This document shows, one piece after another, positions 1 through 32,000 of a stretch of DNA of 32,000 nucleotides. The stretch is from the NCBI GenBank assembly GCA_963691715.1, contig OY829281.1, forward strand, positions 426,286 to 458,285. The letters are read 5' to 3'. The DNA is from Balneolaceae bacterium (GTDB lineage: Bacteria > Bacteroidota > Rhodothermia > Balneolales > Balneolaceae). Each line of letters begins with the position of its first letter. Positions within the stretch are counted from its first letter, which is position 1. Below the pieces are notes generated by a model. That model searched no databases. It had not been told where the DNA came from and saw only the letters and a list, made by a program, of their open reading frames with translations. Made by a program: the position numbers and the translations under genes.

Positions 1-1
1 A

Positions 2-505
2 TTAGGTATTGTTTTTTGGATGAGTAAAAACATTGCAACAATAAGCTCTAACATGGCAATAGGTTTATTCATGCTTTACTCCGCTCTTAATGGGCTAACC
101 TTATCGATATTACTGTTAGTTTACACTGCATCTTCGATTGCTTCTACTTTTTTTATTACTGCAGGAACCTTTGGAGCTATGAGCATATATGGCTATTTCA
201 CAAAAAAAGATTTAACAAGCTGGGGAAATTTATTATTTATGGCATTGATTGGTTTAATAATTGCCAGTGTAATAAATATTTTTTTGGCAAGCTCTACTAT
301 GTATTGGATTATAACTTATGCAGGGGTTCTAATTTTTGTTGGATTAACAGCCTACGATACTCAAAAAATAAAAAATATGAGCTTACAGTTAGATGCAGAA
401 TCCGAAGAAGGTAGAAAAGGGGCAATAATGGGAGCTCTCGCACTATACTTAGACTTTATCAATTTATTTATAATGTTACTTCGGATTTTTGGAGATCGAC
501 GTTAA
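2..505 (+). CDS. BAX inhibitor-1/YccA (BI-1) family inner-membrane protein, 5'-truncated by window edge
   Basis: The frame is open from nt 2 (LGIVFW precedes the ATG at 20), so the ATG at 20 is probably internal. The product is a series of hydrophobic helices with the family-typical GLTAYDTQKIK segment and a basic C-terminal tail. About 160 aa are visible, against roughly 220-240 aa typical for the family. Confidence 0.75.
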   Translation, partial: LGIVFWMSKNIATISSNMAIGLFMLYSALNGLTLSILLLVYTASSIASTFFITAGTFGAMSIYGYFTKKDLTSWGNLLFMALIGLIIASVINIFLASSTMYWIITYAGVLIFVGLTAYDTQKIKNMSLQLDAESEEGRKGAIMGALALYLDFINLFIMLLRIFGDRR

Positions 506-702
506 TGAGTTCTTGAGCTTATTATTTTTTTGATTTGAATTTTGGGTGTTTATAAATTTTAGATTTTGCCGATAATCTATCCTATCAACAAGCACCACAA
601 GAGTTTAAAGAAATTTAACATGGTGTAACAAAAAATTAATGTATATAGAAGTATAGCGTATTGTATATGCTTCTATAAAATTCAAATTAACAAAGGAGTA
701 AT

Positions 703-3063
703 ATGAAACAGTCGGTATTAGTATTCATATTTATGTTAATCACAGGGGTAAATGTTTATGCTCAATTGGGCACACCTAATGTTGAAGAGGTATATGGTGG
801 TAGAATCCTTGGAATAACTGGATATGAAATAAATCCAGATTCTGTTAGGATTTTCATATCAACCGAAAGTGCAAATTCACTTTTTTATACAGATGTACTT
901 TCTAATTCAGCTACACCAAATGCAAACAATTTTTCTTCCATATCTGCTGTTGATGCAGACGATAATTATGGATCTGAAATTCAAAATATTGTAGCACATA
1001 CCTCATCTGGATATTTATTTTTTGCGCACAATACAGAAGGGTTGCTAAAAGTTGATGTACCTAGTACAGAACCCATTCAGGTTTCAGCGGGCTTTATTAA
1101 CGATATGATGTTCAAGGGTGATACTCTAATTTTTCTGAACGCAAATCAAATCTTTTTATCAACGGTGGATGCTTCTGCTAATGTAACATCCTTGGTTAGT
1201 AATGTAGATCCTATTATTTCTCCCGGAATTCAAAAATTAGCATTACACCCATTTAATAAATCGTTGTATGTGTTTATTGAAGGCAATAACCCAGAATTAA
1301 AAAAATCAGATGATTCACTTTCAGAAATAACAACAGGATCTACGTTTTCTAGTATTTCAACATCTGGTTTATCTAATTCAGTTCGTTGGAAAACTATGGC
1401 TATAGCTCCAAGTGGCCGTATTTTTTTATTCGGTGATGATAATATGGACAAATATGTGGCGTATACAGATGATGAAATAACTTGGATATCAGCAAGTATA
1501 GCTAGCGGAGTTTCTGCAAATAATGTTGCTTTTCATGGTGATTCTACATCTTATAGTGTATACCATTCTAAGTTGTATAATCATAATAATGGGGAGGGAA
1601 GTTGGAGTGAATTTGGTAATAGTTCACAGGATTCCGCCCCGAATGATGGTGCTGTATATGCAGATCCTCTAAATAATAACATGGTGTATATGACTACTGA
1701 CCAGGGAATTGGATTAACAATTGATGGTGGTTCTTCTTTATTTAGTATAGACAATGGAGTAGAAGCAGTTCAAGTTCAGGATTTTGACATGACTGAATCT
1801 AAAGATGAAGGCTGGATGGCCTCTAAATCTGGTGTTAGAAAAGTAAGTAATTTTTTAACCTCACCTACTTGGACAGGATCTATCTTTCCTCAAGGTGATG
1901 GGTCACCATATTTTTCTATAGAAATTGATCCTAGTGATTCAACCTATGTATATGCTGGAAATGTACGTATATATAGAACAACCAATGATGGTACAAATTG
2001 GGATCGAATCTTTACACCAGAGGATGCTCCCTATAACCTACCAAGTGTTGGAACAAAAGCTCGGGCTATTGAGGTAAGTCCATTTGACTCTAGTTATATT
2101 TTCGCAGCATTCGAAGTTCAAGATAGTTTAAAGGGAGGTCTTTTTGTTAGTGAAGACAGAGGTGCTAATTGGTCTCAAATTTTACTTGAAGCTTCTATTG
2201 AAGGTGAGGATGTTGATGTGACAGACATTGTGTTTACCATAGAAGCTGGAACAGATACTGTGGCTTATGTTAGTGTAATATATGATTTAGATTTTCCACA
2301 AGGAAGAAGTATTTATAAAATTACTCGTACATCAGGTGCTTCACCAAGTTGGAATGTAGAACAAGATATGAATTCTTCAACTACCAGTACTGGATCAGCA
2401 ATAGTAGCATCGATCTGGGATCTAGAACTAACAGAATCTGGCGATACAGTTATAGCTATTGGAACCGATGCGGGAATAAATCATCCTATTTCTTACTACA
2501 AGGCATTAAATAGTGATGCGGTATGGACTCCAATTACAACATCTGGATTCCCATTTGAAGAAGGTAAATTAGCACGCGCAGCATCTATTGGTGAAGACAC
2601 CTTATTTGTAGGTGTTGATAATGAAGTTTATTATCACATACTAGGAGAAAGTACTTGGGAACTAGGACACTCATATCCTGTAGGAACTGAAATTAATGTG
2701 CTATTTTATGATGAGTTATTAGTTGGTACTGGCATAGGGCTATTTTCTCATTTTAATACAGGTACTGAAGTAAGTCTAGAAAACAATATTAGTATTCCGA
2801 TCGACTTTGTATTGCAACAGAATTATCCAAACCCATTTAACCCAAGTACAAATATTTCATTCGAAATACCTACACAAACTCAGGTTAAACTTGAAGTATT
2901 TAATTTATTAGGTCAAAAAGTAGCTGAATTAGTAAATCAACCACTATCTGCTGGGATTTATAATTTTAATTTCGATGCTACTGGCTTTTCAAGTGGGATA
3001 TATATATATCGCCTAGATACCGGTTCTACTTCAATAACGAAAAAAATGTTATTAGTAAAATAA
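703..3063 (+). CDS. Secreted BNR/Asp-box beta-propeller (sortilin/Ycf48-like) protein with T9SS C-terminal sorting domain
   Basis: N-terminal signal peptide (MKQSVLVFIFMLITGVNVYAQ). Asp-box-like SxDxGxxW motifs (TTNDGTNWDRI, SEDRGANWSQI). C-terminus QQNYPNPFNPSTNISFEIP...GIYIYRLDTG...KKMLLVK matches the type-A Por/T9SS CTD pattern. AAAGGAG lies 5-11 nt upstream of the ATG. Confidence 0.7.
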   Translation: MKQSVLVFIFMLITGVNVYAQLGTPNVEEVYGGRILGITGYEINPDSVRIFISTESANSLFYTDVLSNSATPNANNFSSISAVDADDNYGSEIQNIVAHTSSGYLFFAHNTEGLLKVDVPSTEPIQVSAGFINDMMFKGDTLIFLNANQIFLSTVDASANVTSLVSNVDPIISPGIQKLALHPFNKSLYVFIEGNNPELKKSDDSLSEITTGSTFSSISTSGLSNSVRWKTMAIAPSGRIFLFGDDNMDKYVAYTDDEITWISASIASGVSANNVAFHGDSTSYSVYHSKLYNHNNGEGSWSEFGNSSQDSAPNDGAVYADPLNNNMVYMTTDQGIGLTIDGGSSLFSIDNGVEAVQVQDFDMTESKDEGWMASKSGVRKVSNFLTSPTWTGSIFPQGDGSPYFSIEIDPSDSTYVYAGNVRIYRTTNDGTNWDRIFTPEDAPYNLPSVGTKARAIEVSPFDSSYIFAAFEVQDSLKGGLFVSEDRGANWSQILLEASIEGEDVDVTDIVFTIEAGTDTVAYVSVIYDLDFPQGRSIYKITRTSGASPSWNVEQDMNSSTTSTGSAIVASIWDLELTESGDTVIAIGTDAGINHPISYYKALNSDAVWTPITTSGFPFEEGKLARAASIGEDTLFVGVDNEVYYHILGESTWELGHSYPVGTEINVLFYDELLVGTGIGLFSHFNTGTEVSLENNISIPIDFVLQQNYPNPFNPSTNISFEIPTQTQVKLEVFNLLGQKVAELVNQPLSAGIYNFNFDATGFSSGIYIYRLDTGSTSITKKMLLVK

Positions 3064-3101
3064 TAAGGTCATTTTTACTCTTTTTATTTTCTGCATAACG
3101 T

Positions 3102-3150
3102 ATTCATTCTAAATATTAAATCGATATTTAGAATGAATCAATTATTTTTC
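3102..3150. terminator. Perfect 15-bp hairpin between convergent genes (putative bidirectional intrinsic terminator)
   Basis: ATTCATTCTAAATAT (3102-3116) pairs perfectly with ATATTTAGAATGAAT (3124-3138) around a 7-nt loop and is followed by the T-rich caattattttt. It sits between the stop of the + strand gene (3063) and the stop of the - strand gene (3255). The stem is AT-rich, so its strength is uncertain. Confidence 0.45.
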
Positions 3151-3254
3151 ATTGTTAAATAAACAACCTCATCAATATGTTTATAGAGTAAAACTTGGAT
3201 TATTACAAATAACCATAAGGAATGATCTTATTATTTTTTTAACAATAAGAAAGG

Positions 3255-4427
3255 TTAAAAAAATTTCGAAAGTAGTCCTTTAAATTCATCAAAATTAATA
3301 TCAATAGGGTATGCAGCTTTTGATAATAAGCTAATAACTTTTAATGCGCAGCCCCAACTTAACGTTACTCCAGAGCCTCCATGTCCAAAATTATTGATTA
3401 TTAGTTTACTTCCCATTTCAACAGAGTCTAATCGAAGGCCTTCTTCAATATTTCCCATAAATCTATATCCAATTTTTGGTAATAATCTATGGTGCTCATT
3501 CAATGTATAACCAAATGAATGCTTAATGATTCGTTCATTAAGAGTCATGATTTGTTCAGGTATTGGTAAGCCATCTATGTTTAATTTTGGGTCTATTACA
3601 TTTTCTCCTTCCCATTGCCCATTTTCATTGATTGTGCCTTTTTGTCTGCTACCTCCAAAAATCCACCGGTCGTTACGTTGATAAAAATATACATCTTGTT
3701 CAGTGCCTGATTCAGAAGCATAAGTTTCTATACCTGGGGTGAAATTATAGGATATTTTTTTGTTTTCTTCATTTCTAAGGATGGGCATATTGGGAATGTG
3801 AACTAAATGACCACGATAAATGATAGGTAAAAAGGGGGCTCCTAAAAGTTGACCTCCATATATTTCTGCACAATTAATAATACAATCTGCATCTAATTCC
3901 TGAATAGAATCTTTAGTTAGTTCTCTTTGATTAATTTGTCCTCCCAAATTTTGAAATAATTCATAAAGAGCAGAAAAATACACCCCCCAATCTGAAAAAA
4001 GGCAGTCAAATTGCCAGCCAAATGATGAATCCAATTCTGGATGAAATGGATGAATTAATGACTGGGATTTATTCAATAATTCAAAGCTTGAGTAACATTT
4101 TGCATAGTATGGTATATCTTGTTTTGTCGAAAAGAATTCAAAATGTTTATGCATTTCAATACCACTAAAGTTTCTTTCATAGAGTAATTCAAAAATAGAG
4201 GCGCTATTCGAAAATAAATCAATAATATTCGGATACGAAACTGCATGAGGAATAATTGAAGCTGCAGGAAAATGGCTCGAAAAAGTTGATCTCGGTTTAT
4301 CTTTAAATGGGTGTCTTTTAGTGATGATTTGAACATTATATCCAATAATTTGTAAAGCAACTGCAGTAGTTACACCCGAAACTCCTGCCCCAATGATTAT
4401 AATTTTATTTGATTTGGTTGAAATCAT
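3255..4427 (-). CDS. FAD-dependent oxidoreductase, D-amino-acid oxidase (DAO)-like
   Basis: N-terminal Rossmann dinucleotide motif KIIIIGAGVSGVTTAVAL. C-terminal HGGSGVTLSWGCA resembles the DAAO/DAO-family signature. Length of 390 aa fits the family. Confidence 0.65.
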   Translation of the reverse strand: MISTKSNKIIIIGAGVSGVTTAVALQIIGYNVQIITKRHPFKDKPRSTFSSHFPAASIIPHAVSYPNIIDLFSNSASIFELLYERNFSGIEMHKHFEFFSTKQDIPYYAKCYSSFELLNKSQSLIHPFHPELDSSFGWQFDCLFSDWGVYFSALYELFQNLGGQINQRELTKDSIQELDADCIINCAEIYGGQLLGAPFLPIIYRGHLVHIPNMPILRNEENKKISYNFTPGIETYASESGTEQDVYFYQRNDRWIFGGSRQKGTINENGQWEGENVIDPKLNIDGLPIPEQIMTLNERIIKHSFGYTLNEHHRLLPKIGYRFMGNIEEGLRLDSVEMGSKLIINNFGHGGSGVTLSWGCALKVISLLSKAAYPIDINFDEFKGLLSKFF

Positions 4428-4985
4428 TGTATGGGATAAATTTTATTATCAAAAATTAAGCATCTGGAAAGTATAAAGTTTTCTGGAGTTCGATATCTAT
4501 TCTTTGTGAAGTAAAATAGAAACACATGAATTATTACTACAAGAATAAATTCTTCTCATCATGATTTAGTGCAATACACTTTAATTTTAGTGATTATTTT
4601 ATATTTGATTTTTCATAATGTTTAGGGTTTTAATAGGTAATTTTTGCCATCTTTTTTTTGTATATTTCGCGTGAACTAGTTCAGGCAAGAGTATTCATTG
4701 ATGCAAAGGAAATAATCAATAATGATTCAATATTAGAGCAGCTTAAATATTAGTTGATCTAAACATTTTTAAAGTGTTGATAATACATTGAAGACGCCGA
4801 TAAATAATTAAATAAAAATTAATTACGGTTGAAAATAACATTTTGAAGAAATATTATTATCGAATTGCACTATACATTAACTGATTTAATAAAATAAAAC
4901 TAAAGAATGTTCGTACTGTTTAATCGAAATATATCATTGACTAAATAATCAAGAGCATTTTATAATAATACATTGAGATAAGGTT

Positions 4986-5357
4986 TTGACACATCCAGAA
5001 GAAAAAAAAAGAGTTCTTATCGTTGAAGATGATATGATCATCTCTCTTGTTATAGAGAATATGGTGAAAGAGTTGGGGCATGACGTTGTGGGAAAAGCTA
5101 CCACTGGGGACGAGGCAATTAAATTAGCAGTTACTCACTCACCGGATCTATTATTGATGGATATTCGCTTGAAAGGAGAAATGGATGGTATTGAAGCAGT
5201 AACTGAGATCAAACAAAAAATTGAAACTTCGGTTATTTATTTAACAGGTAATTCAGATAGGGTAAATTACGAGAGAGCCCGTGAAACTGAGTTTATAGAT
5301 CTGATTACAAAACCATTTACTATTTCTGATCTCACTCGATCTCTTAATTTAGTATAA
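4986..5357 (+). CDS. Single-domain response regulator (CheY-like receiver), TTG start
   Basis: VLIVEDD acidic pocket, phospho-acceptor context DLLLMDIRL, conserved YLTG (Thr) and ITKPF (Lys). At 123 aa it has no output domain. Confidence 0.85.
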   Translation: MTHPEEKKRVLIVEDDMIISLVIENMVKELGHDVVGKATTGDEAIKLAVTHSPDLLLMDIRLKGEMDGIEAVTEIKQKIETSVIYLTGNSDRVNYERARETEFIDLITKPFTISDLTRSLNLV

Positions 5358-5430
5358 AAAAGTTAACTCAAATCTTTGCATCTTTCCTTATATCCTTCCG
5401 TAGAGCAGACCTGCAATTAATAGAGCGATT

Positions 5431-6150
5431 ATGAGTACAAAGTTCAATAATTTAAAAAATGATCTACAAGATCTTGAACAAAATAATAGGGATGATATCA
5501 TAGGTAATACTACTCAGTCATCAAGCGGGAATGGTAAAATTGCTAATTACATATTGTTTTTTGCTTTCATTGCCATGTTTGTTTTTTTTATAGGTAATCG
5601 ATTAAGCGATTTTGATAATTTTCTAACACCTTTTGATGAAATAACAGAAGAGTTTTCTGATGTTGTAGACTCATTTAATTCATATGATCCTGAATTACTT
5701 GAAGGTATGCGAGAATGGATGGATGATCTAGGCTATGGTATGTTAACGAATGAAGAACTTTCTGAATTAAGAGACGAAGGAGTAACAGCTACTCAGACCC
5801 AAGCTTTTCATGATATTGGATATCAACCAACATTAGATCAATTAGTGGAATTAGGGCGAGCAGATGTAAGCTCAACGTATGCTAGTATGATGCAAGAACT
5901 TGGGTATGATCTATCCATTGATCAACTTGCAGAGACCAGACGTAGTGGTGTCACAGCTTATTTTACAAGCAAAATGATGGATTTAGGCTATTCCTCACAA
6001 GATTTAACTGTGAAAGAATTAATCGCAATGGCAAATGTAGGAGTGACTCATGAAATGGCTGAAGAATTAATAAATAATAGAATCACCGAAGAACGTGGAA
6101 CACTACCTTCAATCCAAGAGCTTAAACGCTACGCAATTAGTAATCAATAA
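5431..6150 (+). CDS. Membrane-anchored protein with four tandem ~33-aa LGY...L...GV(T/S) helical repeats
   Basis: One TM segment (IANYILFFAFIAMFVFFIG), followed by four repeat units: DDLGYGMLTNEELSELRDEGVTAT, HDIGYQPTLDQLVELGRADVSST, QELGYDLSIDQLAETRRSGVTAY and MDLGYSSQDLTVKELIAMANVGVTHE. Function unknown. Confidence 0.6.
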   Translation: MSTKFNNLKNDLQDLEQNNRDDIIGNTTQSSSGNGKIANYILFFAFIAMFVFFIGNRLSDFDNFLTPFDEITEEFSDVVDSFNSYDPELLEGMREWMDDLGYGMLTNEELSELRDEGVTATQTQAFHDIGYQPTLDQLVELGRADVSSTYASMMQELGYDLSIDQLAETRRSGVTAYFTSKMMDLGYSSQDLTVKELIAMANVGVTHEMAEELINNRITEERGTLPSIQELKRYAISNQ

Positions 6151-6253
6151 AAGCCCTTCCATTAAAAAGTAGGTTTAAGTCCCATATTTTTTACCGATTA
6201 TATTAGTCATTTGGTAATTTATAAGACTATCAAAAAAATACACGCTATACAAC

Positions 6254-7177
6254 ATGGCAGATATCGAATTACCAGAAGTTGAACTAAATATTTATTCTCC
6301 AAAACAACCTGCAGAGGCAACTATTGTAGAAAATTATGTTTGTACTGCAGAAAACAGTCCAAATATTATTCGACATATAACCTTTGATCTCTCAGGAACA
6401 GACCTTGTAGGGAAATTTAAAACCGGCCAATCGATTGGTATTTTACCTCCTGGTTTAAATGAAAAAGGTAGGCCGCATAAACTTAGACTTTATTCTGTTT
6501 CTTCACCATCAAAAGGTGAAAAAGGAAATTCACAGTTGGTTTCTACCACCGTAAAACGCGCCAACGAAGAAGTAGATGGTGTATTTTATCAAGGGTTATG
6601 TTCAAATTATCTTTCTAATTTAAAGCCAGGTGATAAAGTAAAGGTAACTGGACCAAGCGGTAGAAGATATTTACTTCCAACCAATGCTTTAGAGTATAAT
6701 TACGTGTTTTTTGCAACAGGAACGGGTATAGCTCCTTTTAGAGGAATGATAATGGAGTTATTTGAAAAAGGAATGGCAAATCAAGTTGCATTAGTTTTTG
6801 GATGCCCCTACCGTACTGATATTATCTATCCAGCATATTTCTCTGAGATGGAAAGTGAGTATGAAAATTTTCATTATATAAAAATGATATCTCGGGAGGA
6901 TCGTCGAGATGATGGTAGTAAATATTATGTGCAAACGGCCATTGATGATCGATCCGATATTTTATCACCTATTCTTTCAAAACAAAATACCCTTATTTAT
7001 CTGTGTGGTATGAAGGGAATGGAGACAGGTATTTATAAAAATTTAGCCACCAAAGGTTTTATGGATTATCTAGTATTGAAGGGTGATTTATCAGATAAAG
7101 ATCCAAATAGTTGGAGTTGGGAAGAATTAAAAAAAATGGTTAAGCCTTCAGATAGAACATTTGAAGAAGTTTATTAG
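6254..7177 (+). CDS. Plant-type ferredoxin--NADP(+) reductase
   Basis: RLYSVSS (FAD-binding RLYSIAS-type motif), GTGIAPFRG (NADP-binding), YLCGMKGM, and a C-terminal aromatic residue (..FEEVY), all typical of plant/cyanobacterial-type FNR. Confidence 0.85.
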   Translation: MADIELPEVELNIYSPKQPAEATIVENYVCTAENSPNIIRHITFDLSGTDLVGKFKTGQSIGILPPGLNEKGRPHKLRLYSVSSPSKGEKGNSQLVSTTVKRANEEVDGVFYQGLCSNYLSNLKPGDKVKVTGPSGRRYLLPTNALEYNYVFFATGTGIAPFRGMIMELFEKGMANQVALVFGCPYRTDIIYPAYFSEMESEYENFHYIKMISREDRRDDGSKYYVQTAIDDRSDILSPILSKQNTLIYLCGMKGMETGIYKNLATKGFMDYLVLKGDLSDKDPNSWSWEELKKMVKPSDRTFEEVY

Positions 7178-7302
7178 TAATTATTCCTTACCATTTCTAC
7201 TGATACATAAATAGTCTAACAAATTGATTCGATAATGAGTTAGAGATGGAATTTTTTTATCTTAGTAGACCATAACTTTGATTAATCATACTCCAAAAAC
7301 TA

Positions 7303-9969
7303 ATGTCCTTTAAGACTTCCAATCAAATAAGAAACGAATTTTTAGAATTTTTTGCAGATAAAGGCCATGCAATTGTTAAGAGTGCTCCAGTAGTCCCAAA
7401 AGATGACCCAACTCTGTTGTTTACAAATGCGGGAATGAACCAATTTAAACCATTATTTCTTGGTGAAGAAAATCAATTAAAGCATAACGGAAAGAAATGG
7501 AAGCGCGCCGCTGATACTCAAAAGTGTATTCGTGTAAGTGGTAAACATAACGATTTAGAAGAAGTGGGACACGATACCTATCATCATACGTTATTCGAGA
7601 TGTTGGGGAATTGGTCTTTTGGCGATTATTTCAAAAAAGAAGCAATTGCTTGGGCATGGGAATTATTGGTTGATACTTGGGGAATGGAACCTGATCGGTT
7701 ATATGCAACTGTTTTTGCGGGGGATGATGTAGATGGTTTGCCTGCAGATGATGAAGCTGTTGATTTATGGAAATCTGAAACATCCATAAAGCATGATCAT
7801 ATTCTACAGTTTGATAAGAAAGATAATTTCTGGGAAATGGGAGAAACAGGCCCATGTGGACCATGTTCAGAGTTGCATATTGATCTTAGATCCCAAGAAG
7901 ATAGAAATGCTGTAGATGGGTCAACTTTGGTAAATATGGATGATCCAAGAGTAATAGAGATTTGGAATCTAGTATTTATACAATTCAACCGTCAAAAAGA
8001 TGGTACGCTTCAATCCTTGCCTGCCAAACACGTTGATACTGGGATGGGATTTGAACGAGTTTGTGCTGTGTTACAAGGAAAAATGTCTAATTATGATTCT
8101 GATATATTTACTCCTCTACTGAACAAAATTTCTGAGTTAGCAGGTATTCCATACGGAGTTGATGAAGAAAAAGATATTGCAATGCGTGTTATCGCAGATC
8201 ATATCCGTGCGACTTCATTCTCTATTGCTGATGGTGCTTCGCCGGGTAATGATGGACGAGGATATGTTATTCGGAGGATTCAAAGACGAGCAATTCGATA
8301 TGGGTGGGATAAACTGGGATTTAAAAAACCATTTATGTACCAGTTGGTTTCTGTATTAGCGGAGCAATTCAAGGGAGTTTTCCCAGAAATTGTAGCTCAA
8401 CAAGAATACATAACCAATGTTATTCATGCAGAAGAAAAAAGTTTTCTAAAAACCTTAGGTCAAGGTATATCCATTTTTGAAGATATGATTCAGGGTTCGG
8501 TACAGTTATCCGGAGAAGATGCTTTTAAGTTACATGATACGTACGGTTTCCCAATTGATTTAACAGAGCTAATGGCTCGCGAAAAAGGAGTGGATGTTGA
8601 TGAAGCTCGTTTTTTAGAACTTATGCAAGAACAAAAGGAACGTGCACGAGCTGCAGGTAAATTTAATATTGATCAAAGTCAGATTAATGAATGGCAGATC
8701 GTTGAACATGATGATGATCATTCTGAATTTGTTGGATATGATGACTTTGAATCGAGTTGTTCTATAAATGCATACAGAAAGGAGGGAGAACGATTTGCAT
8801 TTACCTTAAATAAAACCCCTTTTTATGCAGAAAGTGGCGGCCAAGTAGCAGATACGGGTCTGCTTACAAACGGTGAGGAGTTTATCCATGTCATTGATGT
8901 TCAGAAGGGTAACGGTTTTCATATTCATTACACCGAGCAACTGCCAAGCAATTTGGCGGGAGTTTGGACAGCAAGAATTGATCTTTCAAAGCGATTAGAA
9001 TCGCAAAAGCATCATTCTGCTACACATTTAGTGCATGCAGCTTTAAGAAATGTATTAGGTGATCATGTAGCTCAAAAGGGTTCATTAGTAAATGATCAAC
9101 ATCTAAGATTTGATTTTTCACATTATGAAGCAATGTCGGCGGAAGAGCTAGATGCTGTTGAATCAGAAGTAAATATTAAAATACAAGAAAATATCCCTCT
9201 TACTGAAGAAAGAAATGTACCGATAGAAGAAGCTAGAGAAAAAGGAGCCATGATGCTTTTTGGGGAAAAATATGGTGAAAATGTGAGGATCATCACTTTT
9301 GATGAAGACTATTCAGTAGAACTATGTGGAGGTACGCATGTGGGTGCTACTGGTGAAATTGGATATTTTAGGTTTACAGGTGAAAGCTCGGTAGCAGCCG
9401 GTATTCGTAGAATTGAAGCAGTATGTGGTAAAGCAGCAGATCACCTTTTAAGAGAAGAGAAAAACCTAATTCGTAATATCAAAGGTATTATTGGAAATCA
9501 GGAAGATCCTGTCGAGAGTATACGGAGATTGATTGATGACAAAAAAGGGGTTGAAAAAGAACTGCAAAAAATCCAAATGGCTAGCTCAAGTAATAAACTT
9601 GATGAAATTTTAACCAAAAGTACACTTATAGAAGGTATTTCTGTATCAAAAGGAGAAATACATGGAGCAGACATGCATGCGTTAAAACAACTTGGTTATG
9701 ATGCTCTGCAAAAAAGAGGTGAAAATGCAGTTGTCGTATTAGGTTCACGATTAATTGAAGACGGTAAAGTATTTCTTATGGTTGCTATTACAGACGATGT
9801 AATCCAATCCAAAAATCTAAAAGCAGGAGCTTTGGTTGGTAAATTAGGTCGTTTGGTTGGTGGGGGTGGCGGAGGCCAACCAAATCTTGCAACTGCTGGA
9901 GGAAAAAATCCAGAAAAACTTGATGATGCACTATCAATGGTTGATTCAATAATTATTGAATCAATTTGA
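7303..9969 (+). CDS. alaS: Alanine--tRNA ligase
   Basis: FTNAGMNQFKP, HHTLFEMLGNWSFGDYFK and GPCGPCSELH class-II core motifs. Editing-domain HSATHLVH and CGGTHV. C-terminal DHHA1-type GGGGGGQPNLATAGG. Length of 888 aa fits. Confidence 0.97.
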   Translation: MSFKTSNQIRNEFLEFFADKGHAIVKSAPVVPKDDPTLLFTNAGMNQFKPLFLGEENQLKHNGKKWKRAADTQKCIRVSGKHNDLEEVGHDTYHHTLFEMLGNWSFGDYFKKEAIAWAWELLVDTWGMEPDRLYATVFAGDDVDGLPADDEAVDLWKSETSIKHDHILQFDKKDNFWEMGETGPCGPCSELHIDLRSQEDRNAVDGSTLVNMDDPRVIEIWNLVFIQFNRQKDGTLQSLPAKHVDTGMGFERVCAVLQGKMSNYDSDIFTPLLNKISELAGIPYGVDEEKDIAMRVIADHIRATSFSIADGASPGNDGRGYVIRRIQRRAIRYGWDKLGFKKPFMYQLVSVLAEQFKGVFPEIVAQQEYITNVIHAEEKSFLKTLGQGISIFEDMIQGSVQLSGEDAFKLHDTYGFPIDLTELMAREKGVDVDEARFLELMQEQKERARAAGKFNIDQSQINEWQIVEHDDDHSEFVGYDDFESSCSINAYRKEGERFAFTLNKTPFYAESGGQVADTGLLTNGEEFIHVIDVQKGNGFHIHYTEQLPSNLAGVWTARIDLSKRLESQKHHSATHLVHAALRNVLGDHVAQKGSLVNDQHLRFDFSHYEAMSAEELDAVESEVNIKIQENIPLTEERNVPIEEAREKGAMMLFGEKYGENVRIITFDEDYSVELCGGTHVGATGEIGYFRFTGESSVAAGIRRIEAVCGKAADHLLREEKNLIRNIKGIIGNQEDPVESIRRLIDDKKGVEKELQKIQMASSSNKLDEILTKSTLIEGISVSKGEIHGADMHALKQLGYDALQKRGENAVVVLGSRLIEDGKVFLMVAITDDVIQSKNLKAGALVGKLGRLVGGGGGGQPNLATAGGKNPEKLDDALSMVDSIIIESI

Positions 9970-10058
9970 TGTTACTTCTCATTACAGACCACTAATTCTT
10001 ATAAAAATTTGATATATTCCCTCCCCACTTTTAAGTGGAGAGATCATAAAAAATAAAT

Positions 10059-11159
10059 ATGACCAAAAAGAAAAAGGAAGAAATAAGGTTTGCTCCCACC
10101 GGTATCGGTGATGTTCATGAAGGAGCGGTACAAAAAGGGGTCGATTTACCCCCAGCAACTACAAAAACTCATACCGATTTAGGTTTATCTAACACTCAAT
10201 TACTCGAGATGTATGAGCAAATGTACTTGCAACGTCGATTTGAAGAACGATCTATGCAACAGTACCAAAAAGGAAAATTTGGAGGTTTTTTGCACTTGTA
10301 TATCGGTCAAGAAGCTATTTCTACAGGTACTGTCTTTGCTCTAGAACCAAAAGATGATATAATCACAGCGTACAGGGATCATGGCTGGGGTTTATGTCGT
10401 GGAATTACCCCAAATGAAGGAATGGCAGAGCTTTTTGGTAAAGCTACTGGCTCATCAAGAGGAAAAGGTGGGTCCATGCACTTCGCTAAAGCAGATCATC
10501 ATTTTTGGGGCGGTTATGGAATTGTGGGAGGTCATATCCCAATCAACGCAGGGCTAGCTTTTGCAAATAAGTACAATCAAACTGGAAATATTTCTACCTG
10601 TTTCTTTGGTGACGGAGCTGTTGATCAAGGCGCTTTGCATGAAACATTAAACCTTGCACAATTATGGAAGCTTCCTTCAATTTTTGTAGTTGAGAACAAC
10701 GGTTATTCAATGGGTACTGCAGCCGCTCGCCATACCGTGGCTGAAATTGTTGATCGTGCAAAAGGGTATGCAATGAAAAGTGCTGTGATTAATGGTATGG
10801 ATGTTTTTTCGGTGTATGAAAAAATGAAAGAAATTGCAGACGATATTCGAGAACACTCAGAACCATGGTTCGTGGAAATAAGAACCTATCGTTACAGAGG
10901 CCATTCAATGTCTGATCCGCAAAAATATCGTACGAAAGAAGAGTTAGAAGAATACCAAGCAATCGATCCTATAGCTAGGTTAAAAACTTATATGTTAACT
11001 AAGAAATTAACTACCGAAAAAGCATTAAAAGGAATCGAAGATAAGGTTGAACAGGAAGTGCTAGATGCTGTAAAATTTGCAGATGAATCTCCATTCCCAG
11101 AGGTACATGAAATGTATGAAGACATGTTTGACGAAGAAAACCCATATTTCCACGTTTAA
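10059..11159 (+). CDS. pdhA: Pyruvate dehydrogenase (acetyl-transferring) E1 component, alpha subunit
   Basis: TPP-binding stretch FFGDGAVDQGALHETLNLAQLWKLPSIFVVENNGYSMGT. YRYRGHSMSDP loop typical of heterotetrameric E1 alpha. Followed directly by E1 beta and E2. Confidence 0.92.
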   Translation: MTKKKKEEIRFAPTGIGDVHEGAVQKGVDLPPATTKTHTDLGLSNTQLLEMYEQMYLQRRFEERSMQQYQKGKFGGFLHLYIGQEAISTGTVFALEPKDDIITAYRDHGWGLCRGITPNEGMAELFGKATGSSRGKGGSMHFAKADHHFWGGYGIVGGHIPINAGLAFANKYNQTGNISTCFFGDGAVDQGALHETLNLAQLWKLPSIFVVENNGYSMGTAAARHTVAEIVDRAKGYAMKSAVINGMDVFSVYEKMKEIADDIREHSEPWFVEIRTYRYRGHSMSDPQKYRTKEELEEYQAIDPIARLKTYMLTKKLTTEKALKGIEDKVEQEVLDAVKFADESPFPEVHEMYEDMFDEENPYFHV

Positions 11160-11174
11160 AAATCATCAATAGAA

Positions 11175-12158
11175 ATGGCAGAATTACAATTTAGAGAAGC
11201 ACTTAAGTTTGCAATTGATGAAGAAATGGAACGCGATGAGCGTGTTTTCATCATGGGAGAAGAAGTAGCAGAATACAATGGTGCCTATAAGGTTACCGAA
11301 GGATTATTGGATAAATATGGATTTAAGCGCGTAATCGATACACCAATTTCAGAACTAGGATTTGCAGGGTTAGGTGTTGGAGCAGCAATGCGTGGCCTTC
11401 GGCCAATTGTAGAGTTTATGACTTTTAATTTTGCCGTTTTGGCTGCCGATCAAATCATAAATCACGCTACAAAAGTGAAATATATGACCGGTGGCCAAAT
11501 TGATTGCGCTATCGTTTTTCGGGGCCCCAATGCATCTGCTGGTCAATTAGGCGCTACACATTCCGTCGCCTATGATTCTATGTATGCACACTTTCCAGGA
11601 CTAAAAGTGATTTATCCATCTGAACCAGGTGACGCAAAAGGATTATTAAAATCGGCAATCCGTGACAATAATCCAGTTATTTTCATGGAATCTGAGCAAA
11701 TGTACGGCATGAAAGGAGATGTGCCAGATACCCAAGATTTCATTATTCCGATAGGAAAAGGAAAAATTAAAAGAGAAGGCAGTGATGTTACTGTGGTTGC
11801 ACATGGTAAAATGTATCATGTTGCTGTACAAGCCGCGGCACAACTTGCAAAAGATGGTATCGAATGTGAAATTATAGATCCTCGTACTGTTAAACCGTTA
11901 GATCTACCTTTAATTATTGATTCAATAAAAAAGACAAATCGTTGTGTGATTGTTGATGAAGCTCATCCTTTTGCTGGTCTAGCTGCTGAAATTGGATTTT
12001 TGATTCAACGCGAAGCATTTGACTATTTAGATGCTCCCGTTCAAAGAGTATGTTTACCAGATGTAAATGCTCCCTTTTCAAAAAAATTATTCGATGCGTG
12101 GTTCCCTAGCCCAAAAGATGTGATCGACGCAGTGAAACAAGTAACCTACCGAACCTAA
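11175..12158 (+). CDS. pdhB: Pyruvate dehydrogenase E1 component, beta subunit
   Basis: MGEEVAEYNGAYKVTEGL...RVIDTPISE N-terminal transketolase-Pyr-like region and a C-terminal transketolase-C-like domain. Lies between E1 alpha and E2 in the operon. Confidence 0.92.
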   Translation: MAELQFREALKFAIDEEMERDERVFIMGEEVAEYNGAYKVTEGLLDKYGFKRVIDTPISELGFAGLGVGAAMRGLRPIVEFMTFNFAVLAADQIINHATKVKYMTGGQIDCAIVFRGPNASAGQLGATHSVAYDSMYAHFPGLKVIYPSEPGDAKGLLKSAIRDNNPVIFMESEQMYGMKGDVPDTQDFIIPIGKGKIKREGSDVTVVAHGKMYHVAVQAAAQLAKDGIECEIIDPRTVKPLDLPLIIDSIKKTNRCVIVDEAHPFAGLAAEIGFLIQREAFDYLDAPVQRVCLPDVNAPFSKKLFDAWFPSPKDVIDAVKQVTYRT

Positions 12159-12180
12159 ACCAAGTTAAAAATCACTCACT

Positions 12181-13428
12181 ATGGCTATTAAAATTGAAAT
12201 GCCCAAACTTAGCGATACCATGGAAGAAGGGGTAATTGCTAAATGGAATGTGAAAGAAGGAGACACTGTAGATGCTGGCGATATTATCGCAGAAGTTGAA
12301 ACCGATAAAGCAACTATGGATGTCGAAGTCTTTGACGGTGGAACCATTTTAAAAATTGTACCTGGTGAAGGCGATGCTGTTCCCTTAGGAGGACTAATTG
12401 CAATTATTGGTGATGCTGGAGAAGATATTTCGAGTTTACTTACAGATGAAAGTACACCAGCAAGTACTCCGGTAGAAGATGCTCCTGCAAAAGAAGAAGT
12501 TTCAGAGACGGTAGCTACATCTAATGAAATAACTACGACAGATACTGATGGAAGACTAAAAGTATCTCCATTAGCCAAAAAGATTGCTGCAGATAAAGGA
12601 ATTGATCTAAAGTCAGTACTTGGTTCTGGTCCAGAAGGTAGAATTGTAAAGAAAGATGTAGAGACTTTCCAACCAAGTGGGGGACTTACAAAGCCAACAG
12701 CAACTACTAGCCCTAAGTCATCTACCGTAGTTAGAAGCTTTGAGAGTTTAGAGAGTAAAGAAATTAAAATTTCTCAAATGAGGAAAGTTATTGCTAGAAG
12801 ACTTTCTGAAAGTAAATTTACAAATCCACATTTTTATGAAACTATAGACATTGATATGAAAGCAGCATTCGCAGCAAGAAAAGCCATGAATGACGCAAAT
12901 GATGTTCGCATTAGTTTCAATGATATTGTTGTAAAAGTATGTGCTATTGCACTTACTCGACACCCTGCTATTAACAGTTCCTGGTTAGATGATATAATTA
13001 TGCAACATGGAGATGTTAATGTAGCCGTGGCAGTTGCCATTGATGAAGGGCTTATGACACCCGTTATTAATCACGCTGATAAAAAAGGATTAGCTGAGAT
13101 ATCAGCTGAAACCAAAGCATTAGCTGGCCTAGCAAAAGAACGTAAATTACAACCAGATCAAATGGAAGGAAGTACATTTACAATTAGTAATTTAGGAATG
13201 TTTGGTATCGAAGGATTTACTGCTATCATTAATCCACCTAATGCATGCATACTAGCAGTAGGTGCAATTCGAGATGTTCCAGTTGTTGAACACGGTGCTG
13301 TTGTTCCTGGTAAAAGAATGAAAGTAACTTTATCCTCCGATCACCGAGTAGTTGATGGCGCAAAGGCTGCTCAATTTTTAAATACTGTTCGGAACTTGAT
13401 AGAGAATCCATTATCTATGCTCCTTTAA
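12181..13428 (+). CDS. pdhC: Dihydrolipoamide acetyltransferase (E2) of pyruvate dehydrogenase complex
   Basis: Single lipoyl domain with EVETDKATMDVE (lipoyl-Lys). Peripheral-subunit-binding domain VSPLAKKIAADKGIDLKSVLGSGPEGRIVKKDV. Catalytic DHRVVDG motif near the C-terminus. Confidence 0.93.
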   Translation: MAIKIEMPKLSDTMEEGVIAKWNVKEGDTVDAGDIIAEVETDKATMDVEVFDGGTILKIVPGEGDAVPLGGLIAIIGDAGEDISSLLTDESTPASTPVEDAPAKEEVSETVATSNEITTTDTDGRLKVSPLAKKIAADKGIDLKSVLGSGPEGRIVKKDVETFQPSGGLTKPTATTSPKSSTVVRSFESLESKEIKISQMRKVIARRLSESKFTNPHFYETIDIDMKAAFAARKAMNDANDVRISFNDIVVKVCAIALTRHPAINSSWLDDIIMQHGDVNVAVAVAIDEGLMTPVINHADKKGLAEISAETKALAGLAKERKLQPDQMEGSTFTISNLGMFGIEGFTAIINPPNACILAVGAIRDVPVVEHGAVVPGKRMKVTLSSDHRVVDGAKAAQFLNTVRNLIENPLSMLL

Positions 13429-13507
13429 CCAACTGATTAGTTACATATTTAAAGGGTAATCTTTTGAAGGAGATAAACCTTGCAGAGTACTGGTATACCC
13501 ATTTATT

Positions 13508-13546
13508 AATGTGACCGCTTTGTTATAAATAGCGATCACATTTTTT
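13508..13546 (+). terminator. Putative intrinsic terminator after pdhC
   Basis: AATGTGACCGCT (13508-13519) pairs with AGCGATCACATT (13531-13542) with one mismatch around an 11-nt loop, followed by a T-run to 13546. It abuts the stop of the convergent motB-like gene. Confidence 0.45.
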
Positions 13547-15380
13547 ACGGTCTATACTCTAAGGTAAAAATTACTGGATTGGTATTGAAAGAAAGGGCTT
13601 TGATTTGATTTAACCTTGCTTGAGTGTTGGATAAACTAGATGTTTGGCTAGTCATCACAGAATAAGCACCATTCAAATTCTCTACACGTGTATTAATTCC
13701 TGTGGCTGTTTGAATTTCTAGAGCTAAATTGTTTGCAGCACTGTTGTTTGAAAACACATTGACTTGAATTTGATAGGCATAGTTGTAGTTAAATACAGTT
13801 TCTGGTTGATGACGAATGAATAGATTAACTTTGAAATCCAAATTTCTGTATTCACTAAGTTTTTCCAATACTTCATTTCTTGTATTATATGGGCCTGTCA
13901 AAATGTTGTATGTATCTGAGATACGATTCATAAAAGCCTGAATATTGTGTTTATCAAATAGTTCCATCATAAATTCGGAACCATTTGATCTATTTTGGAA
14001 CGCACCAAATTGAATAAGGTATTTAACTGGTTTTGGCCTATTTATGGTGTTATTGTAGCATTGGTGTAGAACATATACGTCTGAATCTTTTAAAGTATTA
14101 GAGATTACTTTATGACGGTTTAATACGGTTGAAAATGATTGAACAGCATTAGTTCTTATGGAATAATTATTGCCGTTGTAAGTAAGTATAACCGGATCAG
14201 AAATTTTATTTTCTATTTCTGAGGCCTCTTTAAATGCAGATTGCAGAAGAGCAAACTCTCCTAACTGAAGAGAAAACTGACAACGCGCATCCACCTTAAG
14301 TAATGAAGGTATTGTACTAGGTATTTCTTCAGTCTTTGTAGGTGTCTCTAATACTGGTTCGATGTTAGGCTTACTTTCCTTTAAAGGTTTAGATTCTACT
14401 TCCAGTTTGTTTATAGATTGATTCTCAACTTCCTCTAAAGGCACATCTAAATTTAGTTGGTCTTGTTGTACATTATTGTTAGAGGTTTCGGTTTCTTTTT
14501 TTACTTCTTCTATTTTGTTCTGATCAACTAAAGTAACAATAGCTGGTTGATCTGCTAAAACTATTAAATTTCCATCATCAGGATTTTTTAAAGAAGGCTC
14601 AATAGATATATCGTTTTCTAAAGTATCGAATACTATAATTTTAGAATCTTCACTTTCCTCTAGATTTTCTTGATTAACTAAATTCTCAGATGAATAATAA
14701 AGTCTAAGAACCACTCGTCGGTTGGTTTCTTTACTTGCAGCGAATGGATATCCTAAAGAATCGTAGTCAATTACTGGTCTAGAATCTGCATAGCCAGAGG
14801 CTTTTAATCTTCTAGCGGGTATTCCCATGTCATTAAAATATTTAACAATATTAGCAGCTCTAGCAGTTGAAAGTTCCCAGTTTGATGGATATATAGATGA
14901 TTGAATAGGTGTGTTATCTGTATGTCCCTCTATGTCAATATTAAAATCATTGTATTGTAATTGCTGCATAGAAATTAGCACTCGATCGAGCAGATCTTCA
15001 GATCCAGCTTGTAATTTTGCTTCGCCAGAACTATAAAGATCATCACTTTTAAATCGTATTCGAAGATCATTTAAATCTCTTATGATTTCAAGAGAACCAG
15101 CTTCAATTTCAGATTTCAATAGGATAACTAATTCTTCTTGTATATTTCCAATAGGGGTTGTGAAATATTCAGTTTGATCCGCCAATTTGCCAAAAATAGA
15201 AGATAAGGACGAGAATTCTGATTTTGTAATTTGGGACAGCGATAAAAGTATAATTAAGAAACCTAAAACAATAGTTATAATATCGAGATAGCTAACCTGC
15301 CAATTATTGTCTTCTTCTTCTTCATAATCTTGAATAGGAAAAAGGGAATGCTTAATGATTATAGGTTCTTTTTTTTTCAC
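13545..15380 (-). CDS. MotB/PomB-like stator subunit with OmpA-like peptidoglycan-binding domain and three C-terminal SPOR-like repeats
   Basis: N-terminus NNWQVSYLDIITIVLGFLIILL matches the MotB TM helix (W-x-x-x-Y-x-D) and includes the conserved Asp. OmpA-like core IEGHTDNTP...SNWELSTARAANIVKYF...ASGYADSRPV...NRRVVL. After an acidic linker come three ~75-aa units with the SPOR pattern (FSLQLGEF..., YLIQFGAFQNRSNGSEF...YNILTGPYNTRNEV..., YQIQVNVFSNNSAANNLA...AYSVMTSQ...). Confidence 0.8.
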   Translation of the reverse strand: MKKKEPIIIKHSLFPIQDYEEEEDNNWQVSYLDIITIVLGFLIILLSLSQITKSEFSSLSSIFGKLADQTEYFTTPIGNIQEELVILLKSEIEAGSLEIIRDLNDLRIRFKSDDLYSSGEAKLQAGSEDLLDRVLISMQQLQYNDFNIDIEGHTDNTPIQSSIYPSNWELSTARAANIVKYFNDMGIPARRLKASGYADSRPVIDYDSLGYPFAASKETNRRVVLRLYYSSENLVNQENLEESEDSKIIVFDTLENDISIEPSLKNPDDGNLIVLADQPAIVTLVDQNKIEEVKKETETSNNNVQQDQLNLDVPLEEVENQSINKLEVESKPLKESKPNIEPVLETPTKTEEIPSTIPSLLKVDARCQFSLQLGEFALLQSAFKEASEIENKISDPVILTYNGNNYSIRTNAVQSFSTVLNRHKVISNTLKDSDVYVLHQCYNNTINRPKPVKYLIQFGAFQNRSNGSEFMMELFDKHNIQAFMNRISDTYNILTGPYNTRNEVLEKLSEYRNLDFKVNLFIRHQPETVFNYNYAYQIQVNVFSNNSAANNLALEIQTATGINTRVENLNGAYSVMTSQTSSLSNTQARLNQIKALSFNTNPVIFTLEYRP

Positions 15381-15392
15381 AATTGAAAGAAA

Positions 15393-16190
15393 TTAAATCA
15401 TATTTCTATTTCTTCGCATATGAGCCTGTAATCGGTCGTATATTTGAAGAGCAGATTTATTCTCTTCAATCAGTACTATTCCTTCTAATATTAATTTCTC
15501 TCTGAAGTAACGTAAGGAAGCAACATTATTCATTTTTTTTGCCATAGGCGTAAAAATGAAATTGCCAATTAAAATGCCATAAAGGGTTGTCATCAATGCA
15601 GCACCAAGTCCTGATAAAAGAGATTCAACCTCACTAAATCCTGATAAAATTACTATTAAACCAAAAAGTGTCCCCAACATACCAAAAATTGGTGATGTTT
15701 TACCCATACTTGCTATAATCTGGTTTACTAATTGTTGCCTAGTATAATTTTCTTCAATATTAATTTCACCTAACTCTCTTAAATCTTCGGTGGAATAATT
15801 GGTATCTAAAATTGAAAATAGATACCCTTCGAATCTATCGTTATATTCTTCGCTTAATGAAGTAACTGCGGCATATTTATCTTTTTTGATCATTTTTTGC
15901 CAATCCATTACCCGTTGTATATCCGACTCTAGTACATCAGGAGTGATCGTACTGTATGAAAATAATTTTGAACTTTCTAACAGAGCTTTTAACACACTAT
16001 TAAATGGATAACTAATAAATACACTTGCAGTAATACCCCCAAATACAATAGCTAAACTGGGTAAATTCAAGAATTCAAATCGAGAAGGTATAAGCTCGTA
16101 TTCAGTAAAGCCAATTACTAATAAAGCTCCCCAAACTAGAATTAACAATGAGATTAAAAAACATAGTAAGTTGAGAACTGAAGTTCGCAT
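15393..16190 (-). CDS. MotA/PomA-type proton (ion) channel stator subunit
   Basis: Four predicted TM helices in a 2 + long cytoplasmic loop + 2 topology. TM3/TM4 motifs SPIFGMLGTLFGLIVIL and AALMTTLYGILIGNFIFTPMAKKM match the MotA_ExbB family signature. At 265 aa it has no long C-terminal tail. The gene lies 12 nt upstream of the motB-like gene. Confidence 0.85.
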   Translation of the reverse strand: MRTSVLNLLCFLISLLILVWGALLVIGFTEYELIPSRFEFLNLPSLAIVFGGITASVFISYPFNSVLKALLESSKLFSYSTITPDVLESDIQRVMDWQKMIKKDKYAAVTSLSEEYNDRFEGYLFSILDTNYSTEDLRELGEINIEENYTRQQLVNQIIASMGKTSPIFGMLGTLFGLIVILSGFSEVESLLSGLGAALMTTLYGILIGNFIFTPMAKKMNNVASLRYFREKLILEGIVLIEENKSALQIYDRLQAHMRRNRNMI

Positions 16191-16196
16191 GAGTTA

Positions 16197-16733
16197 TTAA
16201 AATGCTTTATTTAAATTTTCATCAATAAGTCCATTAGCTTGTAATTGCTGAATTACATACGCAATAACAGGGATTGGTACATCAGGATCCATTTCAAGAG
16301 CTGTGCGCCACTGGTTAACAAATTCTTCCATATATCCTAAACCAAGATAAATACTTCCCCTCAGAGCTATAACATCGGCATTTTCTTTGATAAGTGCTGC
16401 ACGATTTATCAAAAGCAAAGCATTTTCGAAATCACCAACATATAAATTTTGTTGTGCTAAGATATAGTAATTACTTAATGTATTAGCTTGATCTTGATAT
16501 TGAGCATACATTTCATCTTTATATATTTTTGTCAATGAATTTCTAAGTTCTTCTTCTCTTTCTTGTGCTTCTGCTATGCTATCCGCCTTGGCTTTGGCAA
16601 GAGTTTGTTTTTGTATTTCATCCTCCGTTACCGAAATTATTTGCGGGTTTTCTTCTGATATATCAGATGTAGCAACACAATTAATCTGAATTATAAAAAT
16701 AAGTGATACAACTATTCTGAATTCTATACTCAT
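16197..16733 (-). CDS. Secreted or lipid-anchored TPR protein
   Basis: N-terminal hydrophobic signal ending ..IIQINC|VATS (possible lipobox-like Cys). A coiled, charged segment. Then two TPR-like repeats (YYILAQQNLYVGDFENALLLINRAALI..., ALRGSIYLGLGYMEEFVNQWRTALEMDPD). This module is paralogous to the C-terminal tail of the 962-aa protein. Confidence 0.55.
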   Translation of the reverse strand: MSIEFRIVVSLIFIIQINCVATSDISEENPQIISVTEDEIQKQTLAKAKADSIAEAQEREEELRNSLTKIYKDEMYAQYQDQANTLSNYYILAQQNLYVGDFENALLLINRAALIKENADVIALRGSIYLGLGYMEEFVNQWRTALEMDPDVPIPVIAYVIQQLQANGLIDENLNKAF

Positions 16734-16739
16734 AATGAA

Positions 16740-18566
16740 TTATCTTTGTTGTGAGCGGGTAGCATTTTTTCTGATTGCATTCATTAGTTGAGATTTGGCA
16801 TATTCTGTTTCAGATATACTTAGATCCCTAAGTTCATTTAATTCCATTTTAAGTAAACGTTGTTCTCTTTTTGGTCGAGTAGAAATAATTTTTTCTATTA
16901 CATCATCATCAAGTCCAACGATTGCATCTAGTAAGGTTTCAGTATTGAAAGAACTTACCGACTGTTTAATAATTTCTGTATCTAAGTTTACAAGCATATC
17001 TATAGTAATGAAATTCTTATTCAAAATCGCACCTATCACAGACCCCGTTGCTCGTAATTCATCGATATATTGCTTTTGATCAAATACTGGGATTTTTTCT
17101 AAAATTGGGTAAAGGTGTTCTGCACCATACTGTTCACTTTTTTCAGCTTCAACTAAATCCATGGCTTTATCAAATAGGTTGGAAGATATGCTTTGTTGTT
17201 GATCGTTTGTAAGGCTATTTAATGAAGCAATTTTCAACATAATATTAGCTGCAATTTCTTTGTTAAGCTGTTTTAACAAAGATGCAGCAGTTTCTTCTGG
17301 TATATAATTCAAGATAAAGGCACCAGAAAGAGTGTCCTCAGTTTCAAGAAGGGTTAATACATGTCGTTCTGGAATATGGTCGAGAAATTTGAACAAAGAA
17401 AATTTATTTCTTTTTCTTTCAGAGATAGATTGCTTCGACCCTTTGTGTAGCATGGAGCCAAACTCAATAATAAGTTCATTTCTCTGATCGATTGACATTG
17501 GGATGATTTCATTCAATTGATCTGAGATTAATTCATAATCCTCAGGATGTAATTCACGTTTAAGTGTACGTAATAAGTGTTTATCAGTTGCTATTATTAC
17601 ACGTGCTGCTTTTACGGCTCCATTATTTTCTTCGCTTAGCCAATATCTAAAGATCGTAGCCACTTCTTCAGGTGTTTCAAAAAATGAATTAATGATGGCT
17701 TCTTTGTACGTTTCTAGATGGTTTGTTTCATTTTCTAGTATCTTATTGGATTGTATATGATGGTCTCTATGAGAAACATATTCATTTTTGAAAGCTTCTC
17801 TAAAATCTTTGATTGGAATATGTGCGCTTGGTTTATTAATGAGTCGATTAAAAAGTATAGTTAAACCAATTAATAGCATCAATGCTAATGCGGGTATATA
17901 AGTTACAATAGAATTTAAGTCGGATAATGAGGTTTGTGGAGAGAAGTATGAAGCAGTAATCTGCTCTGGTTGCTCAGTATAGTCAGGTATATCTAATTGT
18001 GAAATGTAAATTTCATCTCCTCGATCTCTATTTATTTTAATTGCAATACCCGTAATAAACCTCATTAATTCTAATTGCTTTGCTTTTAATGAAGTATCTG
18101 CATATACATTTACTGTCATATTCACTACACGCAGAGTTTTAATTGTATTTTGATTTACAACCATTTCTGGCTCTGAGTTTAGTGTGCTTTGCGGTTTCCT
18201 ATTCTCTTCTGGTAAAAAAGGAAGACCTGGCATAAATAAATTCTGTTGTGGTCGGGTTCTAGGTGCTGCCTGATTTTGAATAATAGATATAGTTTCCTCT
18301 ACCAATTCTGCGTTGATGCTAACGTCTACAAAGAATTTCTTTCGATCGAAGTAATTTGCAAGAATCTGGATAATTTGAGTGTCATATTGTTGTTCTAGAT
18401 TTGAAACTCTTAATTCTAAAGATTCGGAATTAACAGTACCTGATAATGATTGTGAAAAGCCTAAATTTGCATTAAAAATAAATGAAAAAAATAGTATTAC
18501 AATTAGTGATAAAAAAGATTTATCACATAAAGAAACATTGAACTTTATTTTTAAAAGTTTAGCCAA
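16740..18566 (-). CDS. Membrane protein: FliF-like periplasmic module + TM + full-length FliG-like (N/M/C) cytoplasmic domain
   Basis: TM1 (LSLIVILFFSFIF), then ~190 aa periplasmic, then TM2 (YIPALALMLLIGLTILF), then ~380 aa cytoplasmic. The last 80 aa align position by position with the FliG C-terminal domain as I remember it: T. maritima DDRSIQKVLREVDTRDLALALKGASDELKEKIFKNMSKRAAALLKDELEY..VRLKDVEEAQQKIINIIRRL versus here DTEIIKQSVSSFNTETLLDAIVGLDDDVIEKIISTRPKREQRLLKMELNELRDLSISETEYAKSQLMNAIRKN. The middle domain is also FliG-like (ETEDTLSGAFILNYIPEETAASLLKQLNKEIAANIMLKIASLNSL, cf. EHPQ..A.IL.YL.PE.AA.VL..L..E....V..RIA). The periplasmic part has FliF/YscJ-like stretches (LEQQYDTQIIQILANY..VDVSINAEL; LRVVNMTVNVYAD...ITGIAIKINRDRGDEIYI, cf. 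the FliF ..GfD..RGD.V.V motif). Confidence 0.65.
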   Translation of the reverse strand: MAKLLKIKFNVSLCDKSFLSLIVILFFSFIFNANLGFSQSLSGTVNSESLELRVSNLEQQYDTQIIQILANYFDRKKFFVDVSINAELVEETISIIQNQAAPRTRPQQNLFMPGLPFLPEENRKPQSTLNSEPEMVVNQNTIKTLRVVNMTVNVYADTSLKAKQLELMRFITGIAIKINRDRGDEIYISQLDIPDYTEQPEQITASYFSPQTSLSDLNSIVTYIPALALMLLIGLTILFNRLINKPSAHIPIKDFREAFKNEYVSHRDHHIQSNKILENETNHLETYKEAIINSFFETPEEVATIFRYWLSEENNGAVKAARVIIATDKHLLRTLKRELHPEDYELISDQLNEIIPMSIDQRNELIIEFGSMLHKGSKQSISERKRNKFSLFKFLDHIPERHVLTLLETEDTLSGAFILNYIPEETAASLLKQLNKEIAANIMLKIASLNSLTNDQQQSISSNLFDKAMDLVEAEKSEQYGAEHLYPILEKIPVFDQKQYIDELRATGSVIGAILNKNFITIDMLVNLDTEIIKQSVSSFNTETLLDAIVGLDDDVIEKIISTRPKREQRLLKMELNELRDLSISETEYAKSQLMNAIRKNATRSQQR

Positions 18567-18584
18567 AAGATAGATTTATATATA

Positions 18585-21473
18585 CTAGTCGAATTCACTG
18601 GTATCGATTCCTTGTTCCAATACTTCCATATTTGGTATGTAAAGGTTAGGATTAAATCTCAGCGCTTGTTCCCATTCACGTTGAGCTTGTTCGATATTTC
18701 CTTCAAAATAATAAAAACTTCCCTTTAATGCGTAAGCTTGAGCAGTTTCAAAAAGTTCTAATGATTCACTTACAAATTTAAAAGCTGAATTCATATCTTT
18801 ACTATAAAAGGCGTTTTGAGCTTTTACTATAAGACGTAGTGATGCATCAATTTTGTTAAAAAGTTCTTGGGAATATTCTAAGATTTGAGGAGAGGCTTTA
18901 ATTTGTTCAGTTATTCGTTCTATAGCTAGAATGCTAGCACTATCTTCAACACTCTCTTCTGTCTCTTTCAAAGGTAATAAAGTAAAATTTAGCCCTTCTA
19001 TAAAATCGCCACTTGGCGTAATTTTTATCTCAAATTCAATGGCTTCTGGTTCCGATTTTGAATCTAAAAGTTCTAATTGAGCAGGATCAATCTCTAGTAT
19101 ATATTTTCCTGGTGCGATGGGATATTCATAAAAGCTACCATCCGAAAATGTTCTTAATTCTTTAGTTTCGTTTTCTCCAATTTTACGTAAAAGAACTTTT
19201 AAGCCACCAATACCTTTTGTTACATTATCTTCATATTGTCGCTCCACTATTCCCTCCATCACACCACTTGTATTAAATGGTATTTGAATCAACTTAAAAC
19301 TATTAGGGTCTGTGATAATAGAAAATTCTTCATATTCAGGCACTAACATAGGATTCGAAATCGTCGATGTGTTTATACCCATATTATAGCGGTAGTATGA
19401 AAGTAACTGAGTGTAGTAGAGCACCCCATTTTTATAAAAAGATTGTGCCCCTCCACGCCCAAGTCTAAGTTTTGCATCAGGTAGTAAATCATCCCCGCTA
19501 TTATAAAGCCCATTTGAATCATTATCTATAAATAGCTGTATAGCAGCTCCCGATTTACCAACTTGATTTCTACTAGTTAATATGAAATGATTAAAGTTTG
19601 AATCATATCCTATCGAGCCTCTTACATTTTGAGTTATATTGTAAGAATCACGTATCGTAGAAAATGTAGAATTACTCCTTATTTTTTTTAAATCTATTAT
19701 AAAATTTACCCTTGCTGAGGTATAATTTTGCTGGAAATTCCGACCTATTGATGCTTGTAATCTCCCTACCTTAAATACATTTTTTGAGAATAAAAATTCA
19801 CCAGATTCTATTTTATCATCTGATAATCGATATCTAGACTGAGCTCTCAAGAAAGTACCTCTTAAAAGGGGAGGGATATTTGGGTTTTTGGATACAGTAA
19901 AGGTAGCCGAAGCATCAATCACACCAGTATCACTAGATGTAAAGGGATCAAATGTATCTATCAAACGATCAGAATACCCAAGTCGAATACTCATTTTTTT
20001 TATCCGTGTACTCACATCAAATCGCTGAGTATTTGTTAATACATTCTGTCTTACGCGAATAAAATTTGAAATTCGAAGATTTAAAGGAAGTTTGAAAAAT
20101 TTAGCAGGATAAAATATAGAGGATAATATTTGACGGGAGTTATTCGAAGAATTAAAAATACTTTCACCACCATAATACTCGGTAACATCAATATTGAAAC
20201 TTGCCGTATTTGGATAGATCACATTCAAATTTGAACGAACGTAAGCGTCTGATACTCCTTCGATCGTAAATATATAGTTTTTCGAAATTCTTGATGAGAT
20301 GGAAGCAGTATAGAAGGGTTCATTTTTACCAATCTCTTCAGAATAATATTCAACTCCAAAACGCGCACTTAACCATTTTGTAAGCCCATATGAAATATTA
20401 CCTTGTATTGTTCTATTCCTAATTGTAGAACCGATTAATGGATTATCCAATACTCCTGCATTAAAACGATAGTCGAGTTTACCCTTTGGCACAAAATTGA
20501 AGGGAACTTGTACTCGAGTTGTTCGGGTGATCAATTGACCAGTTGGCCCATAAATTTTTAAATCTAGTTGAGACGACCCATAGTTTAGAGGAGCTAGAAA
20601 TCTATAGTCCCCGATTTCGTTGGCTAATTGATAATCGATCAATCCATTATTTAAATACAGCTCAACTTCTGATAAAGGAATTGTAGTGCCCTTAATTTCA
20701 AATTCATCAAAAAATCGACGTGGCTCCACTGGATCATTAGTAATACGTAGCCCAGTATACTGAGCTCCATATACTCCATCTAAAGGAGACTGACCCAATG
20801 ATATTGAACTGATCCATGGTGTATCTCGTATAAGTGTTTTCCATCTTAAATTATCTGTTTCAAGTACAGAGGCATCAGTATTTGAATTTCCAAATATATT
20901 TCCTTGTAGATCACCACCAAGCACCTGTACTCCAAAGGAACCACTGTAACTTAATGATTGTACTTCAGGTTGTATGTTGCTTGAAAAAGCATAATCAAAA
21001 AACCCTCCATCCAAAATAGTTCTTTCTCTTCCTTTTCGTAATTGAAAATATGTTACTTCATTTGATTTATTCGATATACGTCTTTTATTTTTTCGTAAAC
21101 TACGCTCAACAACGGGTAATTCAACATCAGTAGTTAAGTCAAGGCTCAAGTTATTAATATCAACAGAAAATTCTAGGCCAAAGACGGAACGGAAAAAAGC
21201 AGGTGTAAAATGAAAATCAAGGTCTGTTAAATAATAATCGCTAGATGTTAAAGGATAATCAAAACCATCAAAATTAGCCAATTGCCGAGTAAAATCAATC
21301 GTATATGAAGTTTGTTCAAATCCAAATTTTCCAGATATTTCTAAACCATCTACATTCGATTGCAACTCTAGGATATTGAATAATTCTAGCATAGGAAGAT
21401 AGAACTGCTCCCCATCGTAATAAGTAATAACTACGGTATTTACTACCCCTCGATACCTAAAGTCAAGATACAC
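18585..21473 (-). CDS. Fimbrial usher-like outer-membrane protein with carboxypeptidase-regulatory-like domain and C-terminal TPR tail; 5' end unresolved
   Basis: EIKGTTIPLSEVELYLNNGLIDYQLANEIGDYRFLAPLNYGSSQLDLKIYGPTGQLITRTTRVQVPF matches the conserved usher stretch (FimD: GIARTQAQVTIKQNGYDIYNSTVPPGPFTIDDIYAAGNSGDLQVTIKEADGSIQTLYVPY). It is followed by ~500 aa of alternating, beta-barrel-like sequence, GGLKVLLRKIGENETKELRTFSDGSFYEYPIAPGKYILEI (CarboxypepD_reg-like), and a TPR tail. The ORF track starts at GTG 21473, but a signal-peptide-like sequence is encoded in frame upstream of it (see findings). Confidence 0.55.
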   Translation of the reverse strand: MYLDFRYRGVVNTVVITYYDGEQFYLPMLELFNILELQSNVDGLEISGKFGFEQTSYTIDFTRQLANFDGFDYPLTSSDYYLTDLDFHFTPAFFRSVFGLEFSVDINNLSLDLTTDVELPVVERSLRKNKRRISNKSNEVTYFQLRKGRERTILDGGFFDYAFSSNIQPEVQSLSYSGSFGVQVLGGDLQGNIFGNSNTDASVLETDNLRWKTLIRDTPWISSISLGQSPLDGVYGAQYTGLRITNDPVEPRRFFDEFEIKGTTIPLSEVELYLNNGLIDYQLANEIGDYRFLAPLNYGSSQLDLKIYGPTGQLITRTTRVQVPFNFVPKGKLDYRFNAGVLDNPLIGSTIRNRTIQGNISYGLTKWLSARFGVEYYSEEIGKNEPFYTASISSRISKNYIFTIEGVSDAYVRSNLNVIYPNTASFNIDVTEYYGGESIFNSSNNSRQILSSIFYPAKFFKLPLNLRISNFIRVRQNVLTNTQRFDVSTRIKKMSIRLGYSDRLIDTFDPFTSSDTGVIDASATFTVSKNPNIPPLLRGTFLRAQSRYRLSDDKIESGEFLFSKNVFKVGRLQASIGRNFQQNYTSARVNFIIDLKKIRSNSTFSTIRDSYNITQNVRGSIGYDSNFNHFILTSRNQVGKSGAAIQLFIDNDSNGLYNSGDDLLPDAKLRLGRGGAQSFYKNGVLYYTQLLSYYRYNMGINTSTISNPMLVPEYEEFSIITDPNSFKLIQIPFNTSGVMEGIVERQYEDNVTKGIGGLKVLLRKIGENETKELRTFSDGSFYEYPIAPGKYILEIDPAQLELLDSKSEPEAIEFEIKITPSGDFIEGLNFTLLPLKETEESVEDSASILAIERITEQIKASPQILEYSQELFNKIDASLRLIVKAQNAFYSKDMNSAFKFVSESLELFETAQAYALKGSFYYFEGNIEQAQREWEQALRFNPNLYIPNMEVLEQGIDTSEFD

Positions 21474-21562
21474 CTCAAAATGATCTTCATCTTGGGCAAA
21501 GGAATTAGTGACAAAGCACAGAGAAAAAACTATAAAAAAAAAAGACTTTTTTTCAAGTAAAC

Positions 21563-22399
21563 TTAATTTCTTTTAGAGTAAGTTGTGGTGTTAGAAACAG
21601 TTTTCATTTGAACTAAATCAGTACTTGAAATATCAGAGCGCTGTGATTCGAATGTGATATTGATAGAATACGTGTCGTTAGGCAGATCTTTTATATCAAA
21701 AATATTTTTATAGATCCCATCAAAATAGATAGAAGTAGAAGAGAACGCACGTCTAACTTCTTCACCAGATGGGTTTTTCATTGTAGCGGTTATGGAGCCC
21801 AAAAAAGGAGAATTACCTGTTCGTTTTATATCAGTAAGTAGTGTTAGCGTACCTTTTTCACTGTCATAATTGGTATTCATATCACTAATTTCAATTCCGG
21901 TAGTTACATTCCCTTTTTTATAAAAAATTCCTGTTATTTGCTCAACTCTAATTCCTACTTTTGCAGAAACGGTGTTTGAAGCTTGTAATTCTACAGGTGG
22001 TGCTTCTGGACTTGAACCTGTTTTAATTCTCGCCCAATACGTGCCGTCAGGCAGATCGCTTGGAGGACTTAATCTTAAACGTACGATTTGCCGTTGATCT
22101 TTAGCAAGGGTAAAATTTCTAGGAAATGCTTTAATGTACTCGGCAATAGAATATTGATCTTCTATTTCTGGATCATCAGTAACGATTGATCTTGTTCCAG
22201 CGCTGTCTGAACTACTGTATGAAAATGTAAAGTCTATGGAAATCTCTTGAGTTTCATTGGAGTTATTAATGACCATATAGGTTCCAAATCTCGTATTCCC
22301 CTCAATGAACATATTTGTAGGTGCAATGGTAATTTGAGAAATACCACTGTCAATTATGAATATCGATAACAATGGTATTAAGAATAGATATTTTTTCAT
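21563..22399 (-). CDS. PapD-like periplasmic fimbrial chaperone (putative)
   Basis: Signal peptide MKKYLFLIPLLSIFIIDSGISQ. The N-domain pattern ITIAPTNMFIEG..GTYMVINNSNETQEISIDF...FPRNFTLAKDQRQIVRLRLSPPSDLPDGTYWARIK resembles the Pili_assembly_N pattern (v.l.pTRvIy....s..l.v.N......lvq.w.....PF.vtPPl.rl.p...q.lRi....LP.DrEs). At 278 aa it has a two-domain size, and it sits directly upstream of the usher-like gene. Confidence 0.5.
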   Translation of the reverse strand: MKKYLFLIPLLSIFIIDSGISQITIAPTNMFIEGNTRFGTYMVINNSNETQEISIDFTFSYSSSDSAGTRSIVTDDPEIEDQYSIAEYIKAFPRNFTLAKDQRQIVRLRLSPPSDLPDGTYWARIKTGSSPEAPPVELQASNTVSAKVGIRVEQITGIFYKKGNVTTGIEISDMNTNYDSEKGTLTLLTDIKRTGNSPFLGSITATMKNPSGEEVRRAFSSTSIYFDGIYKNIFDIKDLPNDTYSINITFESQRSDISSTDLVQMKTVSNTTTYSKRN

Positions 22400-22463
22400 T
22401 TACACAAATGGTTCAGTTTAAATGCTCAATTACAAGAAATATAAATATAGTTTTTTATAAAAC

Positions 22464-22497
22464 TATAAAAAAACCCCTTCCTTAGGAAGGGGTTTGG
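22464..22497 (-). terminator. Rho-independent terminator after the 176-aa fimbrial subunit gene
   Basis: On the minus strand the sequence reads AAACCCCTTCC-TAA-GGAAGGGGTTT followed by TTTTTATAG. The stem is GC-rich in an AT-rich genome (core CCCCTTCC/GGAAGGGG, 22474-22481 and 22485-22492) and starts about 18 nt after the stop at 22515. Confidence 0.8.
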
Positions 22498-22514
22498 AAA
22501 GAATTGATTTGTTT

Positions 22515-23045
22515 TTATTGATAAACAAAGGAAACTGATAAGTCTGAGCCACCAGTAAGGTTAGTGGAGTAAACACCATTAGCTTGGCTTGCATCCACAC
22601 CTAGCGAACCACCTATATCTAAGGTAATTTGTCCGTCTGATGATACATCTTGAAATTTTATTACTGTTGTTCCGCTAGTTACCTGGTCTCCACCAACCCA
22701 AATGTCTGGTGTGAATGTCATAGAATTAGAGCCACCATCAGAAAGTGTAGCAGTGGTGAATGTTGCAATTACTTCTGCACCTATAACACCGTCAGATAAT
22801 AAAATTCTTCCTGGGGATGCACCATTACCAACATCTACGCTTACAGCGTCATTTCCATTTGCAGCAAGATTTGGAGAAGTATTAGCTGTTATGCTACCAA
22901 ATTCAACTGCTGTAGTTGTGATGGTTAAAGAGGTAGTAACAGTTGCATTAACATCTACGGTTGTACTTTCGTCCTGCGCATTCACAGTTGGGATAATTAA
23001 AATTGAAAGTAAGAATACCGGTATTAATTTTAATAAATTTTTCAT
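22515..23045 (-). CDS. Secreted DUF4402/SCPU-like (Csu-type) fimbrial subunit, probable major subunit
   Basis: Signal peptide ..PTVNA|QDE. Thr/Ser/Gly/Val-rich beta-strand sequence with the layout I associate with DUF4402: VDVNATVTTSLTITTTAVEFGSI...(core)...ITLDIGGSLGVDASQANGVYST...SVSFVYQ. It has its own 95-nt upstream spacer and a strong terminator downstream. Confidence 0.6.
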   Translation of the reverse strand: MKNLLKLIPVFLLSILIIPTVNAQDESTTVDVNATVTTSLTITTTAVEFGSITANTSPNLAANGNDAVSVDVGNGASPGRILLSDGVIGAEVIATFTTATLSDGGSNSMTFTPDIWVGGDQVTSGTTVIKFQDVSSDGQITLDIGGSLGVDASQANGVYSTNLTGGSDLSVSFVYQ

Positions 23046-23140
23046 GGTTTTATCTATTGTGATTTTTGTTTTTTTTAAAGTTATTTAATGTCTTTTGTAT
23101 TTCCTAGTTAAAAACTCTTAATTAAAATTGTTTAAGTTTA

Positions 23141-23674
23141 TTAATCGAACTCTATTTGTAAGATAATATCTCCACTGTATTCACCTAAGGCAATATTGCC
23201 CACAGTGATTGAGCCAAACACATATATATAGACCGACTTCCAAACTTCGGATGATGCATTCTCAGTTGTATTAGTGTTTGATTGCACAGGTAAATACCCC
23301 GTATTGTTTGGAATGATGGTAGCTAATTCTGTCTTATTTGTACCGCTGTTATTGTAAGCAATAGACATTTCAATGGGAATTTGGTCTACAACAGTGGGGT
23401 TGGGATGGGTTAAAGCAGGAGGATAATCTAAGCTGACAAAAATACTTTGTGTGTGGTATGCCTTAATGTTAAATACTCCCATACCCATATCGCCTAGCCC
23501 TACTGCGAATGAGCCTGAATTAGCTGCTAAATCCCCAAAACTAAAATCGCTCTCCACAGAAGCACTTAACTCGGGTTCTATGGTAATCTGTAGATTTAGA
23601 AATTGTGCACTTAAATCTAAAATATTAAAGTGTACGATCAATGCTATGTATAAAAATTTAATCATAGCTGACAC
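23141..23674 (-). CDS. Secreted DUF4402/SCPU-like fimbrial subunit paralog
   Basis: Signal peptide. ..FSFGDLAANSG.. near the N-terminus. C-terminus VFGSITVGNIALGEYSGDIILQIEFD shares the G-x-Y-x-G-x-(I/F)-x-(I/L)-x-(I/V)-x-(Y/F) ending with its neighbours. The gene overlaps the upstream gene by 17 nt (8 nt if the second Met is used). Confidence 0.5.
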   Translation of the reverse strand: MSAMIKFLYIALIVHFNILDLSAQFLNLQITIEPELSASVESDFSFGDLAANSGSFAVGLGDMGMGVFNIKAYHTQSIFVSLDYPPALTHPNPTVVDQIPIEMSIAYNNSGTNKTELATIIPNNTGYLPVQSNTNTTENASSEVWKSVYIYVFGSITVGNIALGEYSGDIILQIEFD

Positions 23675-24263
23675 TTATGTTTATTGTACCCATGTAACTT
23701 CCGCTAACTAGATTGCCGGTTGTTGTAACGGTAGGATAAATATAAAGATAAGCAGTATCATTATATAAAGAAGGGTTATATCCTTCAAATACAGGAGTTG
23801 GTGGTGGTCCTGGGGGGGTATTTCCACCTTTATTACGAATTGGAAATAATGCATTTGCGGTGGAACCTACTACCAAAAAATTAATGGCATGATCGGTATT
23901 ATCTTGTCCTAAGTTAGCGTAAGCAGCTCTTAGATTGAGGGGTAAACGTCGAGTTGGATCATTTTGGTTGTTTGGATCGTCGTCCAGTAATAAATGGGAA
24001 TCAGCAATTATTTCAACAAATACGTCTAAATATTCTACTCCTTCAATCGAAAAAACTTTAGAGTCTTGAATATCAATAGCCGTAGTTTCCCCAGCTTGGT
24101 CAATAATTATACCAAAATCTAATGCACTACCCGGATTAACCTCAGACAAAATAACAGAATATTGTGAACTATAGCTGCCAAAATCAATTTCCTGACTGAT
24201 AAGGTATTTGTTGTTCAAAAAAGTCATGAGTAGTAAAAGTATATACGTATTAAACCTCTTCAT
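23658..24263 (-). CDS. Secreted DUF4402/SCPU-like fimbrial subunit paralog with Pro-rich insert
   Basis: Signal peptide. ..LDFGIIIDQAG.. near the N-terminus. GGNTPPGPPPTP insert. C-terminus YIYPTVTTTGNLVSGSYMGTINISVSYD carries the shared motif. Its start overlaps the stop of the upstream gene by 1 nt. Confidence 0.5.
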   Translation of the reverse strand: MKRFNTYILLLLMTFLNNKYLISQEIDFGSYSSQYSVILSEVNPGSALDFGIIIDQAGETTAIDIQDSKVFSIEGVEYLDVFVEIIADSHLLLDDDPNNQNDPTRRLPLNLRAAYANLGQDNTDHAINFLVVGSTANALFPIRNKGGNTPPGPPPTPVFEGYNPSLYNDTAYLYIYPTVTTTGNLVSGSYMGTINISVSYD

Positions 24264-24757
24264 TAGATGTAATCGATCTCTATCGTAAAATCGCCTTCAT
24301 AGTTCCCTGGTTCTGCGTTTTCAAGATTTAATACACCACCTAACCAGATATAAAATGTACCTTCATTGTTAAAGCGTAGATTTCTATTTTGATATTGAAT
24401 TATATCAGAAGTAGATTGATCATCTATAGTATTACCTGAAAGTTCATATCTGAATGTTAAATAACCTGGGCCCTCTATTCTGTCTAGCCTTTTCTCTAAA
24501 TCATAATCTAATCTAAATTCGGCTTCGGGTGTACCTAGAGCAACCATATGCCCTGAATTGAGGTCATTAATTGGATTAATTGTGATGATAACTTGGCCAG
24601 GTTGAGTATTTTCTAAACTTAATGGATTTACAGTTATTAATTCTATTGATTGTGTAACTTCAGCATTTATATTGAGTTGAGCACTAACAGAGGTGTCGTC
24701 CTGAGCAATGGTTGAGGAAGGAATCAAGAAAAATATTATAAGAATCAGTAATCTCAT
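24263..24757 (-). CDS. Secreted DUF4402/SCPU-like fimbrial subunit paralog
   Basis: Signal peptide MRLLILIIFFLIPSSTIA|QDD. VSAQLNINAEVTQSIELITVNPLSLEN... C-terminus FYIWLGGVLNLENAEPGNYEGDFTIEIDYI closely follows the DUF4402-type ending (..vGGtL.v...q..G.Y.G.f.vtv.Y). Confidence 0.55.
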   Translation of the reverse strand: MRLLILIIFFLIPSSTIAQDDTSVSAQLNINAEVTQSIELITVNPLSLENTQPGQVIITINPINDLNSGHMVALGTPEAEFRLDYDLEKRLDRIEGPGYLTFRYELSGNTIDDQSTSDIIQYQNRNLRFNNEGTFYIWLGGVLNLENAEPGNYEGDFTIEIDYI

Positions 24758-24846
24758 TAAATACGTGTGTTTAGCTAAAATTAATACTTAGTATAAACTA
24801 AGCCAATTAATCTTCTTTAATGTGTTTAGCGTTGAATTAAACATAA

Positions 24847-25245
24847 CTACCATGCAAATGCGTTGAAATATATAGGATCTAGATTAACTTCACGATTTTG
24901 AAGTTGGATTGCTCTTGGCATTGCCTCTTCTTCTTTTATGAAATTGATCATCATTTCAAAATTATACTTGAGCATATTATTACGGAATCTAGGGGAAAAA
25001 CGAATAGTTATTGAATAAATGCTGTCTATAGGTTCTTCATCTAGTAAGTAATAAGGATTGGGTGTATTTATTGGATAAAGATCTCCAATAATTTTGATAT
25101 TGTCTCTGCCTGGAATAAAAGTACTGTCTTCCAATTGAGGTTTCAAATTTACATTAAAAGTAATTTCAGTAGATTGTGCTTGTGCATTAAAAATGCACCA
25201 CATACTGATATAAAAAATAAAAAGTAAAGGCTTGAATTGATTCAT
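24847..25245 (-). CDS. Small secreted protein, CBM20-like/Ig-like beta-sandwich (tentative)
   Basis: Signal peptide ..IFNAQA|QST. ITFNVNLKPQ...FIPGRDNIKIIGDL....LLDEEPIDSIYSITIRF......LKYNFEM loosely follows the starch-binding-domain pattern (v.F.v......G..v.vvG.......l......W...v.l......YKy). Function unknown. Confidence 0.3.
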   Translation of the reverse strand: MNQFKPLLFIFYISMWCIFNAQAQSTEITFNVNLKPQLEDSTFIPGRDNIKIIGDLYPINTPNPYYLLDEEPIDSIYSITIRFSPRFRNNMLKYNFEMMINFIKEEEAMPRAIQLQNREVNLDPIYFNAFAW

Positions 25246-25248
25246 CGT

Positions 25249-26664
25249 TTAATCTTGTAAATGTGTTACCTCATCTTTCCAATAGACAATTGAAAAGACG
25301 CTTTCTCTTGGAAATGAAGGAGGGATGGAAGCCTTTAATCTGTTATCATATTGGTAGTTTTTAGAATATCCAGAATATATGTTAGATATGCTTCCAGTTC
25401 CAACAGGGCCTCTATTATTTTGAATAAGCCCCCCTAAGATATTTAATGTACCTCTGTAGCAACAAACGTTAAAATTTTCAACTGAAAATGAATCATTTAG
25501 AGCCATAACAGATGCATGTATTGTTAAATCTTCTTGACCTGAAAATAAATGAGCTTGATCGTCAACTTGAACTTCCCCTTCACTCACTAAGCCTAACATA
25601 TCAGTACTAGAAGAGTCTACCATTGGGTTGGTATGGTAGGTTATATCTCCATCTATTTCTATAAAAGACTCAGAATGTAAAGTGATACTGCCTTTTACTT
25701 CCCCGTGAACGTCAACTCGTTCAGAAGTTGAAATAATCCCATTAATTGTACTTAAGTCATACTCAACAGGATCGCCCCATACATCGTTAATTTTTTCTGA
25801 AATACTAGCATACCCTACATCATCAGATTCATAAAATGTAACATTAATTTCGTTCTCGAATCTTAGTCCGCCATTTTCAGCTGATTCTTTAATACGACCT
25901 ACCTCATAAGTAGTTGGTTCATTTTTTGAAGGTGCATTAAAGTTTTCTCCACCATAAAAATTTGGATTAGTTGGATACCACCAATGAGCCCTCCACATAT
26001 TAGGACTTGTAATAAGACCATAGAAGGAGGGATCTCCAAACATAGAAAACTCTCCATTCGTATGGATAGGGCCGTGTATCTCGTCATCTGGAGCAAACCA
26101 AATAGTATAACCTTGCGAACTTAATTCGGATTGCGTCATGTAAGAATATTTAGAAAAAGAGTCTCTCTGCATTAAAACCTCGGTTGTGATTTGTGTATCG
26201 TCATAAATGGCGGTACTCATAAGTAAAACTTTATATTCATCCCAACTAGTTACGCTATTATCTGGAATATCAGGACTATTTTGAGTATAAATATTTAATA
26301 TTCCATTCATATAAACTCTACTACCAATTTCACCACTGTTTTGTAAAGCTGCCTCGATATTTTTAAGCTCATCAAGTGTTATCTCTCCAAGGGTATATTG
26401 TTTTCTTGCATTGTAAGATCTTGCATGTAAGGCTAAAGTATCCACAACACTCCCAACAGGAATGCTACCAACCCAATCATTATCATTTTTAATAGTTTCT
26501 ATGGCATTATCAATGAGTGATTTAGATATATTCCTAGCTTGTTCTTCATTATAAAATTTAGATGAAAGATCAGGAATCTCGGAAATACGTTTGGAATTAT
26601 TAATTTGGATTAATCCCGTTATAATTGTTAAACCACTAACTAAAAGTAATAGACTTCTTCCCAT
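25249..26664 (-). CDS. PilX-like protein (N-terminal hydrophobic anchor, large beta-rich C-terminal domain)
   Basis: N-terminus MGRSLLLLVSGLTIITGLIQ followed by ..EEQARNISKSLIDNAIETIK resembles the PilX_N pattern (hydrophobic helix, then A..~AEAGl~~a). The C-terminal end GTLNILGGLIQNNRGPVGTG....GYSKNYQYDNRLKASIPPSFP resembles the G.l.i.Gsli......YD.rl....PP.fp ending of PilX/DUF4900-type type-IV-pilus tip proteins. There is no Gly-Phe-Thr-Leu-Ile-Glu prepilin motif. Confidence 0.4.
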   Translation of the reverse strand: MGRSLLLLVSGLTIITGLIQINNSKRISEIPDLSSKFYNEEQARNISKSLIDNAIETIKNDNDWVGSIPVGSVVDTLALHARSYNARKQYTLGEITLDELKNIEAALQNSGEIGSRVYMNGILNIYTQNSPDIPDNSVTSWDEYKVLLMSTAIYDDTQITTEVLMQRDSFSKYSYMTQSELSSQGYTIWFAPDDEIHGPIHTNGEFSMFGDPSFYGLITSPNMWRAHWWYPTNPNFYGGENFNAPSKNEPTTYEVGRIKESAENGGLRFENEINVTFYESDDVGYASISEKINDVWGDPVEYDLSTINGIISTSERVDVHGEVKGSITLHSESFIEIDGDITYHTNPMVDSSSTDMLGLVSEGEVQVDDQAHLFSGQEDLTIHASVMALNDSFSVENFNVCCYRGTLNILGGLIQNNRGPVGTGSISNIYSGYSKNYQYDNRLKASIPPSFPRESVFSIVYWKDEVTHLQD

Positions 26665-26673
26665 AGTATTTTA

Positions 26674-27258
26674 TTAATAAGGTAAATTAATATTATTAGG
26701 TACAAATATTCTTTTCCAGATTAATCGAGGATATTGTACGTTGTCTTTATTTATGGAGTAAGGTTCTGCTGTTTCTATAATAATTTCAACTTCAACTTTT
26801 TTCACTGCAGATTTATCCGAAGTGACAATCCCGTTTGCTGTGAAATAGGTGATTTCAAAATGAACAACTGGAAAGGAGATGGTCGCATATTCATCGGTAT
26901 CAATTGGGCCGATGCGTTTTAAGAAGAAATCATTAGGATTCGATGAAGATGTAACTGGATCTGAGGTGTCGAATAGCCATTGTACATTGGTAGAGCCGAA
27001 ATTATCATTATCAAAAACGTCAGCTTGGAATATGATATTTTTACTATCAATTGTAGAAAATGGAACAGCATTACCTGTTTTAAAACCAATTTTACTAAAA
27101 TCATTATCTAACATTTCTACTAAATTACCTAATGAATTATGATTTAGTGAACTAAGAAGTAATTCATGGCTTTGGTTCACCACTTGGTTGTTAAAAGCGA
27201 GGATTGATATAAGAAATAACCCACCTATTATAAATGTTATAGTAATTGCAGAATTCAT
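26674..27258 (-). CDS. PilW/PulJ-like minor-pilin-like protein (non-canonical N-terminus)
   Basis: N-terminal hydrophobic helix AITITFIIGGLFLISILAF. LVEMLDNDFSKIGFKTGN resembles the PilW ..l..Dlr.aGy.. segment. At 194 aa it is 9 nt upstream of the PilX-like gene and overlaps the preceding gene by 1 nt. Confidence 0.35.
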   Translation of the reverse strand: MNSAITITFIIGGLFLISILAFNNQVVNQSHELLLSSLNHNSLGNLVEMLDNDFSKIGFKTGNAVPFSTIDSKNIIFQADVFDNDNFGSTNVQWLFDTSDPVTSSSNPNDFFLKRIGPIDTDEYATISFPVVHFEITYFTANGIVTSDKSAVKKVEVEIIIETAEPYSINKDNVQYPRLIWKRIFVPNNINLPY

Positions 27259-27677
27259 TAATAGCTATATGACTTTACATATTCCAAATTAATAAAAATA
27301 TCAGGAGTTACTTGTTGGTTTAATACCGAGATCACCACTTGGTACCGTTTCATTGTGCCTGTGTCTTCTATCAAATCTGAGGTGCCACTAATTATGAAAG
27401 TACTTGTGTATTGATCGTTGTTGCCATAAGATTGTGTTTCAATAATTGGATAATTTGCATATACGTAGCTTGCACTGTTTGGATTTAAATCATTGGGATC
27501 ATAAATCCATTGTACTTTATCTAGTTCGTCTTGAGCTACTGCAATGGCTCTACTTTCGGCTTCTGCTATATAAAGAGTTTGTCTAGAGTTATTGAAACTT
27601 TTCGCAGTATTTAAGCTTAAGAACGAAAATACTACCATTGCAGCGATCAAATATAATATTTCAGAGTAACTTGTCAT
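27258..27677 (-). CDS. PilV/GspI-like minor-pilin-like protein (non-canonical N-terminus); first gene of the cluster
   Basis: MTSYSEILYLIAAMVVFSFLSL is a pilin-like N-terminal helix with Glu at precursor position 6 (position 5 if only Met1 is removed), but there is no Gly at -1 and no leader peptide. It is followed by YIAEAESRAIAVAQDELDK, as in small minor pilins. Length 139 aa. Confidence 0.35.
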   Translation of the reverse strand: MTSYSEILYLIAAMVVFSFLSLNTAKSFNNSRQTLYIAEAESRAIAVAQDELDKVQWIYDPNDLNPNSASYVYANYPIIETQSYGNNDQYTSTFIISGTSDLIEDTGTMKRYQVVISVLNQQVTPDIFINLEYVKSYSY

Positions 27678-27879
27678 TGTGTATGTATTCTATATATATG
27701 AATAAAAACTGTGCAAATGTTACAATTTTACCAATGTATTCTATATTTCTTTTTTTATATCCCCTTGCTAATCTTTCAGTTACTTGAACTATCAATGCAT
27801 AAAATATAGATATTTACATAATAGAAATGATTAATGAAATTAAAGGTTTAAGAATTTGAGTATGTACATATTAAAAAAT

Positions 27880-30800
27880 CTACTTTATTAAGGTCATTTT
27901 CTTTATAAATACATTATTATTTGCTTGTAATCTATAAAAATAAACTCCACTAGCTAAGGTTCTAGCATTAAAATATGTTTGATATCTTCCTGGCTCGCGG
28001 TTTTCATTTATAAGTGTTTGGATTTTGCGGCCAAGTATGTCGTAAATCTCTAGTAGAACATCCGATTGTTCATCTAATCCAAAATTGATAGTGGTGCTAG
28101 GATTAAATGGATTAGGATAATTCTGGCTAAGGAAAGGTTGCATTGGAACATCTCTTTCGATTTGTTCTATAGAAATCATAAGTGTAAATCGTGTACTCAT
28201 TGATTTCGATTTTGCAATAATTTTGTAATCAGGAGATAAAGGATTAACCTTTTCTCTTTTAGTTTTAGTGGAATGATTGAATATATATTCGCCCTCTTCT
28301 AGCAGATTGATGGTTTCACCTGTTATATTATCGAAAAGTGTTAAAATCCAGTCATCTGGTACACTTCTTAGGTCATCCCAGACTATTTGATATGTGCCAC
28401 TCACTTCTAAATTTTCTTCATATGAATCGAAATGTAGAGGTATGTAGTAACGAGTTTTAAAATCTATCGGTAAATTATTGATATCTAATTGAGTGCCGTC
28501 TTCAAGTAATGAGTGAAACTCGAAATAAGTTTGTGCCATAGTAGTTAGGCGATAAGCATCTAACTTATCTTTTGATTTAGAAGCATCATCAGAAAGCATG
28601 ATATGTGTTTCTTTAGCTCTACCATTTTCTCCTTTTACTGCAATTCCAATACGTACAATATCATATAAATTATCATTCTCCGATTTGAATGATAAACTAT
28701 CAGAGTTTTTAGGCATTGTTTTTCGAAGAAAAGAACCACCACTTGTTTTTGCTTCTTTTTTCACAGCTAAAGTTGGATCTGTATTATTGGCTTTTACCAT
28801 GAATCCTTGAAAAGGTGCAATTAACCCGTTTCCGAGAGTCCCTGTTACTCCATTCCAGGTTAGAAATTCACCATTACCTGCATTGGCAGCTGGATCCCAA
28901 ACATAAATTGTGGATTCAACATTGGTTTTAGTCCAATTAGCATTGTCATCCCAGTCAATGGTAGCTGCAAAGGGGTTCCCAATTAAATTCCAACCAGAAT
29001 CGGCGTTTGCTGTGTAGGTAATACCAAAATTAACCTCATCACCATTGCCATCCCATTCTTGACCTACAGCCTCTAAAGTATCGGGTAGTGGTTCATTATA
29101 TCTGGAATCTCCTGGAATATCGCCCCAAACATAAAGCCAAATTCCTTGGCCTTGTTGCACATTAGTAGAAGCACTTGAGGGTGCTCGAAATCTTTGATTA
29201 TCTGTTCCAGAATAATTTTCTAATTTAGTAAAAACATTGGGTTGAAGTGTGTCACCTGGTGAGGTATTACTGTCATAAAATGCCCCTGGATAACCTTGGG
29301 TGATTGTACCATCGAGCAAATCTCCAAAAGTAGTTGAGAAAGGGGATGAAATTAATCTCCAGCCATTATTGCCAGTAATTTCGTTTTGCATTCTTATGGA
29401 TCCTGATTCATATCTTTTGGAATTTGCGATCAAGTTTGAACCATCTGTTAATGACAATACGCCATCTAGGAGTTTAAGAGAATCAGTTACCGATAAGTTA
29501 CCGATAAAACGAACGCCTGCAGGGTTATTAATTACTAAGTTTGAGAATGTATTTGGGGCAAACACAGACTGTAGAATACTACCGTTAAGTAGCACATAGC
29601 CAATATCTATGTTGTCTATATCAAGATCACCACCTACGGTAAGCGAGTCACTATTACTTCCTAATATATTTCCATCACCTGCGGTTTCGTCATTAACAAT
29701 GAAGTTAATACCGCCAGATAGTGTTATAGATGCAGTATTTTCAATAGCAATTTTTTGAATTACAGTATTTGATTGATTCACAAATGGCTGTTCATTACCA
29801 ACTGAAGGTGATGCAGGAATATATACTTTGTCTAAATTACTGGGAACAGCACCTGCACTCCAATTATTTGGATCATACCAATTTCTTGCATCGGCGACAG
29901 AACCAATCTGAGATTGCCATTGGGTGTTGAATTCAGCGAATTCTACTTGGGCATCATTAACTAAATCAGCAGCATTTAATGTACCCGTAATGGTTGCAAT
30001 ACCTGCATTGGTAGACGAGGTGAGAATGGAAGTGTATGTACCATCATTATTATCTATAATCGAACTTAAAGTGCCAGATGTTACGCTTAAAGTAAAGGAA
30101 TCTCCACCTACTAGTACAGTATTTCCTTCAGCATCTTTTGCTTGGATTGTTATGGTTGAAGTGGAAAAACCGTCATTGAATATCACAGATGGATTTGCTG
30201 AAATGGTTGAAGTAGTTTCAGATGCCGCGCCAGGTGTAACATTAAAAGTATTACTAGTTCCTTGTTCAGTACCTGTAGTATTTGTTGCTGTAAGCGAACA
30301 AGAACCTGTATTGGATATACTCACAGTTAATGAAGAAAGTATACCATTAGTAAATGTGGGTGAAGTTCCGGCTCCACTCCCTATAACACAGTTAGAAGTT
30401 AATGTTATAGTTCCATTAAAAGTAGTAACTGTATCTTGAATGCCATCAACACCAATAATGGTAATATTGAAATTTTGACCAGCTAATTTATCAGATATAT
30501 TTCCTGAGGGTACTCTTTGAACCAGAAAATTTGTTAATTCTCCTAAAATCACAACATCAAATTCATTGCTAGTAGTATCTGTTAAGTTGGTACTAGAAAT
30601 TGTAATCGAGTATGTACCAGTTTCATCGATAATAAGATTATCAAATTCAGCAACACCAAATAGGTTTGTTTCTACATTGGTGATTGAAGATCCATCAAAA
30701 TTACCAGATCCAGAAATTTGGTTTAAGCTTACGGAAACATTTACTCTACTTTCCTCCACAGCATTTCCAAATTGATCAATTAGTTGTAATCTTGGAGATG

Positions 30801-32000
30801 GAATTATTGGTGAGTTTACATTTGAAGAATTTGGTTGTTGAAGAAATTCTAGCGTAGTTGAATTTCCAGGCACTATTTTAAGTAACCCATAATCGGTAGT
30901 ACCACCTAATCCAGTTGTTCCAACATTTTTAATAGTACCAAAATTTGGTATTATACCTGAAGTTGGCCTTACTCTAAAATTTCCAAAATTGATTTCAGCT
31001 GGATTGTTGGTAGAATTAGTAGTTATTGTAAATGTGATTTGGGTTTTAGTTCTGCTAGTATACGATATTGACAAATCGGTACTCCCTCCAAAAGCAGGAC
31101 TTACACTAGCTGTTGGATTAGAACCAGTATCGTCCCATTCAAAACCACTTGGTGCTTCAAAAATATATGTTCCTGTAGAGAATTCTCCTGCAAAACTTTC
31201 TTGTACTCTAGGGCCAGACAAAGTGGTAAATGTTGCTACAGAATTTGCATCATCAGCAGATATTGCATCACCGCCTAATGCAGGTGTAAGTAAACGAATT
31301 GGGACATTGTATTTATTTGATAAATAGTCTTCGATAAGTTCCTGATCGGGCAAAGAAATTTCATTATTGTAAAGAATAACCTCTGCAATTAAACCATCCC
31401 AACTAGAATTATTGTCTAAAGGTCCTTGGCCTAAAATTGCAGTAGTTAAATTTGAAGGATCTAGTGTGCCAGAAGGAATAGGGGTTGATGAAGTTGGATT
31501 ACTTAATACACCATCAATGTACATTTCATAGGTAGTTTCAGTAGTCCATTTTAACATAACAATTTGCCCTTCAGTAGTTTGAGCGTCTTCAAAGCTTTCT
31601 AAACTAAAACCAGTAAGATCTCTTAAGCCCGATGTTACCACATTACTTGCACCTCCAAGTGCGCCAATTGCATCGTATCGTAAACTAAAATATCGATCGT
31701 TAGAAGTTGTATTTGGTGTTACTGTTGTCCAGAATCCTTTATCTGTTGAAGTAATATCAGATTCAATTACAAAAAATATAGTTAGACCTGATAATCCTCC
31801 TAGGTATTGGGTTTCAGCATCAGCATCTTCAAGGCGTTCATTGGAAGAGCCTCCAGAAAATTCAATGGCTGGTTTGGAGTTTATGGTGCTTACTGAGCTT
31901 TGATAAATAGGAGCAATAGCACCTGTAGAGGTAAAGTCATGACCATTTCCACTTTGATCCAACCAATTTAAAACATTATCTCCATCTTCAGCAGGATCAC
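27880..32000 (-). CDS. Giant T9SS-secreted surface protein (LamG/ConA-like lectin domain, Ig-like Big_1-type repeats, T9SS CTD), 5' end beyond window
   Basis: The frame stays open upstream of the TTG at 31962 to the window edge (..DPAEDGDNVLNWLDQSGNGHDF..). The LamG-like region runs NWLDQSGNGHDF...AIEFSGG...MLKWTTETTYEMYIDGVL...LIAEVILYNNEISLPDQELIEDYLSNKYN. An invasin-like Ig repeat is present (STISANPSVIFNDGFSTSTITIQAKDAEGNTV..FTLSVTSGTLSSIIDNNDGTYTSILTSS). C-terminus SQNYPNPFNPSTTINFGL...GVYFYRLQAN...KKMTLIK is a type-A T9SS sorting domain. Confidence 0.75.
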   Translation of the reverse strand, partial: DPAEDGDNVLNWLDQSGNGHDFTSTGAIAPIYQSSVSTINSKPAIEFSGGSSNERLEDADAETQYLGGLSGLTIFFVIESDITSTDKGFWTTVTPNTTSNDRYFSLRYDAIGALGGASNVVTSGLRDLTGFSLESFEDAQTTEGQIVMLKWTTETTYEMYIDGVLSNPTSSTPIPSGTLDPSNLTTAILGQGPLDNNSSWDGLIAEVILYNNEISLPDQELIEDYLSNKYNVPIRLLTPALGGDAISADDANSVATFTTLSGPRVQESFAGEFSTGTYIFEAPSGFEWDDTGSNPTASVSPAFGGSTDLSISYTSRTKTQITFTITTNSTNNPAEINFGNFRVRPTSGIIPNFGTIKNVGTTGLGGTTDYGLLKIVPGNSTTLEFLQQPNSSNVNSPIIPSPRLQLIDQFGNAVEESRVNVSVSLNQISGSGNFDGSSITNVETNLFGVAEFDNLIIDETGTYSITISSTNLTDTTSNEFDVVILGELTNFLVQRVPSGNISDKLAGQNFNITIIGVDGIQDTVTTFNGTITLTSNCVIGSGAGTSPTFTNGILSSLTVSISNTGSCSLTATNTTGTEQGTSNTFNVTPGAASETTSTISANPSVIFNDGFSTSTITIQAKDAEGNTVLVGGDSFTLSVTSGTLSSIIDNNDGTYTSILTSSTNAGIATITGTLNAADLVNDAQVEFAEFNTQWQSQIGSVADARNWYDPNNWSAGAVPSNLDKVYIPASPSVGNEQPFVNQSNTVIQKIAIENTASITLSGGINFIVNDETAGDGNILGSNSDSLTVGGDLDIDNIDIGYVLLNGSILQSVFAPNTFSNLVINNPAGVRFIGNLSVTDSLKLLDGVLSLTDGSNLIANSKRYESGSIRMQNEITGNNGWRLISSPFSTTFGDLLDGTITQGYPGAFYDSNTSPGDTLQPNVFTKLENYSGTDNQRFRAPSSASTNVQQGQGIWLYVWGDIPGDSRYNEPLPDTLEAVGQEWDGNGDEVNFGITYTANADSGWNLIGNPFAATIDWDDNANWTKTNVESTIYVWDPAANAGNGEFLTWNGVTGTLGNGLIAPFQGFMVKANNTDPTLAVKKEAKTSGGSFLRKTMPKNSDSLSFKSENDNLYDIVRIGIAVKGENGRAKETHIMLSDDASKSKDKLDAYRLTTMAQTYFEFHSLLEDGTQLDINNLPIDFKTRYYIPLHFDSYEENLEVSGTYQIVWDDLRSVPDDWILTLFDNITGETINLLEEGEYIFNHSTKTKREKVNPLSPDYKIIAKSKSMSTRFTLMISIEQIERDVPMQPFLSQNYPNPFNPSTTINFGLDEQSDVLLEIYDILGRKIQTLINENREPGRYQTYFNARTLASGVYFYRLQANNNVFIKKMTLIK

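Follow-up and report, generated by a model that had tools for sequence, protein, structure and literature searches.

Non-flagellar, proton-driven motors that move or serve surface structures are known from the GldLM/PorLM machinery of the T9SS and from Agl-Glt gliding, and we know of no FliG rotor in any of these machineries. Known chaperone-usher systems, to our knowledge, contain neither an inner-membrane nor an energy-transducing component. Those of the archaic type form pili that 'self-secrete' (PMC9452303). Within the Balneolaceae, flagellar genes are found in some members (Aliifodinibius), and Balneola vulgaris is described as flagellated (PMC9909488, PMC5167729). The locus described here, found in marine Balneolaceae and contained in a stretch of 32,000 nucleotides from a Balneolaceae bacterium (the window), encodes a FliF-FliG rotor protein and a MotAB stator beside a chaperone-usher system, an arrangement of which we found no published description in the literature. 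It would share with the T9SS and gliding machineries a non-flagellar, proton-driven motor, and a large T9SS-sorted surface protein is encoded beside it, but it contains no GldL/M, GldK/N or Glt homologues and retains a FliG rotor.

Results

All 14 open reading frames between positions 13545 and 27677 of the window are encoded on the minus strand, as are all features described below, and they are co-directional, in agreement with the sequence-only reading, which had described a single same-strand block with these gene boundaries. From the usher gene to motB, the intervals range from 6 to 18 nt (18 nt between the usher and FliFG genes, 6 nt between FliFG and the TPR gene, 6 nt between the TPR gene and motA, and 12 nt between motA and motB), and a terminator scan of the window detected no terminator between these genes. 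A Pfam scan of the window found no flagellar genes besides those of FliFG, MotA and MotB, as the sequence-only reading had stated, and no rod or bearing genes.

The rotor protein FliFG (16740–18566, 608 residues) contains a first transmembrane segment (13–34), a periplasmic ring-building domain (47–191), a second transmembrane segment (219–243) and a cytoplasmic FliG part (278–607). Its proposed kinship to FliF and FliG is upheld by profile and fold, with Pfam recognizing FliG_N, FliG_M (34.6 bits) and FliG_C (47.7 bits), and the AF2 model matching full-length FliG (Foldseek E 3.5e-9) and the RBM3/S-ring of FliF (E 1.7e-5). Homology shows a minimal FliF, composed of RBM3 and beta-collar, joined to a complete FliG in a ring-forming inner-membrane protein. 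The model also weakly matches SpoIIIAG in Foldseek, and the protein shares the periplasmic alpha-beta-beta-alpha-beta ring-building motif and long collar strands with the RBM rings of SpoIIIAG and SctJ, which are in contrast found in secretion-like channels and are neither fused to FliG nor served by MotAB. The identification of FliFG as simply the flagellar FliG was ruled out, since it is fused to a FliF part and has lost the FliM-binding EHPQR motif. Torque-helix residues R281 and D289 of FliG have conserved equivalents in R567 and E575, and residue comparison found no conservation of the equivalents of K264, D288 and R297. At the tip of the collar, a loop of sequence LPGLP (112–116), which is disordered in the AF2 model, is almost invariant in 73 diverse FliFG proteins. 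In P0250 and P0290, two groups linked to chaperone-usher genes, FliFG has a periplasmic LysM domain, and Pfam detects no peptidoglycan-binding domain in FliFG of the Balneolaceae.

The MotA-like subunit (15393–16190; Pfam MotA_ExbB 59.7 bits) is of the flagellar type, and its proposed identity holds: its PDB relatives are exclusively flagellar MotA and PomA (E 3e-22 to 2e-9), and neither PDB nor NCBIfam searches found a match to ExbB or TolQ. R90 is a lysine or arginine in 41 of 41 orthologues, all of which retain P173, T209 and P222. The MotB-like subunit (13545–15380) comprises an N-terminal transmembrane segment with Asp33, a plug (MotB_plug 30.6 bits), an OmpA-like domain (53 bits), a long linker and SPOR domains at 451–509 and 535–603 (42.5 bits); the equivalent of E. 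coli Asp32 is kept in all 42 orthologues. When scored one by one, two SPOR segments exceed the Pfam cut-off and a third falls below it, which leaves the suggested MotB-OmpA architecture with two SPOR domains instead of three. In total, the stator carries three peptidoglycan-binding domains (OmpA and SPOR). The main FliG/MotA charge pair, the MotB aspartate and the MotA prolines are conserved.

In relation to the flagellar motor, the locus thus shares the FliG N/M/C fold, the FliF RBM3/beta-collar fold, MotA and MotB with channel aspartate, plug and OmpA-like anchor, and the main charge pair between torque helix and MotA. It differs by a FliF that is cut to RBM3 and collar in one chain with FliG, by the loss of EHPQR, by the absence of FliM/N, export gate, rod, hook, filament and L/P rings nearby, by SPOR domains on MotB, and by its usher, TPR lipoprotein and DUF4402 neighbours. 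It could be argued that fliF, fliG and motAB are leftovers from, or spare copies serving, a flagellum encoded elsewhere, as the JGI label of the 608-residue family, 'flagellar motor switch protein FliG', and the flagellar genes and flagellated species of the family cited above would suggest. We consider this highly improbable, given that the fusion without RBM1/2 and EHPQR is constant over at least 132 clusters from several phyla, and that MotA is 70–92% identical across the Balneolaceae with its functional residues intact. Moreover, no other flagellar gene was found in any fetched FliFG-carrying locus, and the NCBIfam flagellar equivalog cut-offs are all missed by a wide margin, including those of MotD, MotB and MotS, which MotB matches at lower scores.

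The outer-membrane usher (18585–21473, 962 residues) is not matched by the usher Pfam profile. Its AF2 model (pLDDT 82) matches FimD and PapC (Foldseek E 2.7e-29 to 3.6e-10, up to 924 columns) and displays an NTD, a plugged barrel and two C-terminal beta-sandwich domains followed by a TPR tail (846–955), within which residues 911–943 match a TPR profile in Pfam. At the level of the predicted fold, the protein is confirmed as a genuine usher, in line with its earlier description as a usher-like outer-membrane protein with a TPR tail. The 89 nt that separate its reading frame from the chaperone gene (21474–21562) encode in the usher frame the signal peptide KKSFFFIVFSLCFVTNSFAQ, which resembles those of orthologues, so that the claimed tight spacing stands except for the start codon, which is absent from this frame. 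A TTG at 21556–21554 is out of the usher frame across an A7 run (21553–21547) and a T10 run (21543–21534), a tract that is unchanged in two other assemblies, both differing from the window by SNPs.

The weakly supported candidate for a PapD-like chaperone (21563–22399) is a periplasmic protein with a signal peptide and two beta domains. PapD_N matches weakly, being sub-threshold in 7 of 21 orthologues, the comparison with E. coli FimC, SfmC, YehC and YadV yields an hhalign probability of only 26% with 135 columns in register, and no sequence match was found in the PDB. Between this gene and the last subunit gene, an intrinsic-terminator-like hairpin with an 11-bp stem and a T run (22471–22495) substantiates the terminator predicted near 22464–22497; of 39 related loci, 38 have a hairpin and T run at the equivalent position, their stem sequences differing. 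The four DUF4402 subunits suggested previously were recovered at family level, where 48 of 76 members match (best E 7e-11), the matches in the window's own proteins being weak. Subunit 1 (24263–24757) and subunit 4 (22515–23045) match Pfam DUF4402 with E 4e-4 and 6e-4, respectively, whereas subunit 2 (23658–24263), the longest with a proline-rich insert, and subunit 3 (23141–23674) are assigned at family level; a C-terminal G.Y.G....I.Y motif is common to subunits 1, 2 and 3. Subunit 4 is the least conserved (about 35% identity among orthologues) and its location directly before the terminator makes it a candidate for the major subunit. The locus shares with chaperone-usher pili (FimD/PapC; archaic Csu/CupE, PMC9452303, PMC4654587) the domain organization of the usher, the csu gene order, in which small secreted subunits with a common C-terminal motif precede the chaperone-like and usher genes, and the terminator behind the subunit genes. 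It differs by the TPR tail of the usher, a chaperone barely recognizable as PapD-like, and DUF4402 subunits for which a PDB search found no sequence similarity to CsuA/B.

Further upstream, a small secreted protein of 132 residues (24847–25245; signal peptide, no Pfam match) and three N-terminally anchored proteins of 471 (DUF4900), 194 and 139 residues (25249–27677) are accessory and missing from Balneola-type loci. The latter had been called pilin-like, of which their hydrophobic anchors and nothing else were found, save the DUF4900 domain. Upstream of them lies a conserved 15th neighbour on the same strand, a giant surface protein with Invasin_D3 and a T9SS C-terminal sorting domain (27880–31962; Pfam), which is present in Balneolaceae and Gracilimonas.

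The small TPR lipoprotein (16197–16733) shows weak TPR matches in Pfam and a lipobox cysteine that is also found in its orthologues. BLAST cross-matches to usher C-termini at 29–38% identity identify this protein and the usher tail as paralogues. Every motor-adjacent usher compared, in the window and in loci L042, L044, L046 and L058, carries a TPR tail, and L046 has no separate TPR gene, its TPR residing solely on the usher. The usher of Gracilimonas sp. Q87, which has no adjacent motor, contains no TPR and has a SPOR domain of its own instead.

The gene order is identical in 37 Balneolaceae loci or genomes, which by itself is weak evidence since the housekeeping flanks (PDH, alaS) are likewise syntenic. 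However, the block of TPR-tailed usher, FliFG, TPR protein (where present), MotA and MotB is found again in no fewer than three distant lineages (L042, L044/L058 and L046), with unrelated flanking genes and a FliFG of only about 22% identity, and the linkage on whose conservation the earlier claim was staked thus extends beyond the family. The motor module is far more common than this pairing (132 clusters at E<1e-30, with an Elusimicrobiota MAG among them), and its usual partner elsewhere is not a chaperone-usher system but an outer-membrane protein of about 357 residues, with a TPR lipoprotein also present. Conversely, the Gracilimonas locus contains the fibre genes with no motor adjacent.

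Discussion

The presence of either module on its own could indicate that a self-sufficient adhesive chaperone-usher fibre and a FliFG/TPR/MotAB motor with another job are independent neighbours, as would the fact that chaperone-usher pili require no inner-membrane energy (PMC9452303) and the broad collinearity of Balneolaceae genomes around the locus. Yet we regard this as unlikely, in light of the recurrence of the adjacency in distant lineages with different flanks, the close spacing without terminators, the confinement of the usher's TPR tail to loci where a motor adjoins, its relationship to the TPR protein of the motor module, and the situation in L046. We instead lean towards a non-flagellar, ion-driven FliG/MotAB motor that is coupled via TPR adaptors to a partner in the outer membrane, which at this locus is a pilus usher. 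The pairing of the motor with differing outer-membrane proteins fits such a role, and the separate occurrence of motor and fibre modules points to a general envelope motor with the usher as an adopted partner. The earlier idea of a co-opted rotor and stator is therefore retained with respect to the recurring linkage to the usher, but not as a device dedicated to pilus assembly.

In the mechanism that we propose, two separable modules, the motor (FliFG and MotAB) and the chaperone-usher DUF4402 fibre, would act together. Flagellar-type stators resembling MotA5B2, fixed to peptidoglycan by the OmpA and SPOR domains of MotB, would act on the FliFG ring, and the chaperone-usher system, of which usher and subunit family are well and the chaperone weakly defined, would build the fibre. 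Owing to the conserved terminator behind the subunit genes, the genes for assembly and motor may be expressed less strongly. Both the TPR tail of the usher and the TPR lipoprotein could dock on a flexible crown of LPGLP loops atop the FliF-like collar. Ions passing through MotAB would then rotate the FliG ring, or exert a turning force on it, and the resulting mechanical work would be passed on to the usher-fibre complex. Since the fibre probably self-assembles like other chaperone-usher pili, the motor most likely acts on the assembled organelle or the usher gate, and we infer that it may rotate, wind or gate the fibre; twisting or repositioning are conceivable as well, whereas supplying energy for polymerization appears less likely. 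Observations counted against a motor-usher machine are the occurrence of the modules apart, the non-conserved equivalents of FliG K264, D288 and R297, the weak chaperone and the missing in-frame start codon of the usher in this strain. A further one is that the locus encodes no rod-like element that would cross the peptidoglycan and carry torque to the outer membrane.

This last feature, together with the lack of bearing genes, would be accommodated if the FliFG ring were largely static and MotAB exerted a pull or limited twist via the TPR adaptors, as in TonB or Tol-Pal, to open the usher plug, to release the fibre or draw it back, or to tether the outer membrane where cells divide. With Tol-Pal and TonB-ExbBD, the locus shares an inner-membrane ion-driven motor of the MotA/ExbB family, an OmpA-like peptidoglycan binder, a TPR protein (cf. 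CpoB) and an outer-membrane barrel partner, and its TPR lipoprotein and outer-membrane partner recall the Tol-Pal/CpoB layout. The SPOR and OmpA anchors are compatible with such force transduction, and in P0250 and P0290 the periplasmic LysM domain of FliFG would tether the 'rotor' to peptidoglycan, which argues against free rotation in these two groups. However, the stator is of the flagellar type and the coupler is a FliG ring instead of an extended TolA- or TonB-like protein. The torque helix of FliG is paired, in all known cases, as rotor with flagellar-type MotA as stator; rings of the RBM3/collar fold are free, and Balneolaceae FliFG has no peptidoglycan-binding domain, compared to three on the stator. 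We thus assign a low probability to a static ring and prefer a motor in which FliFG serves as rotor. The pairing of FliFG and MotAB with an usher may represent a novel type of cell-envelope machine powered by ions.

Results

The central component of the block is the 608-aa protein FliFG (window 16740–18566, minus strand), whose proposed resemblance to FliF and FliG is borne out by both profile and fold. Its sequence matches the Pfam families FliG_C and FliG_M with 47.7 and 34.6 bits, each over cut-off, and YscJ_FliF_C below cut-off. An AF2 model built from 35 homologues (pLDDT 74) contains a transmembrane helix (residues 13–34), a periplasmic domain of alpha-beta-beta-alpha-beta topology with two strands of 22–24 residues and a disordered loop between them, a second transmembrane helix (219–243) and an all-helical cytoplasmic part. 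When this model is compared to the PDB with Foldseek, it matches full-length FliG over 310–335 columns (8wiw_3, E 3.5e-9; 3hjl, E 4.4e-8), with the three armadillo-like domains N, M and C and the C-terminal torque helix all found, and separately its periplasmic part matches the RBM3/beta-collar of FliF (S-ring) in more than 15 entries (7d84_A, E 1.7e-5; 6sd1_A, TM-score 0.57). Because of these two separate matches, the protein is, as judged from its predicted fold, a fusion between a minimal FliF and a complete FliG. A search for the complete RBM1-RBM2-RBM3 set between the two transmembrane helices revealed a single RBM with long collar strands.

The conservation of functional residues in the FliG part is selective. 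The equivalent of FliG R281 (R567) is found in 35 of 35 Balneolaceae proteins, and among 84 distant members it is an arginine in 76 and a lysine in 7 more. The equivalent of FliG D289 is a glutamate (E575) in all 35 Balneolaceae, and the positions corresponding to the torque-helix residues K264, D288 and R297 are not conserved. The FliM-binding EHPQR motif is absent, with only E125 (E410 in FliFG) being kept, H, P and Q being replaced and R160 corresponding to lysine or histidine, and no gene for FliM or FliN is found in the 32-kb window. With 51.5 bits, the protein does not reach the cut-off of 226.7 of the FliG equivalog model TIGR00207 of NCBIfam. The disordered loop at the tip of the collar, which spans 35 residues, carries the sequence LPGLP (residues 112–116), which is near-invariant in 73 diverse family members. 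In the same 73 proteins, which are otherwise 17–23% identical to the protein of the window, an RGD sequence (residues 182–184) is near-invariant as well. Both are candidates for partner-binding and ring-interface motifs. In two groups of usher-linked relatives, the periplasmic N-terminal part of FliFG contains a LysM domain (32–73 in P0290, 52–94 in P0250 and 69–111 in P0253). Two 331-aa proteins, P0339 and P0360, were considered as canonical FliG controls and dropped, as they carry RPxRE instead of the canonical MSxRAA torque-helix motif; they look like short, unfused FliG-only members of the same non-flagellar family.

The stator identity of the two distal gene products is equally upheld. 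The 265-aa protein matches Pfam MotA_ExbB and the 611-aa protein scores above the Pfam cut-offs of MotB_plug, OmpA and SPOR. Two SPOR domains score when the segments are tested separately, whereas the first candidate segment scores nothing, which leaves two of the three SPOR domains that had been assigned to MotB. In the PDB, the sequences matched by MotA at E ≤ 0.01 are all flagellar MotA or PomA (10 of 10, E 3e-22 to 2e-9). Neither ExbB nor TolQ is among them and GldL and ZorA are likewise not closest, and the sequence of the A subunit thus does not place it with the ExbBD, TolQR, GldLM, AglRQS and ZorAB motors. Similarly, only flagellar stator models of NCBIfam are found for MotA and MotB, with every equivalog cut-off missed by far. 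In alignments of the orthologues with MotA and MotB of E. coli MG1655, the channel aspartate Asp32 of MotB is conserved in 42 of 42 proteins and P173, P222 and T209 of MotA in 41 of 41, all of which contain either lysine or arginine at position 90, and the position of E98 is taken by a serine with a conserved glutamate directly next to it. Across Balneolaceae loci, MotA is 70–92% identical, FliFG only 36–67%.

On the side of the fibre, the 962-aa protein that had been described as an usher-like outer-membrane protein with a TPR tail is an usher by its predicted fold. Its AF2 model (pLDDT 82) shows an N-terminal domain, a large barrel plugged by an inserted beta-sandwich, two C-terminal beta-sandwiches corresponding to CTD1 and CTD2, and a TPR tail (846–955). 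The top 19 Foldseek matches are FimD or PapC (E 2.7e-29 to 3.6e-10, up to 924 columns), with the first non-usher following at 1e-8, and Pfam Usher finds no match in this protein and a weak one in the usher of a distant relative (L046). The 278-aa product of the preceding gene, a secreted, two-part beta protein, is a plausible but unproven PapD-like chaperone. Of 21 orthologues, 7 show sub-threshold matches to PapD_N (best E 0.0029), which together with an in-register alignment of 135 columns with four E. coli chaperones in hhalign (E 7e-4) argues for this assignment, whereas the probability of this alignment is only 26% and the family profile finds no match among PDB sequences. A T9SS signal in the same protein was rejected, as the Por_Secre_tail matches are incomplete, do not reach the cut-off and lie away from the C-terminus; we read them as generic Ig-fold similarity. 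The four fibre subunits share a C-terminal G.Y.G....I.Y motif, and in subunits 1, 3 and 4 hydrophobic residues alternate downstream of the signal peptide. Their assignment to DUF4402, which may be related to SCPU (Csu type), holds at the level of the family (48 of 76 members, best E 7e-11), whereas the family profile finds neither CsuA/B nor any other pilin in the PDB.

The 178-aa TPR protein and its orthologues carry a lipobox cysteine, and this predicted lipoprotein is paralogous to the TPR tail of the usher. The description of the three upstream proteins as pilin-like extends only to their N-terminal hydrophobic anchors, with DUF4900 in one of them; a type IV pilin identity was dismissed as they occur without a prepilin G/F...E motif and without ATPase or platform genes. 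Balneola-type loci encode neither these three proteins nor the 132-aa protein, all of which are thus accessory. Most predicted signal-peptide cleavage sites (AQ/Q...) of subunits 1–4, the chaperone candidate, the usher and the 132-aa protein (window 21563–27677) are followed by glutamine. This agrees with the 'Q-rule' described for exported proteins of Bacteroidetes (PMC10653852).

The 14 genes were found exactly as proposed, co-directional on the minus strand from 27677 down to 13545, in a window that is AT-rich (G+C about 34%). Their distal part is compact, with gaps of 18 nt between usher and FliFG, 6 nt between FliFG and TPR gene, 6 nt between TPR gene and motA and 12 nt between motA and motB. 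The usher frame as called mechanically starts with a GTG at 21473, 89 nt past the chaperone-like gene, and these 89 nt encode, in the frame of the usher, KKSFFFIVFSLCFVTNSFAQ/DEDHFEV, which can be aligned to orthologues across both signal peptide and mature N-terminus. The in-frame signal-peptide coding on which the claimed tight spacing relied is thus present, but the segment lacks an in-frame start codon; a TTG is located one frame off, across runs of A7 and T10 (21534–21556, minus strand). This tract is identical in two assemblies (L051, L052) that both differ from the window by SNPs, which excludes a random sequencing error as its cause. The tract may be explained by a frameshift that became fixed, by phase variation or by expression that depends on slippage.

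A strong hairpin followed by a T run at 22495–22471, between the genes of the fourth subunit and the chaperone candidate, confirms the terminator that had been noted in this region. A hairpin and T run are present at the equivalent site in 38 of 39 loci (in the range L001–L042). Since the position is kept while the stem sequences differ, this suggests a conserved attenuation between subunit genes and assembly and motor genes. Chaperone-usher systems usually require many subunits but few assembly proteins, and a terminator placed behind the subunit genes is in keeping with this.

Upstream of the fibre genes lies a gene for a large surface protein of 1360 aa (27880–31962, minus strand) with Invasin_D3 and a T9SS sorting domain. 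In Balneolaceae, a large T9SS-sorted protein (DUF2341/LamG/Invasin_D3) is always located 5' of the fibre genes (L001 1–3512; L041 1–3797), reaches 2487 aa in relatives and is also present at a Gracilimonas locus without an adjacent motor; in association with the fibre, it might act as an adhesin or be a cargo. Downstream, the block is followed by convergent genes for PDH E2/E1 and alaS. Upstream of alaS, the window also encodes a T9SS-sorted protein with BNR/sortilin-like repeats and a Por_Secre_tail (703–3063) and a stand-alone response-regulator receiver protein (4986–5357), neither of which could be linked to the cluster.

With the FliFG protein as query, 37 genome loci were found, all of Balneolaceae, where the order of subunits, chaperone candidate, usher, FliFG, TPR protein, MotA and MotB is constant wherever the contig reaches. 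As PDH and alaS are also syntenic, conservation within the family is on its own weak evidence for an association. Distant relatives, whose FliFG is about 22% identical to that of the window and whose flanking genes are unrelated, provide the stronger argument. In a 'Bacteroidales' MAG (L042), DUF4402 and 279-aa proteins precede an usher (996 aa), FliFG (618 aa), TPR protein, MotA and MotB. In L046, chaperone-like, DUF4402-like and 272-aa proteins are followed by an usher (983 aa), a LysM-containing FliFG (807 aa), MotA and MotB, and a response regulator and a kinase are encoded directly 3' of motB. In L044 and L058, FliFG directly follows the C-terminus of an usher. A neighbourhood scan of metagenomes contributed one short locus with usher and FliFG. 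The recurrence in L042, L046 and L044/L058 argues against chance juxtaposition, which would have refuted the sequence-only reading.

In every motor-linked case, the usher carries a TPR tail, which in L046 is the sole TPR present, as this locus is without a separate TPR gene. Conversely, at the locus of Gracilimonas sp. Q87 (L041 10001–14188), the terminal usher contains a SPOR domain (1230–1300) and no TPR, and neither FliFG nor MotAB follows it. Since the tail thus covaries with the adjacent motor, the comparison points to TPR as coupling element, and it is consistent with a peptidoglycan anchor on whichever part stays still. Many Gracilimonas ushers are of the SPOR-fused type. A lack of the motor in the entire genus was discarded as a claim, as MotA orthologues with 67% identity are found in G. 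tropica and a Gracilimonas MAG; an adjacent motor is shown to be absent at the Q87 locus only.

The motor extends beyond the usher-linked loci. Among 1.84 billion cluster representatives, a FliFG profile finds 3509 matches at E ≤ 1e-3, of which 132 also reach E ≤ 1e-30; full-length matches (about 600 aa) are frequent. In four loci (L043, L045, L050 and L049, the latter from an Elusimicrobiota MAG), a five-gene module encodes FliFG, a protein of about 357 aa, a TPR lipoprotein, MotA and MotB, and chaperone-usher genes are found in none of them. In the ~357-aa protein, a signal peptide precedes a soluble N-terminal half, followed by a barrel-like, putative outer-membrane C-terminal half that usually ends with an aromatic residue, and the copy of this protein in L049 shows a weak match to FlgO (E 0.009). 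The composition of these usher-less loci would therefore reflect a general design in which a FliG/MotAB motor is combined with a TPR lipoprotein and a partner in the outer membrane, the latter of which, by gene content, is a pilus usher in Balneolaceae and a few other lineages. In L043, cheR is located directly 3' of motB. In L057 (9197–12535), a divergent family member of 635 aa with strong FliG_C and FliG_M matches is flanked by the genes of a TPR protein and of a 207-aa protein, with no MotAB genes nearby. A second MotA paralogue with about 44% identity resides on the same chromosomes as the L039 and L020 loci (P0488, P0500). Since MotAs of this identity share contigs with FliFG genes of the 357-aa-protein type (P0492/P0244, P0495/P0257, P0498/P0262 and P0481/P0254), some Balneolaceae may carry both types of motor module.

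Discussion

By homology, the system combines a ring-building FliF/FliG protein, an intact flagellar-type, peptidoglycan-anchored channel and stator, a real usher and fibre subunits. To our knowledge, the pair of FliG and MotAB has been known solely for generating torque in flagella, and we know of no other 5:2 motor (Ton, Tol, GldLM, Agl, Zor) that works with FliG. With the flagellum, the system shares the FliG rotor and flagellar-type MotAB, but its FliF is reduced to one RBM and the FliM motif is lost. In line with the original description, genes for an export gate, rod, hook or filament are found neither in the 32-kb window nor in the fetched FliFG loci. From its encoded parts, the system would work like a flagellar rotor and stator, but it is not a flagellum, as judged from the truncated and fused FliF, the lost FliM motif, the equivalog cut-offs that are missed and the lack of these genes in all fetched FliFG loci. 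Described chaperone-usher systems share the usher, but none of them has an inner-membrane motor or a TPR-tailed usher. With Tol-Pal, TonB, GldLM and Agl-Glt, the similarity ends at the broad concept of a 5:2 motor that serves the outer membrane. No account of a FliG/MotAB-usher system emerged from full-text literature searches, and 'DUF4402' is not mentioned in the literature searched. Of filament-less rotor proteins, a survey from 2025 says no more than that they 'could have an alternative function' (PMC12199754).

The proposal that a rotor/stator pair was co-opted for a fibre-assembly platform is thus supported in the identities of the components and their linkage, whereas its mechanism is unproven and its scope is broader than thought. 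We lean slightly towards the view that motor and usher-fibre form one functional machine. In such a machine, the stators would turn, or load, the FliG ring, and the LPGLP loop at the collar tip would dock to the TPR lipoprotein, the tail of the usher, or both, passing mechanical work to the outer-membrane partner. This docking is proposed because a Pro-rich extended peptide is a typical TPR ligand. Chaperone-usher fibres need no energy for their assembly (PMC9452303, PMC4654587), and at the Q87 locus the fibre genes occur on their own. Polymerisation would therefore be a less probable target of the motor than the usher gate or the completed organelle.

A rod-like element crossing the peptidoglycan was not found, and a LysM domain on FliFG would be difficult to square with free rotation of the ring. 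Because this domain sits on the 'rotor' in two usher-linked groups, its presence argues, for these groups at least, for a variant that works with a limited stroke or as a force transducer. A more far-reaching reading, which we consider improbable, views FliFG/MotAB as a second, flagellum-independent rotary organelle motor that in Balneolaceae spins or winds the usher-assembled fibre as a 'pilus propeller' or rotary winch. Flagella and motility have been reported for Balneola vulgaris in taxonomic work (PMC5167729), and Balneola genomes have been reported to be without flagellar-assembly genes (PMC9909488). As a weak hint, the fibres might be the appendages observed as flagella in this species, and a propeller could account for its reported 'flagella' and motility.

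Collectively, these findings make the system a candidate for an envelope machine of a new kind. If true, a conserved and widespread non-flagellar FliF-FliG/MotAB module would constitute a new class of ion-driven envelope machine. It would supply a function for filament-less rotor proteins and tie an inner-membrane motor to chaperone-usher pili, which were thought to need no such energy, a connection that was not previously described. In a reading related to the propeller and likewise considered improbable, the widespread minimal module of FliF-FliG fusion, outer-membrane protein, TPR lipoprotein and MotAB could represent a simple survivor related to the rotor/stator core out of which the flagellar motor arose. 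Experiments are feasible, as some Balneolaceae are cultured, and a natural minimal rotor and stator with one rotor protein would make the origin and the minimal needs of flagellar torque testable.

Follow-up and report, generated by a model that had tools for sequence, protein, structure and literature searches.

The locus was studied within a window, by which we mean the whole 32,000-nucleotide stretch of Balneolaceae DNA that was analysed, and forms an operon of a chaperone-like gene followed by an outer-membrane usher, a protein with similarity to both FliF and FliG (FliF/G, encoded by the third gene), a small TPR protein and the stator pair MotA and MotB (Table 1). The intergenic gaps from the usher through FliF/G, TPR and MotA to MotB measure 18, 6, 6 and 12 nt. 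No flagellar genes were found in a scan of the window, and none of its scanned ORFs of at least 100 aa carries a FliM or FliN domain according to Pfam. An initial sequence-only reading of this DNA was thus right to place FliF/G outside any flagellar operon and without FliM/FliN nearby, but the gene is not isolated, as it belongs to a tight operon with the usher, TPR, MotA and MotB genes; this operon had gone undescribed there and alters the meaning of the finding. Upstream of the operon lies a gene for a protein of 1360+ aa with Invasin_D3 and T9SS C-terminal domains. A scan for sigma-70 promoters was uninformative, with fewer matches than in shuffled sequences, and a 94-aa ORF running antisense within the FliF/G gene (16795..17079, + strand) was judged to be spurious.

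Table 1. Features of the operon and the adjoining pilus-like genes, with positions in the window and residue numbers of the respective protein.
Feature	Position	Strand	Size and properties	Basis
MotB-type stator B	13545..15380	(-)	611 aa; TM Asp, plug, OmpA-like, C-terminal SPOR	Pfam, alignment
MotA/PomA-type stator A	15393..16190	(-)	265 aa; 4 hydrophobic segments, cytoplasmic loop about 100 aa	Pfam, NCBIfam, PDB
Small periplasmic TPR protein	16197..16733	(-)	178 aa; N-terminal hydrophobic anchor/signal	Pfam TPR weak
FliF(RBM3)-TM-FliG fusion (FliF/G)	16740..18566	(-)	608 aa; TTG start	Pfam, AF2, Foldseek
FliF/G N-terminal hydrophobic segment	18450..18530	(-)	aa 13-39; ends ..GFSQ, then S	hydropathy, alignment
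FliF/G RBM3-like ring-building domain	17997..18428	(-)	aa 47-190; periplasmic	AF2, Foldseek
FliF/G LPGLP loop	18219..18233	(-)	aa 112-116; tip of long beta-hairpin	alignments
FliF/G RGD motif	18015..18023	(-)	aa 182-184; 5' of last RBM strand	alignments
FliF/G TM helix	17835..17918	(-)	aa 217-244	hydropathy; AF2 helix 217-243
FliF/G cytoplasmic FliG-like domain	16746..17735	(-)	aa 278-607; all-helical, FliG M+C and N-like	Foldseek, Pfam, PDB phmmer
FliF/G torque-helix region	16830..16877	(-)	aa 564-579; RPKREQRLLKMELNEL	alignment to T. maritima FliG
Outer-membrane usher	18585..21556	(-)	962 aa when started at GTG 21473	AF2, Foldseek, frame reading
Usher C-terminal TPR domain	18609..18941	(-)	aa 845-955	HMM, identity windows
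Secreted protein in chaperone position	21563..22399	(-)	278 aa; directly 5' of usher	PapD_N weak
Terminator-like hairpin	22471..22495	(-)	between last pilin-like and chaperone-like gene	11-bp stem, 6 GC pairs, T-run
Four paralogous DUF4402-type secreted proteins	22515..24757	(-)	176/177/201/164 aa; pilin position	Pfam, signal peptides

The FliF/G fusion protein

FliF/G is encoded by a single 608-aa ORF, as the sequence-only reading had stated, and its translation contains both strings quoted there (INRDRGDEIYI at residues 178 to 188 and EKIISTRPKREQRLLKMELNELRDLSISETEYAKSQLMNAIRK at residues 557 to 599). By hydropathy, the protein has two hydrophobic segments at about residues 11 to 39 and 217 to 244, which are separated by ~177 aa and followed by ~364 aa, close to the ~190 and ~380 aa that had been proposed together with two transmembrane helices. 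The lengths therefore stand, but the first of the two helices does not: this segment is more likely a signal peptide that is removed than TM1, with cleavage suggested by the AQ or SQ that is conserved at its end in 54 homologues and by the same SQ/AQ motif at the end of signal peptides of neighbouring secreted proteins. Because Lys/Arg residues lie before the first and after the second hydrophobic segment on inspection of the sequence, the FliG-like part is assigned to the cytoplasm, as had been expected.

The AF2 model of FliF/G (pLDDT 74.7) predicts an alpha-beta-[loop]-beta-alpha-beta topology for the periplasmic part, with helices at residues 47 to 70 and 162 to 176 and strands at 78 to 99, 134 to 156 (behind the loop) and 185 to 190. 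Its likeness to FliF is weak by sequence (17.3 bits and E 0.007 with Pfam YscJ_FliF_C PF08345, below the cut-off of 23.8) and clear by predicted fold, as Foldseek matches the FliF RBM3/S-ring chains 8zdt_A, 6sd1_A and 7d84_A at E about 1e-5 with target-normalised TM-scores of 0.52 to 0.55. The earlier impression of an RBM-like periplasmic part thus finds support in the structure comparison, specifically for RBM3 as the only such domain that FliF/G contains: RBM1 and RBM2 are absent from this stretch of ~177 aa, where no match to PF01514 was obtained. The LPGLP loop is predicted to be disordered in the monomer model, and across the wide FliF/G family P113 is invariant and the other positions are at least 90% conserved; we propose it as a candidate partner-binding motif. 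The RGD motif is kept in 48 of 48 aligned diverse family members.

The similarity of the cytoplasmic part to FliG is far beyond chance, and most of what had been read from the letters alone is borne out here, including the emphasis on the C-terminal region. FliG_C (PF01706) matches residues 514 to 603 with 47.7 bits (cut-off 23.3) and FliG_M (PF14841) residues 401 to 472 with 34.6 bits (cut-off 25), while FliG_N reaches 30.5 bits, but on residues 416 to 469 and hence in the M region. A phmmer search of the PDB retrieved the M and C domains of T. maritima FliG (1lkv, E 1e-11, residues 394 to 600), and Foldseek with the AF2 model retrieved full-length FliG (8wiw_3, E 8e-9, 310 columns). Since full-length FliG chains of 310 to 331 residues align over 310 to 335 columns, an N-like domain can be placed at about residues 278 to 390. 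The other candidate for such helical repeats, MgtE_N (PF03448), scores 15.6 bits and stays below its Pfam cut-off of 25.9, so that FliG_C and FliG_M are the best profiles. FliF/G also falls below the cut-off of the NCBIfam fliG model TIGR00207 (51.5 against 226.7 bits). In JGI annotation, FliF/G homologues are labelled "flagellar motor switch protein FliG".

Among the residues of the torque helix, R567 and E575 (equivalent to R281 and D289 of E. coli FliG) are invariant in 54 FliF/G homologues, and the position equivalent to D288 is occupied by M, L, E or Q and not conserved, in agreement with the view that the arginine is kept and the acidic pair only in part. Invariance within the Balneolaceae extends to R564, R567, E568, Q569, L571 and E575 of this helix. 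The FliM-binding EHPQR motif is absent from FliF/G (ETEDTLSG against QSEHPQTI in T. maritima) and from the consensus of its homologues, a loss that is expected in the absence of FliM and would imply that the ring assembles without a C-ring scaffold.

Partner genes, distribution and selection

Judged by their sequences, MotA and MotB are a stator pair of the flagellar type. MotA scores 59.7 bits against Pfam MotA_ExbB, and its best NCBIfam models are flagellar motor protein, MotP, MotA and PomA with 91 to 101 bits, as opposed to TolQ/ExbB with E above 0.01, though it falls short of the equivalog level for any named flagellar stator (best 100.7 bits, cut-off 237). PDB matches comprise C. sporogenes MotA (E 3e-22), PomA and the MotA chain of the MotAB-FliG complex 8ucs, and identity within the MotA family is 64 to 92%. 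MotB matches MotB_plug (30.6 bits), OmpA (53 bits) and SPOR (42.5 bits) in Pfam, and the transmembrane aspartate in its ..SYLDIIT.. segment aligns with that of C. sporogenes MotB. The correspondence between the charges of the torque helix and of the MotA loop, to which the sequence-only reading had drawn attention, is partial: the acidic pair is half kept, and in an alignment the loop charges KKDK...SEE are offset by one residue from the canonical R90/E98 pattern.

An HMM built from the TPR partners of distant operons matches both the 178-aa TPR protein (E 3e-17) and residues 869 to 950 of the usher (E 5e-23), which places the small TPR protein, found at every syntenic locus, and the TPR domain of the usher in one family. 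The AF2 model of the usher (pLDDT 82.1) starts with an N-terminal domain, continues with a beta-barrel of the 24-strand type that holds a plug-like insert, and closes at the C-terminal end with two beta-sandwich domains and the TPR domain; in Foldseek it aligns over 800 to 900 columns with known ushers (FimD 9bog_D, E 5e-29, 901 columns; PapC 7lhg_C, E 7e-24). Its identity is a matter of this fold comparison alone: against PDB sequences, the profiles of usher, chaperone-like and pilin-like proteins gave generic TPR matches or none, and the chaperone-like profile gave none. A T10 run at 21534 to 21543 puts the signal peptide of the usher (TTG at 21556) out of frame, and the window's copy may be phase-off or the product of an assembly error. 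In a divergent allele of the pilin, chaperone and usher genes (49 to 67% identity), the last ~100 usher residues are still 78 to 100% identical in 100-residue windows; by this measure, the TPR tail is co-inherited with FliF/G and MotA and not with the rest of the usher. Gracilimonas has this pilus locus but no motor beside it, and its usher ends in SPOR instead of TPR.

The gene for the 278-aa protein in chaperone position always adjoins the usher, and 7 of 20 orthologues of this protein match PapD_N weakly (best E 0.003), with a T9SS-CTD-like C-terminus in 16 of the 20. DUF4402 matches all 20 of 20 orthologues of the 164-aa pilin-like protein, and the four pilin-like proteins all have signal peptides and share a G-x-Y-x-G motif at the C-terminus. 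On these weak matches, the proteins are candidates for chaperone and pilin roles. We found no description of the operon in the literature and no occurrence of the term DUF4402 in the literature searched.

Synteny of the cluster extends over 43 Balneolaceae species or loci with intact reading frames, and purifying selection on it is strong, with dN/dS values (0.03 to 0.14 for FliF/G and 0.005 to 0.07 for MotA) comparable to those of a housekeeping E2 gene. A search found 112 full-length FliF/G homologues, all from the Balneolaceae, and a profile of 48 diverse members retrieved the same 112 proteins without additions. FliF/G has 138 cluster representatives at E<1e-10, and about 100 of the matches listed are distant, all of them with the full architecture. 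A core of FliF/G, TPR protein and MotAB also occurs in one MAG each of Bacteroidales and Elusimicrobiota and on metagenome contigs that have no taxon assigned, with the genes adjacent in the Elusimicrobiota MAG and other contigs, and the combination of usher-TPR, FliF/G and MotAB recurs in the Bacteroidales MAG and on one contig (L048). In usher-less operons, the core is instead paired with a ~360-aa periplasmic protein, which has weak FlgO matches only and no homologue in the window, and with a TPR protein with lipoprotein-like N-terminus. Since it is found with different partners in other lineages, the FliF/G-TPR-MotAB core looks like a modular power unit. Some relatives have a TPR domain fused to the C-terminus of FliF/G behind an additional TM, which we count as a physical tie between TPR and ring.

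The cluster is also carried by Balneola sp. EhC07 (locus L038). A published survey lists FliG, MotA and MotB for this organism together with FlgD, FlgO, FliA, FliI, FliY, FlrA, FlrC, MotX, MotY, RpoD and RpoN, without FliF, FlhA/B, FliP/Q/R, rod proteins, FliM/N or FliC (PMC12199754, supplement file 3); published evidence for such a lack of flagellar genes concerns two relatives and not the genome from which the window comes. According to the survey, 11% of non-motile species have rotor proteins but no filaments (PMC12199754). Flagella have been described in Balneola vulgaris (PMC5167729).

A proposed envelope motor and competing explanations

Because FliF/G, MotAB and an usher are combined in bacteria without a flagellum, the cluster looks like an envelope motor made of flagellar parts. 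With moderate confidence, we lean towards a non-flagellar, proton-driven rotor and stator that is coupled via TPR domains to a chaperone-usher pilus. FliF/G would be the rotor of this envelope motor and form a ring of some tens of subunits, like FliF RBM3 and SpoIIIAG, with a built-in 1:1 ratio of FliF to FliG and no FliM/FliN switch. Wall-anchored MotA5B2 would use proton flow to push the conserved torque helix (R567, E575), and the periplasmic face of the ring with LPGLP and RGD would be joined to the usher via the small TPR protein and the TPR tail of the usher itself. Through this linkage, the pilus machine would be worked mechanically by the proton-motive force, with rotation, assembly or secretion, retraction and lateral movement as candidate outputs. 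We infer ring formation, rotation and the contacts from MotA to FliG and from ring via TPR to usher from homology, gene order and co-inheritance. How one usher barrel would be driven by an inner-membrane ring of many subunits is not obvious, and this geometry counts against a motor, as do, on the alignments, the half-kept acidic pair, the offset MotA loop and the lost EHPQR motif. The out-of-frame signal peptide of the window's usher and the weak chaperone and pilin matches also count against the pilus coupling. The stronger claim that the FliF/G ring spins or powers the usher pilus, and so adds a further class of proton-driven rotary machine to ATP synthase, flagellum and T9SS, is one that we put forward only tentatively and regard as doubtful. 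If it were true, a motorised pilus could explain the "flagella" reported for B. vulgaris, and the usher-less form would be either a living model of the rotor/stator core that preceded the flagellum or a slimmed-down descendant of that core.

The mismatch between one usher and one ring no longer arises if MotAB does not turn FliF/G continuously but pulls or reshapes it as a static scaffold, which would then gate or energise the usher or an outer-membrane lipoprotein via the TPR proteins and act as force transducer or anchor, comparable to ExbBD-TonB and TolQR-TolA. The lipoprotein-like N-termini of TPR proteins and the TPR tail of the usher do resemble the coupling of inner to outer membrane in Ton and Tol systems, and rod and bearing are absent. 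We nevertheless consider a static scaffold unlikely, though a serious competitor, because the stator is of the flagellar and not the ExbB/TolQ type, the torque helix of FliG_C is the very part that flagellar stators turn, and the ring-building RBM3 domain suggests a closed ring.

Improbable in our view is that the usher genes are mere neighbours and that the motor serves another envelope process or the giant type IX-secreted adhesin encoded upstream, for instance in gliding-like movement. Adhesins are indeed moved by proton-driven motors in Bacteroidota, and the same type of Invasin_D3/T9SS-CTD protein is present in related loci. However, its gene also lies beside the motor-less pilus locus of Gracilimonas and is not found beside the Bacteroidales and Elusimicrobiota modules, and the TPR family tie and co-inheritance point to the usher.

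Two further explanations were rejected as highly improbable. That FliF/G-MotAB is the decaying and now functionless remnant of a lost flagellum would suit a host group that lost flagella and the persistence of rotor proteins in non-motile species, but is contradicted by dN/dS values as low as those of a housekeeping gene, by frames that are intact and synteny that is fixed in 43 species, by motifs that are invariant across phyla and by a specific fused architecture that is not found in flagella. That FliF/G is an ordinary flagellar FliG or FliF paralogue or a mis-scored MgtE-type Mg2+-sensing domain could draw on the FliG label at JGI, the weak MgtE_N match and the flagella ascribed to B. vulgaris, yet it fails on the profile scores (TIGR00207 far below its cut-off; MgtE_N below and FliG_C above their own), on the gene context in a window without flagellar genes and in EhC07, whose survey has no export, rod, FliM/FliN or filament genes, and on the membrane anchoring of FliF/G with an RBM3 domain.

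Relation to known systems

The proposed motor shares with the flagellar motor core the RBM3 fold, the helical M and C domains of FliG and a probable N domain, with a torque helix that has equivalents of R281 and D289, a four-segment MotA with large loop and a MotB with aspartate, plug and OmpA-like anchor. It differs in that FliF and FliG are one polypeptide from which RBM1, RBM2 and EHPQR are missing, in a locus without FliM/FliN, export gate, rod, hook or filament (for EhC07, too, the survey has none of these except an FlgD match), in a MotB with SPOR, and in its partners, a pilus usher and a TPR protein. What sets the flagellar motor apart from all other machines of the MotAB family is a single part, FliG, and a conserved FliG-MotAB pair that works with no export apparatus, rod, hook, filament or C-ring would demonstrate that the torque core can function alone. 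The system is compact, with a four-gene core and modular output, and one carrier, Balneola sp. EhC07, is entered as a strain and not as a MAG, so that it may be amenable to genetics, cryo-ET and single-motor biophysics.

An MS-ring protein covalently joined to FliG is known from the non-flagellated Chlamydiaceae, where a natural FliF-FliG fusion of about 330 aa contains RBM2, one more RBM and only the middle region of FliG, with no linked MotAB reported (Bergeron 2016, PMC4768692), and from engineered Salmonella fusions (Francis 1992; Thomas 2001), which, as recounted in PMC4768692, indicate that a 1:1 fused rotor can work. Compared with the fusion of Chlamydiaceae, FliF/G is larger at 608 aa, has RBM3 only and an apparently complete FliG with torque helix, and is encoded in an operon with a stator. 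With SpoIIIAG and SctJ/PrgK it shares the RBM fold with an insertion between strands (weak Foldseek matches, 5wc3 and 2y9j), but these matches are far weaker than those to FliF RBM3, and both systems are without a FliG fusion and without a stator.

Ion-driven motors of 5:2 stoichiometry include ExbBD-TonB, TolQR-TolA, GldLM/T9SS, AglRQS-Glt, SiiAB and ZorAB (PMC12204202). As in these systems, an inner-membrane proton channel of the MotAB family would act on events at the cell surface or outer membrane, though MotA here belongs to the flagellar type, unlike their A subunits. To our knowledge, none of the six works with FliG or a FliF-type ring.

Like the chaperone-usher systems of FimD and PapC, the locus has a full usher architecture by fold, with subunit-like and chaperone-position genes 5' of the usher and a terminator-like hairpin after the last subunit-like gene. 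It differs from them in the C-terminal TPR domain of the usher, the co-transcribed rotor and stator, subunits of the DUF4402 type and a weak PapD match. The prevailing view is that chaperone-usher pili need no supply of energy at the outer membrane for their assembly, and we know of no usher that operates with an inner-membrane energy source. An usher that is wired to a proton-driven motor would be the exception, with a bearing on how pili are secreted, retracted and moved.

The FliF-FliG fusion protein and its operon

The 608-aa protein that a sequence-only reading had proposed to be a miniature FliF joined to a complete FliG, here called FliF/G, does combine the two: both the observation and the domain reading hold, and the interpretation is supported and extended. 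Both sequence strings quoted in that reading are found in the translation of the gene, and its two membrane segments coincide with hydropathy peaks at residues ~11-39 and 217-244. Pfam detects FliG_C (47.7 bits, cut-off 23.3) and FliG_M (34.6 bits, cut-off 25), and phmmer against PDB sequences matches the M and C domains of T. maritima FliG over residues 394-600 (E 1e-11), while an MgtE_N identity of this part was rejected at 15.6 bits, under the cut-off of 25.9. An AlphaFold2 model made from 54 homologues (pLDDT 74.7) predicts a periplasmic fold of helix 47-70, long strand 78-99, disordered loop 100-133, long strand 134-156, helix 162-176 and strand 185-190, followed by a TM helix (217-243) and an all-helical domain (278-607). 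In Foldseek searches of the PDB, the model matches full-length FliG (8wiw_3, E 8e-9 over 310 columns; also 3hjl) and, separately, the FliF RBM3/S-ring chains 8zdt_A, 6sd1_A and 7d84_A (E ~1e-5, TM 0.52-0.55 on the target), with far weaker matches to SpoIIIAG and PrgK. The FliF-like character of the periplasmic part is thereby borne out, though Pfam YscJ_FliF_C reaches 17.3 bits (E 0.007) only, and RBM3 is the sole RBM of the protein. The first hydrophobic segment is probably a cleaved signal peptide and not a lasting TM helix, since its SQ/AQ end resembles the signal peptides of neighbouring secreted proteins.

Among 54 Balneolaceae homologues, the torque-helix region has the consensus RPKREQRLIRxEL, with R564, R567, E568, Q569, L571 and E575 invariant. 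In a HMMER alignment to T. maritima FliG, R567 falls at the SKR arginine (E. coli R281) and E575 at the second acidic residue (D289); the proposed torque helix keeps its arginine and one acidic residue, while the first acidic position (D288) varies between M, L, E and Q. The FliM-binding motif EHPQ has become EDTL, in keeping with FliM being absent. In an alignment of 48 highly diverse relatives (17-38% identity), P113, R182-G183-D184 and F394 are invariant and L112, G114, L115, P116, W309 and G316 at least 90% conserved. The LPGLP motif falls on the loop that caps the long beta-hairpin, and the RGD motif just ahead of the last RBM strand.

No other flagellar gene was found in the window. The fusion gene is not isolated and sits in an operon with genes for a TPR protein, MotA and MotB (see Table). 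Four hydrophobic segments are seen in MotA, together with a ~100-aa cytoplasmic loop whose charges align only approximately with R90/E98. Its best NCBIfam matches are the flagellar stators PRK09109, MotP, MotA and PomA (91-101 bits), with TolQ and ExbB at E >0.01, and in the PDB it matches C. sporogenes MotA best, chain C of the MotAB-FliG complex 8ucs (E 3e-22) among others, along with PomA. In MotB, a plug scores 30.6 bits, an OmpA-like domain 53 bits and a SPOR domain 42.5 bits, and the TM Asp lines up with that of C. sporogenes MotB.

Table. Features of the window and of loci from other genomes compared with it
Locus	Feature	Coordinates	Strand	Size and remarks
Window	BNR/Sortilin-type repeat protein	703-3063	+	786 aa; T9SS sorting domain; unrelated
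Window	MotB	13545-15380	-	611 aa; 12-nt gap after MotA gene
Window	MotA		-	265 aa; 6-nt gap after TPR gene
Window	TPR protein		-	178 aa; 6-nt gap downstream of FliF/G
Window	FliF/G	16740..18566	-	608 aa; TTG start
Window	Usher		-	962 aa; 18 nt upstream of FliF/G
Window	T10 run	21534-21543
Window	TTG start of usher signal peptide	21556-21554	-	one base out of frame with the remaining gene
Window	Chaperone-position protein			278 aa; upstream of usher; PapD_N weak in 7 of 20 orthologues, T9SS-sorting-like C-terminus in 16 of 20
Window	Terminator-like hairpin, strong	22471-22495	-	11-bp stem, T-run; between last pilin-like and chaperone-like genes
Window	Four paralogous secreted DUF4402-type proteins	last: 22515-23045		further upstream, pilin position
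Window	Four genes	24847-27677	-	139, 194, 471 (DUF4900) and 132 aa; three with N-terminal hydrophobic helices
Window	Giant surface protein	27880-31962, past window end	-	Invasin_D3; T9SS C-terminal sorting domain
L047	~360-aa secreted protein	11339-12415
L049	~360-aa secreted protein	11956-13029
L050	~360-aa secreted protein	11791-12864
L051	~360-aa secreted protein	8693-9811
L048	Distant FliF/G member	5844-8267		807 aa
L052 (Gracilimonas)	Usher with SPOR domain	10001-13516

The pilus cassette and its proposed link to the motor

A model of the protein upstream of FliF/G, built on an alignment of 38 homologues (pLDDT 82.1), starts with a beta domain, continues with a large barrel that has another domain inserted and with two beta-sandwich domains, and ends in a helical TPR; with Foldseek matches to FimD (E 5e-29 over ~900 columns) and PapC (E 7e-24) this modelled protein is an usher. 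The chaperone and pilin assignments are weak. The hairpin between the two kinds of gene may keep pilin expression high relative to that of the assembly machinery, an arrangement of terminator, subunit and assembly genes that is seen in classical fimbrial operons. The frame offset of the usher signal peptide traces to the T10 run, and 11 T would restore the frame, giving MKKSLFFFIVFSLCFVTNSFAQ. Because other assemblies, too, have a 99%-identical 962-aa usher predicted from this truncated start (P0268), the tract could be either a real off-state, that is, a slipped-strand phase variant, or a homopolymer assembly error that these assemblies share.

Further upstream, the hydrophobic N-terminal helices of three of the four proteins encoded at 24847-27677 resemble type IV (pseudo)pilins; these genes are missing from some Balneolaceae loci and occur in the motor-less Gracilimonas as well. 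The giant surface protein, whose homologues measure 2500-2700 aa and carry DUF2341 and Laminin_G_3, always stands at the head of the pilus locus, with or without a motor. At the other end of the window, the T9SS sorting domain of the 786-aa protein confirms type IX secretion in this organism.

An HMM made from the TPR partners of distant usher-less operons matches both the small TPR protein of the window (E 3e-17) and, at E 5e-23, usher residues 869-950. In the sister genus Gracilimonas, the same locus of adhesin, pilin-like, chaperone-like and usher genes is present; FliF/G, TPR and MotAB genes were not found at this pilus locus, and at the end of its usher a SPOR domain takes the place of the TPR. 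Genomes with the motor carry the SPOR domain on MotB. Septal peptidoglycan is what SPOR domains bind, and their presence on MotB, or on the Gracilimonas usher, suggests that they may direct the machine to division sites or new poles.

We compared divergent alleles in five genome pairs (loci L004/L005, L009/L010, L015/L016, L026/L046 and L036/L038, L038 being that of Balneola sp. EhC07; the corresponding stretch of the window is 18585-24757). Their motor genes are similar (identity 0.70-0.99; FliF/G 0.70-0.98, MotA 0.92-0.99), while the alleles of the pilus cassette diverge sharply, to about 45-65% identity, with 0.49-0.65 over the usher as a whole, 0.50-0.67 for the chaperone-like gene and 0.43-0.77 among the pilin-like genes. 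The terminal ~100 usher residues, by comparison, are 0.78-1.00 identical. In successive 100-residue windows along the L009 and L010 ushers, identity runs 0.62, 0.56, 0.64, 0.68, 0.49, 0.52, 0.62, 0.65, 0.71 and 1.00, which places the exchange boundary at the junction of usher body and TPR tail, with the tail inherited together with the motor. These sequence comparisons suggest that the surface-exposed cassette is replaced between genomes. The TPR tail would be an adaptor between pilus machine and motor, for which its co-inheritance is the strongest indirect evidence.

Conservation in Balneolaceae and the wider family

All 112 close homologues of FliF/G (36-67% identity, ~580-630 aa) have the same architecture, and those named by organism belong to Balneolaceae or Balneola. 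Scanning a single genome from each species gave 43 loci, almost all of them bearing a Balneolaceae or Balneola label; one is that of Balneola sp. EhC07, recorded as a strain and not a MAG. Gene order is fixed, from pilin-like genes through the chaperone-like gene, usher, FliF/G and TPR to MotA and MotB, with convergent pyruvate-dehydrogenase genes and alaS beyond the cluster, and MotA is 64-92% identical to the window copy across loci. Nei-Gojobori dN/dS values of 0.03-0.14 for FliF/G and 0.005-0.07 for MotA are comparable with those of the housekeeping E2 (0.02-0.13), and such low values exclude a decaying relic.

Exhaustive HMMER searching of 1.84 billion cluster representatives extended the family to 138 proteins at E<1e-10. 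Around 100 of the listed matches are distant (19-27% identity) yet aligned end to end, sharing an N-terminal signal or TM segment and the FliG-like C-terminus, mostly with an RGD motif 30-50 residues ahead of the TM. The gene contexts of six distant members were inspected and take two forms. The usher-less one, carried by an Elusimicrobiota MAG and by three further contigs, has FliF/G followed in turn by a secreted protein of ~360 aa, a TPR protein, MotA and MotB; three of the four TPR proteins have, judging by their sequences, a Cys-containing, lipoprotein-like N-terminus. The secreted protein gives weak matches (E 0.009-0.07) in three of four cases to FlgO, an outer-membrane H-ring component of the Vibrio flagellum, and no homologue of it was found in the window. 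The usher-linked form, seen on a Bacteroidales MAG and contig L048, runs from DUF4402 or small proteins through a ~275-aa protein and a ~990-aa usher-like protein ending in TPR to FliF/G, MotA and MotB, with a small TPR protein between FliF/G and MotA at the Bacteroidales locus. In some relatives, FliF/G continues through a third TM into a C-terminal TPR, which would put the fused TPR in the periplasm and argues for a physical association of TPR and FliF/G. We note that the distant member on contig L048 has, besides an N-terminal LysM domain (54 bits), both a third TM helix and a C-terminally fused TPR, and a peptidoglycan-binding rotor-like protein is odd for something expected to rotate.

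Proposed function and known systems

Based on the window and on a survey of two relatives' genomes, the system is not a flagellum. That survey's supplement covers flagellar genes in EhC07 and one further Balneolaceae genome; its list for EhC07 has FliG, MotA, MotB, FlgD, FlgO, FliA, FliI, FliY, FlrA, FlrC, MotX, MotY, RpoD and RpoN and is without FliF, FlhA/B, FliP/Q/R, rod proteins, FliM/N and flagellin, and the second is the same list minus MotB (PMC12199754 supplement). The survey reports rotor proteins without filaments in 11% of non-motile species, perhaps with another function that was not pursued there (PMC12199754). For Balneola vulgaris, absent from the 43 loci, motility and flagella have been described (Urios 2006, cited in PMC5167729); its appendages could be real flagella or the pilus of the present system, the absence of flagellar structural genes being known for two other Balneolaceae genomes.

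The domain identities, the operon, its conservation and selection, and the TPR family link with its co-inheritance are established. Going beyond homology in all its steps, the general model that we infer, and lean towards with some reserve, is a proton-driven rotor and stator coupled to a pilus machine. FliF/G would form a ring via its RBM3 domain, as in FliF and SpoIIIAG, and the torque helix of its FliG part would be acted on by wall-anchored MotA5B2 units. On its periplasmic side, the ring would be joined to the usher via the TPR protein and the TPR tail of the usher, so that the proton-motive force would do work on the pilus machine, with pilus rotation, help with secretion, retraction or lateral movement as possible outputs. 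The main rival to this rotary model is a version in which the same complex transduces force without rotating, which we consider rather unlikely.

A full-text literature search found no description of a FliF/G-TPR-MotAB-usher operon, and the system appears to be undescribed. Ton, Tol, GldLM, Agl, SiiAB and Zorya, other envelope motors of the MotAB family, are not known to use FliG. These six are listed in PMC12204202, and the known proton-driven rotary motors named in a review are three, ATP synthase, the flagellar motor and the T9SS (PMC9127263). The closest protein precedents are the FliF-FliG fusion of Chlamydiaceae and engineered Salmonella fusions (PMC4768692). The Chlamydia fusion has ~330 aa, with RBM2, another RBM and the FliG middle region only, and no linked stator is reported for it (PMC4768692). 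Although the present system fails the equivalog scores for FliG and the named stators and differs from flagellar FliG and FliF in missing the EHPQR motif, RBM1/2 and a flagellar genomic context, the machine closest to it is the core of the flagellar motor.

Follow-up and report, generated by a model that had tools for sequence, protein, structure and literature searches.

Across 74 informative Balneolaceae loci, the presence of a C-terminal TPR tail on a predicted outer-membrane usher coincided with that of motor genes downstream of it: a FliF/FliG-like gene followed the usher in 41 of 41 TPR-tailed cases and the full set, which additionally includes a TPR lipoprotein and MotA/MotB-SPOR, in 40 of these, whereas no motor genes followed any of the 33 ushers with SPOR or other tails. 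This co-occurrence is newly shown here. Judged by predicted structures together with operon context, the chaperone and usher encoded at the locus under study are a real, highly diverged pair of periplasmic chaperone and outer-membrane usher. The explanation that we favour, with some reservation, is a diverged chaperone-usher pilus pathway in which the TPR tail plugs the usher into an inner-membrane rotor/stator complex, and which in this genome requires slippage at a run of ten T.

The window, that is, the whole 32,000-nucleotide stretch of DNA from a marine Balneolaceae bacterium that was analysed, carries the chaperone ORF at 22399-21563 (278 aa) and the usher ORF at 21473-18585 (962 aa), both on the minus strand and both at the coordinates given by an earlier sequence-only reading. 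Intergenic gaps from the chaperone gene through to motB were 6-18 nt. The features are, in order of transcription:

22515..24757, minus strand: four paralogous secreted subunits (164, 201, 177 and 176 aa), DUF4402-like by Pfam and alignment
22471..22495, minus strand: terminator-like hairpin (11-bp stem followed by a T-run), located past the last subunit gene and ahead of the chaperone gene
21563..22399, minus strand: predicted periplasmic PapD-like chaperone, 278 aa (AF2 and Foldseek)
21534..21556, minus strand: probable true usher start, comprising TTG (21556-21554), A7 and T10 (21543-21534), read from the sequence
21129..21473, minus strand: predicted periplasmic N-domain of the usher, residues 1-115 as numbered on the 962-aa call (AF2)
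20739..21014, minus strand: predicted usher barrel strands beta1-beta6, residues 154-245 (AF2 model, in which DSSP places six strands ahead of the plug)
20511..20720, minus strand: putative usher plug, residues 252-321, a six-strand insert between beta6 and beta7 (AF2, conservation and a Pfam trace)
19602..20477, minus strand: predicted usher barrel strands beta7-beta24, residues 333-624 (AF2; 18 strands, 24 in total)
18972..19553, minus strand: two predicted C-terminal periplasmic beta-sandwiches, residues 641-720 and 726-834 (AF2), at the positions of usher CTD1 and CTD2
18588..18971, minus strand: predicted acidic flexible linker (835-861), long helix and two TPR hairpins (862-955) (AF2)
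16740..18566, minus strand: membrane-anchored FliF-like/FliG fusion, 608 aa (FliG_C 2e-12, FliG_M 2e-8, YscJ_FliF_C 0.007)
16197..16733, minus strand: TPR lipoprotein, 178 aa, paralogue of the usher tail (lipobox Cys conserved in orthologues)
13545..16190, minus strand: MotA-like stator (265 aa) and MotB-like protein (611 aa), from Pfam

The helical, TPR-containing C-terminus that the sequence-only reading had ascribed to the usher was borne out by the AF2 model, in which residues 862-955 were helical and formed two TPR hairpins; a TPR_2 match at 911-943 (E 0.0018) was below cut-off strength, and the linker at 835-861 had a pLDDT below 50. Paralogy links the tail to the 178-aa TPR protein encoded downstream (31% identity, E 2e-10) and to the TPR lipoprotein of a second motor module (35% identity). 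This second FliFG/OMP/TPR/MotAB module lies at 2.85 Mb in the same genome and has a different outer-membrane protein and no usher. The genome also holds a complete, separate flagellar gene set, so that the motor of the usher locus is an extra paralogous set. In the stator, Pfam recognised MotA_ExbB (3e-16), OmpA (5e-14), SPOR (8e-11) and MotB_plug (2.5e-7), the MotB-like protein consisting of a plug, an OmpA-like domain, a linker and SPOR repeats. As the chain of a 24-strand usher starts and finishes in the periplasm, an additional C-terminal module is inferred to be periplasmic, a location supported by the SPOR tails of other ushers, which aligned colinearly with those of MotB up to the C-terminus (E 2e-20).

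On a tree of usher cores the tail type had switched at least seven times on well-supported branches, always together with the motor, and tail and motor were concordant in seven of seven independent pairs (p = 0.016). At one locus (L045) the TPR tail was kept and MotAB and the FliG part were lost. The same usher-motor arrangement occurred in a sister family (L109). Balneola vulgaris, from outside the original set, fits the rule: at the syntenic position it has a 1169-aa SPOR-tailed usher and no motor, and the homology between this usher and that of the window breaks off precisely at the linker. In other families, tail-less ushers of 847-915 aa were found. That the fibre pathway can do without a motor is clear from relatives that have none and from these tail-less ushers, and this, like the L045 locus, speaks against motor coupling.

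Comparative genomics suggests that the usher tail is a copy of an adaptor, the TPR lipoprotein found alongside FliF/FliG-like and MotAB modules in these bacteria. Hanging from a floppy acidic linker of about 25 residues, the tail may plug the usher into the inner-membrane rotor/stator complex, itself putatively anchored to peptidoglycan through the OmpA-like and SPOR domains of MotB; in motor-less lineages, SPOR domains would instead be placed directly on the usher. Docking of the tail to the FliF/FliG-like and TPR proteins is supported, and the comparative support is strong, although it comes from sequence comparison and contact is inferred. It is possible, if unlikely in our view, that the pair is real and the TPR tail is unconnected with the motor in function, the two co-varying because neighbouring DNA moves as one cassette; the tail would then serve the pilus pathway, for example by holding chaperone-subunit complexes or by binding a wall enzyme, and FliFG/TPR/MotAB would act on some other target. 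The tail-coding DNA does abut the motor genes, the B. vulgaris breakpoint falls exactly at the linker, the second module works with an outer-membrane protein other than an usher, and motor-less and tail-less ushers exist. Since tail and motor genes are adjacent, recombination can swap both as one block, and the co-variation therefore demonstrates linkage plus maintenance, not contact. However, throughout the switches no TPR tail was seen without a downstream FliF/FliG-like gene and no motor was found after any non-TPR usher, the paralogous TPR lipoprotein family is encoded only within motor modules, and ushers without a motor take on the wall-binding SPOR tail otherwise carried by MotB.

The 962-aa call is N-terminally truncated and lacks a signal peptide, whereas orthologues are about 1000 aa long and all of those inspected had an in-frame signal peptide. 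Signal-peptide codons are present upstream in the main usher frame, which is open back to 21572 without a start codon; the sole usable start, TTG at 21556-21554, lies in another frame, separated from the main one by the T10 run. The two frames become one through either a -1 slip on T TTT TTT or an additional U in the transcript; the product then starts MKKSLFFFIVFSLCFVTNSFA followed directly by QDE, so that secretion of the usher would need slippage at T10 just after the start codon. With the start out of frame, the gene may be switched off in this genome. It could be off or decaying, with T10 as the OFF state of phase variation or a fresh frameshift; translation from TTG would then run for just 8 codons, and the 962-aa product started at GTG, having no signal peptide, could not reach the outer membrane. 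This has the directly read frame structure and the intact signal peptides of the orthologues in its favour, as well as the rarity of A/T runs of 10 or more in the 3.24-Mb genome (13 observed against about 58 expected). We nevertheless doubt it, because the same T10 was present in two independent Logan assemblies of a second strain (usher protein 99% identical), and because the 2.9-kb frame is otherwise undamaged, as are the signal-peptide codons upstream of it. Moreover, T TTT TTT with a 0-frame stop close behind it is a textbook context for -1 slippage, and transcriptional slippage is promoted by runs of nine or more T.

The identity of the usher itself rests on its AF2 model (pLDDT 81.4), which comprises an N-domain, a 24-strand barrel with a plug, two C-terminal sandwiches, a floppy linker and the TPR tail. 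The usher-like segment FEIKGTTIPLSEVELYLNNGLIDY...YRFLAPLNYGSSQLDLKIYGPTGQ singled out by the sequence-only reading proved to be the plug, the part best conserved across the family (invariant G262, E271, N276, G288, Y290, F292, P295, Y298, G299 and G312), modelled with low confidence (pLDDT 54-63) between strands 6 and 7; the long beta-rich region corresponded to the barrel and the two sandwiches. A faint Pfam Usher signal in homologues sits at the same place, residues 270-424 of orthologue P0117 matching positions 54-209 of the PF00577 HMM at 25.8 bits (cut-off 27.1). The N-domain had no PapC_N match, and 6 of 38 homologues weakly matched Cu_amine_oxidN1 in that region. The proposed CarboxypepD_reg domain held for the family only: the sandwiches resemble SdrD_B (matched in 26 of 38 members) and CarboxypepD_reg (22 of 38), but the window protein itself had no CarboxypepD_reg match at E<0.1. 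The top 18 Foldseek matches in the PDB were all FimD/PapC chains (E 5e-28 to 6e-9), with target-normalised TM-scores of 0.54-0.63 against the translocation domains 3ohn, 2vqi and 3fip; the best non-usher match was at 2e-7 and other barrels at 1e-6 or worse. The modelled barrel is of the usher type, and the TonB-receptor- or BamA-like fold that would have refuted the sequence-only reading did not appear. That the protein is some other barrel (porin, LptD-like, BamA-like or TonB-dependent receptor) with a superficial usher likeness is very improbable: the window protein has no Pfam Usher match, hhalign against E. coli K-12 FimD found nothing and global TM-scores are just 0.4-0.6, yet twenty orders of magnitude separate usher matches from any other barrel, the strand number and plug position are exact, and a PapD-fold chaperone and pilin-like subunits flank the gene at every locus examined.

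The 278-aa protein has a signal peptide and was modelled (pLDDT 85.9) with the two Ig-like beta-sandwiches without which its assignment as a chaperone would have failed. Its best Foldseek matches were CfaA, Caf1M, FimC, EcpB, CsuC and PapD (E 5e-9 to 1e-6, probability 1.0), the leading ones being nearly all PapD-family chaperones; the query-normalised TM-score with CsuC was 0.43-0.46. The PapD N-domain pattern noted earlier is present, as RLRL...LPDG.YW, and conserved (R107, R109, G119 and W122 invariant), and the long, low-confidence F1-G1 loop shows alternating hydrophobics (V144, A146, V148, I150, V152). Searches of Pfam (including PapD_N and PapD_C) and PDB sequences and hhalign against K-12 FimC gave no match, and the Arg8/Lys112 anchor pair was not identified; JGI/NCBI annotations call some orthologues PapD or a fimbrial chaperone. 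Both this protein and the usher are close to undetectable by sequence methods. In the four subunits the signal peptide is followed by an N-terminal extension of alternating hydrophobics, and a G.Y...TFTV.Y strand lies at the C-terminus; by inference from their family they would be polymerised by donor-strand complementation and exchange. DUF4402 was reached only below threshold in the window subunits (E 4e-4 and 6e-4) and SCPU was not found; among orthologues of the 176-aa protein, the likely major subunit, 8 of 20 matched DUF4402 (best E 2.3e-5).

Compared with FimD/PapC and FimC/PapD, the locus shares the predicted usher architecture, a two-Ig-domain chaperone gene directly upstream of the usher, and, upstream of that gene, subunit genes whose last member is followed by a terminator-like hairpin; classical operons carry an attenuator after the major-pilin genes, a position that the hairpin matches. 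It differs in lacking detectable sequence similarity to FimD/FimC, in the SdrD_B/CarboxypepD_reg-like C-terminal domains, in the extra 126 residues of linker and TPR tail, and in running on into rotor/stator genes. Archaic (sigma) systems, such as Acinetobacter Csu (CsuA/B-A-B-C-D-E) and Myxococcus spore-coat protein U, likewise have several small paralogous subunits of the SCPU/DUF4402 kind and environmental, non-enteric hosts, and CsuC is among the best structural matches of the chaperone; unlike Csu, the locus has no tip-adhesin gene after the usher. To our knowledge, Csu ushers have neither TPR nor SPOR tails and no motor genes. The concept of a MotAB-family stator in the inner membrane that periplasmic adaptors connect to an outer-membrane barrel is shared with the ion-driven 5:2 motors ExbBD-TonB with TonB-dependent receptors, TolQR-TolA-Pal, GldLM/PorLM with the PorKN ring (type IX secretion) and AglRQS-Glt of Myxococcus, in several of which TPR proteins and lipoproteins are connectors; here, by contrast, the stator is a flagellar-type MotA/MotB with a FliF/FliG-like rotor, and the outer-membrane partner is a pilus usher. 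Apart from this case, we know of no MotA/MotB stator with such a rotor outside flagella. With the flagellar motor core (FliF MS-ring, FliG, MotA5B2) the locus shares the middle and C-terminal domains of FliG and a MotA/MotB with plug and OmpA-like domain, but it has no export gate, rod, hook, FliM/N or filament genes, the flagellar set being separate in the genome. The 608-aa protein, with a FliF-like membrane and periplasmic part in one chain with FliG, resembles the natural FliF-FliG fusion of Chlamydiaceae (PMC4768692), which is linked neither to MotAB nor to an usher.

This highly diverged chaperone-usher pathway was present in most of the Balneolaceae genomes searched, with more distant versions in other families of the phylum. 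That the TPR tail is present exactly when the rotor/stator set follows is suggestive of a pilus pore connected to an ion-driven motor. With SPOR on the usher, or a motor fixed to peptidoglycan, the usher would always be tied to the wall, either directly or through the proton- or sodium-driven motor. The output of such a motor on the usher or fibre might be gating, rotation, extrusion or retraction, the energy coupling being pure inference.

Open reading frames for proteins of 278 and 962 amino acids were found where the sequence-only reading had placed a PapD-like chaperone and an outer-membrane usher, within a long string of minus-strand genes. The genome that holds them is a single contig of 3.24 Mb with 35% G+C, and the closest matches of the window's proteins are all from Balneolaceae (Balneola, Gracilimonas). 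The locus is laid out as follows.

27677 to 13545, minus strand: co-directional gene string
first part of the string, in order: three proteins with a single N-terminal hydrophobic helix, a 132-aa protein and four small secreted paralogues (164, 201, 177 and 176 aa)
second part of the string, in order: the 278-aa protein (22399-21563), the 962-aa protein (21473-18585, read from a GTG), a 608-aa FliF/FliG-like fusion, a 178-aa TPR protein, MotA, and MotB with OmpA-like and SPOR domains
22495-22471, minus strand: strong terminator-like hairpin (11-bp stem and T-run) between the gene of the 176-aa subunit and the chaperone gene

Only 6-18 nt separate successive genes between the 278-aa gene and motB, and the order subunits, chaperone, usher was conserved at all examined loci for which the upstream flank was available. 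Classical chaperone-usher operons have an attenuator at the position equivalent to that of the hairpin, 3' of the major subunit gene; by this analogy, the hairpin at 22471-22495 suggests an attenuator that may yield more of the major subunit relative to the assembly proteins. The four genes 5' of the subunits (24847-27677, minus strand; 139, 194, 471 and 132 aa) are conserved as a set alongside the pilus genes and are duplicated in several relatives. The 139-, 194- and 471-aa products have one N-terminal hydrophobic helix each and lack a prepilin-peptidase motif; the largest of the three matches DUF4900 (E 8e-8). Adjoining the cluster on its upstream side is the gene of a surface protein of at least 1360 aa (27880-31962, minus strand) with Invasin_D3 and a type IX secretion C-terminal sorting domain; its counterpart in Balneola vulgaris, of 2513 aa, occupies the same position.

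The 962-aa protein was modelled with AlphaFold2 on a 38-sequence alignment (pLDDT 81.4). The model, a prediction with no solved structure behind it, and its DSSP assignment divide the polypeptide as follows.

residues 1-115: folded N-domain
residues 154-245: six barrel strands (with DSSP)
residues 252-321: six-strand insert, the plug (pLDDT 54-63)
residues 333-624: eighteen further barrel strands (with DSSP)
residues 641-720 and 726-834: two beta-sandwiches
residues ~835-861: disordered acidic linker
residues 862-955: helical tail with two TPR hairpins

The 6 and 18 strands add up to a barrel of 24 over residues 154-624, and the insert sits between beta6 and beta7. As modelled, this is exactly the domain plan of an usher, 24 strands with a plug between beta6 and beta7; the low pLDDT of the plug leaves its placement within the pore unconfirmed. 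In a Foldseek search with the model, FimD and PapC chains filled the first 18 places (E 5e-28 to 6e-9), and comparison with the isolated translocation domains 3ohn, 2vqi and 3fip gave target-normalised TM-scores of 0.54-0.63 (E 1e-13 to 7e-16). The next matches were the SdrD B-domain (2e-7), then porins and LptD (1e-6 or worse). The proposal of an usher-like protein, which a non-usher barrel would have overturned, is therefore upheld by both the predicted barrel and the structural matches. The usher motif picked out in the sequence-only reading proved to be the plug, which is conserved more strongly than any other block of the family and is where a faint match to Pfam Usher (PF00577) falls. 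That reading had also put a CarboxypepD_reg-like domain where ushers carry their C-terminal domains; two sandwiches were modelled there, whose likeness in sequence is to SdrD_B or CarboxypepD_reg and not to PapC_C.

Sequence searches gave far less. PF00577 had no match in the 962-aa protein at E<0.1 or in a six-frame scan of the genome, and it was touched by only two of the 38 homologues (best score 25.8 bits, cut-off 27.1; residues 270-424 aligned to HMM 54-209). The domain of ~115 residues before the barrel, placed where an usher would have its receiving domain for chaperone-subunit complexes, gave no PapC_N match, and Cu_amine_oxidN1 matched it weakly in 6 of 38 homologues. For the 962-aa protein, Pfam and NCBIfam returned sub-threshold TPR matches only, and searches of PDB sequences, whether with the single sequence (phmmer) or with the 38-member profile, found designed TPR proteins only. 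An hhalign comparison of the family profile with FimD of E. coli K-12 was negative (probability 2.6%).

The 278-aa protein, modelled with AlphaFold2 on a 39-sequence alignment (pLDDT 85.9), consisted of two beta-sandwiches. Foldseek against the PDB placed CfaA, Caf1M, FimC, EcpB, CsuC and PapD on top (E 5e-9 to 1e-6, probability 1.0), with enterococcal WxLIP as the sole family among the top matches from outside the chaperone-usher systems. Target-normalised TM-scores were moderate (0.45-0.58), as expected for two hinged domains. A PapD-like protein with two Ig-like domains had been predicted, and the absence of these domains would have refuted it; model and matches agree with the prediction. 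The F1-G1 loop is long and of low confidence in the model, the latter as expected for a free chaperone. A run of alternating hydrophobic residues (V144-S-A146-K-V148-G-I150-R-V152), followed by a conserved ITGIFYKK, looks like a G1 donor strand as far as a sequence pattern can indicate; in the family alignment A146 is invariant and V144 nearly so (consensus AVxARVGIxVEQVTGLFYKKG). In PapD, Arg8 and Lys112 form the basic cleft pair that anchors the C-terminus of the subunit. Invariant in the present family are R103, R107, R109 and R124, with K161 near-invariant; their placement relative to the cleft was not mapped, and the position of Arg8 was assigned to T28/N29 by eye with no residue-level superposition behind it. 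PapD_N and PapD_C gave no Pfam match for the chaperone at E<0.1, and Pfam and NCBIfam together nothing meaningful. Searches of PDB sequences with the single sequence (phmmer) and the 39-member profile were empty, and hhalign of the family profile against FimC of E. coli K-12 was negative (probability 0.3%). Annotation pipelines have given a few orthologues names of this kind, for example 'P pilus assembly chaperone PapD' and 'outer membrane usher protein FimD/PapC'.

The four subunits share a conserved alternating V.V.A.V.AAL.L after the signal peptide and a terminal G.Y...TFTV.Y strand in their alignment. A search of PDB sequences with the subunit profile found no match. DUF4402 was matched by 8 of 20 orthologues of the 176-aa subunit (best E 2.3e-5); the window's own subunits reached E 4e-4 to 6e-4, under the cut-off of 25.2 bits, so that their likeness to the archaic chaperone-usher systems (sigma, Csu type) in this domain remains sub-threshold. 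With no fold model to go on, the sequences fit putative donor-strand pilins of the archaic type. Predicted fold and gene context together show chaperone, usher and pilin-like subunits to form a chaperone-usher pathway.

The start of the usher gene is anomalous. Orthologues are ~1000 aa long and begin with a signal peptide ending ...TNSFAQD. In the window an equivalent signal peptide is encoded in frame 5' of the GTG at 21473, and this frame is open to 21572 without a start codon. Two features lie in this stretch.

21556-21554, minus strand: TTG, eight bases past the chaperone stop, opening a different frame
21543-21534, minus strand: T10 run; the TTG frame crosses an A7 and this T10 and then meets TAG

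The product MKKSLFFFIVFSLCFVTNSFA/QDEDHFEVYL would result from slippage by -1 on T TTT TTT or from an mRNA with one additional U; tract lengths that restore the frame are T8 or T11. An assembly error is ruled out by an identical T10 in two independent Logan assemblies, from a strain whose usher protein is 99% identical. Runs of at least 10 A or T are scarce in the 3.24-Mb genome (13 observed against ~58 expected from composition), their number falling sharply from 165 nine-mers to 11 ten-mers, and among the 13 long runs there was no general tendency to lie at the 5' end of genes for surface proteins. The T10 at the usher start may represent programmed slippage, a phase-variable gene in its OFF state, or decay.

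The helical, TPR-bearing C-terminus that had been noticed from the sequence was recovered in the model as hairpins at 894-907/911-924 and 927-940/949-955. TPR_2 matched the usher itself at 911-943 with 18.7 bits, under the cut-off of 27, and matched 23 of the 38 homologues (best E 6e-6). The tail is related to the 178-aa TPR protein encoded downstream (31% identity over 65 residues, E 2e-10), whose lipobox cysteine is conserved across its orthologues, and to a TPR lipoprotein of 207 aa encoded at another site of the genome (35% identity; lipobox SVGC/S). The latter belongs to a second module.

G000:C1:2851153-2856183 (the same genome at 2.85 Mb; L007:13154-18184 in the fetched locus): FliFG-like fusion of 614 aa, 359-aa protein, 207-aa TPR lipoprotein, MotA and short MotB

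No usher, chaperone or pilins were found at this module. Its 359-aa protein has a signal peptide and a C-terminal ...VVRF beta-signal and is a predicted outer-membrane protein. With such a protein in the second module and an usher at the window locus, this organism repeats one design, a FliFG/TPR/MotAB unit that has a partner in the outer membrane; at the window locus the partner is the usher, which carries its own copy of the adaptor. Upstream neighbours of the second module encode a PAS protein, SufE and a hybrid histidine kinase. The genome also holds a complete flagellar gene set (G000:C1:3172261-3236851 and 348-758, on the same contig), with FliF (194 bits), canonical FliG (125 bits), FlhA (859 bits), a flagellar-cluster MotA and at least seven flagellin-like genes, one with an in-frame TAA. 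The rotor and stator genes of the window are therefore extra paralogous copies in a flagellated host rather than remnants.

The association of tail and motor was examined in 80 related loci, fetched from species-representative genomes and annotated with the window's proteins. Ushers fell into two classes, one of ~1000 aa with a TPR tail and one of 1140-1550 aa with either a long linker and SPOR domains (Pfam SPOR, E down to 7e-19) or a tail unmatched by the SPOR probe. Downstream content could be judged for 74 ushers on a maximum-likelihood tree of the usher core, built with the tail removed. A FliF/FliG-like gene lay 3' of the TPR-tailed usher in 41 of 41 cases, together with the 178-aa TPR protein, MotA and MotB-SPOR in 40 of these; none of the set was found behind the non-TPR ushers (0/33). 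The remaining locus is a natural partial variant.

L045:9893-14178 (fetched locus): TPR-tailed usher, 275-aa FliF-like N-terminal part and TPR protein

It is without FliG domains, MotA and MotB, and the syntenic downstream genes come next directly. Tail type changed nine times on the tree by parsimony, at least seven of the changes falling on well-supported branches, and the motor genes agreed with tail type in all seven phylogenetically independent pairs (sign test, p = 0.016).

Balneola vulgaris, absent from this set, served as an out-of-sample test. Its locus has matching upstream genes and chaperone and a 1169-aa SPOR-tailed usher without a motor, followed directly by convergent genes for E2, E1-beta, E1-alpha and AlaRS, the equivalents of which flank the window operon. 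Its usher is 51% identical to that of the window up to the acidic linker, where homology ends, and the tail of the B. vulgaris usher matches the SPOR part of MotB from the window instead (28% over 149 aa, E 2e-11). SPOR tails of ushers in general are colinear with those of MotB as far as the C-terminus (E up to 2e-20, identity ~25%). From this synteny and these alignments, the two locus types differ by one cassette at a syntenic site, comprising the TPR tail, FliFG-like protein, TPR lipoprotein, MotA and the N-terminal two-fifths of MotB, and SPOR-coding sequence closes the operon of either type. Origin of the SPOR-tailed ushers by simple deletion or insertion, with the usher core fused to the MotB tail, is attractive and cannot be demonstrated because the tails evolve very fast; even the MotB tails of sister taxa are just ~29% identical to each other.

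Members of the usher family were present in 54 of the 61 genomes sampled from its own bacterial family. They also occur in scattered families elsewhere in the phylum, with 24-32% identity across the entire core. Ushers from the other families are tail-less (847-915 aa) or SPOR-tailed, with the chaperone still adjacent, and subunit genes were recognisable at two of the three such loci examined. An apparent OmpA-like tail on one distant usher (fetched locus L107) was an artefact of the full-length MotB profile, Pfam giving SPOR. A locus from a sister family within the same taxonomic order also combines a TPR-tailed usher with the motor genes.

L109:6893-15772 (fetched locus): two chaperone genes, 1533-aa usher with a TPR motif at the extreme C-terminus, 690-aa FliFG-like protein and short MotB without SPOR

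The ~500 additional residues of this usher are uncharacterised.

The chaperone-usher pathway is the standard textbook example of assembly at the outer membrane that needs no energy, and ushers are thought to need neither energy input nor inner-membrane partners. In the mechanism that we infer as most likely, the TPR tail would be periplasmic, since both ends of a 24-strand usher face the periplasm and the tail carried in its stead by other ushers is peptidoglycan-binding SPOR. It would be flexibly tethered and would dock the usher onto a complex of FliF/FliG-like protein, TPR protein and MotAB, itself wall-anchored via MotB; the effect of the motor on usher or fibre is unknown. In many relatives the fibre pathway clearly works without it. 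A powered pilus, in which a FliF/FliG-like ring turned by MotAB grips the usher via TPR adaptors and gates, rotates, extrudes or retracts a DUF4402 fibre, is a possibility that we hold only tentatively and consider rather doubtful.

We found no description in the literature of an usher with TPR or SPOR tails, or of one linked to MotAB or FliG. The nearest published work is on the FliF-FliG fusion of Chlamydiaceae (PMC4768692) and a survey of MotAB relatives (PMC12505986), in which the usher-motor arrangement is not described. New here are the identity of usher and chaperone at the fold level, the rule linking tail to motor together with the independent switches and the out-of-sample test behind it, the problem of the T10 start, and the finding that the host is flagellated. 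The result adds a chaperone-usher lineage that lies beyond the reach of Pfam and is missed by standard annotation. Genetics and cryo-tomography are feasible, as culturable strains exist of the TPR type with motor (Gracilimonas tropica DSM 19535) and of the SPOR type without (Balneola vulgaris, Gracilimonas halophila). The family emerges as one of ushers with interchangeable periplasmic tails, SPOR for direct binding to the wall when the usher is alone and a TPR adaptor when the rotor/stator set is present. This pattern offers a testable handle on a possible trans-envelope link from an ion-driven motor to a pilus pore; if the coupling of a chaperone-usher pathway to an ion-driven rotary motor were true, it would be a kind of pilus not yet described.
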